From Candidatus Peribacteria bacterium (GTDB taxonomy: Bacteria > Patescibacteriota > Gracilibacteria > Peribacterales > Peribacteraceae): a DNA stretch of 64,000 nucleotides. The notes beneath the pieces were generated by a model. The model had not been told where the DNA came from. It searched no databases and saw only the letters and a list, made by a program, of their open reading frames with translations. How positions within the stretch are numbered: the first letter of the stretch is position 1; every line of letters begins with the position of its first letter. The stretch covers positions 6,818-70,817 of the forward strand of contig JABICL010000030.1 of the NCBI GenBank assembly GCA_018652265.1, in the 5' to 3' direction. A program made the translations under genes and the position numbers. This document shows, in pieces, positions 1-64,000 of the stretch.

Positions 1-11
1 AGATCGAAGGC

Positions 12-2792
12 ATGACTAAATTCAAAAGAGCTGTAGAAGACATAGATTCTAGAGTCGAGGAACACGAGGAAAACTATGGATTTGGCGAGAAGACTGGATC
101 ATATGATTGGGCTTGGGCAGTATATATGCGTGAAGAAGGAAAAATTGTTTTAAACAAAGCAAAAATTGAATGGTATGCAAAAGAGGAAGGGGTTTCATAT
201 GAAGAAGCAAAAGATATAGTCCTCACAGAGGAAAAAGAACATGCCATAAACCATAATTACGCACTACACGTAAACTCCAGATTTTTCATAGATACATACG
301 AAAAAGTTGAAAATACTGATGCAGGACTAATGTTAGAAAGAGTTGGGAAAAAATGGGTAAGCGACGTAGGCCTCACAGATGGACAATGGAAAACAGAAGT
401 AGCAGATGAATTAATTGCAAAGAGAGTTTTGTATAACAAATACAAACATTTGATCCCAGATCATGATCACATTCCGAAACACATACCTCTATATTTGGAT
501 GATGTTCTTCTATTTAACAAATTAGATAGTCTAGGAATAGAAACTAGCCATGAAAAAAGTGAAGAATTGGAAGATAATTATAAATTAGAATTTGGAAGAG
601 TAGGTGCGCGGGCAGGAGGACAAAACGAAGAAGATGAAGAGAACAGAAGACTTATAGAACATCCATACGTAGAAGGAGGAGATGGATCTAATGGATACGA
701 AGATGCATCCTCTACTGCACGCGAAATACGTGATGCAGAAAATGCACTTGTAAAAATAAGAGGATTCTTCGAAACATATCCAGCTCAAGCAGGAGCTTCA
801 TCTGAAGAATCTGGTAAAACAAATAAGCAAGTATCAGATGAACTTGCAAAGGAATTTGCAGAAGTAAACAAAACATATCAATCAGAAACAAATCCAGAAA
901 GAATTGATTATCTAAAAGGAAAAATATCTAGAATAAGCGGAGCTCTTTTAACTATAACAGGGAAAATTTCTAAGTTTGATTCTGATCAAAGAGATTTGAG
1001 AGGCGCAGAAAAAAGATCACTTGGAATACGAGCAATATGGTGGGAAGTAGAATGGATGGGAATAAACGATATAGTCGCAATATTTAAATCCATTGGAGAA
1101 GATATAAAGCGTCAACATCAAAGAAGGCAGCAAGGAAGAATAGGAAGAGTTGGCGGAGCTTTAACCTCATGGATAGATAAAACTCCAATACTAAATGAAC
1201 TTCCTTATATAAGTACAGTTCCAGCAGAATTCCAACGTAGAGCAAAACAAGCAGAAGTAGATGAGGTAGAAAACTGGAAAAAAGCCCTTGTGGATCTCGA
1301 TTCATATGAACTTCAAGAAATGGCACGAAAACCAGCAAATAAAGATCAACTGAAAGCCATTTTAAATATTTTGGCAGAACGCGGAAGAATAGATTGGGCA
1401 GATACAGAACTTTGGGATGCCCTGAACAGATTCTCATATTACACAATGCCAAAGGAAGAATGTGAGAGGAATGAAAGTTTGCGAGAAGATTGGCTTAGAA
1501 AAGTTATAGGAGATGTATACGACGACAAAGATCACTACAGAGCATGGAAGACTCAAAACGACAGTTCTATCGAAAGCGAGAAAAAGAAATTTACAACAGA
1601 GGCAGATAGACTTAGTAATCTTTCTGGAGGACTTACTGGAGAGCTTTCAAAGCAACTTAGGATGTTCGAAGAAACTAAGGCAAGGGGCGAAAAAACGATG
1701 CCAGACGATGTGCATCCCCACATATACGAAGAAATTCTCGATTACTCTATAAGAAATGGAAAAATGAGCATGGAAGATAAATTCTATTATCTTGTTCGTG
1801 GAATAGCATCTGGTCTTATGAATAGAGATAGGCTTGGATATTTAGCTGGAGAAGGCGCTGGAGGACTTCTGAATATTTTCCCATTTATCGATTACTTCTA
1901 TGGCAAAAATAACACGATGCCGGAAATTCAAGCTCTGGCAAAAAGGCTTACGGAAGAGAGTGATCCAGCCAAAGATGGTCATTACAGGCCAGGAATTAAA
2001 ACCAGACTTTGGCTTGAGCTAGAAGTATCACGAGAACCACGTGTACAAGAACGTCTAAGAAAAGGAATAGATAGAAAAGCAGGAGAAATGGACCACGACG
2101 ATATGCACTTCTTTATACCTCGTTTGGACTTTCAAACTATCAGTGGAATGGCACTTCCACAGGGTGGTGGTAAACAAAAGATGAGTAATGATGGATGGAG
2201 AAATGCATATTCTGGATATAACTCTTTCTTTAAATCTCTTGGAATACTTTCAAAAATGGAGGAAGACAGAGTAGACGGAGCTAAATTTAGTGCAGAAGAT
2301 GCTTATCAGATAATCAAAGGTGTAGCAGGTTATGTTCGTATGGATAGCATACTTACTAAGCGTTCAAGTTTTAGTGATACAAAAGGACGTAGACCTTCAA
2401 TTAGTTTTGGTGAAATGAGAAATACTTATTCTGTAGCAAGCGGAGGAGAACATACCGTGTACGAAGATAGAGGTAAGGTTGATATATTTATAAGAAAAAT
2501 GCTAAAAGCATATGACTTCGAAGATGATTACATAGAAAAACTACTATTAGACACAGAAAGCAATCCGAATAGAGAAAAATCTGAACAAGATATGGCTGAA
2601 CAATTATCTGATGGATTAGAACATCACTTAGAAAAGGCCGTAAAAGAAAAGGGCATAGAAAGAATGAAAAATCTTCTAAAAGAAAGTATAGGAAATTTCA
2701 CAGAATCAGATGAAGAAGGTTACAATTACAATAATGCAAAGGAAATGTATAAAGAAAGTATAAAAGCAAAAAGAGAATTCACTAAAAGCTAA
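12..2792 (+). CDS. Large soluble hypothetical protein (926 aa) heading a unit with three T4SS-pilin-like genes
   Basis: Unbroken 2.8 kb ORF; its stop overlaps the next start (TAATG, 2790-2794); no hydrophobic segments and no catalytic motif I can name. Confidence 0.6.
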   Translation: MTKFKRAVEDIDSRVEEHEENYGFGEKTGSYDWAWAVYMREEGKIVLNKAKIEWYAKEEGVSYEEAKDIVLTEEKEHAINHNYALHVNSRFFIDTYEKVENTDAGLMLERVGKKWVSDVGLTDGQWKTEVADELIAKRVLYNKYKHLIPDHDHIPKHIPLYLDDVLLFNKLDSLGIETSHEKSEELEDNYKLEFGRVGARAGGQNEEDEENRRLIEHPYVEGGDGSNGYEDASSTAREIRDAENALVKIRGFFETYPAQAGASSEESGKTNKQVSDELAKEFAEVNKTYQSETNPERIDYLKGKISRISGALLTITGKISKFDSDQRDLRGAEKRSLGIRAIWWEVEWMGINDIVAIFKSIGEDIKRQHQRRQQGRIGRVGGALTSWIDKTPILNELPYISTVPAEFQRRAKQAEVDEVENWKKALVDLDSYELQEMARKPANKDQLKAILNILAERGRIDWADTELWDALNRFSYYTMPKEECERNESLREDWLRKVIGDVYDDKDHYRAWKTQNDSSIESEKKKFTTEADRLSNLSGGLTGELSKQLRMFEETKARGEKTMPDDVHPHIYEEILDYSIRNGKMSMEDKFYYLVRGIASGLMNRDRLGYLAGEGAGGLLNIFPFIDYFYGKNNTMPEIQALAKRLTEESDPAKDGHYRPGIKTRLWLELEVSREPRVQERLRKGIDRKAGEMDHDDMHFFIPRLDFQTISGMALPQGGGKQKMSNDGWRNAYSGYNSFFKSLGILSKMEEDRVDGAKFSAEDAYQIIKGVAGYVRMDSILTKRSSFSDTKGRRPSISFGEMRNTYSVASGGEHTVYEDRGKVDIFIRKMLKAYDFEDDYIEKLLLDTESNPNREKSEQDMAEQLSDGLEHHLEKAVKEKGIERMKNLLKESIGNFTESDEEGYNYNNAKEMYKESIKAKREFTKS

Positions 2793-3196
2793 TGAAAAAA
2801 TTTATATCCACAATATCCGGCATAGCACTAGCAATGACACTAAGTGTCACCACATTCGCTGCGCAAAGACCAATTGAGCTGCTCGAACCTGTGCCAAATG
2901 GCACGCCAAGCGGATTAACTGAAATAGTAATAGATACAAGTCAGCCACTTCCTCCTCTAAGCATACTAAATGCTTACTTAAACCCATTTATACCATGGGC
3001 AATAGGAGTTTCTGCTGGACTTGCCATTCTTATGATAATCCTTGGAGGATTCCAGATTATGCTTAGTGGTGGAGGAGATATAAAAAACAGCGCAGGAACA
3101 AAAAGAATAATGTCTGCAATATTTGGACTCCTGATTCTTGTATTTTCTGCAACTATACTCAACTGGTTAAATGCAAATTACTTCAGGCTAATCTAA
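2792..3196 (+). CDS. Small membrane protein with TrbC/VirB2-type (T4SS pilin-like) topology, paralog 1
   Basis: 134 aa: signal peptide (..TTFA/AQ), then two hydrophobic helices split by short loop SGGGDIKNSAGTKR; family call is pattern recognition only. Confidence 0.55.
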   Translation: MKKFISTISGIALAMTLSVTTFAAQRPIELLEPVPNGTPSGLTEIVIDTSQPLPPLSILNAYLNPFIPWAIGVSAGLAILMIILGGFQIMLSGGGDIKNSAGTKRIMSAIFGLLILVFSATILNWLNANYFRLI

Positions 3197-3780
3197 TGAA
3201 ATTTAAAATAATAAATTTACTGGCACTTGTTATCGCATTCACAATACCTGAGTCAGCACTTGCTCTGCCTCCACCAATCATATGTGGAATAATTCCTGGA
3301 TGTGGACAAGGTCCCGAGAATGTAATTCATACAGCAGGAGTGCCACTAATTGCACAAATATTACTCAACACCGCTGCAGTCCTTAGTTTGATCTTTGTAA
3401 TGGTAGGAGGAGCCAGACTTCTTCTTAGCTTTGGAAATGATGATGCATTTAATAGGGCAAGACAAACAATTGTATGGTCACTTGGAGGAATGATTACTGC
3501 AATCATGTCTCATAGAATAGTTATGATTGTGATCTCTGAAACTTATGTAACAGGAGGCAATCCAATACTCGATTTCCTAGCAACTGTAGTAAATATAATG
3601 TCTATGCTTCTTAATGTTACATTTTTGATTGCTGTACTTATAGGAGGATTCCGCATGGTAATGGCCAGAGGAAAAGACGAAGAAGTATCCAAGGGAAAAA
3701 CAATGATCATATATGCAATCATAGGAACTATAATTATAAATCTAGCCCCATTTATTGTTCGTATGGCTATAGCATTCTAA
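3196..3780 (+). CDS. Small membrane protein with TrbC/VirB2-type topology, paralog 2
   Basis: 194 aa: signal peptide, helix-loop(SFGNDDAFNRARQ)-helix plus extra C-terminal helices; start overlaps previous stop. Confidence 0.55.
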   Translation: MKFKIINLLALVIAFTIPESALALPPPIICGIIPGCGQGPENVIHTAGVPLIAQILLNTAAVLSLIFVMVGGARLLLSFGNDDAFNRARQTIVWSLGGMITAIMSHRIVMIVISETYVTGGNPILDFLATVVNIMSMLLNVTFLIAVLIGGFRMVMARGKDEEVSKGKTMIIYAIIGTIIINLAPFIVRMAIAF

Positions 3781-3782
3781 AC

Positions 3783-4214
3783 ATGAAAAAATTTAAAACA
3801 CTAGAAGCGGCAAAATCTATCACAAAAATATTCTCACTACTACTTGGAATAAGCCTAGCTCCAACAAAAGCAATTGCTGTATCTCTATCGGATATAGGAA
3901 ATACGAATGCCGGAATAGCAGCTATGTGGACTGGAATTATGACCTACATGGCTCATCCTGGAGATCCAGATGGAATAGGAACAATTACTGGCATAGTTAT
4001 CGGTACAGTATTATTGATGATAGGCTCTGCTGCAGTTGCAGTGATTCTATATGCATCTATCAAGCTGATCACATCTGGAGGCAACGATGAAACTGTAAGA
4101 AAAGCATGGAAAGAGATGATTTTTTATGCAGTTTTGGGGCTTCTGTTTGCCATTCTTTCAGAGACCATAATGAACTATGTAATATCTTTGGTGAGCACAA
4201 TTTCTGCGAGCTAA
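3783..4214 (+). CDS. Small membrane protein with TrbC/VirB2-type topology, paralog 3
   Basis: 143 aa: signal peptide, helix-loop(TSGGNDETVRKAWKE)-helix; 2 nt after previous stop. Confidence 0.55.
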   Translation: MKKFKTLEAAKSITKIFSLLLGISLAPTKAIAVSLSDIGNTNAGIAAMWTGIMTYMAHPGDPDGIGTITGIVIGTVLLMIGSAAVAVILYASIKLITSGGNDETVRKAWKEMIFYAVLGLLFAILSETIMNYVISLVSTISAS

Positions 4215-4220
4215 AAAGAT

Positions 4221-4310
4221 ATGCTTCGACACGCACTTCGCCTCACAGAACTTAAGCGTCGCTGCGCTCTGCTTCAAGTTCAGCTCGCTCAGCGCGGCTC
4301 AGCATGACAT
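4221..4310 (-). repeat. Repeat family A, copy 1 (inverted orientation)
   Basis: 90 bp; reverse complement differs from copy 2 (5811-5900) at about 3 positions; begins/ends ATGTCATGCTGAGC...GTGTCGAAGCAT with internal stem GAACTTGAAGC/GCTTAAGTTC. Confidence 0.9.
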
Positions 4311-4328
4311 ATATGGTACAATTTCAAC

Positions 4329-5822
4329 ATGTTCTCAGTAAAAAAAGATGACCCATTTATAGTATTCAAGAAGCTACAGGACATCGCACGGAAAGAAGTA
4401 GGAGATGAAAACGTAATAGATCTTTCTCGTGGTGATCCTGGATTTGGATTTACACCATCTATACGAGGAAGAGAATTTGCAAGTTATGTATTACTTCTAG
4501 ATACAAGATTGAATCTAGATTCAGATAATAGATTCGCAACCAGAAAAGATGCAAAAGACTCAGATAGTATTTTGAAAAACATTAGAGATATAACTCTAGA
4601 AATTTACAAAAATGAAATAGGAGAAAAATTTCTTTCGGATCTTGATGAATTCATAGAATTTTCTATATTAGCTGCTAGAGAAGAAGGTAAAAATTGGGGG
4701 AAAGAAGATGTTCTGTGGGAATTATTTTCATATGCCGCTATGAGCGGAGGTTCATATTTAAATCCTCGCGGACAAGAACTTACTAGAATAATCACAGCTG
4801 CGTGGCATAGATCTGAGCTTGAAACAAATATATCTAGTAGAGACATAATACTTACAAACGGCGCAAGTCACGCAATAGGAACAATTTTTAAGGCGCTTGG
4901 AGAAGAGGGTAATGGATATTTAAAAAGAGGAGACAGTGTTGCAATTGCTTCCCCTGTGTATTCGCCTTATAACAGGATAATAGAAGAACGTGGACTTATA
5001 CCTATTCCCTACACTATGGATCCACTAACTGGAGAATTATCAAATCTTCAAGTAGACAAGAAGCCAAAAGCAATAATTCTGATAGATCCAAACAATCCAA
5101 CTGGATTCTCCCTTTCACAAGAATCTCTAAATGCACTTGCAAAATTTGCAAAGGATTCTAATTCTTTAATCATTACAGATGAAGTTTATTATTCTTTCTT
5201 TCCTCACAAAGAAACAATGATAAAAGTAGCTCCAGAAAGAACAATCTGCATAAATGCCAGATCAAAAACAGAAAGAAGCACAGGTCTTCGCTCTGGAGAA
5301 ATAATAATAACAAAAGCAGGACGTGAAAATATCGCACAAATGATAGGACTGTCTGATGCAGCATCTCTAGAGCAATTACTAATGTTCTCTAAGGCACCAG
5401 GCAGAACAGGTGGCCAATTCCAGCACACCACATTTGTGCCTGGCCCATCACAACTGCTTGGAATATCACATATAGCTCTAGGACGAGAAGAGCGTGAAGA
5501 ATATATGAAGAATCTTCAAAACAATCGTGATACTTTTTGCAAGAGCCTAAATCTTCCACACAAAAATAATACTTATTACATAATCTTTGATCTGGATTCA
5601 ATTGATGGATGTACGACTAAAGATTTACCAATCGAAGATAAGCTAATACTTCTTGCAAAAGCAGGAGTTGTTTTTATTCCTGCTTATAGATTTTTCGCAG
5701 AAGAAGATAGAGATAAACCAGGAGTACTCACATCTGTACGCGCTTCCATAGTAAACACTACACCTGACAAACTAAAAGAGGCCGGGGAAAGGGTTAAGAA
5801 AGTTTTGTGCATGTCATGCTGA
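4329..5822 (+). CDS. PLP-dependent aminotransferase, class I/II (long-armed, possibly aspartate 4-decarboxylase-like)
   Basis: 497 aa; LIDPNNPTG and SKTERSTGLRSG (PLP-Lys region) signatures; TACAAT 6 nt upstream of ATG; last codons MSC-stop come from repeat A copy 2. Confidence 0.85.
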   Translation: MFSVKKDDPFIVFKKLQDIARKEVGDENVIDLSRGDPGFGFTPSIRGREFASYVLLLDTRLNLDSDNRFATRKDAKDSDSILKNIRDITLEIYKNEIGEKFLSDLDEFIEFSILAAREEGKNWGKEDVLWELFSYAAMSGGSYLNPRGQELTRIITAAWHRSELETNISSRDIILTNGASHAIGTIFKALGEEGNGYLKRGDSVAIASPVYSPYNRIIEERGLIPIPYTMDPLTGELSNLQVDKKPKAIILIDPNNPTGFSLSQESLNALAKFAKDSNSLIITDEVYYSFFPHKETMIKVAPERTICINARSKTERSTGLRSGEIIITKAGRENIAQMIGLSDAASLEQLLMFSKAPGRTGGQFQHTTFVPGPSQLLGISHIALGREEREEYMKNLQNNRDTFCKSLNLPHKNNTYYIIFDLDSIDGCTTKDLPIEDKLILLAKAGVVFIPAYRFFAEEDRDKPGVLTSVRASIVNTTPDKLKEAGERVKKVLCMSC

Positions 5823-5900
5823 GCCGCACTGAGCGAGCTGAACTTGAAGCAGAGCGCAGCGACGCTTAAGTTCTGCGAGTCGAAGTGCGTGTCGAAGCAT
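5811..5900 (+). repeat. Repeat family A, copy 2
   Basis: 90 bp, supplies the stop codon of the aminotransferase; lies between convergent aminotransferase and frr. Confidence 0.9.
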
Positions 5901-5907
5901 GTTTCAA

Positions 5908-6450
5908 TCAAACCTGCATAATATCCTCCTCCTTTGACTTAGAAATTTCCTCTAATTCTTTATTTGCTTTATCTACTTCTTTTTGAAGAGCAGTTTCAAA
6001 ATCCCTGTGCTCATCTTCACTTCTACTTTCGTCTCTTTTCGAATTAGAATGAAATTCCTGACGCTGTTGTCTTACAGAAATCCTAGCTTCTTCTGCTAAT
6101 TCTTTAACTATCTTTACTATTTGCAAGCGCCTTTCTTCTGTCATTGGAGGCAAATTCAACCTAATTACAACACCATCATTAACAGGATTTACTCCTATGT
6201 TTGCATCACGAATAGCAGATTCTATCTGCTGCATTACGCCCTTATCCCATGGCTGTATAACTATAGTACGAGCATCCTGGATGCTAATACCTGCAACACC
6301 TTTTAGGGGCTGCTTTTGACCATATGCATCAATCATAATACCTTCTACTAAAGAAGCAGATGCTCTACCTGTCTGAAGCTTTGCATATTCCATCTTTAAA
6401 TGTTCTGTGGTTTTCTGCATGCCTTTCTTAAAAAGATTTATATCACTCAT
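5908..6450 (-). CDS. frr: Ribosome recycling factor
   Basis: 180 aa, full-length RRF-like sequence (..VNPVNDGVVIRLNLPPMTEERR..); TAAAAT 6 nt upstream of ATG. Confidence 0.95.
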   Translation of the reverse strand: MSDINLFKKGMQKTTEHLKMEYAKLQTGRASASLVEGIMIDAYGQKQPLKGVAGISIQDARTIVIQPWDKGVMQQIESAIRDANIGVNPVNDGVVIRLNLPPMTEERRLQIVKIVKELAEEARISVRQQRQEFHSNSKRDESRSEDEHRDFETALQKEVDKANKELEEISKSKEEDIMQV

Positions 6451-6487
6451 AGTTGTATTTTAGATTATTGGAAGCATTATTCCAACA

Positions 6488-6548
6488 AGCGATCTGCGTT
6501 CAGCGTTCAGCGTTCCGCAGCAAAGCAAAAAACGGATCGCGGATCGCT
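6488..6548. repeat. Heptad-repeat palindromic element (empty form of the 27083-27515 cassette)
   Basis: gcgatct gcgttca gcgttca gcgttcc ... cggatcg cggatcgct; ends AGCGATCTGCG / CGCGGATCGCT are inverted; left end identical 11-mer to 27082-27092. Confidence 0.8.
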
Positions 6549-6551
6549 AAT

Positions 6552-7262
6552 CTATGGCATCACTTTTGTCCCTACCTCCTCACCTTTTACAACTTTCAAC
6601 AAATTCCCCTTTTTACCAAAATCGAAAATAATCAACTTCATTCCCTGATCACGACAAAGGCTAAGTGCTGCTTGATCCATTACCTGCAAATTCTTTTCTA
6701 TGGCATCTTGCAGAGTTATAGAATCATATTTCTTGGCATCTTTGTTCGTATTTGGATCTTTATCGTAGACTCCATCTACATTTGTAGCCTTCAGTATCAC
6801 ATCACAATTAAGCTCAAGAGCCCGAAGAGCTGCAGCTGAATCAGTAGTAAAATATGGATTTCCGGTTCCTCCAGCACATATTATTACTCTCCCCTTCTCT
6901 AGATGCCTAACTGCACGCCTCCTTAGATATGGTTCTGCAAGTTGTGGAACATCTACAGCAGAACAAACTCTAGTCATAGCACCATTTGATTCTAATGACG
7001 CCTGCAAACCTACTGCATTCATTATGGTTGCTAGCATTCCCATTGCGTCACTTGCTGTTCGTTCTATTCCAGCCTCCTTTTTGTCACGATATCTCCAAAT
7101 ATTTCCTCCGCCTATAGTTACAGCTACTTCAACGCCTTCTTTCATTACAGAAATAATCTCTTCGGAGATATTAGCAATAGCCTCATCATCCAATCCATAT
7201 TCATTGTTTCCAGAGAGAGCTTCTCCGGAAAGCTTTAGCATTATTCTTTTGTATTTAGACAT
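6552..7262 (-). CDS. pyrH: UMP kinase
   Basis: KRIMLKLSGEAL and GGGNIWRY motifs; ORF-track N-terminal 42 aa is read-through of repeat B; ATG 7262 has TGcTACAAT 7 nt upstream. Confidence 0.93.
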   Translation of the reverse strand: MSKYKRIMLKLSGEALSGNNEYGLDDEAIANISEEIISVMKEGVEVAVTIGGGNIWRYRDKKEAGIERTASDAMGMLATIMNAVGLQASLESNGAMTRVCSAVDVPQLAEPYLRRRAVRHLEKGRVIICAGGTGNPYFTTDSAAALRALELNCDVILKATNVDGVYDKDPNTNKDAKKYDSITLQDAIEKNLQVMDQAALSLCRDQGMKLIIFDFGKKGNLLKVVKGEEVGTKVMP

Positions 7263-7312
7263 TGGGGAGATTGTAGCATATATGGCTGTGCCACGTGGTA
7301 ACGCTTGAAACT

Positions 7313-7423
7313 GGTCCTTCGACTCTCCGCCTTCGGCGGATCGCTCAGGATCATTCGATTCCATTGCAAAAATAGGATGGTTTACCATGAGTGAGTATTT
7401 TGCGCAGCAAAATACGAATCGAA
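7313..7423 (-). repeat. tRNA-trailer repeat family B, copy 1
   Basis: About 110 nt directly after the CCA of tRNA-Arg; tRNA-proximal 75 nt about 90 percent identical to 21552-21626; contains hairpins GTATTTTGC/GCAAAATAC and ATGGT/ACCAT closed by CCATTCGATTC/GAATCGAATG. Confidence 0.85.
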
Positions 7424-7500
7424 TGGTACCCCGGACAGGAATCGAACCTGTGACCTAAAGCTTAGAAGGCTTCCGCTCTATCCAACTGAGCTACCGGGGC
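7424..7500 (-). tRNA. tRNA-Arg (anticodon TCT), CCA encoded
   Basis: Cloverleaf folded by hand: acceptor GCCCCGG/CCGGGGT, anticodon loop CTTCTAA, T-loop TTCGATT. Confidence 0.9.
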
Positions 7501-7582
7501 ATACCTTTAGTATTATTAATATTCCAGAGAATTATACACACCTATAGTGATCTTTCTTACTCAAATTGCTATAATTTAGCTC

Positions 7583-7993
7583 ATGGAGATTACCCCAGAA
7601 CAAAAACAGGATATAGACAAGAATAAGGACGTCGCAGCAATGGGCTATTTATGGATAATGTCCGTAGTAGTTCTGTATGCAAGAAAAGATTCTCCATTTA
7701 TTCAATATCATGCAAGACAGGGGCTTTGGCTTTTTCTAGTCAGTATTCCTGTATGGCTAATACCTGGAATTGGTAAGTATCTAGAATTTTTCATACTTGC
7801 TGGAATGATCATAGGATTTATAAATGCTGCACAAGGTAATTATCATGATATTCCGATTGTTGGACAACTTGCAAAAGGATCTCTTACGCTACACGAAATA
7901 TGGAAAAAAGTTGTAGGAGCAATTGGAAATGCATTTGGCGTTTTCAAAAAAGGCGTCAAAAAACCAGACGATAATAAAAATGTAGATAATTGA
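7583..7993 (+). CDS. Small membrane protein, DUF4870-like
   Basis: 136 aa, 3 TM, YHARQG motif typical of that family (from memory); TGcTATAAT 7 nt upstream of ATG. Confidence 0.5.
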   Translation: MEITPEQKQDIDKNKDVAAMGYLWIMSVVVLYARKDSPFIQYHARQGLWLFLVSIPVWLIPGIGKYLEFFILAGMIIGFINAAQGNYHDIPIVGQLAKGSLTLHEIWKKVVGAIGNAFGVFKKGVKKPDDNKNVDN

Positions 7994-7995
7994 AA

Positions 7996-8370
7996 CTACT
8001 TATCCAATATCCCCTTCACGCTTTCTATAATCTTCGCAAAAGGTGCGTTTGCTTTTACCATGTAATCCGTAGCACCTAAAGATTTGGCCTTCTCTATATC
8101 TTCATCTTGTCCCAAATTAGAAAGAACCATCACAGGAGTATCTGTATGGCCAGAACCTTTCAGGAACATAAGAAAGTTAAACCCATCCATTCTAGGCATA
8201 ATTACATCTAGCAAAATCAAGTCGAAACTCTCTTGCTCTATTAACTCACTAGCTTCTTTTCCATCTTCAGAAATAGAAACTTGATACCCCTCCGACTCCA
8301 GCTTTATCTGTAAAGCATGAGAAAGCGCTTTTTCATCCTCAACTACTAATATGTGTTTTTTATCACTCAT
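7996..8370 (-). CDS. Stand-alone response-regulator receiver domain (CheY-like)
   Basis: 124 aa; VVEDE, LLDVIMPRMDG, ..KA.. receiver signatures; TATAAT 7 nt upstream of ATG. Confidence 0.9.
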   Translation of the reverse strand: MSDKKHILVVEDEKALSHALQIKLESEGYQVSISEDGKEASELIEQESFDLILLDVIMPRMDGFNFLMFLKGSGHTDTPVMVLSNLGQDEDIEKAKSLGATDYMVKANAPFAKIIESVKGILDK

Positions 8371-8412
8371 ACCAAGTATTATACCATTTTTAGACCTTAA
8401 TAAAAAGATGTT

Positions 8413-8886
8413 CTAGTGAACGAATTCCTCTGTCTCATCAGAATTTAATACCCTTACCCTACCTCCGGTATAAGGATACTGAATTTTATAACCCGTAAAG
8501 TAACTATGATTTTCGTATGCACGCTCTACAGGAACGCTCACTATATATCCTCCGGTTACAATTTCATCAATAAATAATACTCCGCCCTGCGCAGTACAAT
8601 CGCCTTCAGAAACAGTTGCCTTACACACTGGGGTAACATTTACAGTTTTGCCCTCATCAAATGGCACATCTCCACCATTGTCCCATCTATAATTAGATAT
8701 CGACTCAGAAACAGCACGAACTCCAACTTCTCCCTCTGTAGAAATTAATTTTGCAAAAATATCTGCGATATCTATTTTGGAAGAAATTAATATAAACAAA
8801 GATGCGAGGATAGCGAGCCCAAGAACTATTTCTATCATAGTTCCACCACATTTTTCCCTATTTTTTCTAAAAATATAATTCATCAT
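8413..8886 (-). CDS. Type IV pilin-like protein
   Basis: N-terminal G/GTMIEIVLGLAILA prepilin-like segment with Glu at +5; C-terminal Cys pair and ..TGYKI.. region resembling the C-terminus of the upstream pilin; start overlaps upstream stop. Confidence 0.55.
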   Translation of the reverse strand: MMNYIFRKNREKCGGTMIEIVLGLAILASLFILISSKIDIADIFAKLISTEGEVGVRAVSESISNYRWDNGGDVPFDEGKTVNVTPVCKATVSEGDCTAQGGVLFIDEIVTGGYIVSVPVERAYENHSYFTGYKIQYPYTGGRVRVLNSDETEEFVH

Positions 8887-10598
8887 TCATAGAGTACACA
8901 CGTCCTTTCATCATTTACAAGATCCCATACCAGACAATTTGCAATGCCTATAGTGCCAATAATTTCTATCTCCTGATCAAGCTCTGCAAGTGGAGCGCGG
9001 AGATATAGCTTATTTGTACCAAAATCATGTCTAACTTCATAACCGGTAAGAACAGTTCCAGTGCTTGTATCTGCATCTTGCATAGGATCCGCAGGAATTT
9101 CTGCAAGATATCCAGGAACCAGCACATCTAGAGATACTCCACCATACGCATCACACTCCACAACAGAAACTCCATATCGACATACTGGCTCATATTCTTC
9201 TTCTATGGCTCCAAGTGGCGCAGGTTCAGAAGTTCCTATATTTTTTGTGTTCATCCACCATGTAATGGTGTCTGCATTTCTATTTGCAGCAACTATATCT
9301 AGAGCACTATCTTTGTTTACATCGATAGCAGCAATTTCGTGCACTCCATTTGCATCTGACCCAGCTGCAAAAACATAAGTACCAGAAAACGTTCCTCCTC
9401 CTTCGTTTTCCCAGTAAGCAATCTTATCTCCACCATCAGATGCAGCCACAACGTCTAAATCATTATCGAAATCGACGTCAGCAACTATTATCTCCTCTCC
9501 ACCAAAGTTATTTGCTATCTGATGCGATGTCCATCCACTTTGTTTTGGATTGCCATCATTTTCATACCATTCAACTTTTCCAGAAAGAGAAATTCCAACC
9601 ACATCTATATCGTTATCGTCATCTATGTCACCAAAAGTAACTCCCCTTTCTCCTGATTCACCATTATCTATGGTGTAACTGTCCCAGAATCCACTCCAAC
9701 AATTGTTTTCCGGAGTTCCATCATTTTCCCACCAGTACACATATTCTGAACTAAATAATCTCCAACCATTTGCTCCAATAATATCTTTATCTCCATCATC
9801 ATCTAAATCTACTATTTTAATATCGCTCATAGAACCGAACAGACTCAATGCAACACAATTCTCATCCCAATTGTCACCTTCTGGAGAACCATCATTTTCG
9901 TACCATCTAATTGGAACAAATAAAGAGAAATCGGATGCGACAACTACATCATTTCCATTTTCTCCGTCTATGTTTTCAATGGCTACAGAATTAATATTTT
10001 TAAAATTACTCTCTATGGTAGTACGAGAATCAAAACTCGGAGGACTTCCTCCAAGATTTTTCCACCAAGCAATGTCTTTCTTGTTTGCATCTAAAGAAAC
10101 AATATCGTTCAATAGATCACCATTCATATCTCCAACGGCAATGTCGTAACCTCGGAAGTTGCCGGTCTCTATATCGCTTTTTGTCCACGTAAAATATGGA
10201 CCAGTCCCACTCTGCTTCCACCAAGCCACCTCTTTGTCGTTACCTTGAGATGCTCCACCAACAACGTCTATATTATTATCTCCATCCAAATCCACTGGAA
10301 ATATCGATCTTGCAGAATTCATATTGTCCTGAATTATGTAAGCACCCGAGAAATCTACAACTCCTTCTATTTGTGGAATAATTATTTCTACCGGAGTCTG
10401 CCCATCATTATCTATAGTAAAAGCTGTAATTGCACCCAATAAATCATTGAGCATGACCCTTCTTTCACCGTTTCTGGCATTTCCAAGCATGACCCCCGGA
10501 TTAACCTGAGAAATAACCACAGCAGACATAACACCCATTATCCCTAAAGTTAAAGTTACCTCTAGTAAAGAAAAAGCTGATTTGTGAGAATTTAACAT
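8883..10598 (-). CDS. Type IV pilin-like protein carrying an FG-GAP/VCBS-type beta-propeller
   Basis: 571 aa; N-terminal KSA/FSLLEVTLTLGIMGV prepilin-like helix; seven Asp-rich repeats (VDLDGDNNIDVV, GDMNGDLLNDIV, ENIDGENGNDVV, VDLDDDGDKDII, GDIDDDNDIDVV, ADVDFDNDLDVV, AIDVNKDSALDIV). Confidence 0.7.
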   Translation of the reverse strand: MLNSHKSAFSLLEVTLTLGIMGVMSAVVISQVNPGVMLGNARNGERRVMLNDLLGAITAFTIDNDGQTPVEIIIPQIEGVVDFSGAYIIQDNMNSARSIFPVDLDGDNNIDVVGGASQGNDKEVAWWKQSGTGPYFTWTKSDIETGNFRGYDIAVGDMNGDLLNDIVSLDANKKDIAWWKNLGGSPPSFDSRTTIESNFKNINSVAIENIDGENGNDVVVASDFSLFVPIRWYENDGSPEGDNWDENCVALSLFGSMSDIKIVDLDDDGDKDIIGANGWRLFSSEYVYWWENDGTPENNCWSGFWDSYTIDNGESGERGVTFGDIDDDNDIDVVGISLSGKVEWYENDGNPKQSGWTSHQIANNFGGEEIIVADVDFDNDLDVVAASDGGDKIAYWENEGGGTFSGTYVFAAGSDANGVHEIAAIDVNKDSALDIVAANRNADTITWWMNTKNIGTSEPAPLGAIEEEYEPVCRYGVSVVECDAYGGVSLDVLVPGYLAEIPADPMQDADTSTGTVLTGYEVRHDFGTNKLYLRAPLAELDQEIEIIGTIGIANCLVWDLVNDERTCVLYE

Positions 10599-10669
10599 TT
10601 GTATACAGATATTAAACCTAATTTATTCTAAATGGAATATTACGAAAGATATGAAAAATCTGCTAACCT

Positions 10670-11902
10670 GTGCATGTGGAAGAAATGATCAACTCACTCG
10701 GGACGTTATCTGCAGTTATAGGTTCACAGTGGGGAGATGAAGGGAAAGGCAAAATAACCGATATTCTCTCTGAACACTTCGATATTCTTGCTAGAGCAAG
10801 TGGAGGAGCTAATGCAGGGCATACTATTTTTGTAAACGGAGAAAAACATGTGTTTCATCTACTTCCATCTGGGTGCTTGCATCCAGATAAACCAATAGTT
10901 CTTGGAAGTGGAATGGTTATACATCTACCTACACTTTTAGATGAGATAAAAACGCTACGAGAAGCTGGAATAGATGTTGTACCAAGACTACATATTTCCG
11001 AGGCTGCTCACGTTGTTCTCGAATATCACAAAAAAATAGATGGAGTTGTAGAAGAAAGACGCTCAGGTGCAGGCGGCATAGGAACAACTATGAGAGGCAT
11101 AGGTCCTACATACGCAGATAAAGCTCATAGAATAGGCATGCGAATGGGAGATCTAAAAAAAGATGAGGGAGAAATAAAAAAATATTTCGAACATCACGCA
11201 AACTTTGCAGTAAAGATGTATGACATATCAGTAAATTCTGAAATAGAGCTACCACAACTTTTTGATGCAAAGAAATTACTCGAAAAAAGAATTACAAATA
11301 CTGTTTCATACCTGCATAAAGCATTAGGAAAGAAAAGAATTCTTATAGAAGGGGCTCAGGCAACGTTACTTGATATAGATCACGGAACCTATCCACATGT
11401 AACGAGCTCAGGAACAACTGTCACAGGGGCATTACAAGCGCTAGGACTACCACCTAAAGAACTTACATCGTGCATAGGAGTAGCAAAAGCATATTGCACC
11501 AGAGTAGGAGCAGGCCCATTTCTTACAGAAATCTCTGGGAAACGTGGAGATGAACTTAGAGAAAGAGGCGGAGAATATGGAGCGACCACAGGAAGACCTA
11601 GAAGATGTGGATGGCTTGATATAGGCGAACTTAAATTTGCGAGTAGAATAAATGGATTCACACATTTAAATATCACAAAACTAGATGTACTAGATGCAGA
11701 ACCTTCTATACCAGTCTACAACGGCAATGATGTAACTGAACTTCCTGGATGGCAAGAATCTACTGTGGGAAAAACTGACTACCTTCAGTTACCTGAAAAA
11801 GCACAAGAATATGTGGAATACATAGAAAAAGAATCTGGCGTACCTGTAGGCTTTATAGGAACAGGACCAGGGAGAGAAGAAATGATTGTTAGAAGTAATT
11901 AA
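10670..11902 (+). CDS. purA: Adenylosuccinate synthetase
   Basis: QWGDEGKGK P-loop, GIGPTY, full-length 410 aa; true start may be GTG 10676 or ATG 10685. Confidence 0.95.
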   Translation: MHVEEMINSLGTLSAVIGSQWGDEGKGKITDILSEHFDILARASGGANAGHTIFVNGEKHVFHLLPSGCLHPDKPIVLGSGMVIHLPTLLDEIKTLREAGIDVVPRLHISEAAHVVLEYHKKIDGVVEERRSGAGGIGTTMRGIGPTYADKAHRIGMRMGDLKKDEGEIKKYFEHHANFAVKMYDISVNSEIELPQLFDAKKLLEKRITNTVSYLHKALGKKRILIEGAQATLLDIDHGTYPHVTSSGTTVTGALQALGLPPKELTSCIGVAKAYCTRVGAGPFLTEISGKRGDELRERGGEYGATTGRPRRCGWLDIGELKFASRINGFTHLNITKLDVLDAEPSIPVYNGNDVTELPGWQESTVGKTDYLQLPEKAQEYVEYIEKESGVPVGFIGTGPGREEMIVRSN

Positions 11903-11903
11903 A

Positions 11904-11954
11904 GCCCTTCGACTTCGCTGCTCGCAAAGCTCGCAGCTACGCTCAGGATGACAT
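11904..11954 (+). repeat. CCTTCGAC..hairpin..GCTCAGGA element (B-core type)
   Basis: cccttcgac-ttcgctgctcgcaaagctcgcagctac-gctcaggatgacat; same frame as 7315-7350 and 21518-21555. Confidence 0.7.
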
Positions 11955-11974
11955 TTAATTCGTACAACAAAAAT

Positions 11975-12064
11975 ATGTCATGCTGAGCCGTACTGAGCGA
12001 GCTGAACTTGAAGCAGAGCGAAGCGAAGCTTAAGTTCTGCAAGACGAAGTGCGTGTCGAAGCAT
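11975..12064 (+). repeat. Repeat family A, copy 3
   Basis: 90 bp between convergent purA and 12068..12337. Confidence 0.9.
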
Positions 12065-12067
12065 GTT

Positions 12068-12337
12068 CTACTGCGCTAATCCCTCATAATCAACATTATC
12101 CCTTGTAAACTTCGCTACTTTTTCTAAATTCACATCTTTACCATTTGCAGCACTTGCAATCTGAGTTGGCGCAAATTCAGAGCTCTTGTCAGTTCCTACA
12201 ACATCGCCAACTATTCCACTTACAAGTTCTCCTAATCCCATTCTTGCAGTATTCAAAACATTTTTTGCAGCCTCCGCTGCGCCTGACACAAAATCATTAC
12301 CTTCTGATAAAACTTCTGGAGTGGAGTGGTCTGTCAT
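12068..12337 (-). CDS. Hypothetical protein (89 aa)
   Basis: ORF only; Gly/Ala-rich; no recognizable motif. Confidence 0.4.
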   Translation of the reverse strand: MTDHSTPEVLSEGNDFVSGAAEAAKNVLNTARMGLGELVSGIVGDVVGTDKSSEFAPTQIASAANGKDVNLEKVAKFTRDNVDYEGLAQ

Positions 12338-12370
12338 GCGTTTATATGGGTATATTTATTTTGTAAATTT

Positions 12371-12763
12371 TTAGAAAATGAACACATCTGCATGCTCTTC
12401 TATTCTTTGTTTTGATTGCCATAACATATCTATAAGCCCCTTCATTTCTACTGACTCGTCATCCTCTTCTCTGGCATGAAAATCCATAATTCTATCTAGA
12501 AGAGATGCAATATTGGGAATAGCTTGATCTGTTTTTGCTCTAAGTTCGTCATCTAAAGAATCATAAATATCATCATTTATAAAGCTTGATGGCTTCTTGG
12601 TATCTATCTTTCCATCATCTATCAGAGAAATTACAGTTTTCAGAAAATTCTCATATTCGTCAGTTAGCTGCACTGCCTGAGGCTTTCCAAGCTGTTCCTG
12701 CTTTTCCTCTGAAGGATCCTGTCCAGAGTGTTTTTTGATAGCTTTAGCAAAATCATCTGCCAT
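12371..12763 (-). CDS. Acidic hypothetical protein (130 aa)
   Basis: ORF with TGcTATAAT 7 nt upstream of ATG (leaderless architecture). Confidence 0.55.
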   Translation of the reverse strand: MADDFAKAIKKHSGQDPSEEKQEQLGKPQAVQLTDEYENFLKTVISLIDDGKIDTKKPSSFINDDIYDSLDDELRAKTDQAIPNIASLLDRIMDFHAREEDDESVEMKGLIDMLWQSKQRIEEHADVFIF

Positions 12764-12782
12764 ATCTTGTATTATAGCACAT

Positions 12783-14819
12783 GTGGGACTTGCAAACGAG
12801 ATAACAATCCGGCACTTAAAAACAACCGATACTTACATCGAGGCTCTAAATGAAATTGGAATAAGAAAAATAGAAGATCTGATTCTATATCTACCACGTG
12901 CGTATGAAGACCTTTCTCAAATGCAAAAACTTGCAACTGCGCAAGAAGGAGACAAAGTAACTATCAGAGGAACCGTAAGTAATTTAAAACTTGTAAGAAC
13001 AAGGACCGGAAAGAAATTGGTACAAGCAGATTTCACAGATACAGATGGAACTGTGTGCAAAGTAGTTTGGTTTAATCAGCCACATATAAAGAGAATGCTA
13101 TCAGATGGAGAAGACATCGTACTCACTGGAAAATTGGTTCGAACAGGTAAAAAATTCACATTACAAAGCCCTGTATTTGAATCAGGTAATCGTGAAATGC
13201 TTCTTCATTCTGGTCGTATAGTTCCTGTATATCCACAGCATGATGTAATAACTACTAGATGGCTGAGGGAGAAAATGGCACTTGTTAAAAATGTTATAAG
13301 TGATCTGCCGGAAACGTTACCAGAAGAGTTGATAAGTGGTCAGTGGTTAGTGGCTAGTGGTCAGTCGAAGGATCAGAATGAGGAAAGTAAGAAGCTTATG
13401 CCAAGAAATGAAGCAATAATGCAGCTGCACTTTCCTGAATCTGGTGAACTTTTGAAACAAGCACAAGACAGAATATCTTTTGAAGAGCTTTTTAATCTGC
13501 AACTAATTGCGCTTAAAAGAAAACAAGAATGGCAAGCAGAATCTCAGGATAGAATAAAAATTCCTATGAACGTAGAACTTATAAAATCATTTTTTGCTTC
13601 TCTTAAATTTACTCCTACAGATAGCCAAAGAATTGCAATCTATGAAATATTGAAAGATCTAGAAAAGCCAGTGCCTATGTCTAGGCTTCTGGAAGGAGAC
13701 GTAGGATCAGGTAAAACACTAGTTGCAACTGCAGTTATCGCAAATGTGCTCTATTACAACGGACAATGTGCTCTTATGGTTCCTACAGAAGTTCTCGCCA
13801 AGCAGCACGCTGCAAATATAACTAAACTTCTAAATAAAACATGTGTTGCTCTTCTTACTGGGTCTACCCCGAAGAAGGAGGCACAGGAAATAAAACTAGG
13901 CCTTGCTCGTGGGACTATAGACGTAGTTATAGGTACGCATTCACTTATACAGCCAGATGTGAAATTTAAGGATCTTAGATTCGCAGTAGTAGATGAACAG
14001 CATAGATTCGGTGTAGAGCAGAGAAATAAATTAAAAGCCAATGGCTCTCCACATTTCCTATCTATGACTGCTACTCCTATTCCTCGAACGCTAGCTCTCA
14101 CTGCATACGGAGATCATGATCTATCTGTACTGCTCGAAAAGCCTGGAAACAGAAAGTCTATTAAAACAAAAGTAGTTTCACCGAAAGATCGTCGCACAGT
14201 AGAATTATTTATAGATAAAGAAATAGAAGATGGCCGGCAGGCATATGTAATCTGCCCACTTATTACAGAAAGTGATGAACTCGCAGAAGTAAGAAATGTA
14301 ACTTCAGAAGCAAAAAGATTAAAAGAAATATTTCCACGTCGAAATATTGCACTACTTCACGGAAAGCTTACTCCAAAAGAGAAAGATGAAATCATGGGAG
14401 AATTCAAAGAGAAGAAATCAAACATTCTAGTTTCTACCTCTGTAATAGAAGTAGGAATAGATGTTCCAAATGCATCTATAATTCTTATAGAAGGATCTGA
14501 ACGCTTTGGCCTTTCCCAACTTCATCAATTACGTGGTCGTGTAGGACGAGGAGATCATCAGAGTCATTGTTTTTTGTGTACTACAGACGTCGCACAAGCA
14601 AGCTCACAGAGACTGAAGGCTATGGAAAAATTCACTGATGGGTTCTATTTGGCGGAAGTAGATCTAAAGCTAAGAGGTCCTGGCGAGTTGTATGGAACCC
14701 GCCAGAGCGGCATGCCGGAGATTCGAGCCTCCTCACTCACTAATCCTGAGCTGGTTGTAAGAGCGAGGAGGGCGGCGGAATTGTTTCTTGATAAGAAAGA
14801 GGCTCTAATAATCAATTAA
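12783..14819 (+). CDS. recG: ATP-dependent DNA helicase RecG
   Basis: Wedge domain plus SF2 helicase: GDVGSGKT, VVDEQHRFG, ..QLRGRVGRG; start set to GTG 12783 (TATTAT 7 nt upstream) instead of ORF-track 12735, which overlaps the divergent gene. Confidence 0.9.
   Translation: MGLANEITIRHLKTTDTYIEALNEIGIRKIEDLILYLPRAYEDLSQMQKLATAQEGDKVTIRGTVSNLKLVRTRTGKKLVQADFTDTDGTVCKVVWFNQPHIKRMLSDGEDIVLTGKLVRTGKKFTLQSPVFESGNREMLLHSGRIVPVYPQHDVITTRWLREKMALVKNVISDLPETLPEELISGQWLVASGQSKDQNEESKKLMPRNEAIMQLHFPESGELLKQAQDRISFEELFNLQLIALKRKQEWQAESQDRIKIPMNVELIKSFFASLKFTPTDSQRIAIYEILKDLEKPVPMSRLLEGDVGSGKTLVATAVIANVLYYNGQCALMVPTEVLAKQHAANITKLLNKTCVALLTGSTPKKEAQEIKLGLARGTIDVVIGTHSLIQPDVKFKDLRFAVVDEQHRFGVEQRNKLKANGSPHFLSMTATPIPRTLALTAYGDHDLSVLLEKPGNRKSIKTKVVSPKDRRTVELFIDKEIEDGRQAYVICPLITESDELAEVRNVTSEAKRLKEIFPRRNIALLHGKLTPKEKDEIMGEFKEKKSNILVSTSVIEVGIDVPNASIILIEGSERFGLSQLHQLRGRVGRGDHQSHCFLCTTDVAQASSQRLKAMEKFTDGFYLAEVDLKLRGPGELYGTRQSGMPEIRASSLTNPELVVRARRAAELFLDKKEALIIN
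13335..13369 (+). repeat. Heptad block AGTGGNN x4 (+1) in-frame inside recG
   Basis: agtggtc agtggtt agtggct agtggtc agtcgaa encoding SGQWLVASGQS. Confidence 0.85.
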
Positions 14820-15148
14820 ACTGATCCTTTACGACAGCCACTATATACATAAGGCTCAGTTCCCTTTTTAAAAATTGGCACCATATGTGAATCTTCTGGT
14901 GGCGTCCCCATTGCATCTACTACCTGCTCTCTTGAGACATCTAATACATCCGCAAGATTATCCACATATGCAGGGTTTATCCTTTCTGTTCTACCCATTG
15001 CTCTTGCAGGAGTAGTTTCTCCATTTTTAGTAAACTGTCTCTTGGGAATCTCTTGAGACTCTGGAAGAATTCTATGTATTGGCATAGGGTAATTTGGGTA
15101 AAAAATAAGAAATAAAATAAATAAAAATAAGAAATCATAAAACCTCAT
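14816..15148 (-). CDS. Hypothetical protein with N-terminal membrane anchor (110 aa)
   Basis: ORF; start overlaps upstream stop by 4 nt (operon with 15145..15561). Confidence 0.5.
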   Translation of the reverse strand: MRFYDFLFLFILFLIFYPNYPMPIHRILPESQEIPKRQFTKNGETTPARAMGRTERINPAYVDNLADVLDVSREQVVDAMGTPPEDSHMVPIFKKGTEPYVYSGCRKGSV

Positions 15149-15561
15149 GTTTGTGAGGAGGGATATTCAACTTGTGAAACACTTAAAGCACAATCTAAAT
15201 CTCGACAAACTTCTCTAGTCGGCCATCCTATTGCTGAGAAAATCTTATTTGCAGCATCCCCTTCTCCAAGGACTCTAAGCCTAGAAGCAGTACTATGTAG
15301 AAGGCTTGGTAAAGCACTTATAGATATTGGCTCTTTATCTTTTCCAGCACCACGTCGTGCTATTTTAAGCAAATTAATTAGATCGAACGCATCCTGACGA
15401 ACTCTGGCCCATAATTTAATTACAGAATTAAACTGAGGCTGAAAACTAATTGTTCCAATGCCTAGATTGCCATTATTCGGAATATCTCTCCCATACACAT
15501 CATTCACTAAGCCTTGTAACTCAGATGATATTTTTAGCCTATCTGGTAATGCTGTACTCAT
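15145..15561 (-). CDS. Hypothetical protein (138 aa)
   Basis: ORF; preceded 20 nt upstream by an intrinsic terminator and a leader mini-ORF. Confidence 0.55.
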   Translation of the reverse strand: MSTALPDRLKISSELQGLVNDVYGRDIPNNGNLGIGTISFQPQFNSVIKLWARVRQDAFDLINLLKIARRGAGKDKEPISISALPSLLHSTASRLRVLGEGDAANKIFSAIGWPTREVCRDLDCALSVSQVEYPSSQT

Positions 15562-15574
15562 AATTTACATATAA

Positions 15575-15601
15575 ATAAAAAACCCTCGCTTCGTGCGAGG
15601 G
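15575..15601 (-). terminator. Intrinsic terminator inside the leader of 15145..15561
   Basis: Minus sense CCCTCGC-acgaa-GCGAGGG followed by TTTTTTATTT. Confidence 0.75.
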
Positions 15602-15626
15602 ATTTAGTTTCAGGTTGTAGAAGTGT

Positions 15627-15698
15627 TTACGACATAACCTGCCCTCGCGATAAGCGCATCATCATCATTTGCATCATCATTAGGGATTGGCTGGTCAT
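15627..15698 (-). CDS. Leaderless mini-ORF MTSQSLMMMQMMMMRLSRGQVMS (candidate leader peptide)
   Basis: TTGACA (15729-15734) -17 nt- GATACT (15706-15711) -7 nt- ATG; 9 Met in 23 codons; ORF contains GCGAGGG that can pair with the 5-prime arm of the terminator. Confidence 0.5.
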   Translation of the reverse strand: MTSQSLMMMQMMMMRLSRGQVMS

Positions 15699-15730
15699 TG
15701 CGTGCAGTATCTGACTACTTAGAATGTTTG

Positions 15731-16219
15731 TCAAGAGATGGAGCTAAATTCTGTCTTATGCATTAGAGACCCATATATCGCAAGTCCTAGGGCATCTGCG
15801 GCATCATCTGATGTGCATTTTTCACCCAACGTAATTTCTATCATATCCTGCATTTGCTTCTTATCTGCATGCCCATCACCAGTAACTGTGGACTTAAGCT
15901 CAAGTGGAGCTGGTTCGATTATTGGAATTCCTGCACTTTCTAAACTCACAATAATCACTCCCCTAGCCTGCGCTACATCTATAGCAGTTTTTCTATTTAC
16001 CTCGAAATAAAGTTTTTCAACCACTGCAAGATCTGGTTTGTATTTTTTTATAACTTCACAAAGATCACTTTGTATTTCTAATAGACGACTTGGCAAACTT
16101 AAACCTTTTTTAGTTTCGATAGTAAACCAATCTATTAATTCATATTCACCAGGATTATCTGAATCAATAATTCCTATTCCTACAGTAGCAAGGCCAGGGT
16201 CGATACCTAATACTCTCAT
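15731..16219 (-). CDS. ruvC: Holliday junction resolvase RuvC
   Basis: MRVLGIDPGLATVG.. RNase H-fold resolvase N-terminus; start set to ATG 16219 (TATCAT 7 nt upstream). Confidence 0.92.
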   Translation of the reverse strand: MRVLGIDPGLATVGIGIIDSDNPGEYELIDWFTIETKKGLSLPSRLLEIQSDLCEVIKKYKPDLAVVEKLYFEVNRKTAIDVAQARGVIIVSLESAGIPIIEPAPLELKSTVTGDGHADKKQMQDMIEITLGEKCTSDDAADALGLAIYGSLMHKTEFSSIS

Positions 16220-16257
16220 TGGCACAATGATAGCCTAAATAATGTTGATACAAACCA

Positions 16258-16390
16258 AAAATTTTCAATTCATAATTTTCAATTTTCATTCAATTTTCAA
16301 GATCTAATTCTCAATTTTGCAGAATTCGCATGTTTGAAAATTGGCTCATTGATCCTTGAATGAAAATTAGAAATTTAAAATTGTAAATTA
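16258..16390. repeat. AATTTTC-type heptad block and inverted GAAAATT block in the ruvC / transferase intergenic region
   Basis: aattttc aattcat aattttc aattttc attcaat tttcaag (16258-16318) faced by ttgaaaatt ... tgaaaatta gaaattt aaaattg (16334-16390). Confidence 0.7.
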
Positions 16391-16447
16391 TCTCTAATAA
16401 CCACAAATCCACATATTTGTAATCCAGCTATCAGCTACAATACCCCC

Positions 16448-17506
16448 ATGTCTGAAGCTCTGACATTTCTACTTTATTCAACAACAATCTGCCTCCTGCT
16501 TCACATGCTCGCATGTGCAGTATTTCCAAATTTCAAACTACTAGATAAGCCAGAAAAATATGGACTCAAAAGAAAGCCTCTTCCATATCCAACGGGCATA
16601 GCATCCGTAATTGCATTTATTTTGATGTTCACCGTTGCTCAGACTCCCCTATCTTTTCAAGCAAAAGGACTATTGCTAGGAATTGGTCTACTCACATTCA
16701 CTTCGATAATAGATGATATAAAAAGTCTTCCAGCCTGGGCAAGGCTACTTATTCAAGCACTAATCGCATTTATAATATTTGCAGCAGGCACTCGCATTTA
16801 TACAATCACAAATCCACTTGGAGGAATAATAAAACTAGATACTATAGACATTCATCCAGCACTACTCACTACTCACTACTCACTACTCACTAAGATAGGA
16901 CCTCTTCCATTCGCAAGTGGTCTTTTCACAATAGCTTGGCTTCTTCTCACTACTAATTCGTTCAACTGGCTAGATGGCATACCAGGACAAGTAAGCATTC
17001 TCTCTTTTATAGGAGGAATAACACTTGGAATACTTGCGCTAAGCTCTAGAGTAGATCAACCAGAGATTGCTATAATTTCTTTTATAGTCGCAGGAATCGC
17101 ACTTGGTAGTGCTGTTTTCGATCTACCTCCAAACAAAACTGTAATGGGAGATACTGGAGCAATGTTTTTTGGACTCATGCTTGGAACAATAAGTATTTAT
17201 GCAGGAGGAAAAGTAGCAACTGCTTTGCTTGTAATGGGAGTGCCACTTATCGATGCAGCACTAGTAACAACTAAAAGGATTATAAAAGGTAGATCTCCAC
17301 TAAAAGGAGGAAGAGATCATCTTCATCATATGCTTATAGACAATAGGCAATGGACTGAATCTCAAGTAATACTTCTTACAGCAGCACTTGGAACTTCATT
17401 TGGAGTTTCTGCATTATTTATGAGCACATTAGGAAAATTTGCCGCCATCGTATTACTTGGAATTGTAATGCTGCTTATCACTAGATATGCATCTAAGAAA
17501 AACTAA
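16448..17506 (+). CDS. Polyprenyl-phosphate HexNAc-1-phosphate transferase (MraY/WecA family)
   Basis: 352 aa, about 10 TM; NWLDGIPGQ and MGDTGAMFFG motifs; TACAAT 6 nt upstream of ATG. Confidence 0.85.
   Translation: MSEALTFLLYSTTICLLLHMLACAVFPNFKLLDKPEKYGLKRKPLPYPTGIASVIAFILMFTVAQTPLSFQAKGLLLGIGLLTFTSIIDDIKSLPAWARLLIQALIAFIIFAAGTRIYTITNPLGGIIKLDTIDIHPALLTTHYSLLTKIGPLPFASGLFTIAWLLLTTNSFNWLDGIPGQVSILSFIGGITLGILALSSRVDQPEIAIISFIVAGIALGSAVFDLPPNKTVMGDTGAMFFGLMLGTISIYAGGKVATALLVMGVPLIDAALVTTKRIIKGRSPLKGGRDHLHHMLIDNRQWTESQVILLTAALGTSFGVSALFMSTLGKFAAIVLLGIVMLLITRYASKKN
16860..16894 (+). repeat. Perfect heptad tract (CACTACT)x4 + cactaag inside the transferase gene
   Basis: Read directly; encodes LLTTHYSLLTK. 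Confidence 0.95.
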
Positions 17507-19140
17507 CCTCCTTCCTCTTTCGAATCAGACCTAGCAGACAATATCCTCATATTTGTCATAGGTTCGCCATCTGCAGTAAAGGCTCCTCTTACAGCAGGAA
17601 TCACTGTCTTTATGCCACGTGGAATCATTCTTATAAATGCACGTCCTCTACTATCAAATTGCTCCTGAGTAATTACAGAAGGAGAGAAATCCGCTTCGCC
17701 AAATGAAGCCTGCAAATGAATTTCTCCTTCAAATTTTACATTCTTTATAAAGTTTCCATCTTCATCTCTTGCATAAAGAACTATCTCTTCCCAATCTTTA
17801 TCGAAATCACCATCGTGAAGAATCGTAATACTAGAAACAACGTGTGAAACCTTTGGCATTTGCATATCGGTTTCGGCAGTAGAGCGTGATTCTGCAATTT
17901 CTGATTCATCTTCCCCTGCCCCGCGAAGTTCGTCCGCCACGGCGGACGACGAAGTGGGGTCTACAACTTCTATAACCTCCTTGTCTTCTATTGCCTCTTC
18001 CTCCGGCTCTATAAACAACTCCGAATCTACATTCGAATCCACCACCTCCACAACTTCGCTCACAATTACCTGCTCTTTATTACTTCTTCTTCTCGCAATT
18101 CTTGCGGCAACATTTTCGCGTAATTTTTCTATAAATGTCTTTCCAGAAAGAACTACAGAAGCAGTTATTTCTTCTGAAGATAACTCTTCTTGTTTTTCTG
18201 ATTTTACAATTGCCATACCATTCTCCATTCCCCAATCTCTATAATTTTCGATGTAAGCCAAAGGATTAATTGTATATTGCTCTGCCCTATCTTTTCCTAA
18301 TCCATTATCTACTGCCTCTATAAAACTAAGCCCTGCTTCAGTAGCTTCTGAAGTTGTAAATGGCCAATAGGGATGGAAAGGAGCCTCTCTATCTATCTGG
18401 AAATGTAGATGTGGTGCAGTTGCAAATCCAGTCTGTCCAGTAAGAGCAATTTGCTGTCCTTTTTGAACAATTTCACCAATGCTCACATACATTTTTCCTA
18501 AGTGAGCATAATTCGAATATAGAACTTCTGTCTTATCTGGATCATCTACGTTTGGAACACCTGGATGTTTTATAACCACGGTATTACCAAAACCATATCC
18601 TCTTTCTACAACTCTTGTTACTACTCCATTCATTACAGATACAACTGGAGTTCCTTTGGGAGTAAGAAGATCTGCAGCAGGATGACTACCACAATTAAGT
18701 CCACCAGAATCATAATCACCATTGTAATCAACAGATAAAATACTTCTATTGTGACCTGCATCATCTCCACATCCACGTGCAGGGAGATAAGAAGGAAGTG
18801 ATACAAGTAATTCTTCCGGAACATCTGTGAAATCAAAATTTCGATTTCCACCTCCCCATCTACCAGGATCAGGCACTACAGGAAGTGGTGACACCGCTCC
18901 AGTAAATACTATTTCTGCCTCTTGTCCCCAAACAGATTTCCAGAATGCTCCCCATCCATGCTGTCCAACCATGTTTCCTACCAGAAATGCAGCACAGGAA
19001 AAAAGGGCCAACCAAAAAGACCATCTCTTGCTAAGGAATCCCTTCATAGACTCCGTAGGTTGCCTGTATAGTGCAGAAACTGAATAGTGATGAGCGTCAA
19101 ACATTTTTGTTTTTGTTACTATATAATATACCATAATCAT
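17503..19140 (-). CDS. M23 (LytM-type) metallopeptidase with N-terminal anchor and long C-terminal extension
   Basis: GYGFGNTVVIKH ... YAHLG ... APHLHFQI motifs; start uncertain (M1, M13 or M32). Confidence 0.85.
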   Translation of the reverse strand: MIMVYYIVTKTKMFDAHHYSVSALYRQPTESMKGFLSKRWSFWLALFSCAAFLVGNMVGQHGWGAFWKSVWGQEAEIVFTGAVSPLPVVPDPGRWGGGNRNFDFTDVPEELLVSLPSYLPARGCGDDAGHNRSILSVDYNGDYDSGGLNCGSHPAADLLTPKGTPVVSVMNGVVTRVVERGYGFGNTVVIKHPGVPNVDDPDKTEVLYSNYAHLGKMYVSIGEIVQKGQQIALTGQTGFATAPHLHFQIDREAPFHPYWPFTTSEATEAGLSFIEAVDNGLGKDRAEQYTINPLAYIENYRDWGMENGMAIVKSEKQEELSSEEITASVVLSGKTFIEKLRENVAARIARRRSNKEQVIVSEVVEVVDSNVDSELFIEPEEEAIEDKEVIEVVDPTSSSAVADELRGAGEDESEIAESRSTAETDMQMPKVSHVVSSITILHDGDFDKDWEEIVLYARDEDGNFIKNVKFEGEIHLQASFGEADFSPSVITQEQFDSRGRAFIRMIPRGIKTVIPAVRGAFTADGEPMTNMRILSARSDSKEEGG

Positions 19141-20230
19141 GCAATTTGGTCAATCACCAGAAATCGTAAATTTGGCTTCTACAAGCGAAATGGAGACGAT
19201 TTGCATCGGAAAATCGCTCGCAAGCAGCATCTATCAAAATAACACCACAATGTGGCTGTATGGGGACCTAGGAGCTGGGAAAACCACCTTCGTAAAGGGT
19301 CTTGCAGAAGGCTTAGGCATTTCTGATCCAATCACTAGTCCAACCTATGCCTTGGAGAATAGATATGGTTCGACAAGCTCACCAGAGCCTAATAATAAAT
19401 TACTACACGCAGACCTATATAGGCTTAGCTCGTCTGATGCTAAAAAATTCGTAGAAGAAACTGAAGAGTTTCCTGGCGTTAGAGTTGTGGAGTGGAGTGA
19501 AAGACTTTCCTCGTCCGAGCTCTCCTCGACCGAGCGCCAAAGCGCGAGTGGAGAGACAACCTCTCGATTCGTCCTTCGACAAGCTCAGGACTCACTCGAG
19601 GAAAGCACGATGAATAGCAAATCAATACATATAGAATTTGAAGAAATCTCTGAAACAAAACGTAATATAAAAATTACCTTCAACGATGCAAAAATCCCCT
19701 CTCGCAAGCAAATAGAAGAATGGAGAGATGATGTGAAACTTCCAGAGCATATCTGCGCTCACAGTGATGCTGTAGGAAAATTTGCTGAAGAACTTGGGCT
19801 TAAGCTTCTAAAAAAAGGAATAGTAAATCGTCCCCTACTTCTTAAGGCCGCCGGAGAAGCACATGATTTACTTAGATTTGTAGATATAGATTCATCAGAT
19901 AAAGAAGATGTTTGGAAAAAATTGGGAGAAAAATATCCCGGTCGCCACGAAGAAGCATGTGCTAATTTTCTAGAAGATGAAGGCTACAGCGAACTCTCAT
20001 CTGTCATCCGTCCACATAGCCTTCTATCACTTGATGATCCAAATGCATTCTCTACTGTGGAACAAAAAATTCTTTTCTATGCAGACAAAAGAGTACTTGG
20101 AGAAAAAGTTGTTAGCTTAGACGAAAGATTCGATGACTTTATTGTTCGTTACGGAAAAGGAGTGGAATCCGAGGATGCTAAGAGGTGGAGGAAGATTACG
20201 AAGGAGATGGAGAAGGAATTTATTTTCTAA
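19139..20230 (+). CDS. tsaE: TsaE (t6A ATPase) fused to an HD-domain phosphohydrolase
   Basis: GDLGAGKTTFVKGL P-loop, VVEWSE; C-terminal H..HD pattern (HSDAVG, EAHDLLRF); repeat C copy 1 sits in-frame in the TsaE part. Confidence 0.8.
   Translation: MQFGQSPEIVNLASTSEMETICIGKSLASSIYQNNTTMWLYGDLGAGKTTFVKGLAEGLGISDPITSPTYALENRYGSTSSPEPNNKLLHADLYRLSSSDAKKFVEETEEFPGVRVVEWSERLSSSELSSTERQSASGETTSRFVLRQAQDSLEESTMNSKSIHIEFEEISETKRNIKITFNDAKIPSRKQIEEWRDDVKLPEHICAHSDAVGKFAEELGLKLLKKGIVNRPLLLKAAGEAHDLLRFVDIDSSDKEDVWKKLGEKYPGRHEEACANFLEDEGYSELSSVIRPHSLLSLDDPNAFSTVEQKILFYADKRVLGEKVVSLDERFDDFIVRYGKGVESEDAKRWRKITKEMEKEFIF
19505..19605 (+). repeat. Repeat family C, copy 1 (in-frame in tsaE)
   Basis: 101 bp with perfect 9-bp terminal inverted repeat CTTTCCTCG/CGAGGAAAG; modules GCTCTCCTCGACCGAG, CGAGTGGAGAG, GTCCTTCGACAAGCTCAGGA; encodes LSSSELSSTERQSASGETTSRFVLRQAQDSLEES. 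Confidence 0.9.
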
Positions 20231-20552
20231 CATATCTAAGAGTATTCCCTCTTCTTAAATATATAAGAGATAAACTGTCTTCTGTAAGTTCTGAAATCGA
20301 GTATTTGAAATCCTCGTCATCCCCAGACACAATCAAGTATATCTCGTTCACAAAACTTTCGACCACAAAAGGTGCAGAGGAAATTAATTCCTCATCATAG
20401 ATATCTTTTTTCACATCACCCTCGAAAACTATCTTGCTACTGCTATCATCAGTGGAAATCCATTCTCCTTGAATGAGGTCAGATAAATTTTGATTGTCTG
20501 ATGTACAACCGATTGCCAATAAACAAAATATTAATATAAAAATTCTCTTCAT
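20220..20552 (-). CDS. Small lipoprotein
   Basis: 110 aa; lipobox LLAIGC at residues 11-16. Confidence 0.6.
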   Translation of the reverse strand: MKRIFILIFCLLAIGCTSDNQNLSDLIQGEWISTDDSSSKIVFEGDVKKDIYDEELISSAPFVVESFVNEIYLIVSGDDEDFKYSISELTEDSLSLIYLRRGNTLRYVRK

Positions 20553-20602
20553 GAAGAGAGTGTATCATCAATTTTAATAACCAAAACTGATATACTAAAA
20601 TC

Positions 20603-21214
20603 ATGCCCACAGCAGATGACATTTATATACACTGCGATGAGCTAGATAATATTCCTCCAATCTGTAAGAAGAATTGGGAGTTTGAAATCTCTCTGCTTGC
20701 GACAAAGCTAAAGCCGAATGCAAAGGTATTACAAGTTGGTTGTATGGATGGGACAAGAATTATTGCACTACTAAATACTAGACCAGATCTCGATATAACC
20801 GGGTTAGATATCGAGCAGAGCATGGTGGATAGCTGTAATGCTAATCTGGAGAAAGTTGGGAAGAAAGCCACTGTGATTCTGGGAGATATCACAAAACCAG
20901 TTCCAGTATCTGATTTTGATTATGTAATTTGTCTAAACAACACACTTGGATATATCCCCGATCAAGAAGCATCACTTAAGAATATGAAAAACTTAGGAGA
21001 AAAAGTAATCATCTCAGTATTTGGAGAAGGATTTGATGATGAAATTTCAAAATCATATTTCACATCTATCGGACTTACAGTTCAGTCTATAGATGGAGAT
21101 ATGTTTGTGATGGATGATTTCGTAAATGTACTTAGATATTCAAAAGATGTTGTAGACAACTGGGATGGGAAAATAACATACACTCCGCTTGGGTATTTTT
21201 GTGAGATTGGATAA
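20603..21214 (+). CDS. Class I SAM-dependent methyltransferase
   Basis: Motif I VLQVGCMDG; TATACT 6 nt upstream of ATG. Confidence 0.75.
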   Translation: MPTADDIYIHCDELDNIPPICKKNWEFEISLLATKLKPNAKVLQVGCMDGTRIIALLNTRPDLDITGLDIEQSMVDSCNANLEKVGKKATVILGDITKPVPVSDFDYVICLNNTLGYIPDQEASLKNMKNLGEKVIISVFGEGFDDEISKSYFTSIGLTVQSIDGDMFVMDDFVNVLRYSKDVVDNWDGKITYTPLGYFCEIG

Positions 21215-21221
21215 GCATTAA

Positions 21222-21476
21222 CTACTTCCATTCTCCATTTATTAGCTTCTCTTTCTTTTCTCTAGTCCATTTCTTGATTTGCAACTCTCTTTTTCTTGCT
21301 TCAGATTTTCCAATAAATGCATCTGAGGCATAAACAAGTTCAAAGGGCCCCTGATTAATTGCAAATCTAGAACCTTTTCCTGAGTTATGTTCTCTCATGC
21401 GCTCTTCTGCATTCGTTGTAATGCCAACATAATATCTTCCAGTATTTGCACGAGCTATGTAAACAAACCATGCCAT
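21222..21476 (-). CDS. GIY-YIG nuclease family protein (small, UPF0213-like)
   Basis: 84 aa; FVYI..GRYYVGITTN..R..EHN pattern; TATGAT 8 nt upstream of ATG. Confidence 0.85.
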   Translation of the reverse strand: MAWFVYIARANTGRYYVGITTNAEERMREHNSGKGSRFAINQGPFELVYASDAFIGKSEARKRELQIKKWTREKKEKLINGEWK

Positions 21477-21513
21477 GATAAGTAATCATAACATCTTTTG
21501 TGATCTTTCTATT

Positions 21514-21626
21514 GGGCCCTTCGATGCGCTCGCTACGCTCGCTTACTCAGGGTCATTCGATTCTATTGTAAAAAGTCGAATGGTTTACCATGAGTGAGTA
21601 TTTTGCACAGCAAAATACGAATCGAA
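21514..21626 (-). repeat. tRNA-trailer repeat family B, copy 2
   Basis: Directly follows CCA of tRNA-Ile; see copy 1. Confidence 0.85.
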
Positions 21627-21703
21627 TGGTGGGCGATGGAGGACTTGAACCTCCGACCTCGACATTATCAGTGTCGCGCTCTAACCAGCTGAGCTAATCG
21701 CCC
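21627..21703 (-). tRNA. tRNA-Ile (anticodon GAT), CCA encoded
   Basis: GGGCGAT acceptor, anticodon loop CTGATAA, T-loop TTCAAGT. Confidence 0.9.
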
Positions 21704-21851
21704 TTAATGTAAATGATATACGATTCTGTGCTTCCTGTATTCTACGATGCGAAGATGGAAGCTGCCTGCCGGCCTTAATCCATGAAATACTACGAAAAAC
21801 AGAGCAAAAAAGCTACATGTTTTGTGGATAATATTGGAGTATAATCCAATT

Positions 21852-22106
21852 ATGGATAAAAAAGTCCTCCACAATAAGCTTAATTTCACAGTTATATGTC
21901 AACCAGCAAAAGAAGGTGGATACACTGTCCATGTGCCTGCACTGCCAGGATGTCACACACAAGGAGAAACAATGGAGGAAGCTGAAAAAAATGCAAAGGA
22001 AGCAATCGAGTGTCACTTGCTTGCCATGAAAAAGATGGGAGAAGCAGTTCCAGAAGAACAAGTTGGTGCAAAAATATTCACAATAGAACTAAACTTGGAA
22101 GACTAA
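21852..22106 (+). CDS. hicB: HicB-family antitoxin
   Basis: YTVHVPALPGCHTQGETMEEA.. (UPF0150/HicB fold); TATAAT 6 nt upstream of ATG 21852; stop overlaps hicA start (TAATG). Confidence 0.8.
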   Translation: MDKKVLHNKLNFTVICQPAKEGGYTVHVPALPGCHTQGETMEEAEKNAKEAIECHLLAMKKMGEAVPEEQVGAKIFTIELNLED

Positions 22107-22327
22107 TGAGGTTACCAACTCTGAAACCATCAGAATTAATAAAAGCTCTCAAAAAAGCTGGATTCGAAGAGCTGCGCCAATCAGGAAGTCATCTTTCTCT
22201 TGGGAACAGAAATAATGGCAAAATTGTAACTGTGCCAATACACAATAGAGATCTAAAACGAGGACTACTTTTTAGTATAATTAAAGATGCTGGAATATCT
22301 CAGGAAGATTTAGCTAAACTCCTATAG
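22106..22327 (+). CDS. hicA: HicA-family mRNA interferase toxin
   Basis: 73 aa; KALKKAGFEELRQSGSHLSL.. pattern. Confidence 0.8.
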   Translation: MRLPTLKPSELIKALKKAGFEELRQSGSHLSLGNRNNGKIVTVPIHNRDLKRGLLFSIIKDAGISQEDLAKLL

Positions 22328-22333
22328 AAACAT

Positions 22334-23674
22334 TTAATACTTCTCAAAATAAGTATCTATCTCCCAGTCACTTACCTGAACTCTATACCCCTCACATTCA
22401 GCTTTCTTCGCCCGCATGAATGATTCGTAAGTATGAGGACCTAGAGCATCTCTTATAACCATATCACTTTCTAATTGTTTAAGTGCTTCATCTAGAGACT
22501 GAGGCAAAACATCAAATCCTTTTTTCTTAGCTTCATCTACAGAAAGCTCATATAGGTTCTCTTCTACAGGATCAGGTGTATACATTCTCTTTTCTATTCC
22601 ATCGAGGCCAGCAGCTAACATTACTGCAAATGCGAGATATGGATTTGCACTAGGATCTGGACAACGAAGCTCAAAGCGAGTTGCCTTTTCTCTTCCTGGT
22701 GCATAACGAGGAACACGTATAAGAGTGGAGCGATTTTTCTGTCCCCATGCGATAAATACAGGAGCTTCATATCCTGCAACTAACCTCTTATATGAATTGA
22801 CCAGAGGATTAGTGATCGCACATATAGCTTTTATATGTTTTAGCTGTCCTGCCATAAACCATTTGGCAGTTTGAGATAGTTTGTATGCATCATTTGGATC
22901 ATAAAAAATTGGAGCCTCTCCATCGAACAAACTTTGATGAACATGCATTCCGGATCCATTTATACCTTCTATAGGTTTAGGCATAAATGTTCCATATAAG
23001 TTATGTTTGTCTGCAATAGATTTGATTGTTAGCTTCATGGTCGTAGCTGCATCTGCAGTAGCAAGCGCATCTGCATATTTGAAAGCTATTTCGTGCTGCG
23101 CTGGAGCTACTTCATGATGAAGTGCCTCCACATCCAATCCAAAATCATCCAAGGCTAAAGCTATTTCTTTCCTTATACTCGTTGCCTTATCTGTTGTCTG
23201 ATCAAAATATCCGGCTGAATCATGAGGTATAGGTAGCAACTCTCCATTATCCCCTTTTTCGAACAAGAAGAATTCTAATTCTGGACCAACAAAGTATTTA
23301 TGTCCCATTTTTGCTGCTCGTTCCATTTGTTTTTTTAGTATATATCTTGGATCACCTGCAAAAGGCTGTCCATCTGGCATAAAAACATCACATATAAATC
23401 TAGCAACAACTATTCCATTTTCTTTTGTCCATGGAATTATTGCGAATGTATTTAAATCCAATTTCAGAAACATATCGCTTTCACAGATTCTCGTGAAACC
23501 CTCTACAGAAGATCCATCGAACCAAACATTATGATTTATAGCATCTTCTAGCTTGCTCACAGGAATTGTGACCGCCTTCAAATTTCCACAGATATCTGTG
23601 AATTGGAGACGAATAAATTGGACGTTTTCTCTTCGGACTGTTTCTAGTATTTGTTCTTTTGATTTGGGCTGCAT
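22334..23674 (-). CDS. glnA: Glutamine synthetase type I
   Basis: 446 aa full length; GSGMHVHQSLF, NPYLAFA motifs. Confidence 0.95.
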   Translation of the reverse strand: MQPKSKEQILETVRRENVQFIRLQFTDICGNLKAVTIPVSKLEDAINHNVWFDGSSVEGFTRICESDMFLKLDLNTFAIIPWTKENGIVVARFICDVFMPDGQPFAGDPRYILKKQMERAAKMGHKYFVGPELEFFLFEKGDNGELLPIPHDSAGYFDQTTDKATSIRKEIALALDDFGLDVEALHHEVAPAQHEIAFKYADALATADAATTMKLTIKSIADKHNLYGTFMPKPIEGINGSGMHVHQSLFDGEAPIFYDPNDAYKLSQTAKWFMAGQLKHIKAICAITNPLVNSYKRLVAGYEAPVFIAWGQKNRSTLIRVPRYAPGREKATRFELRCPDPSANPYLAFAVMLAAGLDGIEKRMYTPDPVEENLYELSVDEAKKKGFDVLPQSLDEALKQLESDMVIRDALGPHTYESFMRAKKAECEGYRVQVSDWEIDTYFEKY

Positions 23675-23725
23675 AGATGGAGACTAAAGAAGTAGCTCAC
23701 GTCTTGCAACAAAAAAGCGAAATTT

Positions 23726-25336
23726 GTGCATATGGAAGCAAAGACCCCATTTGAAGGAAGTAAATTAAACCGGTATCATCCGTTAGACATGTCATTTAGT
23801 ATTCGACACTTACATCAAGAGGATAAGAAGAGCGCTAAAAATATATTCAAAAACGTTAAAAAAACATTTCCATGGAAAATGGTTTTTGGATTTGCTTTTA
23901 CAGTAGGTAAGCCACTTTTTGAACTTGGCCTCAGATTGCATGAAAGACAACAAAAAAGAGCACGCTTCAAAAGAATGATATCTATAGGAATATCTATAGT
24001 GGTAGTAATAGCTATAACACTCATAACATTTTCTCTTATAGTAAAAATTGGCGGGGCTTCTTTTGGAACGTTTACAAAAATGTCTGCCATGCCAACAGGA
24101 TCAAATGATAGTGGCATTACGAATATGCTTGTTCTAGGACAAGGAGATGAAAAAGGAATAGATCTCACAGACTCAATAATGGTTGTAAGTATCGATCCAG
24201 AAAAAACCGAAAGTATAATGGCTCTTTCTCTTCCTCGTGATCTTTACTTCTTGCATACAGACTCTATGGAGACAGAGAAAGGCAAGCTTAATCTTCTCTG
24301 GAGAGATAACAGAATACTTATAGGGCAAAATCAGGGATTGGATAAAGAGGAGGCATCTATGCTTTCTATGAGACAGCTCGCAGACGAGATAGGGAATGCT
24401 TTAAACATAGAAATACATCACACAGTAAAAATAGACTTCGAAGCATTTGAAAAGGTAGTAGATACAATAGGAGGCTTAGATGTAGAGGTCGCAGAAGAGA
24501 TTCATGACGAAGAATATCCAGATGAGAATTATGGATATCAAATATTTCATCTAGATGCAGGGCAGCAACACATAGATGGAGCAACAGCCCTTAAATATGT
24601 GCGTACCAGATCAACAACAAGTGATTTTGATAGATCTAGAAGACAACAACAAGTTATGAGTGCAGCAATTGCTCGTGCAAAAGAATCAGGCCTTCTAAAA
24701 AAACCACACAAACTACTAGAGCTGTATTCCATATTATCTGCGCACATAGAAACAGATTTAAAAACCAGACAGATGGTATATCTTGCAAATTTAGCAAGAG
24801 ACTTAAACAGAGACAATTTTGTCACGTTGCAGCTTAATAATGTAAATGGACTATACGGAGATCAATTATTCAAAGGAGGACTTCTTTATGCTCCACCTAG
24901 AAATTTATTCGAAGGAGATTCAGTATTATTACCAGTTTCTATTCCTGAATTTCCTGTTACCTGGAAACAAGTTCAATTTCTTTCTAAATTATTTTTCACA
25001 GAAAGAAATCCTCATATAGCATCACCATCATTTACCGTTTTAAATGGAGGTGCTCCAGAAAAATCTGCAGGAAAAGTTGCTAGAGAATTTAAGAAATTTG
25101 GATTCGATTTGGCAGTTGTATCAAATACCCCTCGAAAAGAGGAAGTGACAGAATCCTTCATAAGTGCAAATAATGCCGATTTTGACCCTCAAATAGTGGA
25201 ATATTTCTCTAATTTAATTGGTATTCCAGCCAAAGAATTACCAGATAGCATTCGCGAAAAAGCCGAAGGAGACGTTACAATAGTACTTGGTAAAGATTTT
25301 GAATTTAATTACTTCCAGAATTTCATTCTTCCTTAA
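23726..25336 (+). CDS. LytR-CpsA-Psr (LCP) family protein with C-terminal LytR_C-like domain
   Basis: N-terminal TM; DSIMVVSIDP..LSLPRDLY..ALKYVRTR motifs; start GTG 23726 or ATG 23732. Confidence 0.85.
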   Translation: MHMEAKTPFEGSKLNRYHPLDMSFSIRHLHQEDKKSAKNIFKNVKKTFPWKMVFGFAFTVGKPLFELGLRLHERQQKRARFKRMISIGISIVVVIAITLITFSLIVKIGGASFGTFTKMSAMPTGSNDSGITNMLVLGQGDEKGIDLTDSIMVVSIDPEKTESIMALSLPRDLYFLHTDSMETEKGKLNLLWRDNRILIGQNQGLDKEEASMLSMRQLADEIGNALNIEIHHTVKIDFEAFEKVVDTIGGLDVEVAEEIHDEEYPDENYGYQIFHLDAGQQHIDGATALKYVRTRSTTSDFDRSRRQQQVMSAAIARAKESGLLKKPHKLLELYSILSAHIETDLKTRQMVYLANLARDLNRDNFVTLQLNNVNGLYGDQLFKGGLLYAPPRNLFEGDSVLLPVSIPEFPVTWKQVQFLSKLFFTERNPHIASPSFTVLNGGAPEKSAGKVAREFKKFGFDLAVVSNTPRKEEVTESFISANNADFDPQIVEYFSNLIGIPAKELPDSIREKAEGDVTIVLGKDFEFNYFQNFILP

Positions 25337-25363
25337 TTGTTAATTATTCATTGTTAATTAATT
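25336..25363. repeat. Heptad block ATTRTTN x4 ending 1 nt before an ATG
   Basis: attgtta attattc attgtta attaatt, then t-ATG (25365). Confidence 0.8.
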
Positions 25364-25364
25364 T

Positions 25365-26402
25365 ATGACTCCTAGAGAAATAATTGCCGAATCATGGCTA
25401 ATTACTACAAAGCACAAAAACAAGCTGCTTTTCTGGGGAGCTCTTGATGCATTTATACTAATGGTATCAGCAATGATATTTGTAATGTATCAAAGTTATG
25501 TACTTGGTGCATTCTTTCGAGATGGAGAGACTGCATCATGGAAAACAGTAATAGAAGTAATATCAACACCACTACAAGGCAATACTGCAATAATGATCAC
25601 CTTGATAGTGCTAGTAGCAATATATTTGATTTTATGGACTGTGATTCCTAGATTTGCAACTGCAGCGCTTATAGGGTTATCTGCAAAAATTCACTGTGGA
25701 GACGAGCCAAAAGGAGGTGTGGTTCTTGCATTCTTTAACTTCTTTGCACTACTTGAGCTCGCAGCAGCTCTTGGGCTTATAGGAGCCAAAATGCTCTTTT
25801 CTCTGTGGTCTTTGGCAGTTAGATACATGTCTGCAGGTGATGGAAGTGGAATATTCACCTTAAGCGCAATTCTTATAATTCTATGGTGTGTTTCATTTAT
25901 ATTTCATTTTCTCTTCACATTTGCAGAAGAGGCAGTGGTTATTAGAAAGTTTGGAGTATTTAAAGCATTGGGACAGAGTTTTAAATTGGTTCTTTCTTAT
26001 CTAACAAAAGTAATACTTATTGCGGTACTTCTACTCATAATAATTCTTAGGATAGTAGTAAATGCCATAGTGATATTTCTAATACCATCCCTGGTAATGG
26101 GGCTAGGATTTCTATTTATGAGATTTATGCCAGAGGTAGTAAGTTTTGGGATAAGCGGTGGAATAGGACTCCTAATAGTAATTGTCGCAAGCTACTTCTT
26201 GGGATACGTAACAGTATTTAAACATACAGTCTGGACCATTACTTACCTAGAGCTATCCAAAGAAAAAGAATTAGATGTTATAGAGACAGAAGAAATTACA
26301 ACAAAGAATAAAAGGGAAACAGAAGAGATAGAAGATAAAAAAGAAAAAGAAGAAACAAAGGAGTCAGAAGATCCAGAAACAGAGCTAGAAACTAGCAATT
26401 AG
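25365..26402 (+). CDS. Multi-pass membrane protein with acidic C-terminal tail
   Basis: 345 aa, 7-8 hydrophobic segments, E/K-rich tail; no named family. Confidence 0.6.
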   Translation: MTPREIIAESWLITTKHKNKLLFWGALDAFILMVSAMIFVMYQSYVLGAFFRDGETASWKTVIEVISTPLQGNTAIMITLIVLVAIYLILWTVIPRFATAALIGLSAKIHCGDEPKGGVVLAFFNFFALLELAAALGLIGAKMLFSLWSLAVRYMSAGDGSGIFTLSAILIILWCVSFIFHFLFTFAEEAVVIRKFGVFKALGQSFKLVLSYLTKVILIAVLLLIIILRIVVNAIVIFLIPSLVMGLGFLFMRFMPEVVSFGISGGIGLLIVIVASYFLGYVTVFKHTVWTITYLELSKEKELDVIETEEITTKNKRETEEIEDKKEKEETKESEDPETELETSN

Positions 26403-26414
26403 AAACTAGCAACT
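26387..26414. repeat. Heptad block (agaaact agcaatt)x2 spanning a stop codon
   Basis: agaaact agcaatt agaaact agcaact; the TAG stop of 25365..26402 lies inside. Confidence 0.8.
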
Positions 26415-26423
26415 CATATATTG

Positions 26424-26462
26424 TTGACGGTGTACAACCGTGCAGGTATACTCTCGTATACC
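26424..26462 (+). promoter_or_regulatory. lexA promoter with overlapping palindrome (candidate LexA operator)
   Basis: TTGACG (26424-26429) -17 nt- TATACT (26447-26452); perfect palindrome GGTATAC-tctc-GTATACC 26445-26462 ends at the ATG. Confidence 0.6.
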
Positions 26463-27080
26463 ATGTCATCTACAGCTTCACTAACGGATCACCAGAGAAC
26501 GGTGCTTTCATATATAAAAGAATTTCAATCAAAGAGAGGTTATTCCCCTTCTCTCTCTGATCTTGCAATTGCATTTGGAGTAAGAAGTAAAAATGCAGTA
26601 GCAAAAGTTGTTAACGTTCTTGCAAGAGAAGGATTCCTAGAAAAGGATCCAAAAGGAAGAATTAAAATACTTGATAGTGGAAAAAAGGAATCTTCTGTAG
26701 AACCAATGGTACTTCCACTGTTTGGACCTATTGCAGCTGGCTTTGCATCTCCTGCAGAAGAGCAGGCAGAAGAGCAAGTTAAGCTTATGGACATGATGGT
26801 TCGTGATCCATCCCGCACTTTTCTGCTACGCGTAAAAGGAGATAGCATGATCGACGCCGGAATTATGGAAGGAGATTTGGTAGTAGTAGAAAGAGGCAAA
26901 GAACCACGCGTAGGAGATATAGTTGTAGGAATTTTAGACGGCGAATTCACTCTTAAGCGCCTCGCAAAAGATAAAGGTAAGTACTATCTACATGCCGAAA
27001 ACTCGGAATATCCGGATTTATACGCACTAGAGGAGCTTAAGGTTGCTGGAGTAGTTAGAAGTGTCGTTAGAATGCTTTGA
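26463..27080 (+). CDS. lexA: LexA repressor
   Basis: wHTH N-terminus, cleavage site PIAAGF, GDSM (Ser) and LKRL (Lys) dyad; start set to ATG 26463. Confidence 0.9.
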   Translation: MSSTASLTDHQRTVLSYIKEFQSKRGYSPSLSDLAIAFGVRSKNAVAKVVNVLAREGFLEKDPKGRIKILDSGKKESSVEPMVLPLFGPIAAGFASPAEEQAEEQVKLMDMMVRDPSRTFLLRVKGDSMIDAGIMEGDLVVVERGKEPRVGDIVVGILDGEFTLKRLAKDKGKYYLHAENSEYPDLYALEELKVAGVVRSVVRML

Positions 27081-27082
27081 GA

Positions 27083-27110
27083 GCGATCTGCGATCCGCGG
27101 TCTGCGATCC
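27083..27110. repeat. Heptad block GCGATCY x4, left flank of the four-helix-bundle gene
   Basis: gcgatct gcgatcc gcggtct gcgatcc, starts 3 nt after the lexA stop. Confidence 0.85.
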
Positions 27111-27129
27111 GATTTCCATAGAATTTACC

Positions 27130-27516
27130 ATGATGAAATTATCATTCAAGGATCTAAGAGTTTGGACTAAGGGAATAGAACTTGTAGACATTGTCTACAG
27201 AATTACAGAGGGTTTTCCTAAAAATGAATTGTATGGTCTCACTTCTCAATCAAGGCGTTCTGCAGTATCTATACCATCTAATATTGCCGAAGGTAGTCAA
27301 AGAACATCTGACAAAGAATTTGGAAATTACATTTTAATTGCCAAGGGCTCTCTTGCTGAACTACATACACAAATGATAATTGCAAATAGGCGCGGCTGGC
27401 TGAATTCCTCAAAAGAGAAAGATTTATTCACAATAATAGATGATTTGAGCAAAATGTTATATTCACTACGCAAAAAACTGAACACGGAGCGCGGAGCGCG
27501 GATCACGGAACGCTAG
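27130..27516 (+). CDS. Four-helix-bundle protein (23S rRNA intervening-sequence protein family)
   Basis: KDLRVW, SIPSNIAEG, AKGSLAELHTQ motifs; TAGAAT 5 nt upstream of ATG 27130. Confidence 0.8.
   Translation: MMKLSFKDLRVWTKGIELVDIVYRITEGFPKNELYGLTSQSRRSAVSIPSNIAEGSQRTSDKEFGNYILIAKGSLAELHTQMIIANRRGWLNSSKEKDLFTIIDDLSKMLYSLRKKLNTERGARITER
27481..27515. repeat. Heptad block, right flank of the four-helix-bundle gene
   Basis: aacacgg agcgcgg agcgcgg atcacgg aacgcta; CGCGGATC complementary to GATCCGCG in the left block; includes the stop codon. Confidence 0.8.
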
Positions 27517-27530
27517 TATATAATGTATTC

Positions 27531-29726
27531 GTGACAAAAGAAGATCCAATTAAAAATCTTAGAGCAAGAATATCCAGGGCACCAAAAAAGCCTGGTATTT
27601 ATCGTTGGTTAAATTCCAGTGATAATATTTTGTATGTAGGCAAAGCAAAAGACTTGCGAGCACGCATGAAGAGTTATGTGCAAAAAAATCCAGACAAATC
27701 ACTTGGGCCTTGGAAGCTTGCACTACTTAAACATATAGAAGATGTAGATTGGACTGTTACGGATAATGAGCTTGAGGCTTTAATCTTGGAAACGAATCTA
27801 ATAAAAGAACATCATCCAAAATATAACGTCCTCATGAAGGATGATAAAAATTATGTGTATGTGATGATTACCAGAGATGAGTTTCCTCATATAGAAATAG
27901 TTAGGAATATGCAGGAAATAAAAAAGGGGGCAAAAGAAGCCGTATATTTTGGCCCTTTTACGAGTTTAACTCGTATAAAACAAGCTCTGGAACTACTAGA
28001 TGAAATCTTTGGATACCGCGCCTGTAAACGGTCTGTTGAGCAATTAAACAAAGATTCCAACGTAAAATGTAAACAATGTACAGAGTCTCAGATAGGTAAA
28101 TGTAATGGGCTTTGTATGGGAAAGGTTTCAAAAAATGAATACTTCGAAAGAATAGAAGAAGTAAAAAGATTCTTCAGAGGAAATCATGAGCATATGATAA
28201 AAAAATTAAAAGAAATGATAGAAACAGCAGCAAAAAATATGAAATTTGAACGTGCGGCAAGATGTAGAGATACACTTGAATTTATAAAATCTCTATCTGA
28301 GCAACAAATTGTTTCTGGGACATCAGGAGAAGATACGGATATATTTGGTGTAGCTATTCAAGCAGATAAAGCTCAGATAGTACTGCTTCAGGAACGTAAT
28401 GGAAGAATAATCAATGAACTCAGTTTTTCTGTAAAAGGAACCGCAGATTCTTCTTTTGAAGTATTATCTCAGTTCTTGCCTCAATACTACAGAGAATCCC
28501 CTACTATCCCCAATACAATAATTGTAAGTAAAGACTTCGAGGAAACCTCATTATTTGAAAAATGGATAAATAAAGAACTTAGCTCTGACAAAAAAATCTC
28601 GATAAAAATTCCAGAAAGAGGCAAAAAATCTAAGCTTCTCAAAATGGCAGAAGAAAATGCAAAAGAGAAAGCAGCAAAAGAACTTGCAAGCTGGGAATCT
28701 GCAGCACACAAAATAGAAACTGCACTAAATGAGCTTAAAGATGCACTTAAATTAAAAGAAAAACCAAAACGAATAGAATGTTATGACATATCACACATGG
28801 GAGGCACGGAAACTGTTGGTAGTATGGTTGTTTTTGTAAATGGTAAATCAAAAAACGATCAATACAGATCTTTTACTATAAAAACAATGAAAGATGGGGA
28901 AATAGATGATTATAAAGCGATACAAGAAGTTTTTACTCGTAGATTAAGACATTTAGCTAAGGGAATTAAAGAGGAAGAAACTGCCTGGGCAAAGAACAAA
29001 ATTTCTTTTTCTAAAGCCAAAAAGGATGAGATAGAAAATATAAAAGAATTTATGGAACAGGAAGAAGAACACCTAAGTCCAGAAGATTTGAATCACGAAG
29101 ATTTCATTGTCGGAAAAATTGGAGATAAAATCATATCTTTCGGCAGACTTCTAAAACACTCTCCAAATGAAATAGAAATTAAGTCAGCTTGGGTTCATCC
29201 AAGTCACAGAAATAAAGGTCTAGGAACTTTCATGGTTAGAAAACTACTGCAAAAAGCTAACAAAATGAAATTTAAGAAAGTTTATATAAGAATATTTGTT
29301 GAAATGGAGGAATTCTATTCGTCTATGGGATTTGTAAGAGTAAAAACACTTCCTCCAGTTATAGGTAAAAAAGTGGCAGAAATAAGAAAAAATCATCCAG
29401 ACATTAATGGCACAACAATGGTATACATTTTCTCTGAAAATAAAGAAGATTCTTCACTTGGAACAAAGCCTGATCTAATAGTTATAGATGGAGGAAAAGG
29501 GCAATTGGGGGTAGGAGTAAAAGCTCTAAAGGCAGCAAAACTCAAGATTCCAATAATATCGCTCGCTAAACGAGAAGAAGAGGTTTTTGTGCCTAGAGTG
29601 GCAAAACCAATTCAATTTCCAAAAGACTCCGAATCTCTATTTATACTTATGAGACTTAGAGATGAAGCGCATAGATTTGCGAATAGACATAGGGAGAAGA
29701 AAATGAAGAACTCAGTTTTGGGATAG
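27531..29726 (+). CDS. uvrC: Excinuclease ABC subunit C with an inserted GNAT acetyltransferase-like domain; no C-terminal HhH2
   Basis: GIY-YIG (GIYRW..LYVGKAKDLRARM), Cys cluster, UVR helix pair, endonuclease domain (YDISHMGG .. VIDGGKGQL .. DEAHRFA); about 170 aa between RRLRHL and KPDLIVIDGG contain VHPSHRNKGLGTFMVRKLL; TATAAT 6 nt upstream of GTG. Confidence 0.88.
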   Translation: MTKEDPIKNLRARISRAPKKPGIYRWLNSSDNILYVGKAKDLRARMKSYVQKNPDKSLGPWKLALLKHIEDVDWTVTDNELEALILETNLIKEHHPKYNVLMKDDKNYVYVMITRDEFPHIEIVRNMQEIKKGAKEAVYFGPFTSLTRIKQALELLDEIFGYRACKRSVEQLNKDSNVKCKQCTESQIGKCNGLCMGKVSKNEYFERIEEVKRFFRGNHEHMIKKLKEMIETAAKNMKFERAARCRDTLEFIKSLSEQQIVSGTSGEDTDIFGVAIQADKAQIVLLQERNGRIINELSFSVKGTADSSFEVLSQFLPQYYRESPTIPNTIIVSKDFEETSLFEKWINKELSSDKKISIKIPERGKKSKLLKMAEENAKEKAAKELASWESAAHKIETALNELKDALKLKEKPKRIECYDISHMGGTETVGSMVVFVNGKSKNDQYRSFTIKTMKDGEIDDYKAIQEVFTRRLRHLAKGIKEEETAWAKNKISFSKAKKDEIENIKEFMEQEEEHLSPEDLNHEDFIVGKIGDKIISFGRLLKHSPNEIEIKSAWVHPSHRNKGLGTFMVRKLLQKANKMKFKKVYIRIFVEMEEFYSSMGFVRVKTLPPVIGKKVAEIRKNHPDINGTTMVYIFSENKEDSSLGTKPDLIVIDGGKGQLGVGVKALKAAKLKIPIISLAKREEEVFVPRVAKPIQFPKDSESLFILMRLRDEAHRFANRHREKKMKNSVLG

Positions 29727-29742
29727 CATTGCAAACTTCAAC

Positions 29743-30129
29743 ATGCAGTCATATACTCCCAGAGCTATGAAAAAACTAAACTTCATTATCGGCGCACTTG
29801 GCGGAGCAATGACAGGATATCTTCTTAGTAATGAAGATCTCAGAAAGAAACTATCAAAAGCAAAAAATCACGGAGAAGCAGCTAAGATTCTTGGAAAAGA
29901 ATTACAGAGAAGTGGGAAGAAAGTCGCAAAAGAAGCAAAAGAGCTTATAGAAAAGGATGATGTTCACGAAAAATTTGGCGAATGGAAGACATATTTTTTA
30001 GAAGAAGGAGAAAAGCTTGGTGTAAAAGCAAAAAAAGCAGCTAAAAAGACTGCAAAGAACGTAAAGAAGAAAGCAGCTAAATCTTGCAAGAAAGCCTGCA
30101 AGAAAGCAAAATCTAAGCTTAAGAAGTAG
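29743..30129 (+). CDS. YtxH-like protein (membrane anchor plus Lys-rich helical tail)
   Basis: GALGGAMTGYLL anchor; start may be ATG 29767 (TATACT 9 nt upstream). Confidence 0.55.
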   Translation: MQSYTPRAMKKLNFIIGALGGAMTGYLLSNEDLRKKLSKAKNHGEAAKILGKELQRSGKKVAKEAKELIEKDDVHEKFGEWKTYFLEEGEKLGVKAKKAAKKTAKNVKKKAAKSCKKACKKAKSKLKK

Positions 30130-30135
30130 TTATAA

Positions 30136-30231
30136 ATGTCATGCTGAGCCGTGCTGAGCAAGTTGAACTTGAAGCAGAGCGACAAAGTCGCGATGCTTAA
30201 GTTCTACGAGTCGAAGTACGTGTCGAAGCAT
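30136..30231 (+). repeat. Repeat family A, copy 4
   Basis: 96 bp between convergent 29743..30129 and pnp. Confidence 0.9.
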
Positions 30232-30241
30232 ATAGGGCAGA

Positions 30242-32476
30242 CTAACGTCTACCCCTATTGCCTCCACGATTGCTACCTCGTCTTTCACCTCTGTCATCCC
30301 CCATGCCCTCAGGTCTTTCCTGTAGCTGCTTGATAGAAAGCCTTGTTTTTCCATCCATAGCATTATATTCAACGCATTTTGCCTTCACTTCATCCCCTAC
30401 ATTTAGAACATCTTCTACATTCTCTGTTCTCTTCCACTGAAGCTCAGAAATATGAATCATTGCATCTTTACCTTTAAGGAATTCTACAATTGCTCCAACT
30501 CCATCAATTATTCTTACAACCTTAGCATCATAAATTGCATCAACCTCTGGTTTTGCCACTATGCCTTCGATCCATTCTTTTGCCTTTGTCATAGATTCTC
30601 CGTCTGCAGATGTGACAAATATCAGACCACTATCTTCTATATCTATTTCTACACCAAGTTCACCCGTAATCTTCTGAATAGTTTCTCCTCCCTTTCCTAT
30701 TACCAAACGAATATCATCTGGATTTATATTTATAGTCTCTATGCGTGGAGCATATGGACTCATTTCTTTTCTGTACTCAGGTATAGCAGAAAGCATTGCC
30801 TCAAGAATTGTTGCTCTGCCAACTTTTGATTTAGCTAAAGCTTCTTCAAATACGCTATCAGGTAGTCCCTTTATTTTGATATCCATCTGGATAGCAGTTA
30901 CACCTTTCTCTGTCCCCGTAACTTTGAAATCCATATCTCCTCCGAAGTCTTCTTCGTCCTGAAGATCAGAAAGTACAACGTATTTTCCTTTTTCTTCATC
31001 GGACATAAGTCCGAGAGCAATTCCAGATACAGGATTCGTAATTGGAACTCCTGCAGCCATAAGAGCAAGAGTAGATCCACAAGTAGCTGCCATAGAAGAA
31101 GATCCATTACTTTCTAGAATTTCTGTGACTGTTCTAATTGTGTATGGGAAATCTTCCTCGGAAGGAATAACCGGCAAAAGACCTTTCTCTGCGAGCCTAC
31201 CATGTCCAATTTCTCTATTTCCCACAAAAAGACGATTTGATGTCTCACCTACAGAAAACGGTGGGAAATTATAATGATGCATGTATCTAAGCTCTTTTTC
31301 GCCCTCCATACCCTCTACAAGCTGTTTGTCGCCAGGAGCGCCAAGTGTACACGTTGTAAGACCTTGTGTTTCTCCACGTTGGAATAGTGCAGATCCATGA
31401 ACACGCTTAGGTAGTACATCTACTATCGAACCAAGTGGCCTAATCTCATCTACACCTCTGCTACTCATACGAATTCCTTCATCTATTACTAAGCGACGAA
31501 CCTCTTTCTTTATGATTTTATCTACAAACGTAGAAGCATTCTTTAGAAGCTCTTCTTTCTCTTCTTCTGAAGCTACTTTTATTTCTCCGCTTTCAATTTT
31601 TTCCTCGACTTGTTCAGAAGCACCATTCATAAGATCAGTGAAAATTCTTCTTCTTTCTAGTTTATCTAGATCATCCTTTATGGCTTTTGTAATAGTAGGA
31701 AGTGATGCTGTTTCTAATATTTTGTAAGCGTCACCGTGCTCATAAACAGTTGGGGCTTCGAATTTTTCTTTTCCTATCTCTTTCTTTATATCTGCAAAGA
31801 ATCTAGCAATTTTCTGAGCCCACTTCTTACCAAATTCTATTGCTCTAAGTATTTCTTCCTCTGGAAGCTCATTAGCTCCTGCTTCTATCATCACAATACG
31901 TTCGAGAGATGCAGTAAGGAACATATCTAAATCTGCTTTCTTCCTAGCTTCTCTGGATGGATTTAGAACCAATTCTCCTCCTATCATACTTACTCTTACA
32001 GACCCTAGAGGGCCATCACATGGACAACTAGAAATAGCTACAGCTAGATTTGCAGCATTGGAAGCTGCAACATCATGCTCGTTATCAAAATCATAAGAAA
32101 GCACAGTGCAGAAAACTTGAATATCATTGTGCAAAGTTTTTGGGAACATTGGTCTAAGTCCCCTGTCTATTATTCTGCCAAGAAGAACATAATCATCATT
32201 TGGTCTTCCTTCACGCTTTCTAAATCTTGAACCTCCTATCTTGCCTCCAGCATAAAACTTTTCTTGGTATACGACCTGTAAAGGTAAAAAATCTACTCCA
32301 TCACGAGCTCTACTAGAAATAGTACAATTACTCATACATACTGTATCGCCCATTTGGCACAAAACAGTTCCACTTGATTGTCTAGCAAGCATTCCTGTTT
32401 TTACAGTCATAGGCTTATCACCTAGATCTAGGGAATATTCTTTTGCTGAAAGTTCAGCGACCTTTGATTTGGACAT
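30242..32476 (-). CDS. pnp: Polyribonucleotide nucleotidyltransferase (PNPase)
   Basis: 744 aa; two RNase PH domains, KH, S1, RG-rich tail. Confidence 0.95.
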   Translation of the reverse strand: MSKSKVAELSAKEYSLDLGDKPMTVKTGMLARQSSGTVLCQMGDTVCMSNCTISSRARDGVDFLPLQVVYQEKFYAGGKIGGSRFRKREGRPNDDYVLLGRIIDRGLRPMFPKTLHNDIQVFCTVLSYDFDNEHDVAASNAANLAVAISSCPCDGPLGSVRVSMIGGELVLNPSREARKKADLDMFLTASLERIVMIEAGANELPEEEILRAIEFGKKWAQKIARFFADIKKEIGKEKFEAPTVYEHGDAYKILETASLPTITKAIKDDLDKLERRRIFTDLMNGASEQVEEKIESGEIKVASEEEKEELLKNASTFVDKIIKKEVRRLVIDEGIRMSSRGVDEIRPLGSIVDVLPKRVHGSALFQRGETQGLTTCTLGAPGDKQLVEGMEGEKELRYMHHYNFPPFSVGETSNRLFVGNREIGHGRLAEKGLLPVIPSEEDFPYTIRTVTEILESNGSSSMAATCGSTLALMAAGVPITNPVSGIALGLMSDEEKGKYVVLSDLQDEEDFGGDMDFKVTGTEKGVTAIQMDIKIKGLPDSVFEEALAKSKVGRATILEAMLSAIPEYRKEMSPYAPRIETININPDDIRLVIGKGGETIQKITGELGVEIDIEDSGLIFVTSADGESMTKAKEWIEGIVAKPEVDAIYDAKVVRIIDGVGAIVEFLKGKDAMIHISELQWKRTENVEDVLNVGDEVKAKCVEYNAMDGKTRLSIKQLQERPEGMGDDRGERRGSNRGGNRGRR

Positions 32477-32486
32477 GATATAGATT

Positions 32487-32510
32487 GGAAAGGATATAAC
32501 TCACCTTTCC
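32487..32510 (-). promoter_or_regulatory. Stem-loop 10 nt upstream of the pnp start
   Basis: GGAAAGG-10 nt-CCTTTCC. Confidence 0.5.
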
Positions 32511-32710
32511 ATCAACGCTTATTTTTTACCTCTCCCATTTTGGATTCACATTTGAAGCTCGTCTGCGTGACACGAACCTCGAACGTAAACCCAGAGAGAC
32601 AGCGATAATGGAAGGATCTGGCACCAGTGTACACCCACCTTTACAAAATCGCAATTCGTGAGATTTACACACAAATACAAGAAAAGTCCTCTTCTCAGAG
32701 GGGCTCTAAT

Positions 32711-33127
32711 CTAGAAATGCAATTGTCGTACTTTAACAATAATGCCATCTCTAGTAGCATCAGTCTTCAATTTACAATCTTCACATAGAACTATACTTCT
32801 CACTTCTGCGCATATTTCATCAGAACAACCAAAAACTCTAAGTCCAGCATCTATCTGTTCTAGAGTACGCAAATCATGCAAATGAAATTGGCCAGACACA
32901 CCTTTTATATCAGACACACCACTCTGCCTCATTCTTGTGCTACAAGCATAATATGGCCTTTCTGCCCCACATGTTTTTGATTTATCTACTTCTCCATCCT
33001 CTCCCCTAAATTCTTCCAGAAAAACTCCAAAATATTCAACTACTGCCCTAACTGGATTACCATCAGATCCAATTAATTGTTCATCTGCCGCAAATGTTTC
33101 TTGCATTGTACTCATGTAACGGTACAA
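32711..33127 (-). CDS. Cys-rich hypothetical protein (138 aa)
   Basis: ORF only; followed by hairpin CCTCT-gaga-AGAGG + ACTTTTCTT (32680-32704). Confidence 0.5.
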   Translation of the reverse strand: MYRYMSTMQETFAADEQLIGSDGNPVRAVVEYFGVFLEEFRGEDGEVDKSKTCGAERPYYACSTRMRQSGVSDIKGVSGQFHLHDLRTLEQIDAGLRVFGCSDEICAEVRSIVLCEDCKLKTDATRDGIIVKVRQLHF

Positions 33128-33180
33128 GAGTACACATGTGAATACAAAAAATCAAGGAAAATAAGAAAAAATCTTCCACA

Positions 33181-33212
33181 ATTGTTCATTATTCATTATT
33201 CATTGTTCATTT
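33181..33212. repeat. Heptad block ATTRTTC x4 (+1) overlapping a stop codon
   Basis: attgttc attattc attattc attgttc atttt. Confidence 0.85.
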
Positions 33213-33487
33213 TTTTGAAGGCGCTTCAAAAACAGCTTAGCACCCCCAGATCCTTCGCTTATAACCCTAGAACCACGAGTAACCTTACTTATGCTTATGC
33301 CTAATTTCTTAGCTATTGTCCTCTGTGGAACTCCATCTGAAAGATCTTTAAGCTCCTTCCATCTCTTACTTATAGACTCAAGCTCAGAAGGAGTAAGAAT
33401 GTCCTCAAGTAGCATCTGTGCTTCTTTTTCTGATCGAATAGAAGTAAATAGCTTATACAAATCCTTTTTGAGCTCAGATTTATTCAT
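33200..33487 (-). CDS. TrpR-like (YerC/YecD family) DNA-binding protein
   Basis: SELESISKRW .. QRTIAKKLGISISKVTRGS HTH; start set to ATG 33487 (TGcTACAAT 8 nt upstream). Confidence 0.8.
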   Translation of the reverse strand: MNKSELKKDLYKLFTSIRSEKEAQMLLEDILTPSELESISKRWKELKDLSDGVPQRTIAKKLGISISKVTRGSRVISEGSGGAKLFLKRLQKNEQ

Positions 33488-33548
33488 GAAACCTGATTGT
33501 AGCAAAAACAACCACTACTGCGCTACTCTCCTGCCTTCCTAATACACC

Positions 33549-33815
33549 TTAGCGCTTTAAACCATTCTTCTTGATTACTTCTTCATACTCCTTTGTTTCA
33601 TGCATTTTCATGTAGTTTAAAGTCTTTCTTCTCTGAGCAACTTTACCTAGAAGTCCACGACGTGCAGATTCATCTTTCTTATGCTCCTTCAGATGATCTG
33701 AAAGGAGATTTATTTCTGTGGTCAGAATTGCGATTTGGACGTGGGAAGACCCAGTATCCTTTTCGTGTATCTGATGTTTGCCAATCAATTTCTTCTTGTC
33801 TGTTCGTGTAAGCAT
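33549..33815 (-). CDS. rpsO: 30S ribosomal protein S15
   Basis: GSSHVQIAILTTEINLLSDHLKEHKKD; start set to ATG 33815. Confidence 0.93.
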   Translation of the reverse strand: MLTRTDKKKLIGKHQIHEKDTGSSHVQIAILTTEINLLSDHLKEHKKDESARRGLLGKVAQRRKTLNYMKMHETKEYEEVIKKNGLKR

Positions 33816-33883
33816 ACGCAAGGTGGGACTTTATCAGTGGAAAACGAACCACGCAAGGGAAAAGCTCAAAAAAAGAGCTCTAT

Positions 33884-34684
33884 TTAGCAAATTCTCTCAA
33901 TATTTGAGATTTTTTCTCCATAAAAAATAGATCCGAGCTCAGAAAATCTATTTAGACTCCCTGTAGTCAGGAATACTGTCTCCCCTCCCTTTTTTATCTC
34001 ATACTCAGGGTGTCTCTTCATATAATCCATAAGCTTTCTAGAAACTACATCAGGAGTATTTAGAATTTTGCACTTACTACTCATTTTCTTCTCGAAAAGC
34101 TTCCTCATAGTTTCATAATGAGTGCATCCAAGTACTAATACATCTGGATTTGATGATTTGATAGAGGAAAGATAGAACCTAAGAATCCTATTTGTTTCAG
34201 GCTTATTTATCCACCCCTCTTCTACAAGAGGCACAAGTAGTGGACATGCTTTTTGGGTTACATTTGCATTCATATTTATCTTTTTAATTTCATCAACATA
34301 AGCGCCTGATTCTATGGTTCCCCTAGTGCCCACTACTCCTATTCTTCCATTTTTAGAAATGCTTACAGCTTCCTCTGCAAGCGGTCTAACTACACCTATA
34401 ATATTTTTCTTTTCTCCACTTAGAGTTGGCAACCAATCTTGTTGCAGGGTACGCAAAGTATCTGCAGATGCAGTATTACAAGCTAGTAATATCAAATTAC
34501 ATCCTCTACTAAATAATTCTTCACAACACTCTTTTGTGTATTTAGTAACGACTTCCCTACTTCTATTCCCATAAGGAGTTCGTGCACTATCGCCCAAATA
34601 GGCGATAGAAATATCAGGACATTTCTCTCGAATTCCTCTAAGGACAGTAAGTCCGCCAAATCCTGAATCAAACACTCCAAGCAC
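33884..34684 (-). CDS. murI: Glutamate racemase
   Basis: FDSGFGGLTV, LACNTAS, LGCTHY motifs; GTG start. Confidence 0.92.
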   Translation of the reverse strand: MLGVFDSGFGGLTVLRGIREKCPDISIAYLGDSARTPYGNRSREVVTKYTKECCEELFSRGCNLILLACNTASADTLRTLQQDWLPTLSGEKKNIIGVVRPLAEEAVSISKNGRIGVVGTRGTIESGAYVDEIKKINMNANVTQKACPLLVPLVEEGWINKPETNRILRFYLSSIKSSNPDVLVLGCTHYETMRKLFEKKMSSKCKILNTPDVVSRKLMDYMKRHPEYEIKKGGETVFLTTGSLNRFSELGSIFYGEKISNIERIC

Positions 34685-34746
34685 CGTTATAGTCTATAGC
34701 ATTTTCCCCCACTCTTTCTTCCAAAAAAGATGGCTTAAGTGCTACA

Positions 34747-36213
34747 ATGAAAAATCCAATGGAGACGATACTTGAACTCTTGAGACGGCTTAATGGAAAT
34801 ATATCCAAAAAAGAGGTAGATGATCTAAAAGATGCATATGAAATGTCATGTGAGATTTATGGAAATGAACAATATATAACTGGTGAATACTTATCTACAC
34901 ATGTAAAAGAGGTAACAAAAATGCTACTTCCAATGCATCCGGAAACAAAAATAATAATCTCTGCACTTTTACAACACGTTAGAAATCCAGAAGATTTAAG
35001 AAAAATAGAAAAAAGATTTGGCAAAGATGTTAGAAGAGCCGTTGCATCTCTTGGGGTACTTGAAAACGAATGTAGAAGAAGCCACAGTCATTCAAAATCA
35101 CAGCTAAATAAAATGTTACTCGCGCTCTCTGAAGATGTTCGAGTTCTTATAATTTGCCTACATGATCATGCCCATGTTTTAAATAATTCGCATCACATGG
35201 AACATAAGGCAAAAATAGGAGTAGCTAGAGAAATTTTGGAAGTATTTGCCCCACTATGCGCTAAGCTTGGAATTTATTCTCTTAAATACACGCTAGAAAA
35301 CAGAGCATTTTCTATACTTTATCCTCAAGAGGCAGAAGACATAGAAAAATCATTTGAGGCAATACATAGAAAAAATGGCAATTTGCTTCCATCTGCAGAG
35401 CTTGCTCTAACAAGAACACTAAAATCCGAAGGCATAGAATGTGAGATATCACATAGAAAAAAATATCCTTATAGTATTTTTCGCAAAATGCATAAAAAGG
35501 GCATAACTAACATGGTTGATTTGTATGACTTATTTGGAACGCGAGTACTCGTAGATTCTGTAGAAGATTGCTACAGAGTACTTGGAATACTTCATAGAAC
35601 ATACAGACCTATTCTTCACAGAATAAAAGACTACATAGGAATGCCAAAGCCAAATGGATACAGATCGCTTCATACTACACTTCTTGGATTAAGCTCAGAA
35701 AGCTTAACTATGCCAGTGGAAGTACAAATACGAACCAACGAAATGGATAAAGAAGCTGAATATGGAATCGCAGCACATTGGAATTATGAGAAAAAAGGTT
35801 CATCCGAACCACTCATAAACAAAATGTGGTCAAACAGGATGCAAAGAATGCATGCAATATCTAATTCATCTTCTATGGAAGAAGAAGACATACATGAAGA
35901 AATAGCAGATAGAATATATGTCCTCACTCCAAAAGGAGATCCAATAGAACTTAGAAAAGACTCCACACCACTGGATTTTGCATTCCAGATACATTCAGAC
36001 ATAGGACTAAAATTCAAAATGGCAAAAGTAAATGGTGCAGTTGCACCCATAGATCATCATCTAGAAAATGGTGATGTAGTAGAAATATTAGTCAGAAAAA
36101 ATCCAACACCATCAGAGCAATGGATTTCTATATGCAGAACAAAAGATGCCAGAGCAAGACTAAGAGCATTCTTTCATGATAAGCCAAATAAAAAGATTGG
36201 GGCCAGGAAATAA
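34747..36213 (+). CDS. rel: RelA/SpoT homolog (HD-like, synthetase, TGS; no ACT)
   Basis: YRSLHTTL, EVQIRT synthetase motifs; TGS (IYVLTPKGDPIEL); HD motif replaced (ALLQHV). Confidence 0.85.
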   Translation: MKNPMETILELLRRLNGNISKKEVDDLKDAYEMSCEIYGNEQYITGEYLSTHVKEVTKMLLPMHPETKIIISALLQHVRNPEDLRKIEKRFGKDVRRAVASLGVLENECRRSHSHSKSQLNKMLLALSEDVRVLIICLHDHAHVLNNSHHMEHKAKIGVAREILEVFAPLCAKLGIYSLKYTLENRAFSILYPQEAEDIEKSFEAIHRKNGNLLPSAELALTRTLKSEGIECEISHRKKYPYSIFRKMHKKGITNMVDLYDLFGTRVLVDSVEDCYRVLGILHRTYRPILHRIKDYIGMPKPNGYRSLHTTLLGLSSESLTMPVEVQIRTNEMDKEAEYGIAAHWNYEKKGSSEPLINKMWSNRMQRMHAISNSSSMEEEDIHEEIADRIYVLTPKGDPIELRKDSTPLDFAFQIHSDIGLKFKMAKVNGAVAPIDHHLENGDVVEILVRKNPTPSEQWISICRTKDARARLRAFFHDKPNKKIGARK

Positions 36214-36216
36214 AAT

Positions 36217-37005
36217 CTATCCCAAAACCTTCTCTTTAAGAATTCCGATCAATTTCTCCGGATCATTTTCTTTTATCTCAAGCTTTTCTACTAGAGTCAT
36301 TACTCCAAACCTGACTTTCAATCTGTTTTCTGCTTTTGGCTTAAGGCTTTTTACAAAATCAGGAAGGCTTTTACCTGTTTGCTCTAGGTATTTCTCTAAA
36401 TCCATACCAAATTGCTCCAAATACTGAATATGAGCCTCAAGCATAGCTCTAACTTCTTCCTCTACAAGCTCCTCTGCTATTTCAACTTTTGTATTGGAAG
36501 CTAAGGCTTCGAAGAATTTCTCTTCTGTCCATGTTTCATCTTTCTTTCCTTCATTTTCTTCTTTCTTATCCTTATTTTCACCCTCTTTCTCTTTCTTATC
36601 TGCCTCCTTATCTGCTTCTTTTTGTGCTTTTTTTACATCTTTCTTTATCCCCTTTTCATCTACTTTCACATTTGGATTCTCCACAAATATTAAATTAAGA
36701 GTAAGAGGACTAGTAGAAGTAACCTCCACTCTTGGTCGAATGATTGGTTTCACATCTTCTTTTTTTATAACTTCCTGCAAAGCTCCTGGAACTAAATGTT
36801 GCACTGTCTCTTCTAGAATTTTATCTTCTGAAATTTTTTCTTTAACCATATCTACTGGAGCATTTCCCTTCCTAAATCCTTTTACATCAATACTTTTTGC
36901 AAGTGCTTCCATAACCTCAGATTCAGCCTTCTTATATACATCCTCTTCGAAAGTAACAGTAGCCTGAGTACGTGATGCGCTTAGCTTTTTTATAGTTATA
37001 TTCAT
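36217..37005 (-). CDS. tig: Trigger factor lacking the PPIase domain
   Basis: N-terminal ribosome-binding GFRKGNAP motif and Trigger_C-like C-terminus joined by K/E/D-rich linker; 262 aa. Confidence 0.75.
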   Translation of the reverse strand: MNITIKKLSASRTQATVTFEEDVYKKAESEVMEALAKSIDVKGFRKGNAPVDMVKEKISEDKILEETVQHLVPGALQEVIKKEDVKPIIRPRVEVTSTSPLTLNLIFVENPNVKVDEKGIKKDVKKAQKEADKEADKKEKEGENKDKKEENEGKKDETWTEEKFFEALASNTKVEIAEELVEEEVRAMLEAHIQYLEQFGMDLEKYLEQTGKSLPDFVKSLKPKAENRLKVRFGVMTLVEKLEIKENDPEKLIGILKEKVLG

Positions 37006-37925
37006 TTCTTCTTACGCCAGAAAACAAGTAATGGAGTTGCTAAAAATAGAGAAGAATATGTTCCTATTATCAGTCCCACAATTAGAGTCAAAACAAACCA
37101 TTTAATGCTTTCTCCGCCAAGGAAATATAGTGCAAACAAAGGAATAAGCGTACTTAAGCTTGTATTTATGGATCTAGCTATACTTTGCTGTAATCCCCTT
37201 TCTGCTACCTCTTTGAAAGTATCTTTACGATCTTGATTGAACACATTCTCACGTACTCGATCAAAAATAACTATCGTGTCATTTACAGAATAACCAAGGA
37301 TTATAAGAAGCGCCGTTACGAATAAGGTATTTACTTCAAAGCTTGTGAAGCTTCCTATGAGAACAAAAATTCCAATGGTAATTATAAGATCATGAATCAA
37401 AGCAATTACAGCAATCACTCCGAACTTCCATGGGCTTAATTTTTTTGGAATATTTCTGAATGCATATGCAATATATAGAACCATAACAACTGCGGCGGTA
37501 AGTATTGCCCATACCGATCTTGTTTTTAGCGTATTTCCAACAGTTGGACCTATGGTTGTAAATCTTTGCTCTGTAAATGTACCTATTTTATTTGTTAGAT
37601 GTTCGCTTAGAGCAACATGAATCTCATTTGTAATTTCTTTTATTCTCACTATATATCCTCCTTCTGAAGTTTTTAGAATATAAGGCTGTCCTAGATCAAC
37701 TTCATTTTCTGATGCAAACTCAGAAAGCTCATTTTCAAAATTAGCTTTCTCTGTGTCTTCATCAAATGACAATTCAATCAGAGTTCCACCAGTAAAATCT
37801 ATTCCAAGCTTTAGGCCTGGATACATAATCAATGAAACACCGATAAGAACTAAAACAGATGATAAGGTAAGCCAGAGTCGTAATTTGTTAGTTATGCTGA
37901 ACATATGTGAAACCAAGGATAACAC
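37002..37925 (-). CDS. secF: Protein-export membrane protein SecF
   Basis: GIDFTGGT motif, 6 TM. Confidence 0.85.
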   Translation of the reverse strand: MLSLVSHMFSITNKLRLWLTLSSVLVLIGVSLIMYPGLKLGIDFTGGTLIELSFDEDTEKANFENELSEFASENEVDLGQPYILKTSEGGYIVRIKEITNEIHVALSEHLTNKIGTFTEQRFTTIGPTVGNTLKTRSVWAILTAAVVMVLYIAYAFRNIPKKLSPWKFGVIAVIALIHDLIITIGIFVLIGSFTSFEVNTLFVTALLIILGYSVNDTIVIFDRVRENVFNQDRKDTFKEVAERGLQQSIARSINTSLSTLIPLFALYFLGGESIKWFVLTLIVGLIIGTYSSLFLATPLLVFWRKKK

Positions 37926-37955
37926 GTAGCAAGACCCACAGAAAATGAATTCTTC

Positions 37956-39170
37956 CTAAAACACTAGTACCTCCGGCCAGAAAATCATAAGAATACCAAG
38001 TGTAGCCATCAAAACCCCTCCAAATATAAGAGAGAATCTTCTATATCTTGTAGTTAGACCAGTTGCTCTCAAGGTACTTATAGCAATTGCGAATATGATC
38101 AAATCATCGATCATGTAAGCAATTATGTATAGAAGCATGTACCAATATCTCGATAGATTCGATAAATCATTAAATGCAAGAATTTCTGTAAATATCGCAG
38201 GCAGCCCTGCGGTACATACTAGTTCTATGAGATTTACAGAGAATGCGAGAATTGCAACACCCAGAATCATAGATGGCCAAGATGCAATCTCTATTACACG
38301 CCTCATCTTATCTATAGTTTTCTTTCTGGAGCTTAAATTAGTAACTTTGCATTCATTCGGATCTTTCCCAAAAGCTTCATACAGATAAAAAGATCCACCA
38401 CCAATTGCAACTATACCTATCAATTTTTGTACCCAAACATTCAACCCAACCAGAAGAAATACATTTAGCCATGCAGCTATAAATACATAGTACATAGCTC
38501 CAGATACAAACAGGAATATCCCACCAATTACCCATATCTTTTTCCATGATCTTGTATTTATAAGGAGTGTTAGCAGAGTTATAAGAACCCACATTGCACA
38601 TGGATTAAATCCATCGAGTCCTCCAAGTATCAAAGAAAGAACTGGCAAAGAAAATTCTCTAAGATCTGTTTCTCCTACAAACCAAAAATCAAAAACAAAA
38701 CGATCATCATTTCCTTCTACAGTACATGGAACAGTTGGATCATCGATACACGTCTCCCCTCCTCCTACTATCTCCGAAGTTCCTTCTCCCAACAAAAATT
38801 TATTAAACGAAACGCAACCGCTATCACTAGGCGTACAATTATTTATTATATTTTTAAGTCTTTCTCCCGTTGTTTCATCTGTATCAAATCCTTGAATTAT
38901 CTGGCCGTCTATTACAGTAACAGGAACTGCCTGCTGCAATCCTGGCAGTCTAAGCTGTAATTTTTCAAAAAGATCCTGTGCTTCTTTATGAATAACATTG
39001 TGATATGTAACCTCAGGAGCGTCTTCCCATTTATCCACAAATTCTTTTAGGTCAGCACAATGAGTACATCCATCACGTACGAATACATGCATGTCGCCAT
39101 CACCTGCTGCAAAAGCAGTAGACGCAAAAGAAACCAGAAAGGCTATTAATAGAACTTGTACCTTTTTCAT
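37956..39170 (-). CDS. Membrane thiol-disulfide oxidoreductase-like protein (glutaredoxin-fold CTHC + DsbD/CcdA-like membrane domain)
   Basis: Signal peptide, FVRDGCTHCADLKEF, then multi-TM domain with GFNPCAMW. Confidence 0.55.
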   Translation of the reverse strand: MKKVQVLLIAFLVSFASTAFAAGDGDMHVFVRDGCTHCADLKEFVDKWEDAPEVTYHNVIHKEAQDLFEKLQLRLPGLQQAVPVTVIDGQIIQGFDTDETTGERLKNIINNCTPSDSGCVSFNKFLLGEGTSEIVGGGETCIDDPTVPCTVEGNDDRFVFDFWFVGETDLREFSLPVLSLILGGLDGFNPCAMWVLITLLTLLINTRSWKKIWVIGGIFLFVSGAMYYVFIAAWLNVFLLVGLNVWVQKLIGIVAIGGGSFYLYEAFGKDPNECKVTNLSSRKKTIDKMRRVIEIASWPSMILGVAILAFSVNLIELVCTAGLPAIFTEILAFNDLSNLSRYWYMLLYIIAYMIDDLIIFAIAISTLRATGLTTRYRRFSLIFGGVLMATLGILMIFWPEVLVF

Positions 39171-39187
39171 GCTTTTACTTTAGCATT

Positions 39188-39709
39188 TCATCTTATTTTC
39201 CGTAACCCTGTTCTAAGCAAAAATATCGCCTTTCTGAGAGCTATTTTTGATTTATATAAATCATCTTCTGTTTGAATATTTTCAAGAATAGATTTTGCAT
39301 TTAATAATTCTTTTGGATTATCTGCTGTAGCAAATTCTATCCTCGATAAATGTGACATAAGAATTTTTGCCTGCAACTTTCTATAACTAAGAACAACTGG
39401 CTTCCACTCAATTCTAGTGGCAGATATTAGATTGTCTAAACTTTCACAATCATTTTTAGAAGCTAGAATCTCTGCCTGATCTTTTGTCCATGCAACAAGC
39501 CAATCTGCTTTTGTACGAAAATCTTCTCTCTCCTCAGCAGAAAGAGTTTCGTTTCTCTGAATTTTCTCCATAGTACTTCTTATTCTTCCGCTTCCTTCAA
39601 GCAATACTCGAATTACATTTTCCTTTTTCTGCGCACATGAAGCAGACTCTGCCATTGCAGATTGAAATGATATTAGAAATATAATAATAAAAACATATAG
39701 AAGTCTCAC
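39188..39709 (-). CDS. Secreted hypothetical protein (173 aa)
   Basis: Signal peptide; TAGAAT 7 nt upstream of GTG start. Confidence 0.55.
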   Translation of the reverse strand: MRLLYVFIIIFLISFQSAMAESASCAQKKENVIRVLLEGSGRIRSTMEKIQRNETLSAEEREDFRTKADWLVAWTKDQAEILASKNDCESLDNLISATRIEWKPVVLSYRKLQAKILMSHLSRIEFATADNPKELLNAKSILENIQTEDDLYKSKIALRKAIFLLRTGLRKIR

Positions 39710-39863
39710 TTGATGGATTCTATCAAAATTGCAAATTAGCGACAGTCCAACTTTCGCTCTTGGTGGCTTGCCAGCCGAAGTCGTAGCGGATCGTTCAGGA
39801 TAAACTTCTCATGTTCAATCACATATAATCGCGGCGTAGTCCGCCATGGCGGACGAAGCCGGA

Positions 39864-39951
39864 TGGTACCGCTGACTGGATTCGAACCAGTACGCTCATA
39901 TATGAGCAAGGGATTTTAAGTCCCTCGTGTCTACCATTCCACCACAGCGGC
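39864..39951 (-). tRNA. tRNA-Leu (anticodon TAA), long variable arm, CCA encoded
   Basis: Anticodon loop CTTAAAA; variable stem GCTCA/TGAGC; T-loop TTCGAAT. Confidence 0.9.
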
Positions 39952-40032
39952 ATTTGAAATAACTGCAATTATCCTAGCAAACCCTGATGTATTCCTCTAG
40001 ACTTTCGATCTACTAGAATTACCAAATTTACC

Positions 40033-40581
40033 ATGAAAAAAGCATTACCTATATTCGCTTTAACGACCTTATTAGCCTTATCTGCATGCGGTGGAGATTT
40101 AGATGACCCTCTTGCAAGAGATTGTGAAGTAGAAAGAACAGAAATAGAGGATGTTTCATTATGCCTTCCTACAGATTGGACAATAATTTCTCAAGGATTC
40201 GGTGAGCAGAGTAATTACGTAATAATGGTTAGTGCAGCAAATTCTGGAAGTGTAATGCAATTACATGTGAAGAAAGATGATTTGCAAGAGCCAGTCAAAT
40301 CAACAACAGAGCTTTCTGAAAAAGCAGTAGATCTTGCAAGACAAACTGCTCCTAATTATTCAGTAGTTTCCACAGATCCAATAACTATAGATGGCAAAGA
40401 TTCAATACTACATATATTCGATGCTCAACCTGCTGGGAATGAAGAATCTGTTAGATATTACCAATTTGTAACTACTTCAAGTGGTTACATGTACGGCTTT
40501 ACGGCAGTCATGAAGCCGGGATTGGATGAATACCTATTGGAGATTGTTATAGATGTACTGAAGGGTATTAGATTTATCTAA
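40033..40581 (+). CDS. Lipoprotein (182 aa)
   Basis: Lipobox LALSAC. Confidence 0.6.
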   Translation: MKKALPIFALTTLLALSACGGDLDDPLARDCEVERTEIEDVSLCLPTDWTIISQGFGEQSNYVIMVSAANSGSVMQLHVKKDDLQEPVKSTTELSEKAVDLARQTAPNYSVVSTDPITIDGKDSILHIFDAQPAGNEESVRYYQFVTTSSGYMYGFTAVMKPGLDEYLLEIVIDVLKGIRFI

Positions 40582-40637
40582 ACACAGCATCTTATCATTG
40601 CAATCAGTACGTGTGATCAATTAGAATTGATAAGTAC

Positions 40638-40712
40638 GCGGGTATCGTATAATGGCTATTATGACGCCTTGCCATGGCGTAGATACGGGTTCAATTCCCG
40701 TTACCCGCTCCA
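40638..40712 (+). tRNA. tRNA-Gly (anticodon GCC), CCA encoded
   Basis: Anticodon stem ACGCC/GGCGT, loop TTGCCAT; T-loop TTCAATT. Confidence 0.88.
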
Positions 40713-40806
40713 TCCGGCTACGCCGCGGTTTACCGCGACGGAGTCTAGTAGCCGAGGTGTCACGGCGTAGTTGAGTGAGCAGAGCGAATGAAACGAAGCC
40801 GGACAG
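40713..40806 (+). repeat. Palindromic tRNA-trailer element (family E)
   Basis: TCCGGCT..AGCCGGA terminal inverted repeat, nested CTACGCCG/CGGCGTAG and CGCGG/CCGCG stems; TCCGGCT..ACGCCGCG also follows tRNA-Leu (39825-39863) and CCGGCTACG follows the tRNA-Gly-CCC duplicate (43710). Confidence 0.7.
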
Positions 40807-40917
40807 TAATTGGCGTACTATCTAACACAAACCTCAATTTGGAAAGATTGAAGCTTTTTGGTGTTGGATTTTTATTTAGATATCACTTTATACATTGAAA
40901 TCTAAGAGTAAAATCGA

Positions 40918-42426
40918 ATGCCAATGTCTTCTTCTGAATTAGAAAGCGAAGTAATGGAAAGAGCTGGAAACCAGTGTGAATTGCTAGTTTTAATAAATAA
41001 AACCATTCTAGAAGTTAGACATGAATTAGGTGAATCAGGAGTAATAGATGTTGAAGAATTAATTTCTACAGTAGACGAGAGAACAAATGATATAGGAGAA
41101 TTAACAGATATCTCGAATGATTTGAGAAGACGTTGGATCAGAGCATTAGACTCTTCAAATGAATCACCACTTGTTCAATATTCTAGATTTATCTCTGAAA
41201 GATTTTCATCAAGAGATGAAGTAGAAACATTAGTTAAAAATGCATTGGAAAAAGAAGATCAATTATTGCAAAAACTGACATGTGATTATCCTTTGATAGG
41301 CTTATCAGCTAATCAGTTACATCATGAGTGCATCGCTGATGAATCTAATCTTCCACTTAGAGGATGGTTTGAAGATTGCTTGAGACTTGCAGCTGAAACT
41401 CACAATGGAATCAGAACATTCTTTGATACTTGTTTACATAGAGCAGATAAAACAGGTCAATCTGAAATATTGGCACCATTTTTGAATGATTGGGAAAAAG
41501 ACATAGAGATAACCCTGGCGGAGTGCGTCAATTTAGCCAATGTATTTATAATTCACGCACAACAAGAAAATTGTGCCGTTTTTGCAACTCACATAGTTAT
41601 GCCAATAACAGGAGAAATTGTGGTAAATGGAAAGACAAAGAAAAGAACACCTAATACTTCAAGTCAAGAAATAATGGCAATGAAAAAATTCGATTTTCTA
41701 TCTAAAAAATATCGAAGATTTTTTGATCCGCGCAATATAGTAGACGAAGAAAAAAACATTGCTGCAGTGCCAGTTATAATAAGTTTTGAGGATATAAGAA
41801 GATTTTTGAAATTCTATAATACATTTTGGAAGAATATATCAGAGGGCATAAAGCCTACAGGAAGTCATCCTTCACAAGATAAAAATGGTGCAAAGATAAT
41901 AGATCTAAAAGAAGCAGCTTCGGTGACTAGTAGGCCTAGAAAATATGAAGACAGAGAACCAAGAATCAGTATATGTCGTACAGGAAATCAATTTGGTAAA
42001 TTTGATTTGCGAATTGATCAAGACGGTGCATGGCAAGTCACATTTGATTTCGGAAATACTGACTACGAAAAAACATTAGACTGTACACGTAAAATTTGTA
42101 CAGGCATACAAAGTGGTCATCTAATAACAGATTTATCCGAAGTGGTTGGAAAAGATGATGCAGACATGTCTAGAAGTGGCAATGGAAGATATCCATCTAT
42201 TATGGGAGCAAAAGATGTGGAAGGCTTTACAGCATCAGATAGGGCATCTTTACTTGGATCTGCTATCGTGCACGCAGGAACTGATATAGGAACTCGTAGT
42301 CGCGGATTAAAAATATCACATCACTTTGCAGAACACACACAAAATGGATATCAAATGAGAGGAGTTGAATTTCAGGAAATAGCAAAAGCTATGACAATAA
42401 TGCTTACAAGAAATATAGGAAATTAG
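40918..42426 (+). CDS. Hypothetical protein (502 aa), no recognizable domain
   Basis: ORF only; start ATG 40918 or 40924. Confidence 0.55.
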   Translation: MPMSSSELESEVMERAGNQCELLVLINKTILEVRHELGESGVIDVEELISTVDERTNDIGELTDISNDLRRRWIRALDSSNESPLVQYSRFISERFSSRDEVETLVKNALEKEDQLLQKLTCDYPLIGLSANQLHHECIADESNLPLRGWFEDCLRLAAETHNGIRTFFDTCLHRADKTGQSEILAPFLNDWEKDIEITLAECVNLANVFIIHAQQENCAVFATHIVMPITGEIVVNGKTKKRTPNTSSQEIMAMKKFDFLSKKYRRFFDPRNIVDEEKNIAAVPVIISFEDIRRFLKFYNTFWKNISEGIKPTGSHPSQDKNGAKIIDLKEAASVTSRPRKYEDREPRISICRTGNQFGKFDLRIDQDGAWQVTFDFGNTDYEKTLDCTRKICTGIQSGHLITDLSEVVGKDDADMSRSGNGRYPSIMGAKDVEGFTASDRASLLGSAIVHAGTDIGTRSRGLKISHHFAEHTQNGYQMRGVEFQEIAKAMTIMLTRNIGN

Positions 42427-42427
42427 C

Positions 42428-43507
42428 CTACTCCTTCACTACATGCACCGTCTGCGTTGGGAAGGCGAATTCGATGCCTTCTTTTTCGAATTCTCCTACA
42501 AGTCCTAGATTTATCTCTTGTCTTGCATCCATGTATTCAATGTAATCTCCAGTAAGTGCATAGAATACGATTTCAAAATTTATACTGAAATCTCCAAACT
42601 CTTTTAGATGAACACGATCTAATTCTGCATTTTCTATAGAAACAATCACACTTTTTACAATCTCAGGAATCTTTGCAAGTTTCTCTTTTGATGTGTCATA
42701 CGTCACTCCTACTACAAAAGGTATGCGGCGTTTTTGCATCTGCTTGAAGTTTCTTACCCTGCTACTTGTTAGCTCTGCATTCGAAATTACAATCTCTTCA
42801 CCTTGCAAAGCCTCTATTCTAGTTGTTTTGAGGCCTATTTTTTTAACTGTTCCCATATGATCTCCAACAACAATAAAGTCTCCAACTCTAAATGGCTGAT
42901 CGAAATATATGGAGAAGGAGCTAAACATATCTCCCAAAATATTTTGAACAGCAAGGGCAATGGCAATACCTCCAACTCCCAAACTAGCTACTAGAGAAGT
43001 AACATTAAAGCCTAAATTAGAAAGCACAAGTATTGCTCCAATAGTCCACAAAGCAATCTTTATGATTATCTGCAACACATGAGACATGTGCTCTTTTTCG
43101 GATTCATTTCTATCCCCCATCCAAAATCTAACTACAAAGAATAAAATTATACGTTCTAGAATACGAATTACTTCGTAAACTATAACTACTACAAATAATC
43201 CATAAATTACTTTTTCAACAATTTCAGAAGAAGAAACAAGTCTTGAGGCTATAAATAATGATGTAACAAAATAAAAGAATCCACTAATTCCTTCTAGCAT
43301 TTGAATAATTGCATCATCTCCTTTGAAGGAGGTTTTTTGAACTATTTTGCTTATCCTACTTATTACCACTCGTCTGAATACTTGTAGTGCAACATACACA
43401 CATACAAGACATGCAACTGCAACTAGCCAGTCTTGTAGAGAATTGCCGATAAGCTGCTTGGAAAGGATTTCTTTGTATTGTGTCATGACCTCCATATATT
43501 CTACCAT
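42428..43507 (-). CDS. mscS: Small-conductance mechanosensitive channel (MscS family)
   Basis: GVGGIAIALAVQNILGD..PFRVGDFIVV..GTVKKIGLKTTRI; ORF-track start 43558 overlaps tRNA-Gly, so a downstream Met (43507/43495/43486) is used. Confidence 0.85.
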   Translation of the reverse strand: MVEYMEVMTQYKEILSKQLIGNSLQDWLVAVACLVCVYVALQVFRRVVISRISKIVQKTSFKGDDAIIQMLEGISGFFYFVTSLFIASRLVSSSEIVEKVIYGLFVVVIVYEVIRILERIILFFVVRFWMGDRNESEKEHMSHVLQIIIKIALWTIGAILVLSNLGFNVTSLVASLGVGGIAIALAVQNILGDMFSSFSIYFDQPFRVGDFIVVGDHMGTVKKIGLKTTRIEALQGEEIVISNAELTSSRVRNFKQMQKRRIPFVVGVTYDTSKEKLAKIPEIVKSVIVSIENAELDRVHLKEFGDFSINFEIVFYALTGDYIEYMDARQEINLGLVGEFEKEGIEFAFPTQTVHVVKE

Positions 43508-43520
43508 AAATCTGATCCTA

Positions 43521-43595
43521 GCGGGCGTCGTATAATGGTCATTATGGAAGCTTCCCAAGCTTCAGAAGGGGGTTCAATTCCCCTCGCCCGCTCCA
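43521..43595 (+). tRNA. tRNA-Gly (anticodon CCC), CCA encoded
   Basis: Anticodon stem GAAGC/GCTTC, loop TTCCCAA. Confidence 0.88.
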
Positions 43596-43622
43596 ATCTG
43601 CATCAGCAGATTGGAGCTTTTC
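43591..43622 (+). terminator. Hairpin-T tract using the tRNA 3-prime end
   Basis: CTCCAATCTGC-atca-GCAGATTGGAG-CTTTTC. Confidence 0.65.
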
Positions 43623-43709
43623 ATGCTGCGAACAACGAGCGAAGCGAGGCAGTAAGTAGGATGAAAGGCAGTGCAGAGGAGCGTAGCGACGTGGTGCTCG
43701 CCCGCTCCA

Positions 43710-43874
43710 CCCGGCTACGTCCAAAAGTATGCATTTCTCGAAATGCATACTAACAAACACAAACCTTGGGAATTAAAATCATATACCGCTTTTACTGATC
43801 GTAATCGTGCTGAAGAATTCGAGATATATCTAAAATCCCATTCTGGAAGAGCATTTACTAGAAAACATTTGTAA
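43710..43874 (+). pseudogene. Remnant of a GIY-YIG nuclease gene (core deleted)
   Basis: C-terminal ..HKPWELKSYTAF..AEEFEIYLKSHSGRAFTRKHL resembles GIY-YIG family C-termini, but the GIY..YIG..R..H core is missing; 12-bp-arm perfect palindrome AGTATGCATTTC-tc-GAAATGCATACT at 43726-43751. Confidence 0.5.
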
Positions 43875-43898
43875 GGTGACGACACCAAGGCACCTCAA

Positions 43899-44909
43899 TC
43901 AATCATCCCCTTCCACACTTATAGGATCCTGGAAGTTGTTATCTGCTTCCTGAACAGTTCTAGGACGAGGACGGAAACCACTCTTGAGCTTAAGCTGTAA
44001 AACAGCATTCGTGTTCTTTATAGACTTTCTGTAGGAAGTATTAACTCCTCTCCTGAGAAGAGCATTGCCAGTTTGCCTGGAAATTCTAGATGATGATCTA
44101 GATAAAGATTTATTTCTCTGATAATTACGATATTCCACTAGATATTCACATCTTTCTGTCCATGAACTTCTAGGAACTTTCGCACAGTTATTATTTTCCA
44201 CATATCTCCTTATCCTTGCCTCTTCGGATCTACTAAGAGAATCTGATCCTGGACCGTCTTCATCAAATTCTTCTACATCGACTCCAGCACTTTCAGAATA
44301 AGAGCTATCACCTGTAGTTTCAAAACGGCTCGTATCTATAGGGGCAACTCTTCTACTGCTTACCCTTCTATTTACAGCCCTAGTTCTGCGCCCAATTCTT
44401 CTTCTTGCCAAAGCCTCTTTTGTTTTGGAATCTTTTTCTCTAAGCAAATAAATACATCTTTCATATTCTGCTGTCTCGAGGCCATCACTTTCACAATTAT
44501 CATTTCTTACATAACCCTTTATACGACTCTCTCTGTTATTGTCTAACTCTTCAGACCCAGGACCATCTGGATTGAAAACTGTGCTACCTGTTTGAACTGC
44601 TACTGTTTTATTAGGTAATTTTAATCGTTCACTCGTTGTTCTACGTCTTAATTGCATTCTCCTATCTCTTCTGGAAAGATTTTGACATTGCCTTTCCCAA
44701 TCTAAATATTCATACCTTACTTCTTGTTCATCAGACAAATTTCTAGGAATAGATCCACTATTTAGGTATCTCTTAAATCTAGCCTCAGTGTGAGTGTCTA
44801 ATGCATCTGATCCAGATGGTGCAACATCGCAATTAACTTCTGCTGCATTTACCTGAACAGTTCCAATAAAAATAAAGGTTATTATAAAAAGTGTTTTTAC
44901 ATTTCTCAT
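43899..44909 (-). CDS. Secreted Arg-rich protein built from three about 100-aa repeats
   Basis: Signal peptide; repeats each with PGS(D/E).L....E(A/S)R(I/F)(K/R).Y(V/L).N..C...ERC.YL; TAGAAT 7 nt upstream of ATG. Confidence 0.6.
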   Translation of the reverse strand: MRNVKTLFIITFIFIGTVQVNAAEVNCDVAPSGSDALDTHTEARFKRYLNSGSIPRNLSDEQEVRYEYLDWERQCQNLSRRDRRMQLRRRTTSERLKLPNKTVAVQTGSTVFNPDGPGSEELDNNRESRIKGYVRNDNCESDGLETAEYERCIYLLREKDSKTKEALARRRIGRRTRAVNRRVSSRRVAPIDTSRFETTGDSSYSESAGVDVEEFDEDGPGSDSLSRSEEARIRRYVENNNCAKVPRSSWTERCEYLVEYRNYQRNKSLSRSSSRISRQTGNALLRRGVNTSYRKSIKNTNAVLQLKLKSGFRPRPRTVQEADNNFQDPISVEGDD

Positions 44910-44968
44910 AAAACAAATTCTAACACATTAGTATGTTTTTGTACTGCTATTACAACCTTTGGCTCTGC

Positions 44969-45928
44969 CTAGCGCAATCCAACTGACTTTCTTACTCTAT
45001 CCATAGTCTTTTCTGCAATTTTCCTAGCTTTTGCAGCGCCATTCTTTACAACTTCTTTTGCAGACTCATCCGAAATTTCCAATCTCTTCTTTCTCATATC
45101 ACCAAAATAATTGAAAAATTCTTCTGCTAACATTTTCTTAGCATCACCATATCCAAGTCCCCCAGCACGATACTTATCTTCCAATTCTTTCTTACCATCA
45201 TCATCCAAAAACAAAGAATGTATTTTGAATACATTGCAGTTTTCTGGATCTTTTGGCTCTTCTACTCCTTTTGAATCCGTAACTATTCCCATAATTATTT
45301 TTTCTGTCTTCTTGTCATCTGCAAAAAGTGGAATCGTATTTCCATAACTCTTACTCATTTTTCTGCCATCCGTACCTGGAACTACTGCAACATCTTCTCG
45401 TATCTGAACATCTGGCTCTTTTAGAACTCCATCTCCATATGCATTATTAAATTTCTGAGCTATATCACGAGTCATCTCTATATGTTGCTTCTGATCTTTT
45501 CCTACAGGAATCAAATCCGAGTCATATAACAAGATATCCGCAGCCTGCAAAACAGGATAAGCAAAGAGGCCATGATTTGGCTCTAAGCCTTGTGCAAGCT
45601 TATCTTTGTAACTCACTGCTCTTTCAAGTAACCCCATAGGAGTAATACAAGAAAGAATCCATAAGAGCTCTGCATGCTCTGGAACATCTGATTGAAAAAA
45701 CAGAATTCCTTTCTCTGGATCAAAACCACAAGCAAGAAGATCTTTTACTAGATTCATTCTGTATTCCCTTAATTCATTTGCATCACGAACAGAAGTAAGA
45801 GCATGTAAATCTACCACTATATAAATATTCTCTTCTTCTCCCATTAATTCTATATTTGGCTTTATAGAACCAAAATAATTTCCGATATGTGGATCGCCTG
45901 ATGGCTGCATTCCTGATAGTACTCGCAT
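44969..45928 (-). CDS. trpS: Tryptophan--tRNA ligase
   Basis: PHIGNYFG (HIGH) and KMSKS motifs; TACAAT 6 nt upstream of ATG. Confidence 0.93.
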   Translation of the reverse strand: MRVLSGMQPSGDPHIGNYFGSIKPNIELMGEEENIYIVVDLHALTSVRDANELREYRMNLVKDLLACGFDPEKGILFFQSDVPEHAELLWILSCITPMGLLERAVSYKDKLAQGLEPNHGLFAYPVLQAADILLYDSDLIPVGKDQKQHIEMTRDIAQKFNNAYGDGVLKEPDVQIREDVAVVPGTDGRKMSKSYGNTIPLFADDKKTEKIIMGIVTDSKGVEEPKDPENCNVFKIHSLFLDDDGKKELEDKYRAGGLGYGDAKKMLAEEFFNYFGDMRKKRLEISDESAKEVVKNGAAKARKIAEKTMDRVRKSVGLR

Positions 45929-45977
45929 GAGCGGATTGTATCATATGCAACAGAAAAGCGACTAACAGTACAAGCCT

Positions 45978-46012
45978 GCTAATCGCTAATCGCTGCCTGC
46001 TAATCGCTTACT
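45978..46012. repeat. Heptad block GCTAATC x4 (+1) at the rplL stop
   Basis: gctaatc gctaatc gctgcct gctaatc gcttact. Confidence 0.8.
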
Positions 46013-46430
46013 TTAGATTTACTGTTGCTCCAGCCTCTTCTAGCTTCTTCTTGGCTTCTTCTGCTTCTTCTTTTGGAACACCTTCTTTTATAACTGCAGG
46101 TGCACTATCTACTTTTCCTTTTGCTTCACCAAGGCCAAGTTGTGTGATTTCACGTACAACCTTAATAACTGCAATTTTCTGACCTCCTGCCTCTGCTAGC
46201 TCAATATCGTATGCACTTTTCTCCTCTTCTTCAGCTTCTCCACCTCCTGCTGGAGCAGCTCCTGCAACAGCAACTGCAGCTGGGGCAGCGCTTATGCCGT
46301 ATTCAGTTTCCATGTACTTTACGACATTATTAAGTGATACAACATTTAACTTTTCGAGAGCATCGATAAGTTTTTTTTCATCTGCGGAGAGGGTTACCTT
46401 CTCTTCTGTAGCGGTTGTGTCATCTGACAT
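46008..46430 (-). CDS. rplL: 50S ribosomal protein L7/L12
   Basis: Ala/Glu-rich hinge, C-terminal ..[19 protein letters not shown]..; start set to ATG 46430. Confidence 0.93.
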
Positions 46431-46473
46431 AGTATTTGGGGGAATTAATAATGAATAATTAGTAATAAATAAT

Positions 46474-47004
46474 TTAAGATTCTTTATTTTTTGCAACTTC
46501 GTTTACTGCTCTAGCAAAAGCACCAAGTGGACTTCCACACATGCTTGCAAAGTTTCCAAGAGGAGCACGAAGCATGGCTGCAAACTTCGAAAGTAATTCT
46601 TCTTTGCTAAGCATCTTCGCAAACTCTACTGCATCCTCTTTTGAAAGAAGCTTGCCATCTACAACTCCGCCAACGATTTCTACTGCATCATTTTTCTTGC
46701 CAAATTCAAATGCAACTTTGGCTCCACTTATTTCATCTTCGAAACTAAAAACAAAAGCAATTGGCTCATTGCCAAAAGCCTCATCAGAAACTTCTGGATA
46801 ACCCTCCTCTTTAGCTGCAATATTAAATAATGTTTTCTTGGCTACTTTCATTCTCGCATTCTTCTCCAACATCTTTCCTCTTAGATCATCAATATCAGAA
46901 ACACTAAGCCCACGATATTTCATGAAAGCGAGTGACTTTGTCTTCTTGATTGCATCTCTTATGTCTGCAACCTGTGCCTTTTTCTGATCTTTTGTAAGTG
47001 CCAT
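46474..47004 (-). CDS. rplJ: 50S ribosomal protein L10
   Basis: 176 aa, L10-like throughout; upstream of rplL. Confidence 0.92.
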
Positions 47005-47011
47005 ATTTACG

Positions 47012-47046
47012 AGTGGGTAGTGGTTAGTGGGTAGTGGTTAGTCACC
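47012..47046. repeat. Heptad block AGTGGNT x4 (+1), 8 nt upstream of the rplJ ATG
   Basis: agtgggt agtggtt agtgggt agtggtt agtcacc. Confidence 0.85.
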
Positions 47047-47097
47047 TCGCAACCGCAACAAATATCTTGATGATTCCAAATCCAGTGAAATTTTCTA

Positions 47098-47276
47098 ATA
47101 AAAAAACTGGTCTTCGGGACGTCCGGGAGACCAGCGAGGCACACGGCACGAATCAGTAAGCCAGAGCCGACTAGTCGATGCTGTATACCTCGGGAAGACT
47201 TACTTTCAGCCCTGCGGGCCTATCGCTTCCGGTCTTCGGACTGCGAGTATTCTACTTATATACACATCACTGTCAA
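47098..47276 (-). promoter_or_regulatory. Promoter, GC-rich structured leader and intrinsic terminator upstream of rplJL (L10-leader-like attenuator)
   Basis: TTGACA (47271-47276) -16 nt- TAGAAT (47249-47254); about 110 nt GC-rich leader; CTGGTCT..AGACCAG hairpin (47107-47133) + TTTTTTT. Confidence 0.6.
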
Positions 47277-47306
47277 GATATTTGTACAGAAACCCCAAAT
47301 AATTGC

Positions 47307-48032
47307 TCAAGAAGCCAAAATAGCGCCCACAAAGAATGCAAGCGCTGCACTTACAGCCCCAAGCACCAAAAGCTCCATTGCCCCAGAAAACTTCCTTCTT
47401 TTGGCAATTGACGATCTTACAATCCCCAGAGCAATCAAAGCCACTCCTGTAGACAAAATTGCGGTTTGAAATTTCAAATCAGATGAAACGCCAAAAATAT
47501 ACGGCACCAAAGGAATTGCACCGAAAATTACAAAAGATACAAAGGTAGCTGTGCCATGCAGCACAGGAAACTCAGTAATATCAGGCGTAAGACCGTGCTC
47601 CTCTCTCATCATAGTATCTATCCAGACATCTTCATCTGAAGTAATTTTATTTACCACCATCTCCAAATCCCCTCCTTCGAATCCTTTCTTTGCAAACATT
47701 TCCATAACCTCCTCTCTTTCTATCTCTGGAATTTCACGAATCTCTTTTCTCTCCTCCTCGTACAGTCGGTGGTAATTATCTCTTTCTGATTTTATAGAAA
47801 GATAATTTCCAATTCCCATAGAGAGTCCATCTGCAAACAAATTCGCAACTCCAAGAATTATGACTATATAGTGAGCAAGATCTGCTCCAGCAGCTCCTGC
47901 TACCACTGCAAAAGTAGTAACTATTCCATCTACACCTCCATAAACAATATCCTGCAAAAACTCCCCTAGTCTACTGCCATGGTAGTCAGCCTCCTTGTGT
48001 GCAAGTAACTTGGCGCTTGGCGAAAACCTCAT
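47307..48032 (-). CDS. VIT1/CCC1-family iron/manganese transporter
   Basis: 241 aa; [12 protein letters not shown] motif, cytosolic Glu-rich helix bundle, 5 TM; TACAAT 8 nt upstream of ATG. Confidence 0.8.
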
Positions 48033-48050
48033 GAATCTGAATTGTACACC

Positions 48051-48194
48051 TTGACACTAATTTTTGAAAAAGTAGTATGAGGTCAATGTTCGCAAGAACA
48101 CTCGCAGTTGGCCTCGTCGTCGCAGTCGTCCATTAGGACCGCACGAGTTTGCTAACTGAATATTCCAACCTCGTGCAAAACGAGGTTTTTTGTT
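48051..48194 (+). promoter_or_regulatory. Promoter, leaderless mini-ORF and terminator/antiterminator upstream of 48213..48467 and pcrA
   Basis: TTGACA (48051-48056) -16 nt- TAGTAT (48073-48078); GCACGAG (48141-48147) complementary to CTCGTGC (48170-48176), the 5-prime arm of terminator AACCTCG-tgcaaaa-CGAGGTT-TTTTTG (48167-48194). Confidence 0.65.
48086..48136 (+). CDS. Leaderless mini-ORF MFARTLAVGLVVAVVH (candidate leader peptide or small hydrophobic peptide)
   Basis: ATG 7 nt after the -10 box, the same spacing as 20+ genes here; stop codon 5 nt before the antiterminator strand. Confidence 0.5.
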   Translation: MFARTLAVGLVVAVVH

Positions 48195-48212
48195 TATTAC
48201 CAATTCATAATC

Positions 48213-48467
48213 ATGGGAATAGATCACATAAAAACGGAAGATGATCTCTCAAAGAGTCAACGAGATCTAATACTAGGATTGACTAATCCTTGCAATGGGA
48301 CAGTCTCGCCCGAAATTTTCTCTAACATAATGATTCGCATGCAAGCAGCTAGCGAAAAGGCTGGCAATGTCCTAGCTCTATGTGACTTAAAACATGTTGT
48401 AAAGAAGGTCACAGGAAAATCAGTATCACATAAACGAACAGATGGTACTATGAGTGCCGGTGAATAA
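48213..48467 (+). CDS. Hypothetical protein (84 aa)
   Basis: ORF overlapping the pcrA start by 14 nt. Confidence 0.5.
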   Translation: MGIDHIKTEDDLSKSQRDLILGLTNPCNGTVSPEIFSNIMIRMQAASEKAGNVLALCDLKHVVKKVTGKSVSHKRTDGTMSAGE

Positions 48468-50718
48468 AGATAGCAATTTAATTTTTGAAGGCCTAAACGA
48501 ATCGCAAACAAAAGCCGTAAACACTTTAAAGGGTCCTCTGCTGATCCTTGCAGGAGCTGGTAGCGGAAAGACTCGTACTCTCACGCATAGGATCGCAAAT
48601 CTGATTCATAACGGAGTAGAACCATGGAGAATACTTGCTGTCACTTTTACAAACAAAGCAGCGAATGAAATGAAAGACAGGATCAGCGCTCTTCTAAAGC
48701 TTACAAATGCAAACAGCGACAACATGCCTGCCACCGGCACATTTCACTCTATATGTGTTCGCATACTTAGAAGGGATATAGAAAAAATTGGAAGAGATAG
48801 AAACTTCGTGATCTACGATACTTCAGATCAAGAAACTCTTATGAAAGGAATACTGAAAGATATGAATATCGACTCAAAAGAACTAAAGCCAAAAGCAGCA
48901 CTTGGACAAGTTGGAAAATTTAAGAGTGAAGCAATGAATACAAAAGAAGTAGCAGAGCAAGCCACATCAGATTGGATGGCTAGGATGGTAAAAATTTATT
49001 CCACTTATCAAAATAAACTTAAAGAAAACAATGCATTGGACTTCGATGATCTTATTCTGGAATGTATAAGACTATTTCGCGAAGCTCCAGATGTATTAGA
49101 TAGATATCAAAACACATGGAAATATCTAAATGTAGATGAGTACCAAGATACAAATCATGCTCAATATATATTTATATCCATGCTTGCAGGTAAATATAGG
49201 AATCTGTGTGTAATAGGTGATCCAGATCAATCTATATACGCATTCCGTGGAGCAGACATAAGAAACATTTTGGAATTCAACGAAGAATACCCAGATGCAG
49301 TCTCCATAAAGCTGGAACGCAATTACAGATCAACTCAACAAATACTAGATTCATCCGATGCAGTAATTGCAGCAAATCCAGGAAGACCACAAAAGAAAAT
49401 GTGGACGCATAGAGCAGATGGAAACTTATTATCTATTCACGAAGTGAGAGACGAAAAAGATGAAGCAGAAGAAACTGTGAATAATGTTATGAGCAAACTC
49501 GCAAATGGCACATCACTAAACGAACAAGTGGTGCTATACAGAACAAATGCACAATCCAGACATTTCGAAGAAGCTTGTATGCGAAATGCACTTCCCTACC
49601 GGATAGTAGGAGGAGTGAAGTTCTACGCTAGAAGAGAAGTAAAAGATCTTCTCGCATATTTATATGCAATGCATAACCCCCAAGACGCTTTATCTCTACT
49701 TCGAGTAATAAATGTTCCTGCTAGGAAAATTGGTAAGACAACTATAGAAAAAATAAATGCATTTTGTCAGGAGCATGAGATGTCATTTTGGTCTGCCCTA
49801 AAAAATATTAATTCCATAGATCATATAAATGAATCAACTAAAAATCGAATCTCTGAATTTGCTGCACTCATAGAAAAATATAAAGAAAGAAGATTACAAA
49901 TTTCTGTATCTCAGCTTTCCACAGAATTATTAGAAGAAATACAAATGGAAAAATGGTTAAGGGATGACACAACAGAAGGAGAAACTAGATGGGAAAATAT
50001 AGGAGAACTTATAAACGTAATGCATAAGTACGATGGCCTTGAGTCTGAACAATCCTTTGTGAGTTTTCTAGAAGAAGTAGCACTAGTATCTGAAGTAGAC
50101 AAAATGAATGACGCACGTGATGATGCTCTTACTTTGATGACTCTTCATCTGTGCAAAGGTCTGGAATTTGGCCATGTAGTAATTGCAGGATGCGAAGAAG
50201 GAATCTTCCCTCATTCAAATTGCATGTTCGACAAAGAACAATTAGAAGAAGAGCGTCGTATTATGTATGTAGGAATGACCAGAGCAAAAGATCAACTTAC
50301 TCTAATGCACGCAAATAGCAGAACTGTATGGGGTGATATGCAAGCAAACTCTGCATCTCGCTTCTTAGACGACATTCCGGAAAAGCTTGTAGAGAGAAAG
50401 GGAGATATATTTAGTAGAATGCAACTCTCCTCGAGCGGGCTCTCCTCGACCGAGCGTCGCAACGCGAGTGGAGAGGCATCGCGAACGTCGAGAGGTTTAT
50501 CGGATCTAGATTTCAACCAAGACATAAACTCTTCAGAAGAAGACTTCAATCAGGATCCTTCTCATGATTTTGAATCCGGTGCTCGCATACATCATCCTAT
50601 ATTTGGCGATGGAACTATTATGTCTTTGAGTGGTGACATAGCAGAGATACGATTCGATTCCGGAAATGTAAAAAAGATTGCCTTAAACGTTGTGAAGGTT
50701 GAGGTGATTCAGAAATAG
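48454..50718 (+). CDS. pcrA: ATP-dependent DNA helicase PcrA/UvrD
   Basis: GAGSGKTRT Walker A, DEYQDT, full SF1 motif set, C-terminal HHPIFGDGTI.. tail domain; repeat C copy 2 in-frame near the C-terminus. Confidence 0.92.
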   Translation: MPVNKDSNLIFEGLNESQTKAVNTLKGPLLILAGAGSGKTRTLTHRIANLIHNGVEPWRILAVTFTNKAANEMKDRISALLKLTNANSDNMPATGTFHSICVRILRRDIEKIGRDRNFVIYDTSDQETLMKGILKDMNIDSKELKPKAALGQVGKFKSEAMNTKEVAEQATSDWMARMVKIYSTYQNKLKENNALDFDDLILECIRLFREAPDVLDRYQNTWKYLNVDEYQDTNHAQYIFISMLAGKYRNLCVIGDPDQSIYAFRGADIRNILEFNEEYPDAVSIKLERNYRSTQQILDSSDAVIAANPGRPQKKMWTHRADGNLLSIHEVRDEKDEAEETVNNVMSKLANGTSLNEQVVLYRTNAQSRHFEEACMRNALPYRIVGGVKFYARREVKDLLAYLYAMHNPQDALSLLRVINVPARKIGKTTIEKINAFCQEHEMSFWSALKNINSIDHINESTKNRISEFAALIEKYKERRLQISVSQLSTELLEEIQMEKWLRDDTTEGETRWENIGELINVMHKYDGLESEQSFVSFLEEVALVSEVDKMNDARDDALTLMTLHLCKGLEFGHVVIAGCEEGIFPHSNCMFDKEQLEEERRIMYVGMTRAKDQLTLMHANSRTVWGDMQANSASRFLDDIPEKLVERKGDIFSRMQLSSSGLSSTERRNASGEASRTSRGLSDLDFNQDINSSEEDFNQDPSHDFESGARIHHPIFGDGTIMSLSGDIAEIRFDSGNVKKIALNVVKVEVIQK
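50424..50495 (+). repeat. Repeat family C, copy 2 (partial, in-frame in pcrA)
   Basis: ctctcctcgagcgggctctcctcgaccgagcgtcgcaacgcgagtggagagg..cgtcgagagg; encodes LSSSGLSSTERRNASGEASRTSRG. Confidence 0.85.
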
Positions 50719-50947
50719 GGTCAGGAATTTCTACGTATTCACTCAGAACAATTCCATAACGACTTCTAAGTACTTCAAGCTCTCTCATCATCAATGCATG
50801 TTCTTCCCTTGTCATAAAATCTAGATCAGTTGAATCAACAGATCCGCCTCTTACAATTTCTAATGCTTGTGCAAGGTTATATACCTTAGATAAAGCACTA
50901 GGTTGAATTTCATAGGAGATCGATAACTGATCTATTCTTGCGTCCAT
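50618..50947 (-). CDS. Hypothetical protein (109 aa); 3-prime 100 nt antisense to the pcrA end
   Basis: ORF only; shares an MTREE-containing segment with 50974..51426. Confidence 0.4.
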   Translation of the reverse strand: MDARIDQLSISYEIQPSALSKVYNLAQALEIVRGGSVDSTDLDFMTREEHALMMRELEVLRSRYGIVLSEYVEIPDPISESPQPSQRLRQSFLHFRNRIVSLLCHHSKT

Positions 50948-50973
50948 AATATTTTAAAATCACAAACTAAAAA

Positions 50974-51426
50974 TCATTTAGAGGAACGAATCTCCGCTAA
51001 TCTCTCTTTTGTAAGACATCGACTCAATTGTTCATCAACCTCTTCTCTAGTCATATTTCCTGCATCCACTATGAATTGATCTACAGAGCCTGAATCAATA
51101 TCTCTTGATGGGAATTGTCTCTGCAAACCTTTCATAGCACTTTTCCACGCTAACGTTGCACCATTATTGGCAACGCCAGCATCCTCTTCCTCTGCCACAT
51201 CAAGACGAAGCCTGATCAATTCGAGTCTGGCCTCTTCAGAAGTCTGAGTTATTCTTTCTCCAGTATCCAGTCCGGCAATCCTTATATAAGATTTCAGATG
51301 CGAATCACTCGTGCGTTTTGCGCGCTCATGTATATCACTTAGCGCATCTAATAAATATATAGAATCGTCCCCATTACAATCATTGTTTCCCATAATAACT
51401 TTTAGTAAAAAATAAAATGTTGTCAC
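50974..51426 (-). CDS. Hypothetical protein (150 aa)
   Basis: ORF; GTG start with GGAGGT 9 nt upstream (one of the few SD-like sites) or ATG at codon 12. Confidence 0.5.
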   Translation of the reverse strand: MTTFYFLLKVIMGNNDCNGDDSIYLLDALSDIHERAKRTSDSHLKSYIRIAGLDTGERITQTSEEARLELIRLRLDVAEEEDAGVANNGATLAWKSAMKGLQRQFPSRDIDSGSVDQFIVDAGNMTREEVDEQLSRCLTKERLAEIRSSK

Positions 51427-51723
51427 ACAAAAATACCTCCGACCTTTACAGGGGAGGTGCTTGTGAGACTAGTTCTTGTTTAGGTTACACACATCGGCAC
51501 TCTCCCTCTGTAAAGAAGGAAAAGAAGAAGCCAAAAAAGAAAGTGTTCCTTTGCAAGATGCGATCAATTTAACACCATGAGAGAAAATGTCAACTTTATG
51601 AAAGATATTTTTACAAATCCTGATAGTATCAGACTACAGCTCTGTTGTACTTATGTGATGACCCCGCCTCCAGAAATGGAGTACATCACGGACAGTGCAG
51701 CAGAGCTATTTTTTCAGTAACTT

Positions 51724-51819
51724 ATGTCATGCTTAGCCGTACTGAGCGAACTGAACTTGAAGCAGAGCGACGAAGTCACGATGCTTAAGTTCAGTGAGAC
51801 GAAGTACGTGTCGAAGCAC
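51724..51819 (+). repeat. Repeat family A, copy 5
   Basis: 96 bp; supplies the last 9 codons and stop of idi (..STRTSSH). Confidence 0.9.
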
Positions 51820-52315
51820 TATTAATTCCCTCCACAAACCACGGAGCATATTCCTGTGAGTTATTTTCCATATCTGTGAGCAACTCCTCTACTTTTACCC
51901 ACTTCCACTCAGATACCTCTGCAGGATCTGCGGAAATTTCAACCTCATCAACTTCTCCTACCAGAATACTCAAATACTCATGTTCAGCACCTTTTCCACT
52001 TGAATCCTCTGCAAAATAAACAAAATTCCCAGCTAACTTCAGATTAGAACAAGTAAATCCCATCTCTTCATTTAACCTTCTTTTTGCAGTCACAATCACA
52101 TCCTCACTCTCTACTTCATGACTACAGCACGTATTAGCCCAAAATCCACCCCATAGCATTTTCTCATCGGATCTCCTCTGCACCAGAAGCTCTGTGCCCG
52201 AATTTCTAAATATATACACAGAGAATGCCTTATGCAGCAATCCTTCTTTATGAGCTTTCACTTTTTCACAAACTTCTATGTTCTCTCCCTGTTCATTACA
52301 AATAATCACATTCAT
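51791..52315 (-). CDS. idi: Isopentenyl-diphosphate delta-isomerase, type 1 (Nudix fold)
   Basis: LHKAFSVYIF, WANTCCSH, Nudix-like EE region; start set to ATG 52315 (TATATT 7 nt upstream). Confidence 0.85.
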   Translation of the reverse strand: MNVIICNEQGENIEVCEKVKAHKEGLLHKAFSVYIFRNSGTELLVQRRSDEKMLWGGFWANTCCSHEVESEDVIVTAKRRLNEEMGFTCSNLKLAGNFVYFAEDSSGKGAEHEYLSILVGEVDEVEISADPAEVSEWKWVKVEELLTDMENNSQEYAPWFVEGINSASTRTSSH

Positions 52316-52375
52316 TGTTGACAATATACATGAAGCAGGAAGATACTTTTCGCCTTAATTTAACCTATTCATAAC

Positions 52376-52921
52376 ATGACAAGAAGAAGATCATATGTTC
52401 ACGCTACAGGATGCAGAAACTTGCGTGGTAGTGGTGAAGAATCGGAAAGAGGCGTTGTTAATTCAGGTGCACATAGTCGCGCAAGTGCACATGAAAGACT
52501 GGGTCAGAGGGATATAGAGCTTATAGTCAACATTGGGGATGCAATAATCAGAATTGCTAAAAATAGGATAATACTTGAAGCAAAAACAAAAATGAAGAAA
52601 GTGATGGAGCACAGCACCCATCCAAAAGAAGACGACGCAGCTATAGCAAGAAAAAAATTGCTTGAACCACTGGGTACTACATCGTCTAAAACAGAAAATC
52701 CTGAAGTAGACTTAGATAGCATCAAAATTCCATCAGATAATAAGCTTCTTTCGGAAGCAGTTAGTCACACGAGATTACTGGTAGTCAGAAATTTTCAAGA
52801 AAGTGCCGAAAGATTAAGTAAACTCGGACTTGTAACAGTGGGTGGAACAGTGTCATTAACTGATAAAGGCAAAACTGTTTACAGGGCAGAAAAACATAGA
52901 ACACAAAAAAATAGAAATTAA
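52376..52921 (+). CDS. Hypothetical protein (181 aa)
   Basis: ORF only. Confidence 0.4.
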   Translation: MTRRRSYVHATGCRNLRGSGEESERGVVNSGAHSRASAHERLGQRDIELIVNIGDAIIRIAKNRIILEAKTKMKKVMEHSTHPKEDDAAIARKKLLEPLGTTSSKTENPEVDLDSIKIPSDNKLLSEAVSHTRLLVVRNFQESAERLSKLGLVTVGGTVSLTDKGKTVYRAEKHRTQKNRN

Positions 52922-53075
52922 TAACTTCCTGTAATACGGCTTCGCAATATAAATACCATTTATTTTTTCGTAGAAATACTAATAACAAAGTGTCGATATC
53001 ACTTCGCCGCCATTAGGACTGCAATACTCACAACTAAAATAGTTTTTTAATCGGAAAATCATATAAAATACCCAC

Positions 53076-53954
53076 ATGTCACGAGTACCCGAATTTTGTA
53101 GCAAAAATGGAATCCAACTAAACAAAGGCTTAGGACAGAATTTTTTGGTAGATGAAGCTGTACTACAAAAGATATTAGAGACTGCAAATATAAAAGATAG
53201 TGACTTCGTACTCGAGATAGGTGCTGGAATTGGAGTTTTGACTTCTGAACTTGTAAAAAGAGCAGGAAGGATTATGGCTGTAGAGATAGATGGGAAGCTG
53301 GTTCCTTTGATAAATAAATATGTAAACACTCACGAGCTCTCCTCGAGTGAGTCCGCCAGCGGGCGGGCGAATCGAGAGGCCGCCTCTCCACTCGTCCTTC
53401 GACAAGCTCAGGAATCGGTCGAGGAAAGCAATAAGCTGAATATTATTAATGCAAATGCATTGGAAGTTGATTTTCCAAACGAGCCTTACAAAATAGTCGC
53501 AAACATTCCATATCACATAACATCCCCTCTACTTCGTCATGCATTTTTGGAATCAGAGGTTTATCCAAAATCTATGACACTACTAATACAACACGAAGTA
53601 GCAGAAAAAATTTGTGATGAGAAAAGCAAAGGCATGCTTACGATCTTAGTCGGACTATTTGGTAAACCTACACTTATACAAAAAGTCCCACCAGAAGCAT
53701 TCCTTCCTCCACCAAAAGTAAATTCAGCAATTCTTCACATCGATTGCTTCGATTCCCCTATCGCAACTAAGGAACAAATAGAAAAAATCTTCCAGCTCAC
53801 AAAAGTAGCATTTGGGAAAAAGAGAAAAATGCTTAGAAACTCCATAGGAGAAATAGATGGAGGTATGGAAATACTAGAGAAAGCTGGAATTGAAGCGACA
53901 AGGAGACCACAAGAGCTTTCTATTGAGGAGTGGATTAAATTGGCTAACCAATAA
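53076..53954 (+). CDS. rsmA: 16S rRNA (adenine1518/1519-N6)-dimethyltransferase
   Basis: GQNFL, EIGAGIGVLT, NIPYHITSP motifs; TAAAAT 6 nt upstream of ATG; repeat C copy 3 in-frame. Confidence 0.92.
   Translation: MSRVPEFCSKNGIQLNKGLGQNFLVDEAVLQKILETANIKDSDFVLEIGAGIGVLTSELVKRAGRIMAVEIDGKLVPLINKYVNTHELSSSESASGRANREAASPLVLRQAQESVEESNKLNIINANALEVDFPNEPYKIVANIPYHITSPLLRHAFLESEVYPKSMTLLIQHEVAEKICDEKSKGMLTILVGLFGKPTLIQKVPPEAFLPPPKVNSAILHIDCFDSPIATKEQIEKIFQLTKVAFGKKRKMLRNSIGEIDGGMEILEKAGIEATRRPQELSIEEWIKLANQ
53329..53429 (+). repeat. Repeat family C, copy 3 (in-frame in rsmA)
   Basis: gagctctcctcgagtgag..ctctccactcgtccttcgacaagctcaggaatcggtcgaggaaag; encodes ELSSSESASGRANREAASPLVLRQAQESVEES. Confidence 0.88.
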
Positions 53955-53978
53955 GAAACAAGATCCAAGCCGAAGGTA

Positions 53979-54091
53979 GCAAGCGTGCAGGCGGTATTTT
54001 GCGTAAGAAATCGATCCGAAACCTCTGATAAGTAATAAACGGTGATGGGTTACGTCGATTTCGTCGCATATACCGCCTTAAGCACGCGAGC
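53979..54091 (+). repeat. About 113-nt imperfect long hairpin between rsmA and the GT2 genes
   Basis: GCGTGCAGGCGGTAT/ATACCGCCTtaAGCACGC, TGCG/CGCA, GAAATCGA/TCGATTTC arms around a 24-nt loop. Confidence 0.7.
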
Positions 54092-54094
54092 GGG

Positions 54095-55012
54095 GTGCAA
54101 AAATACTGTATCCTTGCCTCTGTGTTTCTAACAGCCAGCCTCCTCACACATAACTCAGAGAAATGGGCACGCAAGTGCTTAGAGACACTTGTATCACAGG
54201 AGAGCCTAGGAGAATTCCAAATCGTATGTCTGGACAATGCATCAAGTGACAAAACATACATAAACGAACTAGAAAAAGATTTTTCAGAAGTTATATTTAT
54301 AAAAGAAGATGAAAACTTAGGATTTTCTAAGGGTCACAATAAAATTATAAGAGAATATCCAGCAACTTATCACGCAGTATTAAATGTAGATGCAATATTC
54401 GAATCAGATTTCTTATATAAACTTACGAAAGCCTTAGAAGATAATCCAAACTTCGGATCTGCTACAGGAAAACTTTTTAGATGGGACTTCGGCTGCAATC
54501 CAGAAAAAACAGAAATTATAGATAGCGCAGGGATTGCTATGACTAGCTCCCATAAGTTTTATGATAGAGGGCAAGGAAGAGAAGAATCAGAACCTATAAG
54601 TGATGAATACGATTATTACGATATATGCTTTGGAGGAACAGGAGCAGCAGTTATATATAGACGTGACGCAATTGAAGAATGCGGGCTATTTGATGAAAAA
54701 ATGTTCATGTACAAAGAAGACATCGACCTTGCTTACAAACTCATGAAGAACGAAAGATTTTGTATATTTGTACCAGATGCAATCGGATGGCATGCAAGAT
54801 CTACAAACATCTCTAGAAAGAAAAGATCTAAACAAGAAAGAATATATTCAGCAGCGCACGAATCATTGATTTTAAAAAAGCATAAAAAAGATTGTACACT
54901 AAAAACAAGGCTTCTAACTTTCGCACGGCAAATTATCAAATGGACATATTTACTAATTATCGAACCACAAGTATTTTTCGGAGCACGTAAACTACTAAAA
55001 GAATTATCTTGA
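54095..55012 (+). CDS. Glycosyltransferase family 2
   Basis: THNSEKW..CLDNASSD.., GGTGAAVIYRR, ED.DL motifs; non-ATG start. Confidence 0.8.
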   Translation: MQKYCILASVFLTASLLTHNSEKWARKCLETLVSQESLGEFQIVCLDNASSDKTYINELEKDFSEVIFIKEDENLGFSKGHNKIIREYPATYHAVLNVDAIFESDFLYKLTKALEDNPNFGSATGKLFRWDFGCNPEKTEIIDSAGIAMTSSHKFYDRGQGREESEPISDEYDYYDICFGGTGAAVIYRRDAIEECGLFDEKMFMYKEDIDLAYKLMKNERFCIFVPDAIGWHARSTNISRKKRSKQERIYSAAHESLILKKHKKDCTLKTRLLTFARQIIKWTYLLIIEPQVFFGARKLLKELS

Positions 55013-55833
55013 ATACATCACCTAAAATATCGGCAATTATTCTCAACTACAAAACTCCTCATGAAACACTCGCATGCGTTGATGCATTACTTGCACAAAC
55101 AATCTCAGAGGAAATAGAAATAATTATCGTAGATAATGACTCCAGAGATTCTTCTGTAGAAATTCTTAGAAGTCTTCTTGGAAAAGAAAAGCCAATCAAA
55201 TTAATGCAAACAGAAAAGAATATTGGATTCTCTGGAGGTAATAATCTAGGAGTAAAAACTGCATCTGGAGATTACATACTAATCGTAAATCCAGATACTA
55301 CACTCGAAAAGGATTCTCTAGAAAAGATGTTCAATTTCTTAAATAGTAGAGATGACATAGCAATAGTGGGACCACAACTTGTATTTCCAAGTGGGACCAT
55401 AAGAGATTCATACAGAACATTTCCTACTATTCTAGACATAATCATAAAGCGCACTCCACTAAGTATTTTCTTTCCAAAGAGAATGCGTGACTATTTGCAA
55501 TGGGACAAAAGTCCGTATGAAACACGTGAAGTCGATTGGCTTGTGGGTGCATGCATGTTTATAAAAAAGGACTTTTTCGAAAAAATTGGCGGATTTGACG
55601 AAAGATTCTTCTTGTTCTTCGATGATACGGATTTATGCAAAAGATGTAGATTAAATGGTAAAAAGGTTGTCTATTTCCCCGAAGCAAAAGGGCATGATAG
55701 CCAGAATCGCCTTAGCTCAGGCGGAATGCTGTCATTTCTATGGAAAAAAACTGTGAGAATTCACATTATCAGTGCCATCAAATACTTCTGGAAATGGAGA
55801 AAAATTCTTGCTCGGAAAGCCTCATTACAATAA
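55009..55833 (+). CDS. Glycosyltransferase family 2
   Basis: SAIILNYKT..VDNDSRDSS..GFSGGNN..DTDLCKR; overlaps the previous stop. Confidence 0.85.
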   Translation: MNTSPKISAIILNYKTPHETLACVDALLAQTISEEIEIIIVDNDSRDSSVEILRSLLGKEKPIKLMQTEKNIGFSGGNNLGVKTASGDYILIVNPDTTLEKDSLEKMFNFLNSRDDIAIVGPQLVFPSGTIRDSYRTFPTILDIIIKRTPLSIFFPKRMRDYLQWDKSPYETREVDWLVGACMFIKKDFFEKIGGFDERFFLFFDDTDLCKRCRLNGKKVVYFPEAKGHDSQNRLSSGGMLSFLWKKTVRIHIISAIKYFWKWRKILARKASLQ

Positions 55834-55845
55834 CCTTTCCCTGCT

Positions 55846-56502
55846 ATGTCTCAAATCACACTAGAAATCACACCACGAACCAAAGAAAAGAAAGTAAAAG
55901 ATCTTAGGGAGCAAGGCACTGTGCCATGCGTCTTATATGGACATGAAATAGAAAATCAACAAATAGAATGTGATGAACAAGAATTTCACAAGACTTTTGT
56001 ACGCGCAGGAGAAAGTACAATCATAGATTTAGACATGGGAGGGAAAAAGACATCTGTTCTTATACACAAAATAGATCGAGATCCAGTAACAGACAGATGT
56101 ATACACATAGATTTCTTTGCTCCAAATATGAAAAAAGAGATAACTACACACATTTCTATAGTTGCAAACGGAGAAGTTCCTGCAGTAAAAGAGCTTGGCG
56201 GAGTACTCGTAACTCATAGAGATTCCATAGAAGTAAGATGTCTTCCAAAAGATCTTCCACATGAAATAGTGGTTGATCTATCTAAACTTGCAGAAATTGG
56301 TGATTCAATCTCCGTATCAGACTTAAGCTTAGGAGAGAATGTTGCAGCTCAACTCGAAGATGATGAAATAATCTTTGCAGTAGAAGCCCCTAGAAAAGAA
56401 GAGGTTGTCGAGAAACCAGCAGAAGGCGAAGAAGGAGAAGCTACAGAGGAAGGAGAAAAGAAAGAAGGAGAAGCTGCAGAAGAAGGAGAAAAGAAAGAGT
56501 AA
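55846..56502 (+). CDS. rplY: 50S ribosomal protein L25 (Ctc form) with acidic repeat tail
   Basis: ..LREQGTVPCVLYG.. N-terminal L25 domain, second beta domain, EGEKKEGEAAEEGEKKE tail. Confidence 0.88.
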   Translation: MSQITLEITPRTKEKKVKDLREQGTVPCVLYGHEIENQQIECDEQEFHKTFVRAGESTIIDLDMGGKKTSVLIHKIDRDPVTDRCIHIDFFAPNMKKEITTHISIVANGEVPAVKELGGVLVTHRDSIEVRCLPKDLPHEIVVDLSKLAEIGDSISVSDLSLGENVAAQLEDDEIIFAVEAPRKEEVVEKPAEGEEGEATEEGEKKEGEAAEEGEKKE

Positions 56503-56513
56503 CCTTAACTCAA

Positions 56514-57572
56514 ATGCAGATTAAATCTAAAATCCCTTGGCTGGTTGCGTGTGTAGCGTGCGCTGCATATATGTTTTTTGTGCCATACGTCCCACACATA
56601 CCTAAAGCACCTAAGATCCCTGCAATTAGCACAGCACTTCCTACTACAGATGCTTTACTAATAAGCTCCTCTAGTCACATCTCTCCACAGATAATTTCAT
56701 ATCTTCCACTTGTTCCATCATCTTCTGGAAAGAAAAAATCTGTGCAATTAGTTGCTTCCATGATAGAAAACCACATGGAGTCGCGTCCTCAGAAAGGATT
56801 AAAAGATGCAATCATAGTTTTTGAGCTCATAGTAGAAGGTGATATATCTAGATTCTTGGCAATTTTTAGAGCCGATAGATTACCAAAAATTATAGAGCCT
56901 ATCAGATCACTTAGACCTCATTTTGTAAGTGTCGTTGCTCCATTTAGACCTCTCATGCTCCATGCGGGAGGAAGTGCAATCGCATATGAGGCTCTTGGAA
57001 GAAATCCTCAGATCCAAAACCACGATGCTATTAGATACGATGGTGAAACTTACGAAAGAGATCCAAAAAAAGATGCTCCTCACAATCTTATGATCACTCG
57101 TAAGGCAATCGAATCTGTTATAGAGAAAAAGAATCTACTAGATTTTGATCTTCCTGTATTCCCAACAACATATGATTTCGTATCTCCGAAGGATTATGAA
57201 GTCGCCAAGAAGATTAATTTAAGTTTTGGAAGTCCAAATCACAACGTAACTTACACATACAGTCCATTACGAGGATCCTCTTATGTACGCTCTATAAAAG
57301 GCGCAGATAAACAAGCAAGACCAAAGAATGTATTAGTTTTGGAAACTCACATAGAAGGATTTGGAGAGCCAAACACAATTCCTTGGACCAAAACATTTGG
57401 GAATGGAAAGCTCTTACTTTTCTCTAAAGGAAAAGTGTGGAGAGGAACATGGGAACGAGAAAAAGGCCAAGTCTTCAGGTTCTATGATGATTCTGGAAAT
57501 GTATTACCACTTGAAAGCGGACAGATATGGATAACTATGGTTCCAGATCTTGGTAGAGCTAGCTGGGAATAA
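56514..57572 (+). CDS. DUF3048 domain protein
   Basis: N-terminal anchor; MIENHMESRPQKGL..IVFELIVEGDISRFLAIF pattern. Confidence 0.7.
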   Translation: MQIKSKIPWLVACVACAAYMFFVPYVPHIPKAPKIPAISTALPTTDALLISSSSHISPQIISYLPLVPSSSGKKKSVQLVASMIENHMESRPQKGLKDAIIVFELIVEGDISRFLAIFRADRLPKIIEPIRSLRPHFVSVVAPFRPLMLHAGGSAIAYEALGRNPQIQNHDAIRYDGETYERDPKKDAPHNLMITRKAIESVIEKKNLLDFDLPVFPTTYDFVSPKDYEVAKKINLSFGSPNHNVTYTYSPLRGSSYVRSIKGADKQARPKNVLVLETHIEGFGEPNTIPWTKTFGNGKLLLFSKGKVWRGTWEREKGQVFRFYDDSGNVLPLESGQIWITMVPDLGRASWE

Positions 57573-58314
57573 GCTTGCTCACAACCTCTTCTACCAGCTT
57601 CTTCATAAGCCCATTTATTTCTGCAATCTCGGATTCCTTGGCTTTTAGTGTCCCCTCTTCTGTATAGAGTCCATGATTTACCTCTATCTGAATTCCAGGA
57701 ACCAGGAAGTGAGGGATTCGCTTTCTGTGACAGTGTCTGCCTAAAATATATCTACCACTATATGGATCATTTATAGATACGCTATAACCGTGACGCTCAA
57801 AGAAATCACGGAAAAATACTGTGTGCTCGCGAGTGCATGAGGTCCAATTCACATTTCCTAGATTTATATCTTTACGAGGCTTGCCTTCATCTGGCTTTCC
57901 TGGAGGGCCTACTGGAGTATAGCTATGGCAATCGATTAAAAATCTTGCATCTGCCATATAGGCATCTATCTCTGCATGAAAAGGATCATGATATTTCTTT
58001 ATAAGACTTTCAAATTGTTTTTCTGTTGGTTCAATTTTGTATATCTGCTCTCCATTCCAAGTTTTATGAACCATCACACCATCTTTACCTCCTTCGTATT
58101 CTTTACTTATATCATCAGGTGCTCGATTAACATCCAAAAGCACGCGAGAGACACCTTCACTCTTTACAGTATAGGCATCAGGGATTTTATATATACGATC
58201 TGTATATAGATCAGAATAAGGGAACAGCTCTTCTTCCGAGAGAAGTACATTCTCTTTCAGTTCTTCTGGGATACTGAACGAATAGTGCGGTAATGACAGA
58301 ATTATTGGATGCAC
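57559..58314 (-). CDS. N-formylglutamate amidohydrolase family protein
   Basis: LSLPHYS.., LLDVNRAPDD, LIDCHSY, DINLGN pattern; GTG start. Confidence 0.65.
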   Translation of the reverse strand: MHPIILSLPHYSFSIPEELKENVLLSEEELFPYSDLYTDRIYKIPDAYTVKSEGVSRVLLDVNRAPDDISKEYEGGKDGVMVHKTWNGEQIYKIEPTEKQFESLIKKYHDPFHAEIDAYMADARFLIDCHSYTPVGPPGKPDEGKPRKDINLGNVNWTSCTREHTVFFRDFFERHGYSVSINDPYSGRYILGRHCHRKRIPHFLVPGIQIEVNHGLYTEEGTLKAKESEIAEINGLMKKLVEEVVSKLIPS

Positions 58315-58378
58315 GGTTTAATAATGTTTATGGCTATAAGCATTCCCCGTTCGCCACGGCGGATAAACTAAGTGGGAG

Positions 58379-59215
58379 TTACTTGGATATTTTGAATTTG
58401 TTTTCGAATAATTTTTTGGCAGGTATTACAACTGTGCTATCACCACTTTTTATAACAACACCTGTAATCAAGAATTTTACGATTTCCCCCTTAATGTCAC
58501 ATTCACAATCTATATGATCTCCTATTTTCAAATGTGATTTAAGCTGCATACATGTAATAGCATTTTCCAAAAATGGCTTAGCAGCGAGTGCGCCTGCAAA
58601 ACTGATAGCAATAAATAGTATTGCGAGTATTCGTGCTGCATTCATAGTAATTACAGATACATCGAAACCTATTTGCTGCAATGCAATCAGACAAACAAAT
58701 ATTACTATAACCACCTGTACTACGGCACCAAGCAATTCAGCATATGAAATTCCTGCCTTAGCACAAAAAGTAGAAACAACGTCCCGTAAAAACCTTCCAA
58801 GAATTAAACCTATTACAAGTATAAATAGTCCGACTATAAGATGTGGAATATATGAAACTATTGCACCTATCGCATCAGACACAGCTCCAAGCTGGAGAAT
58901 ATCTGTTATAAGAAGTAGTGCAGCTAAAATTATTAACCAATAGATCAAAAAACAAAAAATACTAGATACACTTCTCTTTATTCCTACCATTCTTAGCATT
59001 CTGTCTACATTTACCTTGTTTGCAATTTTATCTAGACCCAAAACATCAAAAATATGCTTCACAAGTTTGCATGCAATACGTGCAACTATAATGCTCACAA
59101 TGAGCACCAAGAGTGCAAGTATTATTTGCGGAACCACTTCTACAATTTTGTCTGATGTTTGAGATAAAAGTTCAGAAGTTGTTTCTGAGAGCTGCTTTTT
59201 CATAGCGGAAAACAT
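58379..59215 (-). CDS. Membrane protein with conserved-TM-helix repeats (MscS-associated type)
   Basis: 278 aa; repeated TM helix + ..LGLDK../..AGISYA.. loops; TGcTATAAT 7 nt upstream of ATG. Confidence 0.5.
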   Translation of the reverse strand: MFSAMKKQLSETTSELLSQTSDKIVEVVPQIILALLVLIVSIIVARIACKLVKHIFDVLGLDKIANKVNVDRMLRMVGIKRSVSSIFCFLIYWLIILAALLLITDILQLGAVSDAIGAIVSYIPHLIVGLFILVIGLILGRFLRDVVSTFCAKAGISYAELLGAVVQVVIVIFVCLIALQQIGFDVSVITMNAARILAILFIAISFAGALAAKPFLENAITCMQLKSHLKIGDHIDCECDIKGEIVKFLITGVVIKSGDSTVVIPAKKLFENKFKISK

Positions 59216-59268
59216 ATTGTCTATTATAGCACATGGAGCAGTTTTTGTTTACCTACGATATATTTAGA

Positions 59269-59303
59269 AGTGGCTAGTGGGCAGTGGGCAGCGGATAGCA
59301 AAC
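59269..59303. repeat. Heptad block AGTGGNN x3-4 (+1)
   Basis: agtggct agtgggc agtgggc agcggat agcaaac, directly abutting repeat C copy 4. Confidence 0.8.
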
Positions 59304-59388
59304 AGCTCTCCTCGACCGAGTTCGCCGCGGCGAACGAGTGGAGAGGTAGCCTCTCGACATTCGCCTTTGGCGAATGCTCGAGGAAAGC
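59304..59388 (+). repeat. Repeat family C, copy 4 (intergenic)
   Basis: agctctcctcgaccgag-ttcgccgcggcgaa-cgagtggagagg..cctctcga..ctcgaggaaagc. Confidence 0.88.
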
Positions 59389-59487
59389 ACAACGAGCTGA
59401 GAAGCTATAAGTGTTATATAATTTGCTCTTTCATCAAAAATCTGTTAAAAAGTACGAGTAATTTTATTTTTTATCCCAATTCTTACT

Positions 59488-59628
59488 ATGTGTGGCGACG
59501 AAAACCCAACACCAGAAGCAGAAGTAAAAGAAGGCGGTTGCTGTAAAGAAGGAGAATGTGCAGCTCCTGATGCAGCTCCTGCAACAGAAGAAGCAACTCC
59601 AGAAGCAACAGATGCTCCTGCTGCTTAA
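59488..59628 (+). CDS. Small acidic Cys-containing protein (46 aa) MCGDENPTPEAEVKEGGCCKEGECAAPDAAPATEEATPEATDAPAA
   Basis: Below the ORF-track size cutoff; genome-typical codons; followed by a strong plus-strand terminator; no -10 box or SD at canonical distance. Confidence 0.35.
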   Translation: MCGDENPTPEAEVKEGGCCKEGECAAPDAAPATEEATPEATDAPAA

Positions 59629-59656
59629 TTAACTTTACAAAGTTTTTTAGATAAAG

Positions 59657-59687
59657 CGCGATACCCTAGGTATCGCGTTTTGTTTTT
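59657..59687 (+). terminator. Intrinsic terminator after the small ORF
   Basis: CGCGATACC-cta-GGTATCGCG + TTTTGTTTTT; no other plus-strand gene upstream, which implies a plus-strand transcript here. Confidence 0.7.
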
Positions 59688-62029
59688 GGTAAATAAATTG
59701 GATCTATAATCCCCTGTGTTTTCTCTATCAAATCTAAATCTTTCAAATTGATACGACCAATATACAAATCTTTCATATCTCCACCATTCTCTAGATACTC
59801 AGTTACATCTTTTAATCCACGGAAATAGATTAAATTTCTGGTGAATACTCCAGGCACAACAGTGTCTCCCATTCCTCGCTTAACTTTGAAACAAGTTCTA
59901 AGTGCCAAAACATCATCAAAACCTAATCTTCTTATATAAGATCTAAGTTCAGCAAATGAATGTTTGGATCCATAATTTATAGCCAGAATATTCATAGCAG
60001 GCCAAAATCTTTTTTCATGATTTTCTGGAAGAACTGCATTTTGATTATATATAGCAAGACCTTCCTGAGTATCTAAATAATCTGCCATACCACGCCTAAA
60101 GATTTGATAAGCCTGCTTCTCGCCATTTACAGCACAAAGAACGTGAGTTTCTATCTCATGCGCTATCAAACTATCTACCCTTTCTTTGGAAAATTCACTA
60201 CCTGCACGAATCATCACTTTCTTTCCTCCTACTGCACAATCAGAAACTGATGTAGATTTAATTTCTGCGCTCCATTCATTTAATCCATAACTCGTAAGTA
60301 TGTCCGAAAAAATATCTTTTACTTTTTCTGCTGAAAGCATTTCTTTTTTATTTGCATCTTTCTTGTCTTTTTTTCTAGATTGCAAAATCCCTCTCGCCTC
60401 TTTTACAAGCGATTGAATTGGAGAACCATAAAGAGCAATTGATGCAGTCTGAAAAGCAGAATTATCACCACGAACTTTAAGTAATTTAATTTTATTTATT
60501 ATTTCTTCTTTTTTCTTATCTAAAATTATGCCAAATGCAGAATCATCTGATTCCAGATACGAGAGCCTATCCATAAGCTCATTGGAATCGAAGTCTAACT
60601 CGGAATATTTAAATACAGGATTGTAATCTTTGTCTTCTTCTGCTTTTACCCTTTCTTCTTCTAGATTTTCTGGACGAATGTATTTAAGTAGTTGAACTTT
60701 CCTATCTATATCTGCAAGTTGCTTGTCTAATCTTTTCAAATCAACTGTTGTTTTTATACCTTCACTCTCTACGTTCTTACCAGGATCTACCAAGAAATTC
60801 TTTAGATCTCTCTTTCCAAGTGAGGCATGCACTCCTTCTTCCTCTATAGGAAGAGGAAAAACAACTGTTTGTAATTTTTTACCACCCAAAACAAACTTTA
60901 CCTTTATATTTCCATCAGAAGTTCTCTCGATTGCACCTAGCTGATCTAACTCATCTATAAGAGAAGGATCAAATACTGTTCTATCATGATCTGGTCTAAG
61001 TATTGCAGGAACAACCATAGATTTTTTTCCTCCTATTATTTCTATATCTTCTCTGGTTCCTAGAACTGGTTTTTCTTCTTTTGCTTCCGGTTCTTTTGCA
61101 GAAACTTTTTCACCAAATAAATCTTGAGCAATTCTTACACCTTTTTCTGGAGAACTTACGCTTAGTCCTTCTACGCGATCTAGCCTTTTTCCAAGTGGCG
61201 CTAGGTTTGCTAGCTGCACCCTAAGTCCTGCACGAGCATTTACCTCTAGAAGAATCGGCCCACTATCTTTATCTATCGTCATATCTACACCCAAGAAACC
61301 AATGTTTGTTATCTGCTGTATACGGGAAGATATAAGTAGCATCTCTTCCCAATAAGGAATCTTGAAATTCAAGATAGCTTTTCCATCTGGCAAAGTATCT
61401 ATTCTTTTAGTTCCTTGCACTGCAAAAGTTGTAGAGCCTTTTGCTATATCTATACCAAGTCCTATGCCACCAATGTGCAAGTTGGCCTTCCCTTCACTTT
61501 CTGCAGTAGGAAGTCTCATCATAGCCATCACAGGAACTAGGTTATGAACAATAATTCTGAGATCTGGAAGTCCTGCAGGTTTTACAGAATCAAAACAACT
61601 ATGCGAAATTATAGTTTGCTCAAAGAAAGCAACATCCTTTCTATGATTTAAAGAATACATTCCATCAAGAATATCTTCACAGTGTCTGAATATTTCTTCG
61701 TAACTTATATGTTTTCCTCCAGCAGTTTTCCATCCTCCATGTTCTTTTTTACTTAGGACTATTATTCCCTCTCCACCATAACCAAAATTAGGTTTAAGCA
61801 CACATGAATCAGGTAGTGACGAAAAATCAAAACTTCTTATATCTTCTCTAGAGCTAAGTTTAGCGTACAGCCTAGGCACAGGAACGCCTCTAGCTTCTAG
61901 GAAAGCTTTTGTTTTCAGCTTGTCATCTGCAAATGCAACTGCCTTTCTGGGATTGAAAGGTTTCAGGTATTTTAGGTTACGTGCATTTATACCAAGTATG
62001 CCGTGATTTTTTGGAAGAAAGAAAAACAT
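59666..62029 (-). CDS. Fusion: ATP-grasp alpha-L-glutamate-ligase-like domain + DUF1704 (QEGLA-motif, HExxH) domain
   Basis: N-terminal GILGINARNLKYL..DDKLKTKAFLE..KPNFGYGGEGI (ATP-grasp amidoligase type); C-terminal HEIETHVL ... TQEGLAIYNQ. Confidence 0.75.
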   Translation of the reverse strand: MFFFLPKNHGILGINARNLKYLKPFNPRKAVAFADDKLKTKAFLEARGVPVPRLYAKLSSREDIRSFDFSSLPDSCVLKPNFGYGGEGIIVLSKKEHGGWKTAGGKHISYEEIFRHCEDILDGMYSLNHRKDVAFFEQTIISHSCFDSVKPAGLPDLRIIVHNLVPVMAMMRLPTAESEGKANLHIGGIGLGIDIAKGSTTFAVQGTKRIDTLPDGKAILNFKIPYWEEMLLISSRIQQITNIGFLGVDMTIDKDSGPILLEVNARAGLRVQLANLAPLGKRLDRVEGLSVSSPEKGVRIAQDLFGEKVSAKEPEAKEEKPVLGTREDIEIIGGKKSMVVPAILRPDHDRTVFDPSLIDELDQLGAIERTSDGNIKVKFVLGGKKLQTVVFPLPIEEEGVHASLGKRDLKNFLVDPGKNVESEGIKTTVDLKRLDKQLADIDRKVQLLKYIRPENLEEERVKAEEDKDYNPVFKYSELDFDSNELMDRLSYLESDDSAFGIILDKKKEEIINKIKLLKVRGDNSAFQTASIALYGSPIQSLVKEARGILQSRKKDKKDANKKEMLSAEKVKDIFSDILTSYGLNEWSAEIKSTSVSDCAVGGKKVMIRAGSEFSKERVDSLIAHEIETHVLCAVNGEKQAYQIFRRGMADYLDTQEGLAIYNQNAVLPENHEKRFWPAMNILAINYGSKHSFAELRSYIRRLGFDDVLALRTCFKVKRGMGDTVVPGVFTRNLIYFRGLKDVTEYLENGGDMKDLYIGRINLKDLDLIEKTQGIIDPIYLPKTKRDT

Positions 62030-62171
62030 AACACTATACGGCTTCGCCGTTTTAAAAAATACTTATTAATTTTATTTATATCATCAAAATTGATCTCCGA
62101 TCCCGCTACGCCGCTATTATTCTCAATATTATTCATACACATTAATCATGTTTTAAATGCAAACTCACACC

Positions 62172-63734
62172 TCACTCCTCCATGTATCTAAATATTTCCT
62201 TGAATCTCAAGGTTTCACTTAGGCGAAGCCCTGTCCATTTACCTAGGAAGATGTTTACAACAATCGTAAGAAATACAGTTTCTGGATAAGCAATTATAAG
62301 AGATTTCAGAACCGCCCACTGCACTATTACAAAACATACTAGTGCAACAATAACCGTCTCTCCTACTGCCATAAGAGCGTTTCTAAGTCCCATCTCTGCT
62401 TTTACGCTCATAAACTCTTCAGAAAGAGTGGCCATTATAAGAAGTATAAAAATAGTATCTGGAGCCAATGTAATTCCAAAAGAAGCAGCAACCGCAAGTA
62501 CCACTAGAAGCACAAGACTAATAACCGTAAGAATAGTTGCGATCTTTGGAAAATAAAGAAGTCTATACCTCTTCATAAATGCACGAGTTAGATATCCCGC
62601 AAAAAGAATCACAGCAAGAAGCACAAGTCCTATCTCCCATCCAAGTGCAACAAGAGATAATGTAATTACAGCAGGCGTATACAAACCAAATGTAGTCACT
62701 CCTACCACTTGTTTCAGGAAAGTAATAATCGTAAGAATAAGAGGAAGCATAAGTAGAAGAATTATCATCTCGCTACTTACTCCTTTTGTAACCATATAAT
62801 TTACTAGAGTAGAAAGAATATTCCATGGCCTTATGGCAAAAGTTGCTTCGTCTACTATAGAGAAATCTATATCTCTTTTTTCTATCTCAGAAACAAACTC
62901 ATGCACATCCCCTACTTCTATAAGAGGATTTATCGCTTCTTTTCTGGTTATAACTATCTTCTCTGGATCGAGCACAGAGAAAGGCCCCTGAATTACACGC
63001 GAAAGCTGTTGAAGCCCTCCATCGGTTATTAGAACTATTGTTTGTGATCCTATTAGAGAAAGTGTTTCTTCATCTTGCTGCAAAGCTCTAGACAATGCGT
63101 TCATCGCAGTCGCTCCATCTGCCCAGAGAATAATTGCTTCAGCTCCTAGAAATCTATCTGTATTCTCTGCAATCATTTTCGTCATTACATCTTCGGTTCC
63201 AAGCGGAATCGTAAGCGCTTCGGCATGCATTATGTCTACCAATACTCCTTTTTCCTCTCCATTTGATTGATGCAGTGCTAGCTTTTCTTTCTCTACATTT
63301 GGTCCAGCAACTAAAATCAACTTCCTCTTATATACAGTTATATCCTGAGTAACTTCTGCCTCTCTTTTTGTATTGTTTAATAAATCACTAACCTGAAGAG
63401 TAATTTTATATTTACCAGGCTCATTTAATGTAAGTAGTGCTTCTTCGGATGTACTTATAGCCTGTCCATCTCTTAACCACTTATACGATACTGTATCTGG
63501 ATCTGCCGTAGAGTGAGATGCATCTAGAAGAATCTTCTTTCCTTGGCTTACATTCGATGGTCCTGTGATTACTGCTCTAAGTTCACGTGGGGCATCGGAT
63601 ACTTCCGGAACTTGGGCCAGTGCTATATACGGGACAAGTAAAATAGTGACAAGTGACAAGTGACAAGTGACAAGTAACTTTCTGCCCACTGCCCACTGCC
63701 CACTGCCCACTCGTCCAAATTTCAAATAAATCAT
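62172..63734 (-). CDS. PKD domain + unknown alpha/beta domain + 7TM domain of the kind usually fused to an inactive transglutaminase
   Basis: PKD-like (YKWLRDG..GKYKITLQVSD); C-terminal seven helices beginning LKQVVGVTTFGLYTPAV and ending GKWTGLRLSETLRF; N-terminal signal region encoded by heptad blocks. Confidence 0.6.
   Translation of the reverse strand: MIYLKFGRVGSGQWAVGRKLLVTCHLSLVTILLVPYIALAQVPEVSDAPRELRAVITGPSNVSQGKKILLDASHSTADPDTVSYKWLRDGQAISTSEEALLTLNEPGKYKITLQVSDLLNNTKREAEVTQDITVYKRKLILVAGPNVEKEKLALHQSNGEEKGVLVDIMHAEALTIPLGTEDVMTKMIAENTDRFLGAEAIILWADGATAMNALSRALQQDEETLSLIGSQTIVLITDGGLQQLSRVIQGPFSVLDPEKIVITRKEAINPLIEVGDVHEFVSEIEKRDIDFSIVDEATFAIRPWNILSTLVNYMVTKGVSSEMIILLLMLPLILTIITFLKQVVGVTTFGLYTPAVITLSLVALGWEIGLVLLAVILFAGYLTRAFMKRYRLLYFPKIATILTVISLVLLVVLAVAASFGITLAPDTIFILLIMATLSEEFMSVKAEMGLRNALMAVGETVIVALVCFVIVQWAVLKSLIIAYPETVFLTIVVNIFLGKWTGLRLSETLRFKEIFRYMEE
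63645..63710. repeat. Convergent pair of heptad blocks: AGTGACA x4 (plus sense) and AGTGGGC x4 (minus sense)
   Basis: agtgaca x4 at 63645-63672; tgcccac x4 at 63683-63710; together encode GSGQWAVGRKLLVTCHLSLVT. Confidence 0.9.
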
Positions 63735-63759
63735 AAATATTAGAATTACGAATTAAATA

Positions 63760-64000
63760 TTAAGCATGTTGCGCCTTATACTTTTCAATCTGAGATTCCA
63801 ACTTCTCACAACACCTATCTATTGCACTCAGTGCATCTTTTTTTCTAGATTCTGCTCGCAGAGTTTTCCTTGGAAAAGTAACTGTAATCATAACCTTCAC
63901 ACTATCTTTCTCTTTTTTAGTATTTCTAGAAACTGTTTCCACATGTACTACAGAACTCTCATCTTTAATCTTATTGCAATACCTTGTAAGTCTGCCTACC
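63760..64000 (-). CDS. hpf: Ribosome hibernation promoting factor / RaiA family (5-prime end beyond the window)
   Basis: Frame open to the window edge; ..VKVMITVTFPRKTLRAESRKKDALSAIDRCCEKLESQIEKYK.. matches HPF/YfiA C-terminal pattern. Confidence 0.75.
   Translation of the reverse strand, partial: VGRLTRYCNKIKDESSVVHVETVSRNTKKEKDSVKVMITVTFPRKTLRAESRKKDALSAIDRCCEKLESQIEKYKAQHA

Follow-up and report, generated by a model that had tools for sequence, protein, structure and literature searches.

Three housekeeping genes (tsaE, pcrA, and rsmA) of a Peregrinibacteria-like CPR bacterium carry insertions of one GC-rich, hairpin-forming repeat family, here termed Family C, and each of these insertions lies in a loop or linker of the protein and is read in the same frame. 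A further copy is intergenic, and all four occur in the 64-kb stretch of DNA that we analyzed (the window; Table 1). Our preferred explanation, to which we assign a probability of roughly 70%, is that Family C is a non-autonomous palindromic repeat that has propagated as DNA through Peregrinibacteria genomes, with its genic copies kept under constraints of frame, peptide, and loop position.

Table 1. Family C copies, their host genes, and other in-frame repeats (positions are those of the window)
Feature	Position	Strand	Context	Details
Family C copy c1	19505..19606	+	in-frame in tsaE-HD	encodes LSSSELSSTERQSASGETTSRFVLRQAQDSLEES
Family C copy c2, half element	50424..50495	+	in-frame in pcrA	
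Family C copy c3	53336..53430	+	in-frame in rsmA	full element, middle hairpin inverted; encodes LSSSESASGRANREAASPLVLRQAQESVEES
Family C copy c4	59305..59389	+	intergenic	between heptamer array and flank CAAC
tsaE fused to HD-like domain	19139..20230	+	host gene	c1 after EWSERL, aa 123-157
pcrA/uvrD-type helicase	48454..50718	+	host gene	c2 in linker before C-terminal domain
rsmA/ksgA	53076..53954	+	host gene	c3 between helix 73-92 and strand 121-124 of model
Second tsaE insert, 27 nt (GSTSSPEPN)	19367..19393	+	in-frame in tsaE	has hairpin-3 motif TTCGACAAGCTCA; absent in sister species
45-nt GC-rich hairpin, unrelated to Family C	17915..17959	-	in-frame in M23 peptidase gene	

The original prediction had listed four Family C copies, and all of them are present, either exactly where it had placed them or a few bases off. 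The rsmA copy, which it had given as 53329-53429, was recovered with its boundaries shifted to those of the core (53336-53430), and the pcrA copy proved to be a half element nested in another hairpin rather than a full copy. An nhmmer profile built from the three full copies matched only the four Family C places in the window, with E-values of 1e-20 to 1e-25 for the full copies (i.e., the model's own input) and of 4e-5 for the pcrA half copy. Our census stands at four copies in ~78 kb of host genome, that is, the 64-kb window and 14 kb of extensions. Motif GCTCTCCTCGA, when one mismatch was allowed, was found 9 times against 0.93 expected (0 of 100 shuffles reached 9), CTCGAGGAAAG 6 times against 1.03 expected, and CGAGTGGAGAG 4 times against 0.52 expected. 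At the DNA level, c1 is 84% identical to c3 across 64 nt and 84% identical to c2 across 55 nt. The core measures 85-95 nt and the copies span 72-102 nt (n = 4 in the window and n = 2 in the distant genome L132, described below), with a GC content of 59-67% in Family C copies compared with 38% for the genome.

The full element has an 11-nt terminal inverted repeat (GCTYTCCTCGA...TCGAGGARAGC) that encloses three internal hairpins, and it folds as a cloverleaf. Across five copies from two genomes, 93% of the cells pair, as against 38-48% in slid controls, and compensatory changes occur at 8 pairs. Within the terminal repeat (GCTCTCCTCGA / TCGAGGAAAGC), pairing holds at 10 of the 11 positions in all copies, and at the remaining one in the two L132 copies only; the single compensatory change seen there (n = 1) converts CCTCGA/TCGAGG to CTTCGA/TCGAAG in L132. 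The perfect 9-bp terminal inverted repeat that had been reported for the first copy is borne out, with CTTTCCTCG at 19505-19513 and CGAGGAAAG at 19597-19605. One correction concerns c3, the middle hairpin of which (CGAGTGGAGAG-N4-CCTCTCGA) is flipped relative to c1 and c4. Copy c1 consists of a 14-nt (14-15 nt) partial tandem duplicate of its 5' end (19505-19518) followed by a full core (19519-19606). Copy c2, in turn, is one 37-nt hairpin module (50439-50475; 33/37 identical to 19519-55) that sits nested within an outer hairpin, CTCTCCTCGAGCG...CGCGAACGTCGAGAG, and it also carries a 15-nt tandem duplication of the 5' end. Target-site duplications are absent at c1 (GA|..|AC), c3 (GA|..|AA), and c4 (CA|..|AC), the flanks of which contain no direct repeat. 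Another repeat of this clade, Family A, resembles Family C in that both run from GCT to AGCA and show no target-site duplication. Rfam returned no family over any Family C copy, both at the gathering score and at E <= 1.

Pfam confirmed the identity of the host genes (TsaE, UvrD-helicase/UvrD_C, and RrnaAD), and the RrnaAD match is broken into two by the c3 insert. In alignments, RsmA orthologs lack the 27-33 aa segment, TsaE orthologs have either nothing or very different inserts at the c1 loop, and the PcrA of a sister species lacks the inner 33 nt and keeps the outer hairpin only. Together with the DNA-level resemblance of the genic copies to the intergenic one, these alignments support the claim made at the outset that the segments are insertions and not ancestral. 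The proposed placement of all three inserts in loops or linkers likewise agrees with ortholog alignments, PDB alignments, and AlphaFold models. More specifically, the residues flanking the c1 insert are adjacent in structure 9zw5, KsgA structures align in two halves that the c3 insert separates, and c2 maps to the linker between helicase core and C-terminal domain of 1pjr. AlphaFold pLDDT is ~50-60 inside the inserts compared with >86 in the flanks, and the VLRQAQDSLEES part, which together with LSSTERQSASGE is among the peptide stretches that the inserts encode, is predicted to form a helix.

As had been predicted, the three genic copies are stop-free and share a common element frame, LSS(S/T)E...(L/V)EES. 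Since 4 of the 6 element frames are open, stop-free status is weak evidence by itself. In all five genic copies (tsaE, pcrA, and rsmA in the window; tsaE and recG in L132), the 3' end is read as (L/V)EES. The peptide in the host frame has a net charge of -2 to -3 and 0-1 Pro, as opposed to mostly +4 to +6 (one +1) and 2-5 Pro in the other open frames. Frame and orientation are the same in all genic copies, and the frame used is the sole non-basic, proline-free one. The inserts are probably translated.

Other repeat families likewise lie in-frame in genes of this clade, an example being the M23 peptidase hairpin, whose site is cleanly empty in the sister species. A GC-rich stretch at the C-terminus of RecG (14669-14784), considered as a further insert, is ordinary RecG sequence instead.

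Five or more independent assemblies carry these copies without a difference (ERZ4200978, ERZ27237545, ERZ4200980, GCA_018649385.1, and GCA_018655505.1), and they are therefore no assembly artefact and are fixed in the species. Relatives of Family C also lie in-frame in tsaE and recG of L132, a distant Peregrinibacteria genome (54% GC; 51% TsaE identity), which makes the family older and wider than the host species. In the sister species, Family A occupies both the tsaE loop in which the host has c1 and the slot of c4, in the latter case between the same flanks, a heptamer array on the left and CAAC on the right. In addition, a heptamer array stands at the rsmA site of c3 and a shorter hairpin at the pcrA site of c2. 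For none of the Family C copies did we find a clean empty site; in the sister species, another repeat fills each of the four. A stretch of ~200 nt that includes Family A (51605-51823) is missing in the sister species, and repeat turnover since the split of the two species is evident for families other than C. For Family C itself, the differences between the species suggest mobility.

Scanning viral contigs with a 16-mer of the terminal repeat yielded 64 stretches, none of which nhmmer assigned to Family C. A scan of metagenome contigs with CGAGTGGAGAGNNNNCCTCTCGA gave 4 matches, all by chance and in contigs of 58-70% GC, and a loose pattern (TCCTCGA-N55-85-TCGAGGARAGC) run against genome contigs gave chance matches only, in GC-rich genomes. 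The 34-aa peptide of c1, a query too short to give the search power, matched nothing at E <= 0.001 among 1.84 billion representative proteins. A 381-aa concatenation (every open frame of c1, c3, and c4, with c2-independent variants added) matched only the window's TsaE and RsmA (42-46 bits) among 5.8 billion proteins, in a search able to detect near-identical copies only and hence no proof against other genic copies. Full-text literature searches turned up neither an account of such elements in CPR nor anything relevant on the hairpin-3 motif and the peptides that it encodes.

A transposase or RAYT gene is absent from the 64-kb window, its annotated genes include no Y1 transposase, and neither the window nor the 14 kb of extensions yielded a parent insertion sequence whose ends match. 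The sole transposase seen nearby is IS30-like, lies at the end of L134, and has ends that are not similar to Family C. We postulate that Family C may be moved in trans, via an enzyme or a hairpin-dependent process, and that it would spread non-autonomously through Peregrinibacteria genomes at the level of DNA. Genic copies would survive only if they keep the frame, are read in the hydrophilic, slightly acidic, proline-free frame, and fall in a tolerant loop or linker, leaving host proteins longer by 11-34 residues, probably disordered or folded into a short helix. The elements are modular: hairpin modules occur on their own as well as one inside another, and newcomers seem to arrive in or beside existing palindromes. 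They are probably neutral or selfish rather than functional.

We also consider, tentatively and at well below even odds, that repeat insertion may be non-random, with repeats entering or swapping at existing palindrome slots in a structure-directed manner without target-site duplication, and with Families A and C and heptamer arrays interchanging at exactly the same positions. If so, the TsaE loop after EWSERL, the PcrA tail linker, and the RsmA loop would have been re-colonized repeatedly across the phylum. Such an undescribed cassette turnover would steadily rewrite the surface loops of core proteins, using modules such as CCTTCGACAAGCTCAGG that are common to very distant bacteria and viral contigs. 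An unlikely alternative dispenses with transposition altogether and has cassette-like palindromes exchanged or rebuilt in place, with hairpins arising and growing at a few permissive sites by template switching, slippage, and short-tract gene conversion that draws on other copies, and with one family overwriting another. It fits the presence of Family A between identical flanks in the c4 slot and in the tsaE loop of the sister species, the single module nested in a common outer hairpin by which the pcrA sites differ, the flipped middle hairpin of c3, the 15-nt tandem 5'-end duplications in c1 and c2, and the GCT...AGCA ends without target-site duplication of both families. However, ordinary recombination needs more than the 4-6 nt of terminal homology available, modules of 37-64 nt that are nearly identical at unrelated loci demand inter-locus copying, and other families do show clean filled/empty pairs.

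Retention of the inserts for a function, be it an mRNA cloverleaf that slows ribosomes at domain boundaries or sets mRNA stability, or a peptide that serves as a flexible or interaction segment, appears improbable to us. Hairpins in coding DNA are preserved by compensatory changes, the copies are fixed throughout the assemblies of the species, the inserts in TsaE-HD and PcrA lie at domain boundaries or linkers, and the VLRQAQDSLEES part is a predicted helix. Nevertheless, close relatives have unrelated repeats or nothing in the same loops, so no particular loop sequence is needed there; moreover, pLDDT in the inserts is low and the intergenic copy has the identical structure. We deem it very improbable that the inserts stay untranslated, whether because they are excised from the transcript or because the ribosome jumps over them as it does in T4 gene 60 and at byp elements in the mitochondria of Magnusiomyces. 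GC-rich hairpins in an AT-rich genome do recall byp and GC-cluster elements, and CPR rRNA genes carry intervening sequences, which we count in favor of this idea. Against it, every genic copy keeps the frame without a stop, all copies use a single frame, and the measurable length differences from the sister species are all multiples of 3 (33, 45, and 54 nt). We rejected translational bypass on these grounds and because c1 has neither a stop codon behind a take-off codon nor matching take-off and landing codons. Next to no weight falls on an origin of the segments as ancestral linkers of low complexity or as artefacts of assembly. Ser/Glu/Arg-rich inserts in variable regions might invite it, but orthologs without the segments and the DNA identity among unrelated genes and the intergenic copy contradict an ancestral linker, and the agreement of the independent assemblies speaks against an artefact. 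Inteins and introns were dismissed as well, the inserts being too short and open in frame, and so was a pseudogene reading.

In-frame selfish DNA in essential proteins is a textbook oddity known chiefly from Rickettsia. An independent, structurally different family in CPR shows that small, AT-rich, host-dependent genomes have come by such DNA more than once. This is one way to account for the many loops of odd length, and the segments that cannot be aligned, in CPR core proteins. It also serves as a warning that such segments, and small ORFs called over intergenic copies, may be repeat-derived. Slot sharing between families in sister species provides a testable handle on how these palindromes without an enzyme of their own move, a question that extends to Rickettsia palindromic elements (RPEs) and many REP-like elements.

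Several known systems invite comparison. REP/BIME elements are GC-rich extragenic palindromes that are clustered and entered by other elements, which the nesting at pcrA and the slot sharing of Family C resemble. REPs are 20-40 nt long, extragenic, and linked to the RAYT (Y1) transposase, whereas Family C measures 85-95 nt, has 3 of its 4 copies in genes, and has no RAYT in the window. The GC clusters, double-hairpin elements, and byp elements of fungal mitochondria are GC-rich mobile hairpins in AT-rich compact genomes, some of them within protein-coding genes. Family C shares the GC-rich hairpins, the AT-rich genome, and the partial location inside coding genes, but the fungal elements are organellar, and byp breaks the frame and is skipped by the ribosome, whereas Family C keeps it. 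Bacterial MITEs (ERIC, BOX, QMITE1 of Coxiella, and Anabaena MITEs) are small and non-coding, with terminal inverted repeats, strong secondary structure, and occasional in-frame ORF fusion (PMC10969869). Family C is likewise small, multicopy, bounded by terminal inverted repeats, and without coding capacity of its own; unlike MITEs, it lacks target-site duplications. No parent insertion sequence with matching ends turned up in the window and extensions.

The closest parallel is with RPEs, for which we know of no cognate transposase. Both are short palindromic repeats that form stable secondary structure, RPEs in many copies, and both lie in-frame in unrelated housekeeping genes, in one conserved frame that leaves the gene intact, as a large share of RPEs do. 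RPEs are inserted at fold-compatible protein positions (PMC10969869), and so is Family C. The original prediction saw here an RPE-like but independent case, and the Peregrinibacteria/CPR host and the lack of any CPR description in our full-text searches uphold it. Given the host and the Rfam result, Family C is an analogue of RPEs, compared here by description and not expected to be related to them in sequence, and not a member of them. It resides in an unrelated phylum, is 85-95 nt long compared with ~100-150 bp for RPEs, has a small copy number in the DNA covered, is GC-rich inside an AT-rich genome, and forms a modular, nested cloverleaf of three hairpins within an 11-nt terminal inverted repeat.

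All four stretches that the original prediction assigned to Family C, which it had proposed as a selfish repeat resembling the Rickettsia palindromic elements (RPEs), are present in the window, and the copies have a GC content of 59-67% in a window of 36-41% GC. With at most one mismatch, GCTCTCCTCGA matched 9 times versus 0.93 expected from shuffled sequence; for CTCGAGGAAAG and CGAGTGGAGAG, we found 6 matches versus 1.03 and 4 versus 0.52, respectively. Gapless repeat finding linked copy c1 to c3 over 64 nt and to c2 over 55 nt (84% identity in both cases), and a profile built from the three full copies matched only c1-c4 across the window, with no further match in 14 kb of extra same-species sequence. 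Since c1-c4 are identical in contigs of at least five independent assemblies, they are real and fixed in the species. The RsmA and TsaE proteins of the window cluster with Candidatus Peregrinibacteria/Peribacteria and Patescibacteria proteins.

Positions and context of the repeats in the window and related loci
Feature	Position	Context	Description
Family C, c1	19505-19606	tsaE-HD	
Family C, c2	50424-50495	pcrA	half element
Family C, c3	53336-53430	rsmA	
Family C, c4	59305-59389	intergenic	
Family A	4221-4312(-), 5811-5903, 11975-12067, 30136-30230, 51724-51818	intergenic	five copies, ATGTCATGCTGAGCCG...CGTGTCGAAGCAT, ~93 nt, 88-97% identity
45-nt GC-rich hairpin	17915-17959	in-frame in M23 peptidase gene (ORF 17503-19140, - strand)	core GTCCGCCNNGGCGGAC
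Tandem heptamer arrays	13335-13366, 47012-47043, 59262-59300, 63640-63711; L001 about 10250-10300		(AGTGGKC)n and (CTTGTCA)4
17-mer CCTTCGACAAGCTCAGG	19575-19589, 53398-53412, 19369-19383; IMG/VR loci L138-L257		hairpin 3 loop
~115-nt repeat	7313-7427, 21515-21630	immediately 3' of tRNA-Arg(tct) and tRNA-Ile(gat)	72-93% identity

The full element measures 85-95 nt and runs from GCTCTCCTCGA to TCGAGGAAAGC, which together make up a terminal inverted repeat of 11 nt. Its fold, whether in DNA or RNA, is an outer stem enclosing three hairpins. Hairpin 1 is variable in sequence (GCGC-CAAA-GCGC, TCCGCC-AGCG-GGCGGG, or TTCGCC-GC-GGCGAA), hairpin 2 (CGAGTGGAGAG-N4-CCTCTCGA) is inverted in c3, and hairpin 3 of c1 and c3 reads GTCCT-TCGACAAGCTC-AGGAC. 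When five copies from two genomes were aligned, 93% of cells were paired versus 38-48% with slid partners, a percentage favoured by derivation of the structure from the same sequences; the 8 pairs that changed on both sides are free of that bias. The elements are modular. More specifically, c1 and c2 have in common a 37-nt unit (GCTCTCCTCGACCGAGCG-N6-CGCGAGTGGAGAG, 33/37 identical), which in c2 is enclosed by another hairpin, and both repeat 15 nt of the 5' end in tandem.

Other repeats accompany Family C. An aminotransferase ORF (4329-5822) takes its final codons and TGA stop from the 5811 copy of Family A, a second palindromic family, and the core of the 45-nt hairpin recurs at 39839-39854, adjoining tRNA-Leu. 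The heptamer arrays are similar to cyanobacterial STRR repeats, and their unit differs at orthologous sites between the window species and its sister species, a syntenic relative with ~80-85% nucleotide identity. The ~115-nt repeat contains a CCTTCGA...GCTCAGG hairpin. The 17-mer was found in >120 viral contigs of 32-72% GC, mostly as CCCTTCGACAAGCTCAGGGCGAACGG, against a handful expected by chance on a rough estimate; it resembles a palindrome arm common to very distant bacteria, and the searched literature yielded no paper on the motif or its peptides.

That the genic copies are insertions and not ancestral segments is borne out by ortholog alignments. A variable loop of the window RsmA has 27-33 residues more than in 17 orthologs, and the closest relative of this protein, from the sister species (77% identity), has four GGACCGC heptamers exactly at the Family C position. 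In TsaE, the loop after EWSERL is short in most orthologs and holds quite different inserts in several, including an in-frame Family A element (ATGTCATGCT...GTGTCGAAGCA) in the sister species. At the pcrA site, the sister species has CTCTCATCGAGCGTTCGCCCATCGCGAACGTCGAGAG alone, within which the window has a nested 37-nt module (net gain 33 nt), and the c4 slot is occupied there by a Family A element at the exact position, with a heptamer array at left and CAAC at right. Because another repeat lies at each of these sites, the sister species offers no empty Family C site. Clean filled/empty pairs were found for other families, namely ~200 nt at 51605-51823 and the 45-nt hairpin in the M23 peptidase gene, whose sister-species site is clean and empty.

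The three inserts map to loops or linkers, in agreement with the original prediction. The residues flanking the TsaE insert (aa 123-157) are neighbours in structure 9zw5, and in the AlphaFold model the pLDDT of the insert is 49-64 versus 86-93 in the flanks, with a predicted helix at 141-157. The RsmA insert (aa 88-120; pLDDT ~50 versus >89 in the flanks) falls between two blocks alignable to KsgA structures, and that of PcrA lies in the linker joining the helicase core to the C-terminal domain (compared with 1pjr).

Because the element is open in four of its six frames, the stop-free state of the genic copies says little. The predicted common frame holds for all three window copies and extends to two copies in a 54% GC Peregrinibacteria genome (locus L132): all five are read in one 3'-part frame (RQAQ/(L/V)EES), and four also have a common 5'-end frame. 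If four open frames are equally likely, the chance of this is ~(1/4)^3 to (1/4)^4, depending on whether the two tsaE copies are counted as one event. The host-frame peptide has a net charge of -2 to -3 and 0-1 proline; the other open frames are mostly at +4 to +6 (one at +1), with 2-5 prolines. Such a pattern would be expected if copies survive according to selection on the peptide.

The 54% GC genome (TsaE 51% identical) carries a Family C relative in-frame in the same tsaE loop as c1, another as a 36-aa insert in recG that is missing from the window and sister species, and, in-frame in a LytR_cpsA_psr gene, a segment similar to Family A. Repeats have also given rise to two long inserts in the PcrA of a third Peregrinibacteria genome (L137 6502-9045), with peptides including VIPSDFARSEAESKIVSRD and VTLSGA...SAQHD; the 2B domain contains one of them, and the other is in the tail linker that carries c2. 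The window tsaE has a second insert of 27 nt bearing TTCGACAAGCTCA. Given these inserts of several families in tsaE, recG, LytR_cpsA_psr, and PcrA, in-frame colonisation of loops by GC-rich palindromes is general in the clade. Copy number, genic fraction, and frame statistics are based on ~180 kb from four genomes, a census that two large DNA scans and two peptide searches did not enlarge.

Further features of the window were noted. UvrC (27531-29726, +) is 731 aa long, compared with 633 aa as called in the sister species, and its RNase H endonuclease domain, whose match is split in two pieces, encloses a GNAT acetyltransferase domain (aa ~497-605). The sister species lacks a ~360-nt segment that contains an 84-aa ORF and immediately precedes pcrA in the window (48088-48440). 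The ~190 nt upstream of rplJ (47100-47290) are near-identical there versus a background of roughly 80%; this segment, which had no Rfam match, is probably a ribosomal-protein L10 leader.

We found no target-site duplication at c1, c3, or c4, no transposase in the window, and no Rfam family over any Family C copy. Outside the window, 6.7 kb past its end, a contig of the same species terminates in a gene for an IS30-like transposase (HTH_38 plus rve; L134 12-983), the ends of which do not resemble Family C. The shared slots, the nested modules, the flipped hairpin, and the GCT...AGCA ends common to Families A and C, seen at a handful of sites, suggest that elements may be inserted into, or exchanged at, palindromes already present. 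Removal from mRNA or ribosomal bypass is neither needed nor indicated, since frame and length are always kept.

The best reading of these data is that Family C is a non-autonomous palindromic repeat that would spread at the DNA level, with genic copies tolerated in-frame. The searched literature held no description of it. In its palindromic form, presumed DNA-level spread, and in-frame tolerance, it is like the RPEs (PMC10969869), and the analysis upholds the interpretation of an independent RPE-like family, outside the RPE family proper, in a bacterium of the Candidate Phyla Radiation.

Follow-up and report, generated by a model that had tools for sequence, protein, structure and literature searches.

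The closest described relatives of the element analysed here are the S23p-type intervening sequences in the 23S rRNA of Coxiella burnetii and Leptospira, which contain an ORF of the same family and in which, as in this element, terminal inverted repeats pair into a stem, of about 28 bp, with the ORF in its loop. The Coxiella intervening sequence also carries heptameric direct repeats at its 5' end, and its stem has been shown experimentally to be cut by RNase III (PMC4990558). In addition, rRNA insertions of CPR bacteria carry 23S_rRNA_IVP ORFs (PMC11270868). The cassette described below differs from the S23p elements in that it lies outside rRNA, between protein-coding genes of an apparent SOS operon, both of its arms are explicit arrays of 4-5 heptad units, and gene-less partners and in-frame copies occur throughout its genome. 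Moreover, its protein is under strong purifying selection, whereas the S23p of Coxiella is reported to be decaying.

A second system of similar layout is REPIN/RAYT, reportedly described by Nunvar in 2010 and by Bertels and Rainey in 2011, in which REP doublets are said to be accompanied by REP-associated tyrosine transposases. In both systems, a gene is flanked by inverted repeats of its own family, with one gene each, many intergenic gene-less hairpin doublets with arms of that family are dispersed, and the abundance of the repeats is confined to genomes with the gene. However, a 128-aa four-helix bundle, for which no catalytic motif is known, takes the place of the HUH/Y1 transposase, and tandem heptads with variable units take that of the fixed palindrome.

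Heptamer repeats such as the cyanobacterial STRR, TAACTGA, and the promoter-proximal repeats of Nostoc have been known for decades, and we know of no mechanism or binding partner established for any of them. Like the present arrays, they consist of 2-6 tandem units of 7 nt and are found mostly between genes and near start codons. In a rotation of our own, AGTTATC, the reverse complement of TAACTGA, and AGTCCCC, which we take to be a rotation of STRR1, are AGT-anchored, as are about half of the arm units found here. TAACTGA repeats occur in Beggiatoaceae, Cyanobacteria, and Bacteroidetes, and a role in translation was proposed for them by MacGregor in a paper that draws no link between the repeats and a gene family and contains neither the term 'four helix' nor '23S' (PMC4679880). 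The heptamer repeats of Nostoc alter reporter expression; their interacting partner was reported as 'unidentified', and that preprint does not link them to a gene family either (bioRxiv 10.1101/2022.06.06.494920). Unlike the TAACTGA and Nostoc repeats as described, the arrays reported here form inverted pairs around a specific gene and have units in common with it.

A likeness of another kind is that to Avd, the accessory protein of diversity-generating retroelements, which binds nucleic acid and the reverse transcriptase. The fold is common to both and the solved relatives are pentamers, but no reverse transcriptase, template, or variable repeat is found with the cassette. Apart from Avd, we know of no function for the 23S-intervening-sequence/four-helix-bundle family, which is widespread and has solved structures. 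Finally, the RPE of Rickettsia and the Correia/nemis elements of Neisseria are short intergenic hairpin repeats that also occur in frame in housekeeping genes. These have a fixed consensus and no known associated gene; when transcribed, Correia elements are cut by RNase III. In the present arrays, in contrast, the heptad unit varies freely, while period, length, and polarity are fixed.

The window, the whole stretch of 64,000 nucleotides that was analysed, belongs to a 1.07-Mb, Peribacteria-like genome that is 100% complete (Table 1). According to the original prediction, a gene between lexA and uvrC is bracketed by heptad blocks with complementary cores. Its two arms are indeed inverted copies of each other, each of 30 bp with about 4.3 tandem heptads. 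The 5' arm, which reads AGCGATCT GCGATCC GCGGTCT GCGATCC G, begins 2 nt past the lexA stop codon (27078-27080), and the 3' arm is its imperfect reverse complement, with 26 of 30 positions paired; TRF assigns period 7 to both, with 3.9 and 4.1 copies. The core CGCGGATC of the 3' arm was placed correctly at 27497-27504, and the core GATCCGCG of the 5' arm lies at 27092-27099, one base from where it had been placed. Both blocks exist, but the second does not follow the gene: it supplies the last 10 codons and ends on the first base, T, of the TAG stop codon (27514-27516).

Table 1. Positions of the cassette, its neighbours, gene-less hairpins, and in-frame arrays in the window.
Feature	Position	Strand	Remarks
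frr	5908-6450	-	
Gene-less hairpin, GCGATC arm family	6488-6548		between pyrH and frr
5' array of this hairpin	6488-6515		
Loop motif of this hairpin	6519-6527		AGCAAAGCA
3' array of this hairpin	6533-6548		
pyrH	6552-7388	-	
Heptad array, AGTGGTC type	13335-13365	+	in frame SGQWLVASGQS; recG linker between wedge and helicase domains
Gene-less hairpin, AATTTTC-type arms	16260-16389		one of 5 copies
Heptad array, CACTACT x 4.7	16860-16892	+	in frame ALLTTHYSLLTK; Glycos_transf_4 (MraY/WecA-type) gene
lexA promoter, TTGACG-17-TATACT	26424-26452		promoter scan
Palindrome GTATAC-N4-GTATAC, perfect	26446-26461		single exact match in window
lexA, upstream neighbour	26463-27080	+	Pfam Peptidase_S24 and LexA_DNA_bind
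Palindromic gene cassette, 436 bp	about 27081-27516		between lexA stop and uvrC start
5' arm	27082-27111	+	four heptads and 2 nt, GCGATCT GCGATCC GCGGTCT GCGATCC
TAGAAT, -10-like box	27119-27124	+	5 nt upstream of ATG at 27130
Four-helix-bundle gene, 128 aa	27130-27516	+	PF05635/TIGR02436
3' arm	27485-27514	+	CGGAGCG CGGAGCG CGGATCA CGGAACG CT
TATAAT	27519-27524		6 nt upstream of uvrC GTG start
uvrC, downstream neighbour	27531-29726	+	Pfam; GNAT domain inserted

When folded alone, the arms reach -47.7 kcal/mol, compared with -27.2 +/- 3.3 for shuffled controls (z = -6.2), and none of 200 shuffles folded as well. When the whole 447-nt stretch is folded, they pair in the MFE as well as the centroid structure, with 26 pairs over 30 nt, so that the ORF is surrounded by a stem of the 20-30 bp class. 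Rfam gives no match at the cassette or at the 6488-6548 hairpin and finds five tRNAs only, and no rRNA, in the window; the proposed stem-plus-ORF layout outside rRNA is thus borne out, the site lying between protein-coding genes and not inside an rRNA gene. The TAGAAT box, also foreseen, is in line with the TANNNT motifs of the family as a whole, which peak weakly 5-8 nt upstream of the start codon (30 of 128 cassettes, about 8 expected). As a -10 box it lacks a -35 partner in the promoter scan; it may be an internal, leaderless promoter of the four-helix-bundle gene.

Membership of the protein in the intervening-sequence family is confirmed by Pfam PF05635 (E 1.8e-35, 121.8 bits against a cut-off of 33.8) and TIGR02436 (116.2 bits against 24). 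No other domain was found in its 128 residues, and therefore no HUH/Y1 (IS200/IS605-like) transposase; nor were a recognisable nuclease or recombinase motif or a PADLOC defence family (E <= 0.01). The AlphaFold2 model (pLDDT 92.3) has four helices and low confidence in the arm-encoded tail. In Foldseek, it matches 2GSC (TM 0.86/0.94, 45% identity) and 2RLD (TM 0.76/0.89), the four-helix bundle of the XCC0516/BT_0352 kind, and it shares the fold of Avd in retroelement ribonucleoprotein structures. The structures 2GSC, 2RLD, and 4DWL, the last being Avd of a Bordetella phage, have 5 chains each and are pentameric. The family motif GxxRxxxSxxxNxxE (quoted in PMC3936711) is present: among 71 aligned proteins, including that of the window, R43, S47, N51, and E54 are invariant and G36 is nearly so. 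Altogether, fifteen columns are invariant across many phyla, which indicates purifying selection on the four-helix-bundle protein, and the gene is evidently conserved and functional. Close orthologues with more than 58% identity were not found among 61 relatives, 185,579 species genomes, and metagenome contigs.

The palindrome at the lexA promoter is likely a LexA operator. Since it is the only palindrome of this kind and no terminator was found between lexA, the cassette, and uvrC, a read-through RNA with both arms is likely. The cassette sits in what appears to be a single SOS operon. The comparison of the junction in relatives, a check set beforehand, showed that the spacer is empty, with 4-18 nt, in six genera. 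Across genera, the junction is tight, holds a hairpin, or holds a cassette, with unrelated arm units, and it was filled independently at least 2 times by different cassettes and hairpins; the protein of the window falls outside the orthologous lexA-linked group. The empty junctions agree with the suggestion of a mobile cassette. Among the gene-bearing copies of the genome, however, there are no recent duplicates except one pair on two contigs of 90.6% identity, so that recent movement or transposition of gene-bearing copies is not in evidence.

Further filled and gene-less copies, for which a search had been proposed, are present in the genome. The four-helix-bundle gene has nine copies, 7 of them complete; all 7 have an upstream heptad array, with a different unit in each, and in 6 of them this array is matched by its complement at the 3' end. 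By TRF, the genome has 230 period-7 arrays, compared with 69 of period 8, 64 of period 10, and 42 of period 11, and a stringent scan finds 53 clean arrays of period 7 and 0-2 for periods 5, 6, 8, 10, and 11. The clean arrays are mostly 29-32 nt long (38 of 53). About 60% of the arrays are intergenic or at gene edges, while 12% of the genome is intergenic. Moreover, 98 of 152 other arrays are within 1 mismatch of one of the eight cassette units of the genome, compared with 39 +/- 16 for random sets of foreign units.

The hairpin at 6488-6548 was proposed to be an empty copy of the cassette. Its first 11 nt, AGCGATCTGCG (6488-6498), pair with its last 11 nt, CGCGGATCGCT (6538-6548), in a stem of 11 bp that includes one T:G pair (z = -2.7), and the hairpin belongs to the same arm family as the cassette. 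However, it is one of at least 11 gene-less hairpins with a conserved loop of their own, AGCAAAGCAAGAACAAACA, and is not the cassette minus its cargo. In the gene-less hairpins generally, the loops are conserved sequences of their own, and no remnants of the four-helix-bundle gene were seen. Five hairpins with AATTTTC-type arms match the arms of another cassette (C1:41291-41578) at 88-97% identity over 34-39 nt, and for the copy at 16260-16389 the identity is 87-94% over 34-39 nt. Three arm families, of the GCGATC, AATTTTC, and AATKAAY types, are common to gene-bearing cassettes and gene-less hairpins of this genome, and cassette arms of the AGTG type were found again in other arrays and hairpins. 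Cargo other than the four-helix-bundle gene was also considered and rejected; the candidates are ordinary genes, flanked on both sides by complete gene-less hairpins. One example is C30:63084-64150, where such hairpins surround a gene that presumably encodes an NAD-dependent epimerase/dehydratase-like protein, a name taken from sequence only.

Packaging of the PF05635 gene between heptad arms is the norm across phyla. Of 186 loci of the family in many phyla, 150 reach an arm score of at least 24, compared with 6-27 in controls, and about 20% of the loci are without detectable arms. The self-identity of the arms is 0.60 at lag 7 and 0.26 at other lags, and their median length is 30 nt. The arms are mirrored unit by unit, and 70% of off-consensus heptad bases are still Watson-Crick paired. 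On either strand, the leading arm is the G-rich one in 114 of the 122 cassettes (114 vs 8, p = 4e-25), as it is in gene-less hairpins (11 vs 0). In other genomes, the unit of arrays in the flanks of a cassette matches the local cassette in 45% and other cassettes in 2% (p = 2e-14). Protein similarity is correlated with the heptad unit (Mantel p = 0.002), which co-inheritance explains equally well. The idea that the arms act as universal three-frame translational stops proved only partly true: inward, all three frames are closed in 37% of arms, compared with 12% in composition-matched shuffles, and the arms in the window close none.

Overall, it appears with a probability of roughly 55% that the cassette is an intervening-sequence-like, DNA-level palindromic element, with an arrangement resembling REPIN/RAYT and a protein that probably has heptad arrays as its target. 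In this scheme, the arms would be kept as an inverted duplication of DNA, and selection on an RNA helix would not be what maintains them. The four-helix-bundle protein would be the trans-acting partner that binds the heptad arrays and is needed for their spread or upkeep. Gene-bearing cassettes may be the 'master' copies and gene-less hairpins their dependants, as RAYT is to REPIN, with no recognisable transposase. By analogy with the Coxiella element, a processable RNA stem in the cassette is plausible. In the transcript from the lexA promoter, the arms would form a helix of about 26 bp, a possible substrate of RNase III, and the cut would free the message of the cassette and part lexA from uvrC; such cutting of the read-through RNA would likely be a side effect.

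If, on the other hand, the cassette were a purely RNA-level processing element, its arms would be maintained as an RNase III stem, as in 23S rRNA, and the gene would be a passenger. The pairing of the arms in both folds of the whole cassette, the likely read-through RNA, and the experimentally cut stem of the Coxiella element (PMC4990558) are consistent with this, as are the orthologous lexA-linked cassettes, in which the arm units are unrelated and yet each pair is complementary. However, the mismatches in the arms of the family comprise 104 G:U and 117 A:C pairs (p = 0.42), unlike those of selected RNA helices, and no covariation signature of the RNA type was found; the missing wobble excess would be compatible with an RNA role if the arms were too young or were homogenised by DNA-level conversion. 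Polarity and length are alike on both strands and also in single arrays that have no partner. Some cassettes, including that of the window, have a -10-like box between the 5' arm and the ATG, and their own message would thus be without the 5' arm. Furthermore, the protein is strongly conserved across phyla and does not resemble a decaying passenger, and the increase of heptad density with gene copy number is left without explanation. A purely RNA-level element therefore appears unlikely.

A host regulatory system was also considered, in which the paralogues would be sequence-specific regulators and the heptads their operators or translational sites, with autoregulation and a regulon of the same heptad. 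The arrays adjoin stop and start codons, the arms lie where the -35 elements belonging to the -10-like boxes of the four-helix-bundle gene and uvrC would be expected, and the arm families are cognate within genomes; the effect of the Nostoc heptamers on reporter expression (bioRxiv 10.1101/2022.06.06.494920) and the translational role proposed for TAACTGA repeats (PMC4679880) point in the same direction. However, about 48 arrays of the genome are translated in frame within housekeeping ORFs, arrays vary in presence or family between the two 90.6%-identical contigs, and the single arrays show a weak orientation bias relative to genes (13 vs 7). Together with the lexA junction, which is empty or holds a hairpin or a cassette depending on the genus, these observations fit selfish insertion better than a conserved regulon, and the regulatory explanation seems quite improbable.

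Another explanation is that the heptad arrays are independent, either slippage-prone microsatellites or a footprint of break repair, and that genes insert or survive there, the protein being unrelated to them. The cassette arms do include the four abundant superfamilies of arrays, as landing in proportion to abundance predicts. However, 4 of the 8 cassette arm families in the genome are rare, with 0-5 other arrays each, contrary to that prediction, and the arrays, in contrast to microsatellites, have a fixed length of about 30 nt. Protein clades also have arm units in common across phyla. In a comparison of 61 related genomes with two anchored heptad patterns, the copy number of PF05635 is correlated with the number of pattern hits (Spearman rho 0.69, p = 9e-10, phylogeny ignored), and the median is 1 hit in the 16 genomes without the gene and 38 hits in the 45 with it. 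There are exceptions on both sides: four genomes without the gene have 9-17 hits each, as independent arrays would allow, and four with 2-3 gene copies have zero hits to the two patterns. Independence of the arrays from the protein is thus highly improbable. A remnant of a diversity-generating retroelement, with the protein as an Avd-type cofactor of a repeat-writing reverse transcriptase, can practically be dismissed, since, in spite of the match of the model to Avd (4DWL, TM 0.73/0.86), the sequence identity is 10%, the family profile fails to retrieve Avd from the PDB at E <= 1, and RVT_1 is absent from this complete genome and from G002, the genome richest in heptads, and present in only 14 of the 61 relatives, which contradicts a reverse-transcriptase origin of the repeats.

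With the DNA-level palindromic element as the preferred reading, one broader and more tentative scheme can be proposed, which we think possible although the odds are against it. PF05635 proteins may be the missing trans-acting partner of bacterial heptanucleotide repeats, in a symbiosis like that of RAYT and REPIN built on a non-transposase fold, and may be the source of the S23p rRNA elements. A given pentamer would be specific for arrays of its own heptad, about 30 nt or 4-5 units in length, and through it the arrays would be sustained or spread as gene-less hairpins, single arrays, and in-frame inserts. Such a system would span CPR bacteria to Cyanobacteria, Bacteroidota, and some archaea.

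New in this analysis are the lack of a wobble excess, the G-rich-first polarity, the length of about 30 nt, the correlation with copy number (rho 0.69), the independent occupation of the lexA junction, and the absence of a reverse transcriptase. This one 1.07-Mb genome unites gene-bearing cassettes, hairpins that have their arms but no gene, copies read in frame within housekeeping genes, and the link between copy number and repeat density, and the old question of the heptamer repeats becomes testable in terms of heptad binding, array dependence, and RNase III cutting. For annotation, it is of importance that cassettes divide operons, that arm-encoded tails lengthen ORFs, and that enzymes gain inserts of 10 residues; in assembly, these elements break contigs.

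The four-helix-bundle gene at 27130-27516 lies inside a palindromic heptad element between lexA and uvrC, and the sequence description in the original prediction was correct to within a base. Period 7 was assigned to both arms by Tandem Repeats Finder. The 3' arm lies within the last ten codons of the gene and ends on the T that opens the TAG stop codon. The arms pair in the minimum-energy and centroid structures of the whole 447-nt stretch. Folded alone, they reach -47.7 kcal/mol versus -27.2 +/- 3.3 for shuffles (z = -6.2).

Features of the cassette, hairpins and in-frame arrays in the window
Feature	Position	Strand	Remarks
lexA stop	TGA 27078-27080	+	from sequence
5' arm, four heptads	27082-27111	+	GCGATCT GCGATCC GCGGTCT GCGATCC; begins 2 bases past lexA stop
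TAGAAT, -10-like	27119-27124	+	5 nt ahead of ATG at 27130; from sequence
3' arm	27485-27514	+	CGGAGCG CGGAGCG CGGATCA CGGAACG CT; imperfect reverse complement of 5' arm
uvrC start	GTG 27531	+	TATAAT at 27519-27524 upstream
Gene-less 61-bp hairpin	6488-6548		between pyrH and frr; originally described 11-mers at both ends
AATTTTC-type hairpin	16260-16389		one of five matching the C1 cassette arms
In-frame array	13335-13365		SGQWLVASGQS; recG linker
In-frame array	16860-16892		ALLTTHYSLLTK; Glycos_transf_4 gene
In-frame array	18218-18239

The lexA promoter is good (TTGACG-17-TATACT), and a perfect palindrome, GTATAC-N4-GTATAC (26446-26461), covers its -10 box. It is the sole exact copy in the window and a candidate LexA operator for this lineage. 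Since a scan of the region found no terminator between lexA, the cassette and uvrC, the three are probably carried on one SOS-controlled transcript, possibly with internal starts of the -10-only type. A -10-like hexamer precedes the start codon of both the cassette gene and uvrC by 5-6 nt; the promoter scan found no -35 match for either, and both -35 positions fall inside the heptad arms. The uvrC product (27531-29726) is a 731-aa fusion in which, according to Pfam, a GNAT acetyltransferase domain is inserted at about residues 497-605, splitting the match of the RNase H-like endonuclease domain into two stretches.

The same packaging is general in the protein family. An inverted-repeat test (upstream 160 nt versus the stop-codon region, score of at least 24) was applied to 186 family loci from this genome, 29 same-class genera, 80 metagenome contigs and 80 named genomes of Bacteroidota, Acidobacteriota, Planctomycetota, Firmicutes, Proteobacteria, Cyanobacteria, Patescibacteria and Methanophagales. 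An inverted repeat was present at 150 of the 186 loci, versus 6 and 27 in two controls. In the first 79 good cassettes, arm self-identity was 0.60 at lag 7 versus about 0.26 at other lags, and the highest value fell at lag 7 or 14 in 68 of them. The median arm length was 30 nt, the distance from the end of the 5' arm to the start codon had a median of 25 nt, and 47% of the 3' arms started within the ORF. The start codons of the 186 genes are approximate, which blurs the -10 box spacing.

The encoded protein (128 aa) belongs clearly to PF05635 (E 1.8e-35) and also to TIGR02436. It is predicted with confidence to be a four-helix bundle (pLDDT 92); the model is weak in the tail encoded by the 3' arm and nowhere else. 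The closest solved structures are XCC0516 (2GSC, TM 0.86/0.94) and BT_0352 (2RLD), with five chains apiece. The next match is Avd, the accessory protein of diversity-generating retroelements (4DWL, TM 0.73/0.86, 10% identity to the protein of the window). An alignment of 71 family proteins, drawn from many phyla, has 15 invariant columns; therefore, the protein is under purifying selection.

In 128 cassettes, 3,593 of 4,130 paired columns are Watson-Crick, and the mismatches comprise 104 G:U, 117 A:C and 316 others. In RNA helices under selection, G:U is far better tolerated than A:C; this signature is absent from the 128 cassettes on either strand. Bases of the 5' arm that depart from the heptad consensus are still Watson-Crick paired in 70% of cases; the arms are mirrored unit by unit rather than being two independent arrays of one family. 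In the first 79 good cassettes, G makes up 33% of the 5' arm and C 10%. The GC skew of this arm favours G in 114 cassettes and C in 8 (p = 4e-25), and the ratio is 11 to 0 in gene-less hairpins of this genome. Since the element is an inverted repeat with fixed polarity, the G-rich strand runs 5' to 3' inward from both sides. Of the clean arrays in this genome, 38 of 53 are 29-32 nt long (median 30, or 4.3 units), which suggests a fixed module size, unlike slippage-driven microsatellites. AGT occurs within 65 of the 128 unit consensus sequences. Stop codons in the arms exceed composition-matched shuffles, more strongly when read inward (three frames closed in 37% versus 12%); this is no rule, and the window's own arms close no frame. 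With no wobble excess, mirrored units, polarity and fixed length, the arms are read as an inverted duplication at the DNA level, built on a module of defined size, and we infer that they are not an RNA helix kept by compensatory selection. That the cassette is an RNA-processing element only would suit the stable folding of its arms; given the pattern of mismatches, this is unlikely.

The search for further filled and empty copies, as originally proposed, yielded both throughout the 1.07-Mb genome (48 contigs), the closest named relative of which is a MAG of Candidatus Peribacteraceae. Nine PF05635 copies were found, two of them interrupted by contig ends. Each of the 7 complete copies has an upstream heptad array with a different unit (AGTGATT, TTAGGGC, GGAAAAG, AATTAAC, AATTTTC, GCGATCT or GGAAATC). 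The reverse complement of the copy's own upstream array lies at or over the 3' end in six; at the seventh (C34:14027), inspection by eye only revealed no convincing 3' partner. Both truncated copies have an identical upstream array, with the unit TTAGGTA. Tandem Repeats Finder reported 230 arrays of period 7 versus 69, 64 and 42 for periods 8, 10 and 11, and a stringent scan gave 53 versus 0-2 for periods 5, 6, 8, 10 and 11. About 60% of the period-7 arrays are intergenic or at gene edges (genes called by a simple longest-ORF heuristic), whereas intergenic DNA makes up just 12% of the genome. For 31 arrays, an inverted partner was found at most 1.5 kb away (score of at least 14), versus 4 in the reversed-sequence control; the majority of the 31 belong to gene-less hairpins, whose loops span 12-90 nt. 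Between inverted-array pairs in this genome, the four-helix-bundle gene was the only cargo found.

The hairpin between pyrH and frr had been regarded as the same element without cargo. It does share the 11-mers and the arm family of the cassette, and it folds better than shuffles (z = -2.7). Its loop, AGCAAAGCAAGAACAAACA (6519-6537), is conserved at 10 or more further sites, giving a set of at least 11 gene-less hairpins with arms of either GCGATC or AGTGGTT type, two different heptad families. Therefore, it is a relative of the cassette and not merely an emptied copy. A second loop, AAAGGAAATCTTCCAT, accompanies AATKAAY-type arms. Filled and empty forms are also related elsewhere: the arms of the contig-C1 cassette are matched by five AATTTTC-type hairpins over 34-39 nt at 88-97% identity, and the cassette on contig C46 has arms in common with AATKAAY-type hairpins. 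Overall, 98 of 152 clean arrays outside cassettes are at most one mismatch from one of the genome's eight cassette units, versus 39 +/- 16 (maximum 79; 300 draws) with eight-unit sets from other genomes.

Gene and repeats are also associated across 61 genomes of the class, in which PF05635 genes and matches to two anchored four-unit heptad patterns were counted. One pattern was AGT at period 7 and the other was the reversed control for it, by which heptads are detected too; the proxy covers these two anchor types only. Gene count and matches correlate (Spearman rho 0.69, p = 9e-10, ignoring kinship). The median is 1 match (maximum 17) in the 16 genomes that lack the gene versus 38 in the 45 with it (Mann-Whitney p = 2e-6, again ignoring kinship). 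Within the window's own family, genomes lacking the gene have 0, 0, 2, 12 and 17 matches versus a median of 30.5 in those with it (p = 0.007, likewise ignoring kinship). In other genomes, arrays in the 1.5-kb flanks of cassettes carry the local unit in 45% and other cassettes' units in 2% (p = 2e-14, a value that ignores kinship). Protein similarity correlates with unit similarity (Mantel p = 0.002, kinship ignored): a unit is common to 40% of protein pairs at 60-80% identity and to 2-3% of pairs below 50%, and the AGTGAC[AG] clade spans a Chthoniobacterales and a Gemmataceae genome (L075, L087). Co-inheritance explains this correlation as well as specific recognition does. A host regulator with the heptads as its operators would agree with these associations; given the arrays inside genes and the variable lexA junction described below, it is considered quite improbable. 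That the repeats are independent of the gene, as the matches (up to 17) in genomes without the gene might suggest, is very doubtful in view of the same counts. A retroelement is contradicted, since there is no reverse transcriptase anywhere in the genome.

The junction downstream of lexA was compared in related genera, as the original prediction had advised, and was found to be variably tight, hairpin-bearing or cassette-bearing. A dinB-like polymerase gene, recognised by its MxxHxDxDxFFAS start, follows lexA within about 500 nt in 24 of the 29 related genera that could be judged. The spacer is just 4-18 nt in six genera, and a cassette of 405-478 nt occupies exactly this junction in four, as it does in the window. 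Clear heptad hairpins are present in three genera (L045, L063, L068), purine-rich hairpins of looser period in three further genera, and unrelated GC-rich palindromes in several. The lexA-linked proteins of three genera are mutual best hits (identity 53-58%). Between their cassettes the arm units bear no relation to one another, and each arm pair is nonetheless complementary. Against these proteins the window's protein ranks 24th-28th of 34, its closest relatives, at 56% identity, being the paralogue on contig C4 and one in a related genome (G028:C18). It falls outside the lexA-linked group, and therefore the same junction was occupied at least twice independently. In one relative (L053, G031:C36), the 5' arm's heptad, AGTATTA, runs on without a break from the last codons of lexA, AAGTATTAA; this array looks as if it was seeded from, or homogenised with, the flanking lexA end.

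Overall, we favour, at a probability of about 0.55, a selfish or semi-domesticated palindromic element whose protein acts on heptads, with RNase III cutting as a by-product. The protein may act on the arrays as a pentamer per module of 4-5 units, and gene-less hairpins, single arrays and in-frame inserts would depend on it. The layout resembles that of REPINs, which are repeat doublets, and their associated RAYT transposase genes, although the fold of the cassette protein has no known transposase chemistry. In the lexA-cassette-uvrC transcript, the arms would form a stem of about 26 bp, a likely RNase III substrate by analogy with the intervening sequence of Coxiella, which has a 28-bp stem with mapped RNase III cleavage and noted heptameric repeats (PMC4990558). 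Such cutting would be a consequence of the design and not what selection maintains. Intervening sequences of rRNA with a family ORF and terminal inverted repeats are known (PMC11270868, PMC4990558), and PF05635 genes squeezed in among those of cas operons have been noted (PMC3936711). Heptamer repeats are known from Cyanobacteria, Beggiatoaceae and Bacteroidetes (PMC4679880; bioRxiv 10.1101/2022.06.06.494920), and their partner protein has been explicitly called unidentified (bioRxiv 10.1101/2022.06.06.494920). In a full-text literature search, no paper was found that states family-wide packaging between inverted heptad arrays or links the PF05635 family to heptamer repeats.

Arrays also occur inside genes. 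Genome-wide, 48 clean arrays lie deep within long ORFs and are translated in frame, each contributing an insert of about 10 residues; an M23 peptidase is among the housekeeping genes with such inserts. Contigs C14 and C20, which are 90.6% identical, both contain carA (C14:8430-9623, C20:11661-12881). At one site in carA a GCGGACC x 4 array is present in C14 only (net gain 21 nt), and at another an AGCGATC-type array in one copy corresponds to an AATGAAC-type array in the other. Therefore, the gain or replacement of arrays takes little evolutionary time and proceeds independently of a gene in cis. Both contigs end at an identical point within a four-helix-bundle gene; given this shared break and their identity, the bin holds two related strains or a large duplication. 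At 63633-63711, arrays of GACAAGT x 5-6 and CTGCCCA x 4.3 stand back to back, not mutually complementary, and are located at the 5' end of an ORF on the minus strand (62172-63734). Single arrays at 47012-47042 and 25333-25359 stop 5-7 nt short of the start codons of ORFs 46474-47004 (minus) and 25365-26402 (plus), respectively, at the expected position of the ribosome-binding site, which is also the placement of the TAACTGA repeats of Beggiatoaceae (PMC4679880).

Follow-up and report, generated by a model that had tools for sequence, protein, structure and literature searches.

A leaderless leader-peptide element, very probably a ribosome-mediated attenuator, precedes the pcrA operon in Candidatus Peribacteria

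Results

A candidate attenuator upstream of pcrA

A gap of 180 nt between a divergent VIT1-family gene and an 84-aa open reading frame (ORF) in the genome of a Candidatus Peribacteria bacterium very probably holds a ribosome-mediated leader-peptide transcription attenuator of the trp/ilv type in its leaderless form, with a small ORF and the helicase gene pcrA as its predicted cargo. Judged from comparative sequence analysis, this reading is supported by the anatomy of the element, its conservation, the covariation of both alternative pairings, the prevalence of leaderless genes in the genome, and the correspondence of leader and cargo. The last of these, observed in paralogous copies of the element, is the decisive result: the amino acid encoded by the regulatory codons changes with the genes that follow. 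The original prediction for this locus, made from one sequence, was that a leaderless, Val-rich leader peptide and a terminator/antiterminator switch stand in front of the pcrA operon, and it is borne out by conservation, covariation, ribosome-mask folding, and the leader-cargo match.

Anatomy of the element

The window analyzed here is a stretch of 64,000 nt from contig JABICL010000030.1 (assembly GCA_018652265.1), and the features of the element and its surroundings are collected in Table 1. Each part of the TTGACA-16-TAGTAT-7-ATG arrangement, together with the mini-ORF, lies where the original prediction had placed it; its perfect complementarity between GCACGAG and CTCGTGC in the 5' arm of the terminator is exact, the latter occupying 48170-48176; and the terminator that it had put upstream of the ATG at 48213 is present, as stem and T6 run, with 21 nt between the T-run and that ATG. 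The prediction had further noted no promoter between terminator and ATG, in agreement with our consensus scan, in which 47000-49000 contained no further promoter-like site on the plus strand; on the minus strand, the promoter-like sites are solely those of the divergent VIT1 gene. Its remark that the downstream genes do not belong to amino acid biosynthesis was likewise correct, these being an 84-aa ORF of no Pfam family and pcrA.

Table 1. Features of the pcrA leader region and flanking genes (window coordinates)
Feature	Position	Strand	Details
VIT1-family gene, divergent	47307-48032	-	
Promoter, sigma-70-type	48051-48078	+	TTGACA 48051-48056, 16-nt spacer, TAGTAT 48073-48078; scan score 10/12
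Leaderless leader ORF, MFARTLAVGLVVAVVH	48086-48136	+	16 codons; ATG 48086, 7 nt 3' of the -10 box; TAG 48134-48136
5'-terminal small hairpin, UGUUC-GCAA-GAACA	48087-48100	+	Predicted by transcript folding; includes the UG of the start codon
Predicted hairpin 1:2	48105-48158	+	Region 1, 48105-48131 (within the ORF, Val codons included), with region 2, 48136-48158
Regulatory codons of the leader ORF, CTC GTC GTC GCA GTC GTC	48113-48130	+	
Putative antiterminator strand, GCACGAG (core of region 2)	48141-48147	+	First base is the fifth after the stop codon
Intrinsic terminator, regions 3 and 4	48167-48191	+	AACCTCGT 48167-48174, loop GCAAA, ACGAGGTT 48180-48187, T6 48186-48191
84-aa ORF, first controlled gene	48213-48467	+	CU-rich leader, no Shine-Dalgarno sequence; overlaps the start of pcrA
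pcrA/uvrD-type helicase gene, last of the operon	48454-50718	+	UvrD-helicase 4.8e-94, UvrD_C 9.4e-71

Among the last 11 of its 16 codons, the leader ORF contains five codons for Val and two for Leu, and its stop codon is followed by the core of region 2 at a distance that fits masking of this segment by a terminating ribosome. By an arithmetic estimate, a 7-mer that complements a given arm would turn up by chance roughly 0.002 times in some 25 positions. The intrinsic terminator separates the leader ORF from the structural genes, and according to the consensus scan no further promoter intervenes. The predicted 117-nt transcript folds into three hairpins with a free energy of -37.7 kcal/mol (z = -3.2), and none of 200 shuffled sequences folds as well; when 21 homologs were folded, about half had a hairpin comparable to the small one at the 5' end in their minimum free energy (MFE) structure.

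The sequence of the element is the same, without any difference, in nine other public assemblies, so that it is not an assembly artefact, although for the same reason these assemblies add nothing on strain-level variation. A search of 47900-48400 against Rfam at E-values up to 10 returned no family match, none of the Rfam leader families (Leu_leader, Thr_leader, His_leader, Trp_leader, and others) reached the gathering score in the window, and two 20-residue homologous leader peptides had no match in Pfam.

The element recurs across the family

BLAST with the 176-nt region against 60 relatives yielded no match, and homologs were reached by inspecting the DNA upstream of pcrA and then with covariance models, R1 and later R2, in 200 genomes from 84 genera of the family (Candidatus Peribacteria/Peregrinibacteria). 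Among the pcrA loci fetched from 29 genera (PcrA identity 57-68%), those of five genera displayed a like arrangement: a TTGAC(A/T) promoter, a start codon 8-10 nt past the -10 box, an ORF of 17-20 codons (for example, MQMSCTIVSLVLVVVPLG and MYQHRVIVSLVLLVVLKG) whose stop codon abuts GCGCGAG, and the terminator CCTCGCGCAAGCGGGG followed by a T-run. The element is missing from the PcrA loci that came closest in the named genome collection, at 57-62% identity, among them that of Peribacter UBA2144. With the covariance models, the element was found in 42 of the 200 genomes and 22 of the 84 genera, and the mini-ORF that the original prediction had seen once upstream of pcrA is thus conserved in relatives. 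Weak matches to the terminator by itself were left out, because the family uses this hairpin as a terminator in general, for example after groEL; the 52 copies that were kept are more than such a terminator, since each also has the promoter, the mini-ORF, and region 2. When the window's own genome was scanned for other units composed of a leaderless mini-ORF and a terminator, only the copy in the window was convincing.

The layout of these copies is uniform. In 46 of the 52, a promoter of the form TTGnnn-16..18-TAnnnT is followed by a start codon 5-12 nt downstream of the -10 box (mode 9), which is ATG in 41 of the 46. The homologous leader ORFs span 15-21 codons (mode 18) and encode peptides of the pattern M-x(3-7, basic)-[ILV][IV][SG]L[VL][LV]VVV-P-x-x-stop, with runs of VVV or VVVVV. 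The frame and the positions of start and stop are kept among homologs and the 5' third of the sequence is not; from this pattern of conservation, the leader ORF is probably translated.

Leader composition follows the cargo

Several genomes carry, at other loci, second copies of the element with Ile-rich leaders (MKRSIIIRSIIITRAPRR, MASHQIISSIIITPLRKA, MAQSLMIISMIIISATKA, MQRRAIIANIIIITPTTA, and MTHRSIIISIIIASRPRR). These Ile-type copies are matched by the same covariance model as the Val-type ones and share with them the spacing between promoter and start codon, the length of the ORF, hairpin 1:2, region 2, and the terminator; their leaders use AUC and AUU, and their antiterminator lies in another register. 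The two types are sharply partitioned by what they precede (Fisher p = 1e-8): of 12 Ile-type copies, ten stand before Ile genes and none before pcrA or valS, and of 36 Val-type copies, none stands before Ile genes, 32 precede pcrA, and one precedes valS. The cargo of the Ile-type copies comprises citramalate synthase (cimA; TIGR00977, 460 bits, just over the cut-off of 450), a LeuA-like synthase that scores below the curated cut-off, and an IlvA-like threonine dehydratase (403 bits, just below the cut-off of 421), all of which belong to pathways of isoleucine synthesis. Such a partition points to an amino acid sensor and would not be expected of a functional hydrophobic peptide or of a non-coding RNA.

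Regulatory codons that match the amino acid served by the cargo are a feature of the Ile-type copies and of the single Val-type copy before valS (valine-tRNA ligase, 853 bits; genome G178), and this feature is absent from the copy in the window, whose cargo, the small ORF and pcrA, has no known link to valine. At the other 29 of the 30 valS loci examined, the element is absent, and valS usually lies 7-13 kb from pcrA in the opposite direction. The possibility that the Val-type element is a valS regulator displaced to pcrA was considered and rejected, as G178 is the only one of these 30 loci with the element before valS.

In the Val-type copies, a set of one to three small ORFs, each of 70-140 aa, begins 16-60 nt past the terminator and leads up to pcrA (32 of 36). 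The small downstream proteins are fast-evolving, are joined to one another by weak similarity chains, and had no match in Pfam. One group is recognizable by a G-aromatic ... R(I/V) motif and a C-terminal helix, and a second by a C-terminal GS(D/G)TMP(Q/E), which falls right at the start of pcrA. For the 84-aa protein encoded in the window, no Pfam family and, among 5.8 billion proteins, no homolog except itself were found, and its ORF is called as a gene in the nine other assemblies.

Alternative RNA pairings covary

The pairings were assessed on two alignments, A4 (21 sequences) and A5 (52 sequences), which had been fitted to the model structure and so favour that structure. In the terminated fold (1:2 together with 3:4), 86-88% of the cells are paired in A4 and A5, compared with only 35-50% in slid controls; 13 of the 23 pairs in A4 and 21 of the 23 in A5 have changed on both sides, and none of 500 shuffles scored as high. 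The terminator stem itself is paired in 92-93% of the cells in the homologs, and covaries. Of more weight for a switch is the antiterminator pairing 2:3, which played no part in building the alignments. With columns fixed on the Val-type alignment A4, 85% of the cells are paired and five of the seven pairs have changed on both sides, a result attained by one of 500 shuffles; on the larger, mixed alignment of Val-type and Ile-type copies, the signal is weak (73% paired; 61 of 500 shuffles as high) because the Ile-type copies pair in another register. A register-free swap test gave -14.1 kcal/mol for each region 2 with its own region 3 and -11.5 kcal/mol for swapped partners (0 of 5000 permutations). 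Compensating antiterminator pairs include GCGAGGUGA/UCACCUCGC, GCGAGGCU/AGCCUCGC, and GCGAAGUG/CACUUCGC, beside GCACGAG/CUCGUGC of the window. Overall, the mutually exclusive pairings 1:2, 2:3, and 3:4 are maintained in evolution, 2:3 being weaker on the mixed alignment.

The effect of a ribosome was modeled by folding the nascent RNA, cut before the 3' arm of the terminator, under a mask that covers the RNA as far as 13 nt beyond the A site. For the copy in the window, the terminator arm is predicted to be free without a ribosome, to be bound by region 2 when the A site is at any of codons 3-15, and to be free again with the ribosome at the stop codon; when the segment from the stop codon to the terminator arm, which holds region 2, was shuffled 100 times, the arm was paired in 25%. 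A simple nascent simulation of 50 copies produced the expected behaviour in 36 for the stall and in 39 for the stop codon, where the arm is free, and the arm was paired in 68% of cases compared with 33% in shuffled controls. In the MFE fold of the full-length RNA of the window copy under the ribosome mask, no antiterminator appeared and the terminator stayed at nearly every ribosome position; thus, the switch would have to be kinetic, as in the trp attenuator.

Codon choice and leaderless translation in the host genome

The genome of the host (1.07 Mb, 38% GC, 48 contigs, rated 100% complete) uses GTC as its rarest Val codon, at 6% of Val codons, and CTC at 8% of Leu codons. In the mini-ORF of the window, however, GTC accounts for four of the five Val codons (P = 6e-5) and CTC occurs twice, and in all leaders pooled, GTC makes up 147 of 172 Val codons (85%). 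A leader so heavy in GTC in a genome of 38% GC suggests that RNA pairing, isoacceptor-specific sensing, or the two together constrain the sequence; tRNA-Val(GAC) is encoded by a single gene. Rare regulatory codons are a known trait of classical attenuators, as exemplified by CUA in the leu leader.

Leaderless genes abound in this genome: 32 long ORFs (at least 80 aa) start 6-10 nt past a -10 box, compared with about one or two per distance at most other spacings. The divergent VIT1 gene has TACAAT 8 nt before its ATG, and the downstream genes have CU-rich leaders that lack a Shine-Dalgarno sequence. With the probes used, genes of Val and Ile biosynthesis, cimA and ilvA included, were not detectable in this genome. 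A search of the host genome for SRP RNA (RF00169, RF01854) gave no match. Ffh and FtsY are absent from the host genome and from the lineage.

Discussion

In the mechanism that we consider very probable, transcription would start at or beside A48086, in which case the RNA would open with the AUG of the 16-codon ORF, and a 70S ribosome would load as soon as the 5' end of the RNA emerges. Region 1, the stretch with CUC GUC GUC GCA GUC GUC, would pair with region 2, centred on GCACGAG just past the stop codon; region 2 could alternatively pair with region 3, the CUCGUGC of the 5' arm of the terminator; and region 3 with region 4 would form the terminator, followed by U6. A ribosome that reaches UAG would cover region 2 and let 3:4 form, and if no ribosome has loaded, 1:2 and then 3:4 would form, with termination at about 48191 in either case. 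A ribosome stalled on the rare GUC and CUC codons would instead cover region 1 and free region 2, so that 2:3 pre-empts the terminator and transcription continues through the 84-aa ORF into pcrA. Such stalling would presumably reflect scarcity of Val-tRNA, the GAC isoacceptor in particular given its single gene, and the read-through would raise PcrA. A further role in trans is conceivable for the leader RNA, once released, or for the peptide; rnTrpL of Sinorhizobium is a released leader RNA with a trans-acting role (PMC6614838). Any such role of the leader RNA would add to attenuation and not replace it.

The same hardware could serve a different signal, namely, stalling or slow translation in general, whether caused by a shortage of any amino acid, by translation inhibitors, or by poor leaderless loading, so that read-through raises PcrA whenever transcription and translation become uncoupled. 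The cargo speaks for this reading, being a helicase gene and not one related to valine, as do the lack of cimA- and ilvA-type genes in the host genome and the presence of the element at only one of the 30 valS loci; moreover, leader-ORF attenuators that respond to ribosome-targeting antibiotics are said to have been established by Dar et al. in 2016. Nevertheless, we regard it as improbable, because the sister copies are specific for an amino acid, with Ile-rich leaders before Ile genes, and because the Val-type leaders keep three to five Val codons in a run, 85% of them GTC, which goes beyond the need of a generic stall sensor and is what an isoacceptor-specific sensor would require. A related idea, that the attenuator makes up for the lack of a stringent response, was rejected, as RelA/SpoT homologs are present in 21 of 21 genomes tested.

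Other readings dispense with attenuation altogether. The original prediction had offered, as an alternative, an independent transcript of about 115 nt that encodes a type-I-toxin-like peptide, and more generally the locus might be a small gene in its own right, whose terminated RNA of ~105 nt makes a 16-residue hydrophobic peptide, either toxin-like or a membrane micro-protein, with the downstream genes expressed by incidental read-through. The hydrophobic character of the peptide is conserved, and the unit has a strong promoter and a terminator of its own. However, a membrane peptide would have no reason to switch from Val to Ile along with the downstream gene, to retain rare GTC codons at 38% GC, or to keep its stop codon always set against a region 2 that covaries with the terminator arm, and pcrA accompanies the element in 32 of the 36 Val-type copies. 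Typical type I toxins are also longer than the 15-21 residues encoded here, and no antisense partner is evident, the minus-strand promoter-like sites being those of VIT1 alone. On these grounds, membership in a type I toxin-antitoxin system was rejected for the 16-residue peptide, whose composition tracks the cargo; the alternative offered in the original prediction found no support, and the broader small-gene reading appears very unlikely.

Equally hard to credit is a non-coding sRNA or a divergent housekeeping RNA, such as SRP RNA, in which the AUG and the open frame would be incidental. Such an RNA could well have the promoter, the terminator, and the structured stretch of about 105 nt seen here, and the host genome is without a detectable SRP RNA. 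Against this stand the lack of any Rfam match at E-values up to 10, the conservation of frame, start, and stop where the 5' third of the sequence is not conserved, and a peptide composition that tracks the cargo; Ffh and FtsY are missing from the genome too, so that no SRP RNA is expected there. A divergent 4.5S SRP RNA in particular was rejected, given the absence of similarity to RF00169 and RF01854 and of domain IV features, the conserved frame, and the lack of Ffh and FtsY.

The attenuator proposed here has close functional parallels in the enterobacterial branched-chain leaders of ilvGMEDA (ilvL) and ilvBN (ivbL), for which the trp attenuator serves as the mechanistic model; with these leaders it shares a short leader ORF with runs of Val, Leu, or Ile codons, four segments that form 1:2, 2:3, and 3:4, a stop codon placed such that the terminating ribosome can mask segment 2, and an intrinsic terminator before the structural genes. 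The ilvL peptide, which we take to contain ..RVISLVVISVVVIII.., presumably resembles the R-(I/V)-(I/V)-S-L-V.. pattern of the element. There is no shared membership by sequence, however, as neither a match to an Rfam leader family nor any Pfam match was found, and whereas the enterobacterial leaders are led by Shine-Dalgarno sequences and the ilv leaders control ilv genes, the element is leaderless, precedes a small ORF and the pcrA helicase gene, and resides in a bacterium of the candidate phyla radiation (CPR) with a genome of about 1 Mb. In being leaderless, it is closer to attenuators of Actinobacteria. In mycobacteria, where a quarter of mRNAs are leaderless, leaderless polycysteine sORFs attenuate operonic expression (bioRxiv 10.1101/834739), and the ilvBNC attenuator of Corynebacterium glutamicum has a leaderless leader peptide (PMC11857589). 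As predicted for the element, the first codon of the RNA in these cases is the start of a short regulatory ORF, itself the first cistron of the operon; they likewise sense one amino acid, and leaderless genes are common in mycobacteria as they are in the host genome. Nonetheless, these attenuators belong to a different phylum, have no known sequence relationship to the element, and control genes for the amino acid that they sense, in contrast to the element with its pcrA. With regard to the cargo, uvrD of Escherichia coli was reportedly found by Easton and Kushner in 1983 to be controlled by LexA and by attenuation, so that in both cases a leader terminator limits a helicase gene of the UvrD/PcrA family. 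We know of no leader peptide or amino acid sensing at E. coli uvrD.

The mechanism is thus classical and its leaderless form is known from Actinobacteria; what is new is the lineage and the unusual cargo. A literature search found no paper on attenuators in Peregrinibacteria or on ribosome-mediated attenuation in the CPR, and none that links pcrA to a leader peptide. The element therefore offers a well-supported case of ribosome-mediated attenuation in the CPR, in a setting with no use of Shine-Dalgarno sequences and many leaderless mRNAs. Within one family, the same hardware appears to have diversified, yielding copies that sense Ile in front of Ile-pathway genes and copies of the Val type in front of the pcrA operon, a natural experiment on how attenuators shift their specificity and cargo. 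For annotation, the implication is that ORFs of 16-20 codons at the 5' end of CPR operons deserve attention. The element also points to two fast-evolving families of small proteins that are predicted to be always co-transcribed with pcrA.

One would not expect a DNA helicase of the essential type to be preceded by a sensor of an amino acid or of ribosome stalling, and the arrangement hints at a link between translation status and the dosage of PcrA. Through the switch, a helicase that serves genome maintenance may be expressed according to the state of translation, in that lagging on Val codons, through valine shortage or any other slowing, would induce PcrA along with its small partner protein or proteins; we put this forward tentatively, as a possibility with the odds somewhat against it. 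UvrD/PcrA helicases remove RNA polymerase and R-loops and resolve conflicts between transcription and replication. By analogy with this general biology, a rise in PcrA during a lag in translation might serve to handle RNA polymerase that has become uncoupled, as well as R-loops. If true, this would amount to a hard-wired link between the uncoupling of ribosome and RNA polymerase and the resolution of conflicts, kept in >20 genera of Peribacteria.

Gene neighborhood of the attenuator

Across the interval between the attenuator and pcrA (loci L054 to L204 of the family genomes), pcrA is always accompanied by two families of fast-evolving small proteins. Members of the first, of ~70-90 aa, carry the motif ..GGYRIQYQ..NGS..R(I/V)TVTE.. 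or ..FAEPNYGGTWTVFR.., and those of the second, of ~90-120 aa, end in a GS(D/G)TMP(Q/E) C-terminus at the start of pcrA; a Pfam search of the small proteins encoded upstream of pcrA returned no family match. At two pcrA loci, L025 and L033, a second, different leaderless mini-ORF followed by a terminator was observed between small ORFs 1 and 2 of the operon (see the table), and the corresponding peptides, MHRPAAMPAPKYFNTKNR and MHRFVAMIAKNNSDTTKR, are nonhydrophobic and lack an obvious amino acid run. Locus L037 has a tandem pair of Val-type copies instead of such a second, different unit. As a separate observation, in three loci from one genus (L178, L179, and L181), the hydrophobic run of the leader peptide is interrupted by an in-frame insert (..SLACPELVERVLVVVPQG), with the insert-bearing leader ORFs being 25-26 codons long.

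Many family genomes have pcrA, valS, and a RelA/SpoT gene grouped within ~20 kb of one another, with pcrA and valS 7-13 kb apart and transcribed in opposite directions; in the genome containing the window (G000), valS is located on a separate contig (C34). In one relative, G178, a Val-type copy, MILRSISLALVVVVVTP, directly precedes a 227-aa ORF and valS (L203/L205). No element was identified upstream of valS in eight close relatives of G178 from the same genus or in 21 loci of other genera, and the copy at the G178 valS is probably the product of a recent rearrangement.

Many genomes of the family reuse the hairpin CCCCGCGCAAGCGGGG, with its GCAA tetraloop and T-run, nearly verbatim as a terminator behind unrelated genes (groEL, for example), and this reuse gives rise to false matches of the covariance model.

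Features associated with the attenuator and related loci
Feature	Location	Position	Strand	Remark
VIT1-family gene, divergent	window	47307-48032	minus	ATG at 48032
TACAAT of the VIT1-family gene	window	48046-48041	minus	8 nt upstream of ATG 48032
Small hairpin at the extreme 5' end of the transcript	window	48087-48100		takes in part of the start codon
Second mini-ORF and terminator	L025	~470-610 nt upstream of pcrA		
Second mini-ORF and terminator	L033	~380-490 nt upstream of pcrA		
Reused CCCCGCGCAAGCGGGG terminator	L071, L077, L078, L081			examples among many family genomes

Apparent absence of the SRP pathway

At the level of the whole genome and class, outside the features of the window, the entire SRP pathway seems to be missing from G000 and 60 other genomes of the same class. 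In G000, which is rated 100% complete, neither the SRP RNA (RF00169, RF01854), the Ffh M domain (PF02978), nor the SRP54-type GTPase domain of Ffh or FtsY (PF00448) was found. Searches for PF00448 across 61 genomes representing 24 families of the class, with controls positive in 14 of 14 genomes, yielded only matches of ≤23 bits, which look like generic P-loop similarity, and no match was obtained either with Escherichia coli Ffh as a tblastn query or by a motif scan. We found no paper reporting a missing SRP pathway in this class.

Leaderless translation initiation

Judging from the genome sequence, initiation that is leaderless and independent of a Shine-Dalgarno sequence appears to be the rule in G000. 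In this genome, 32 long ORFs begin 6-10 nt past −10 boxes, with most other distances represented by about one or two ORFs each, and downstream genes have CU-rich leaders devoid of a Shine-Dalgarno sequence. The VIT1-family gene looks leaderless as well, and its promoter and that of the attenuator overlap back to back (48030-48070). The hairpin at the 5' end of the leader transcript, which the window's copy shares with roughly half of 21 homologs, could affect the loading or stability of the leaderless mRNA.
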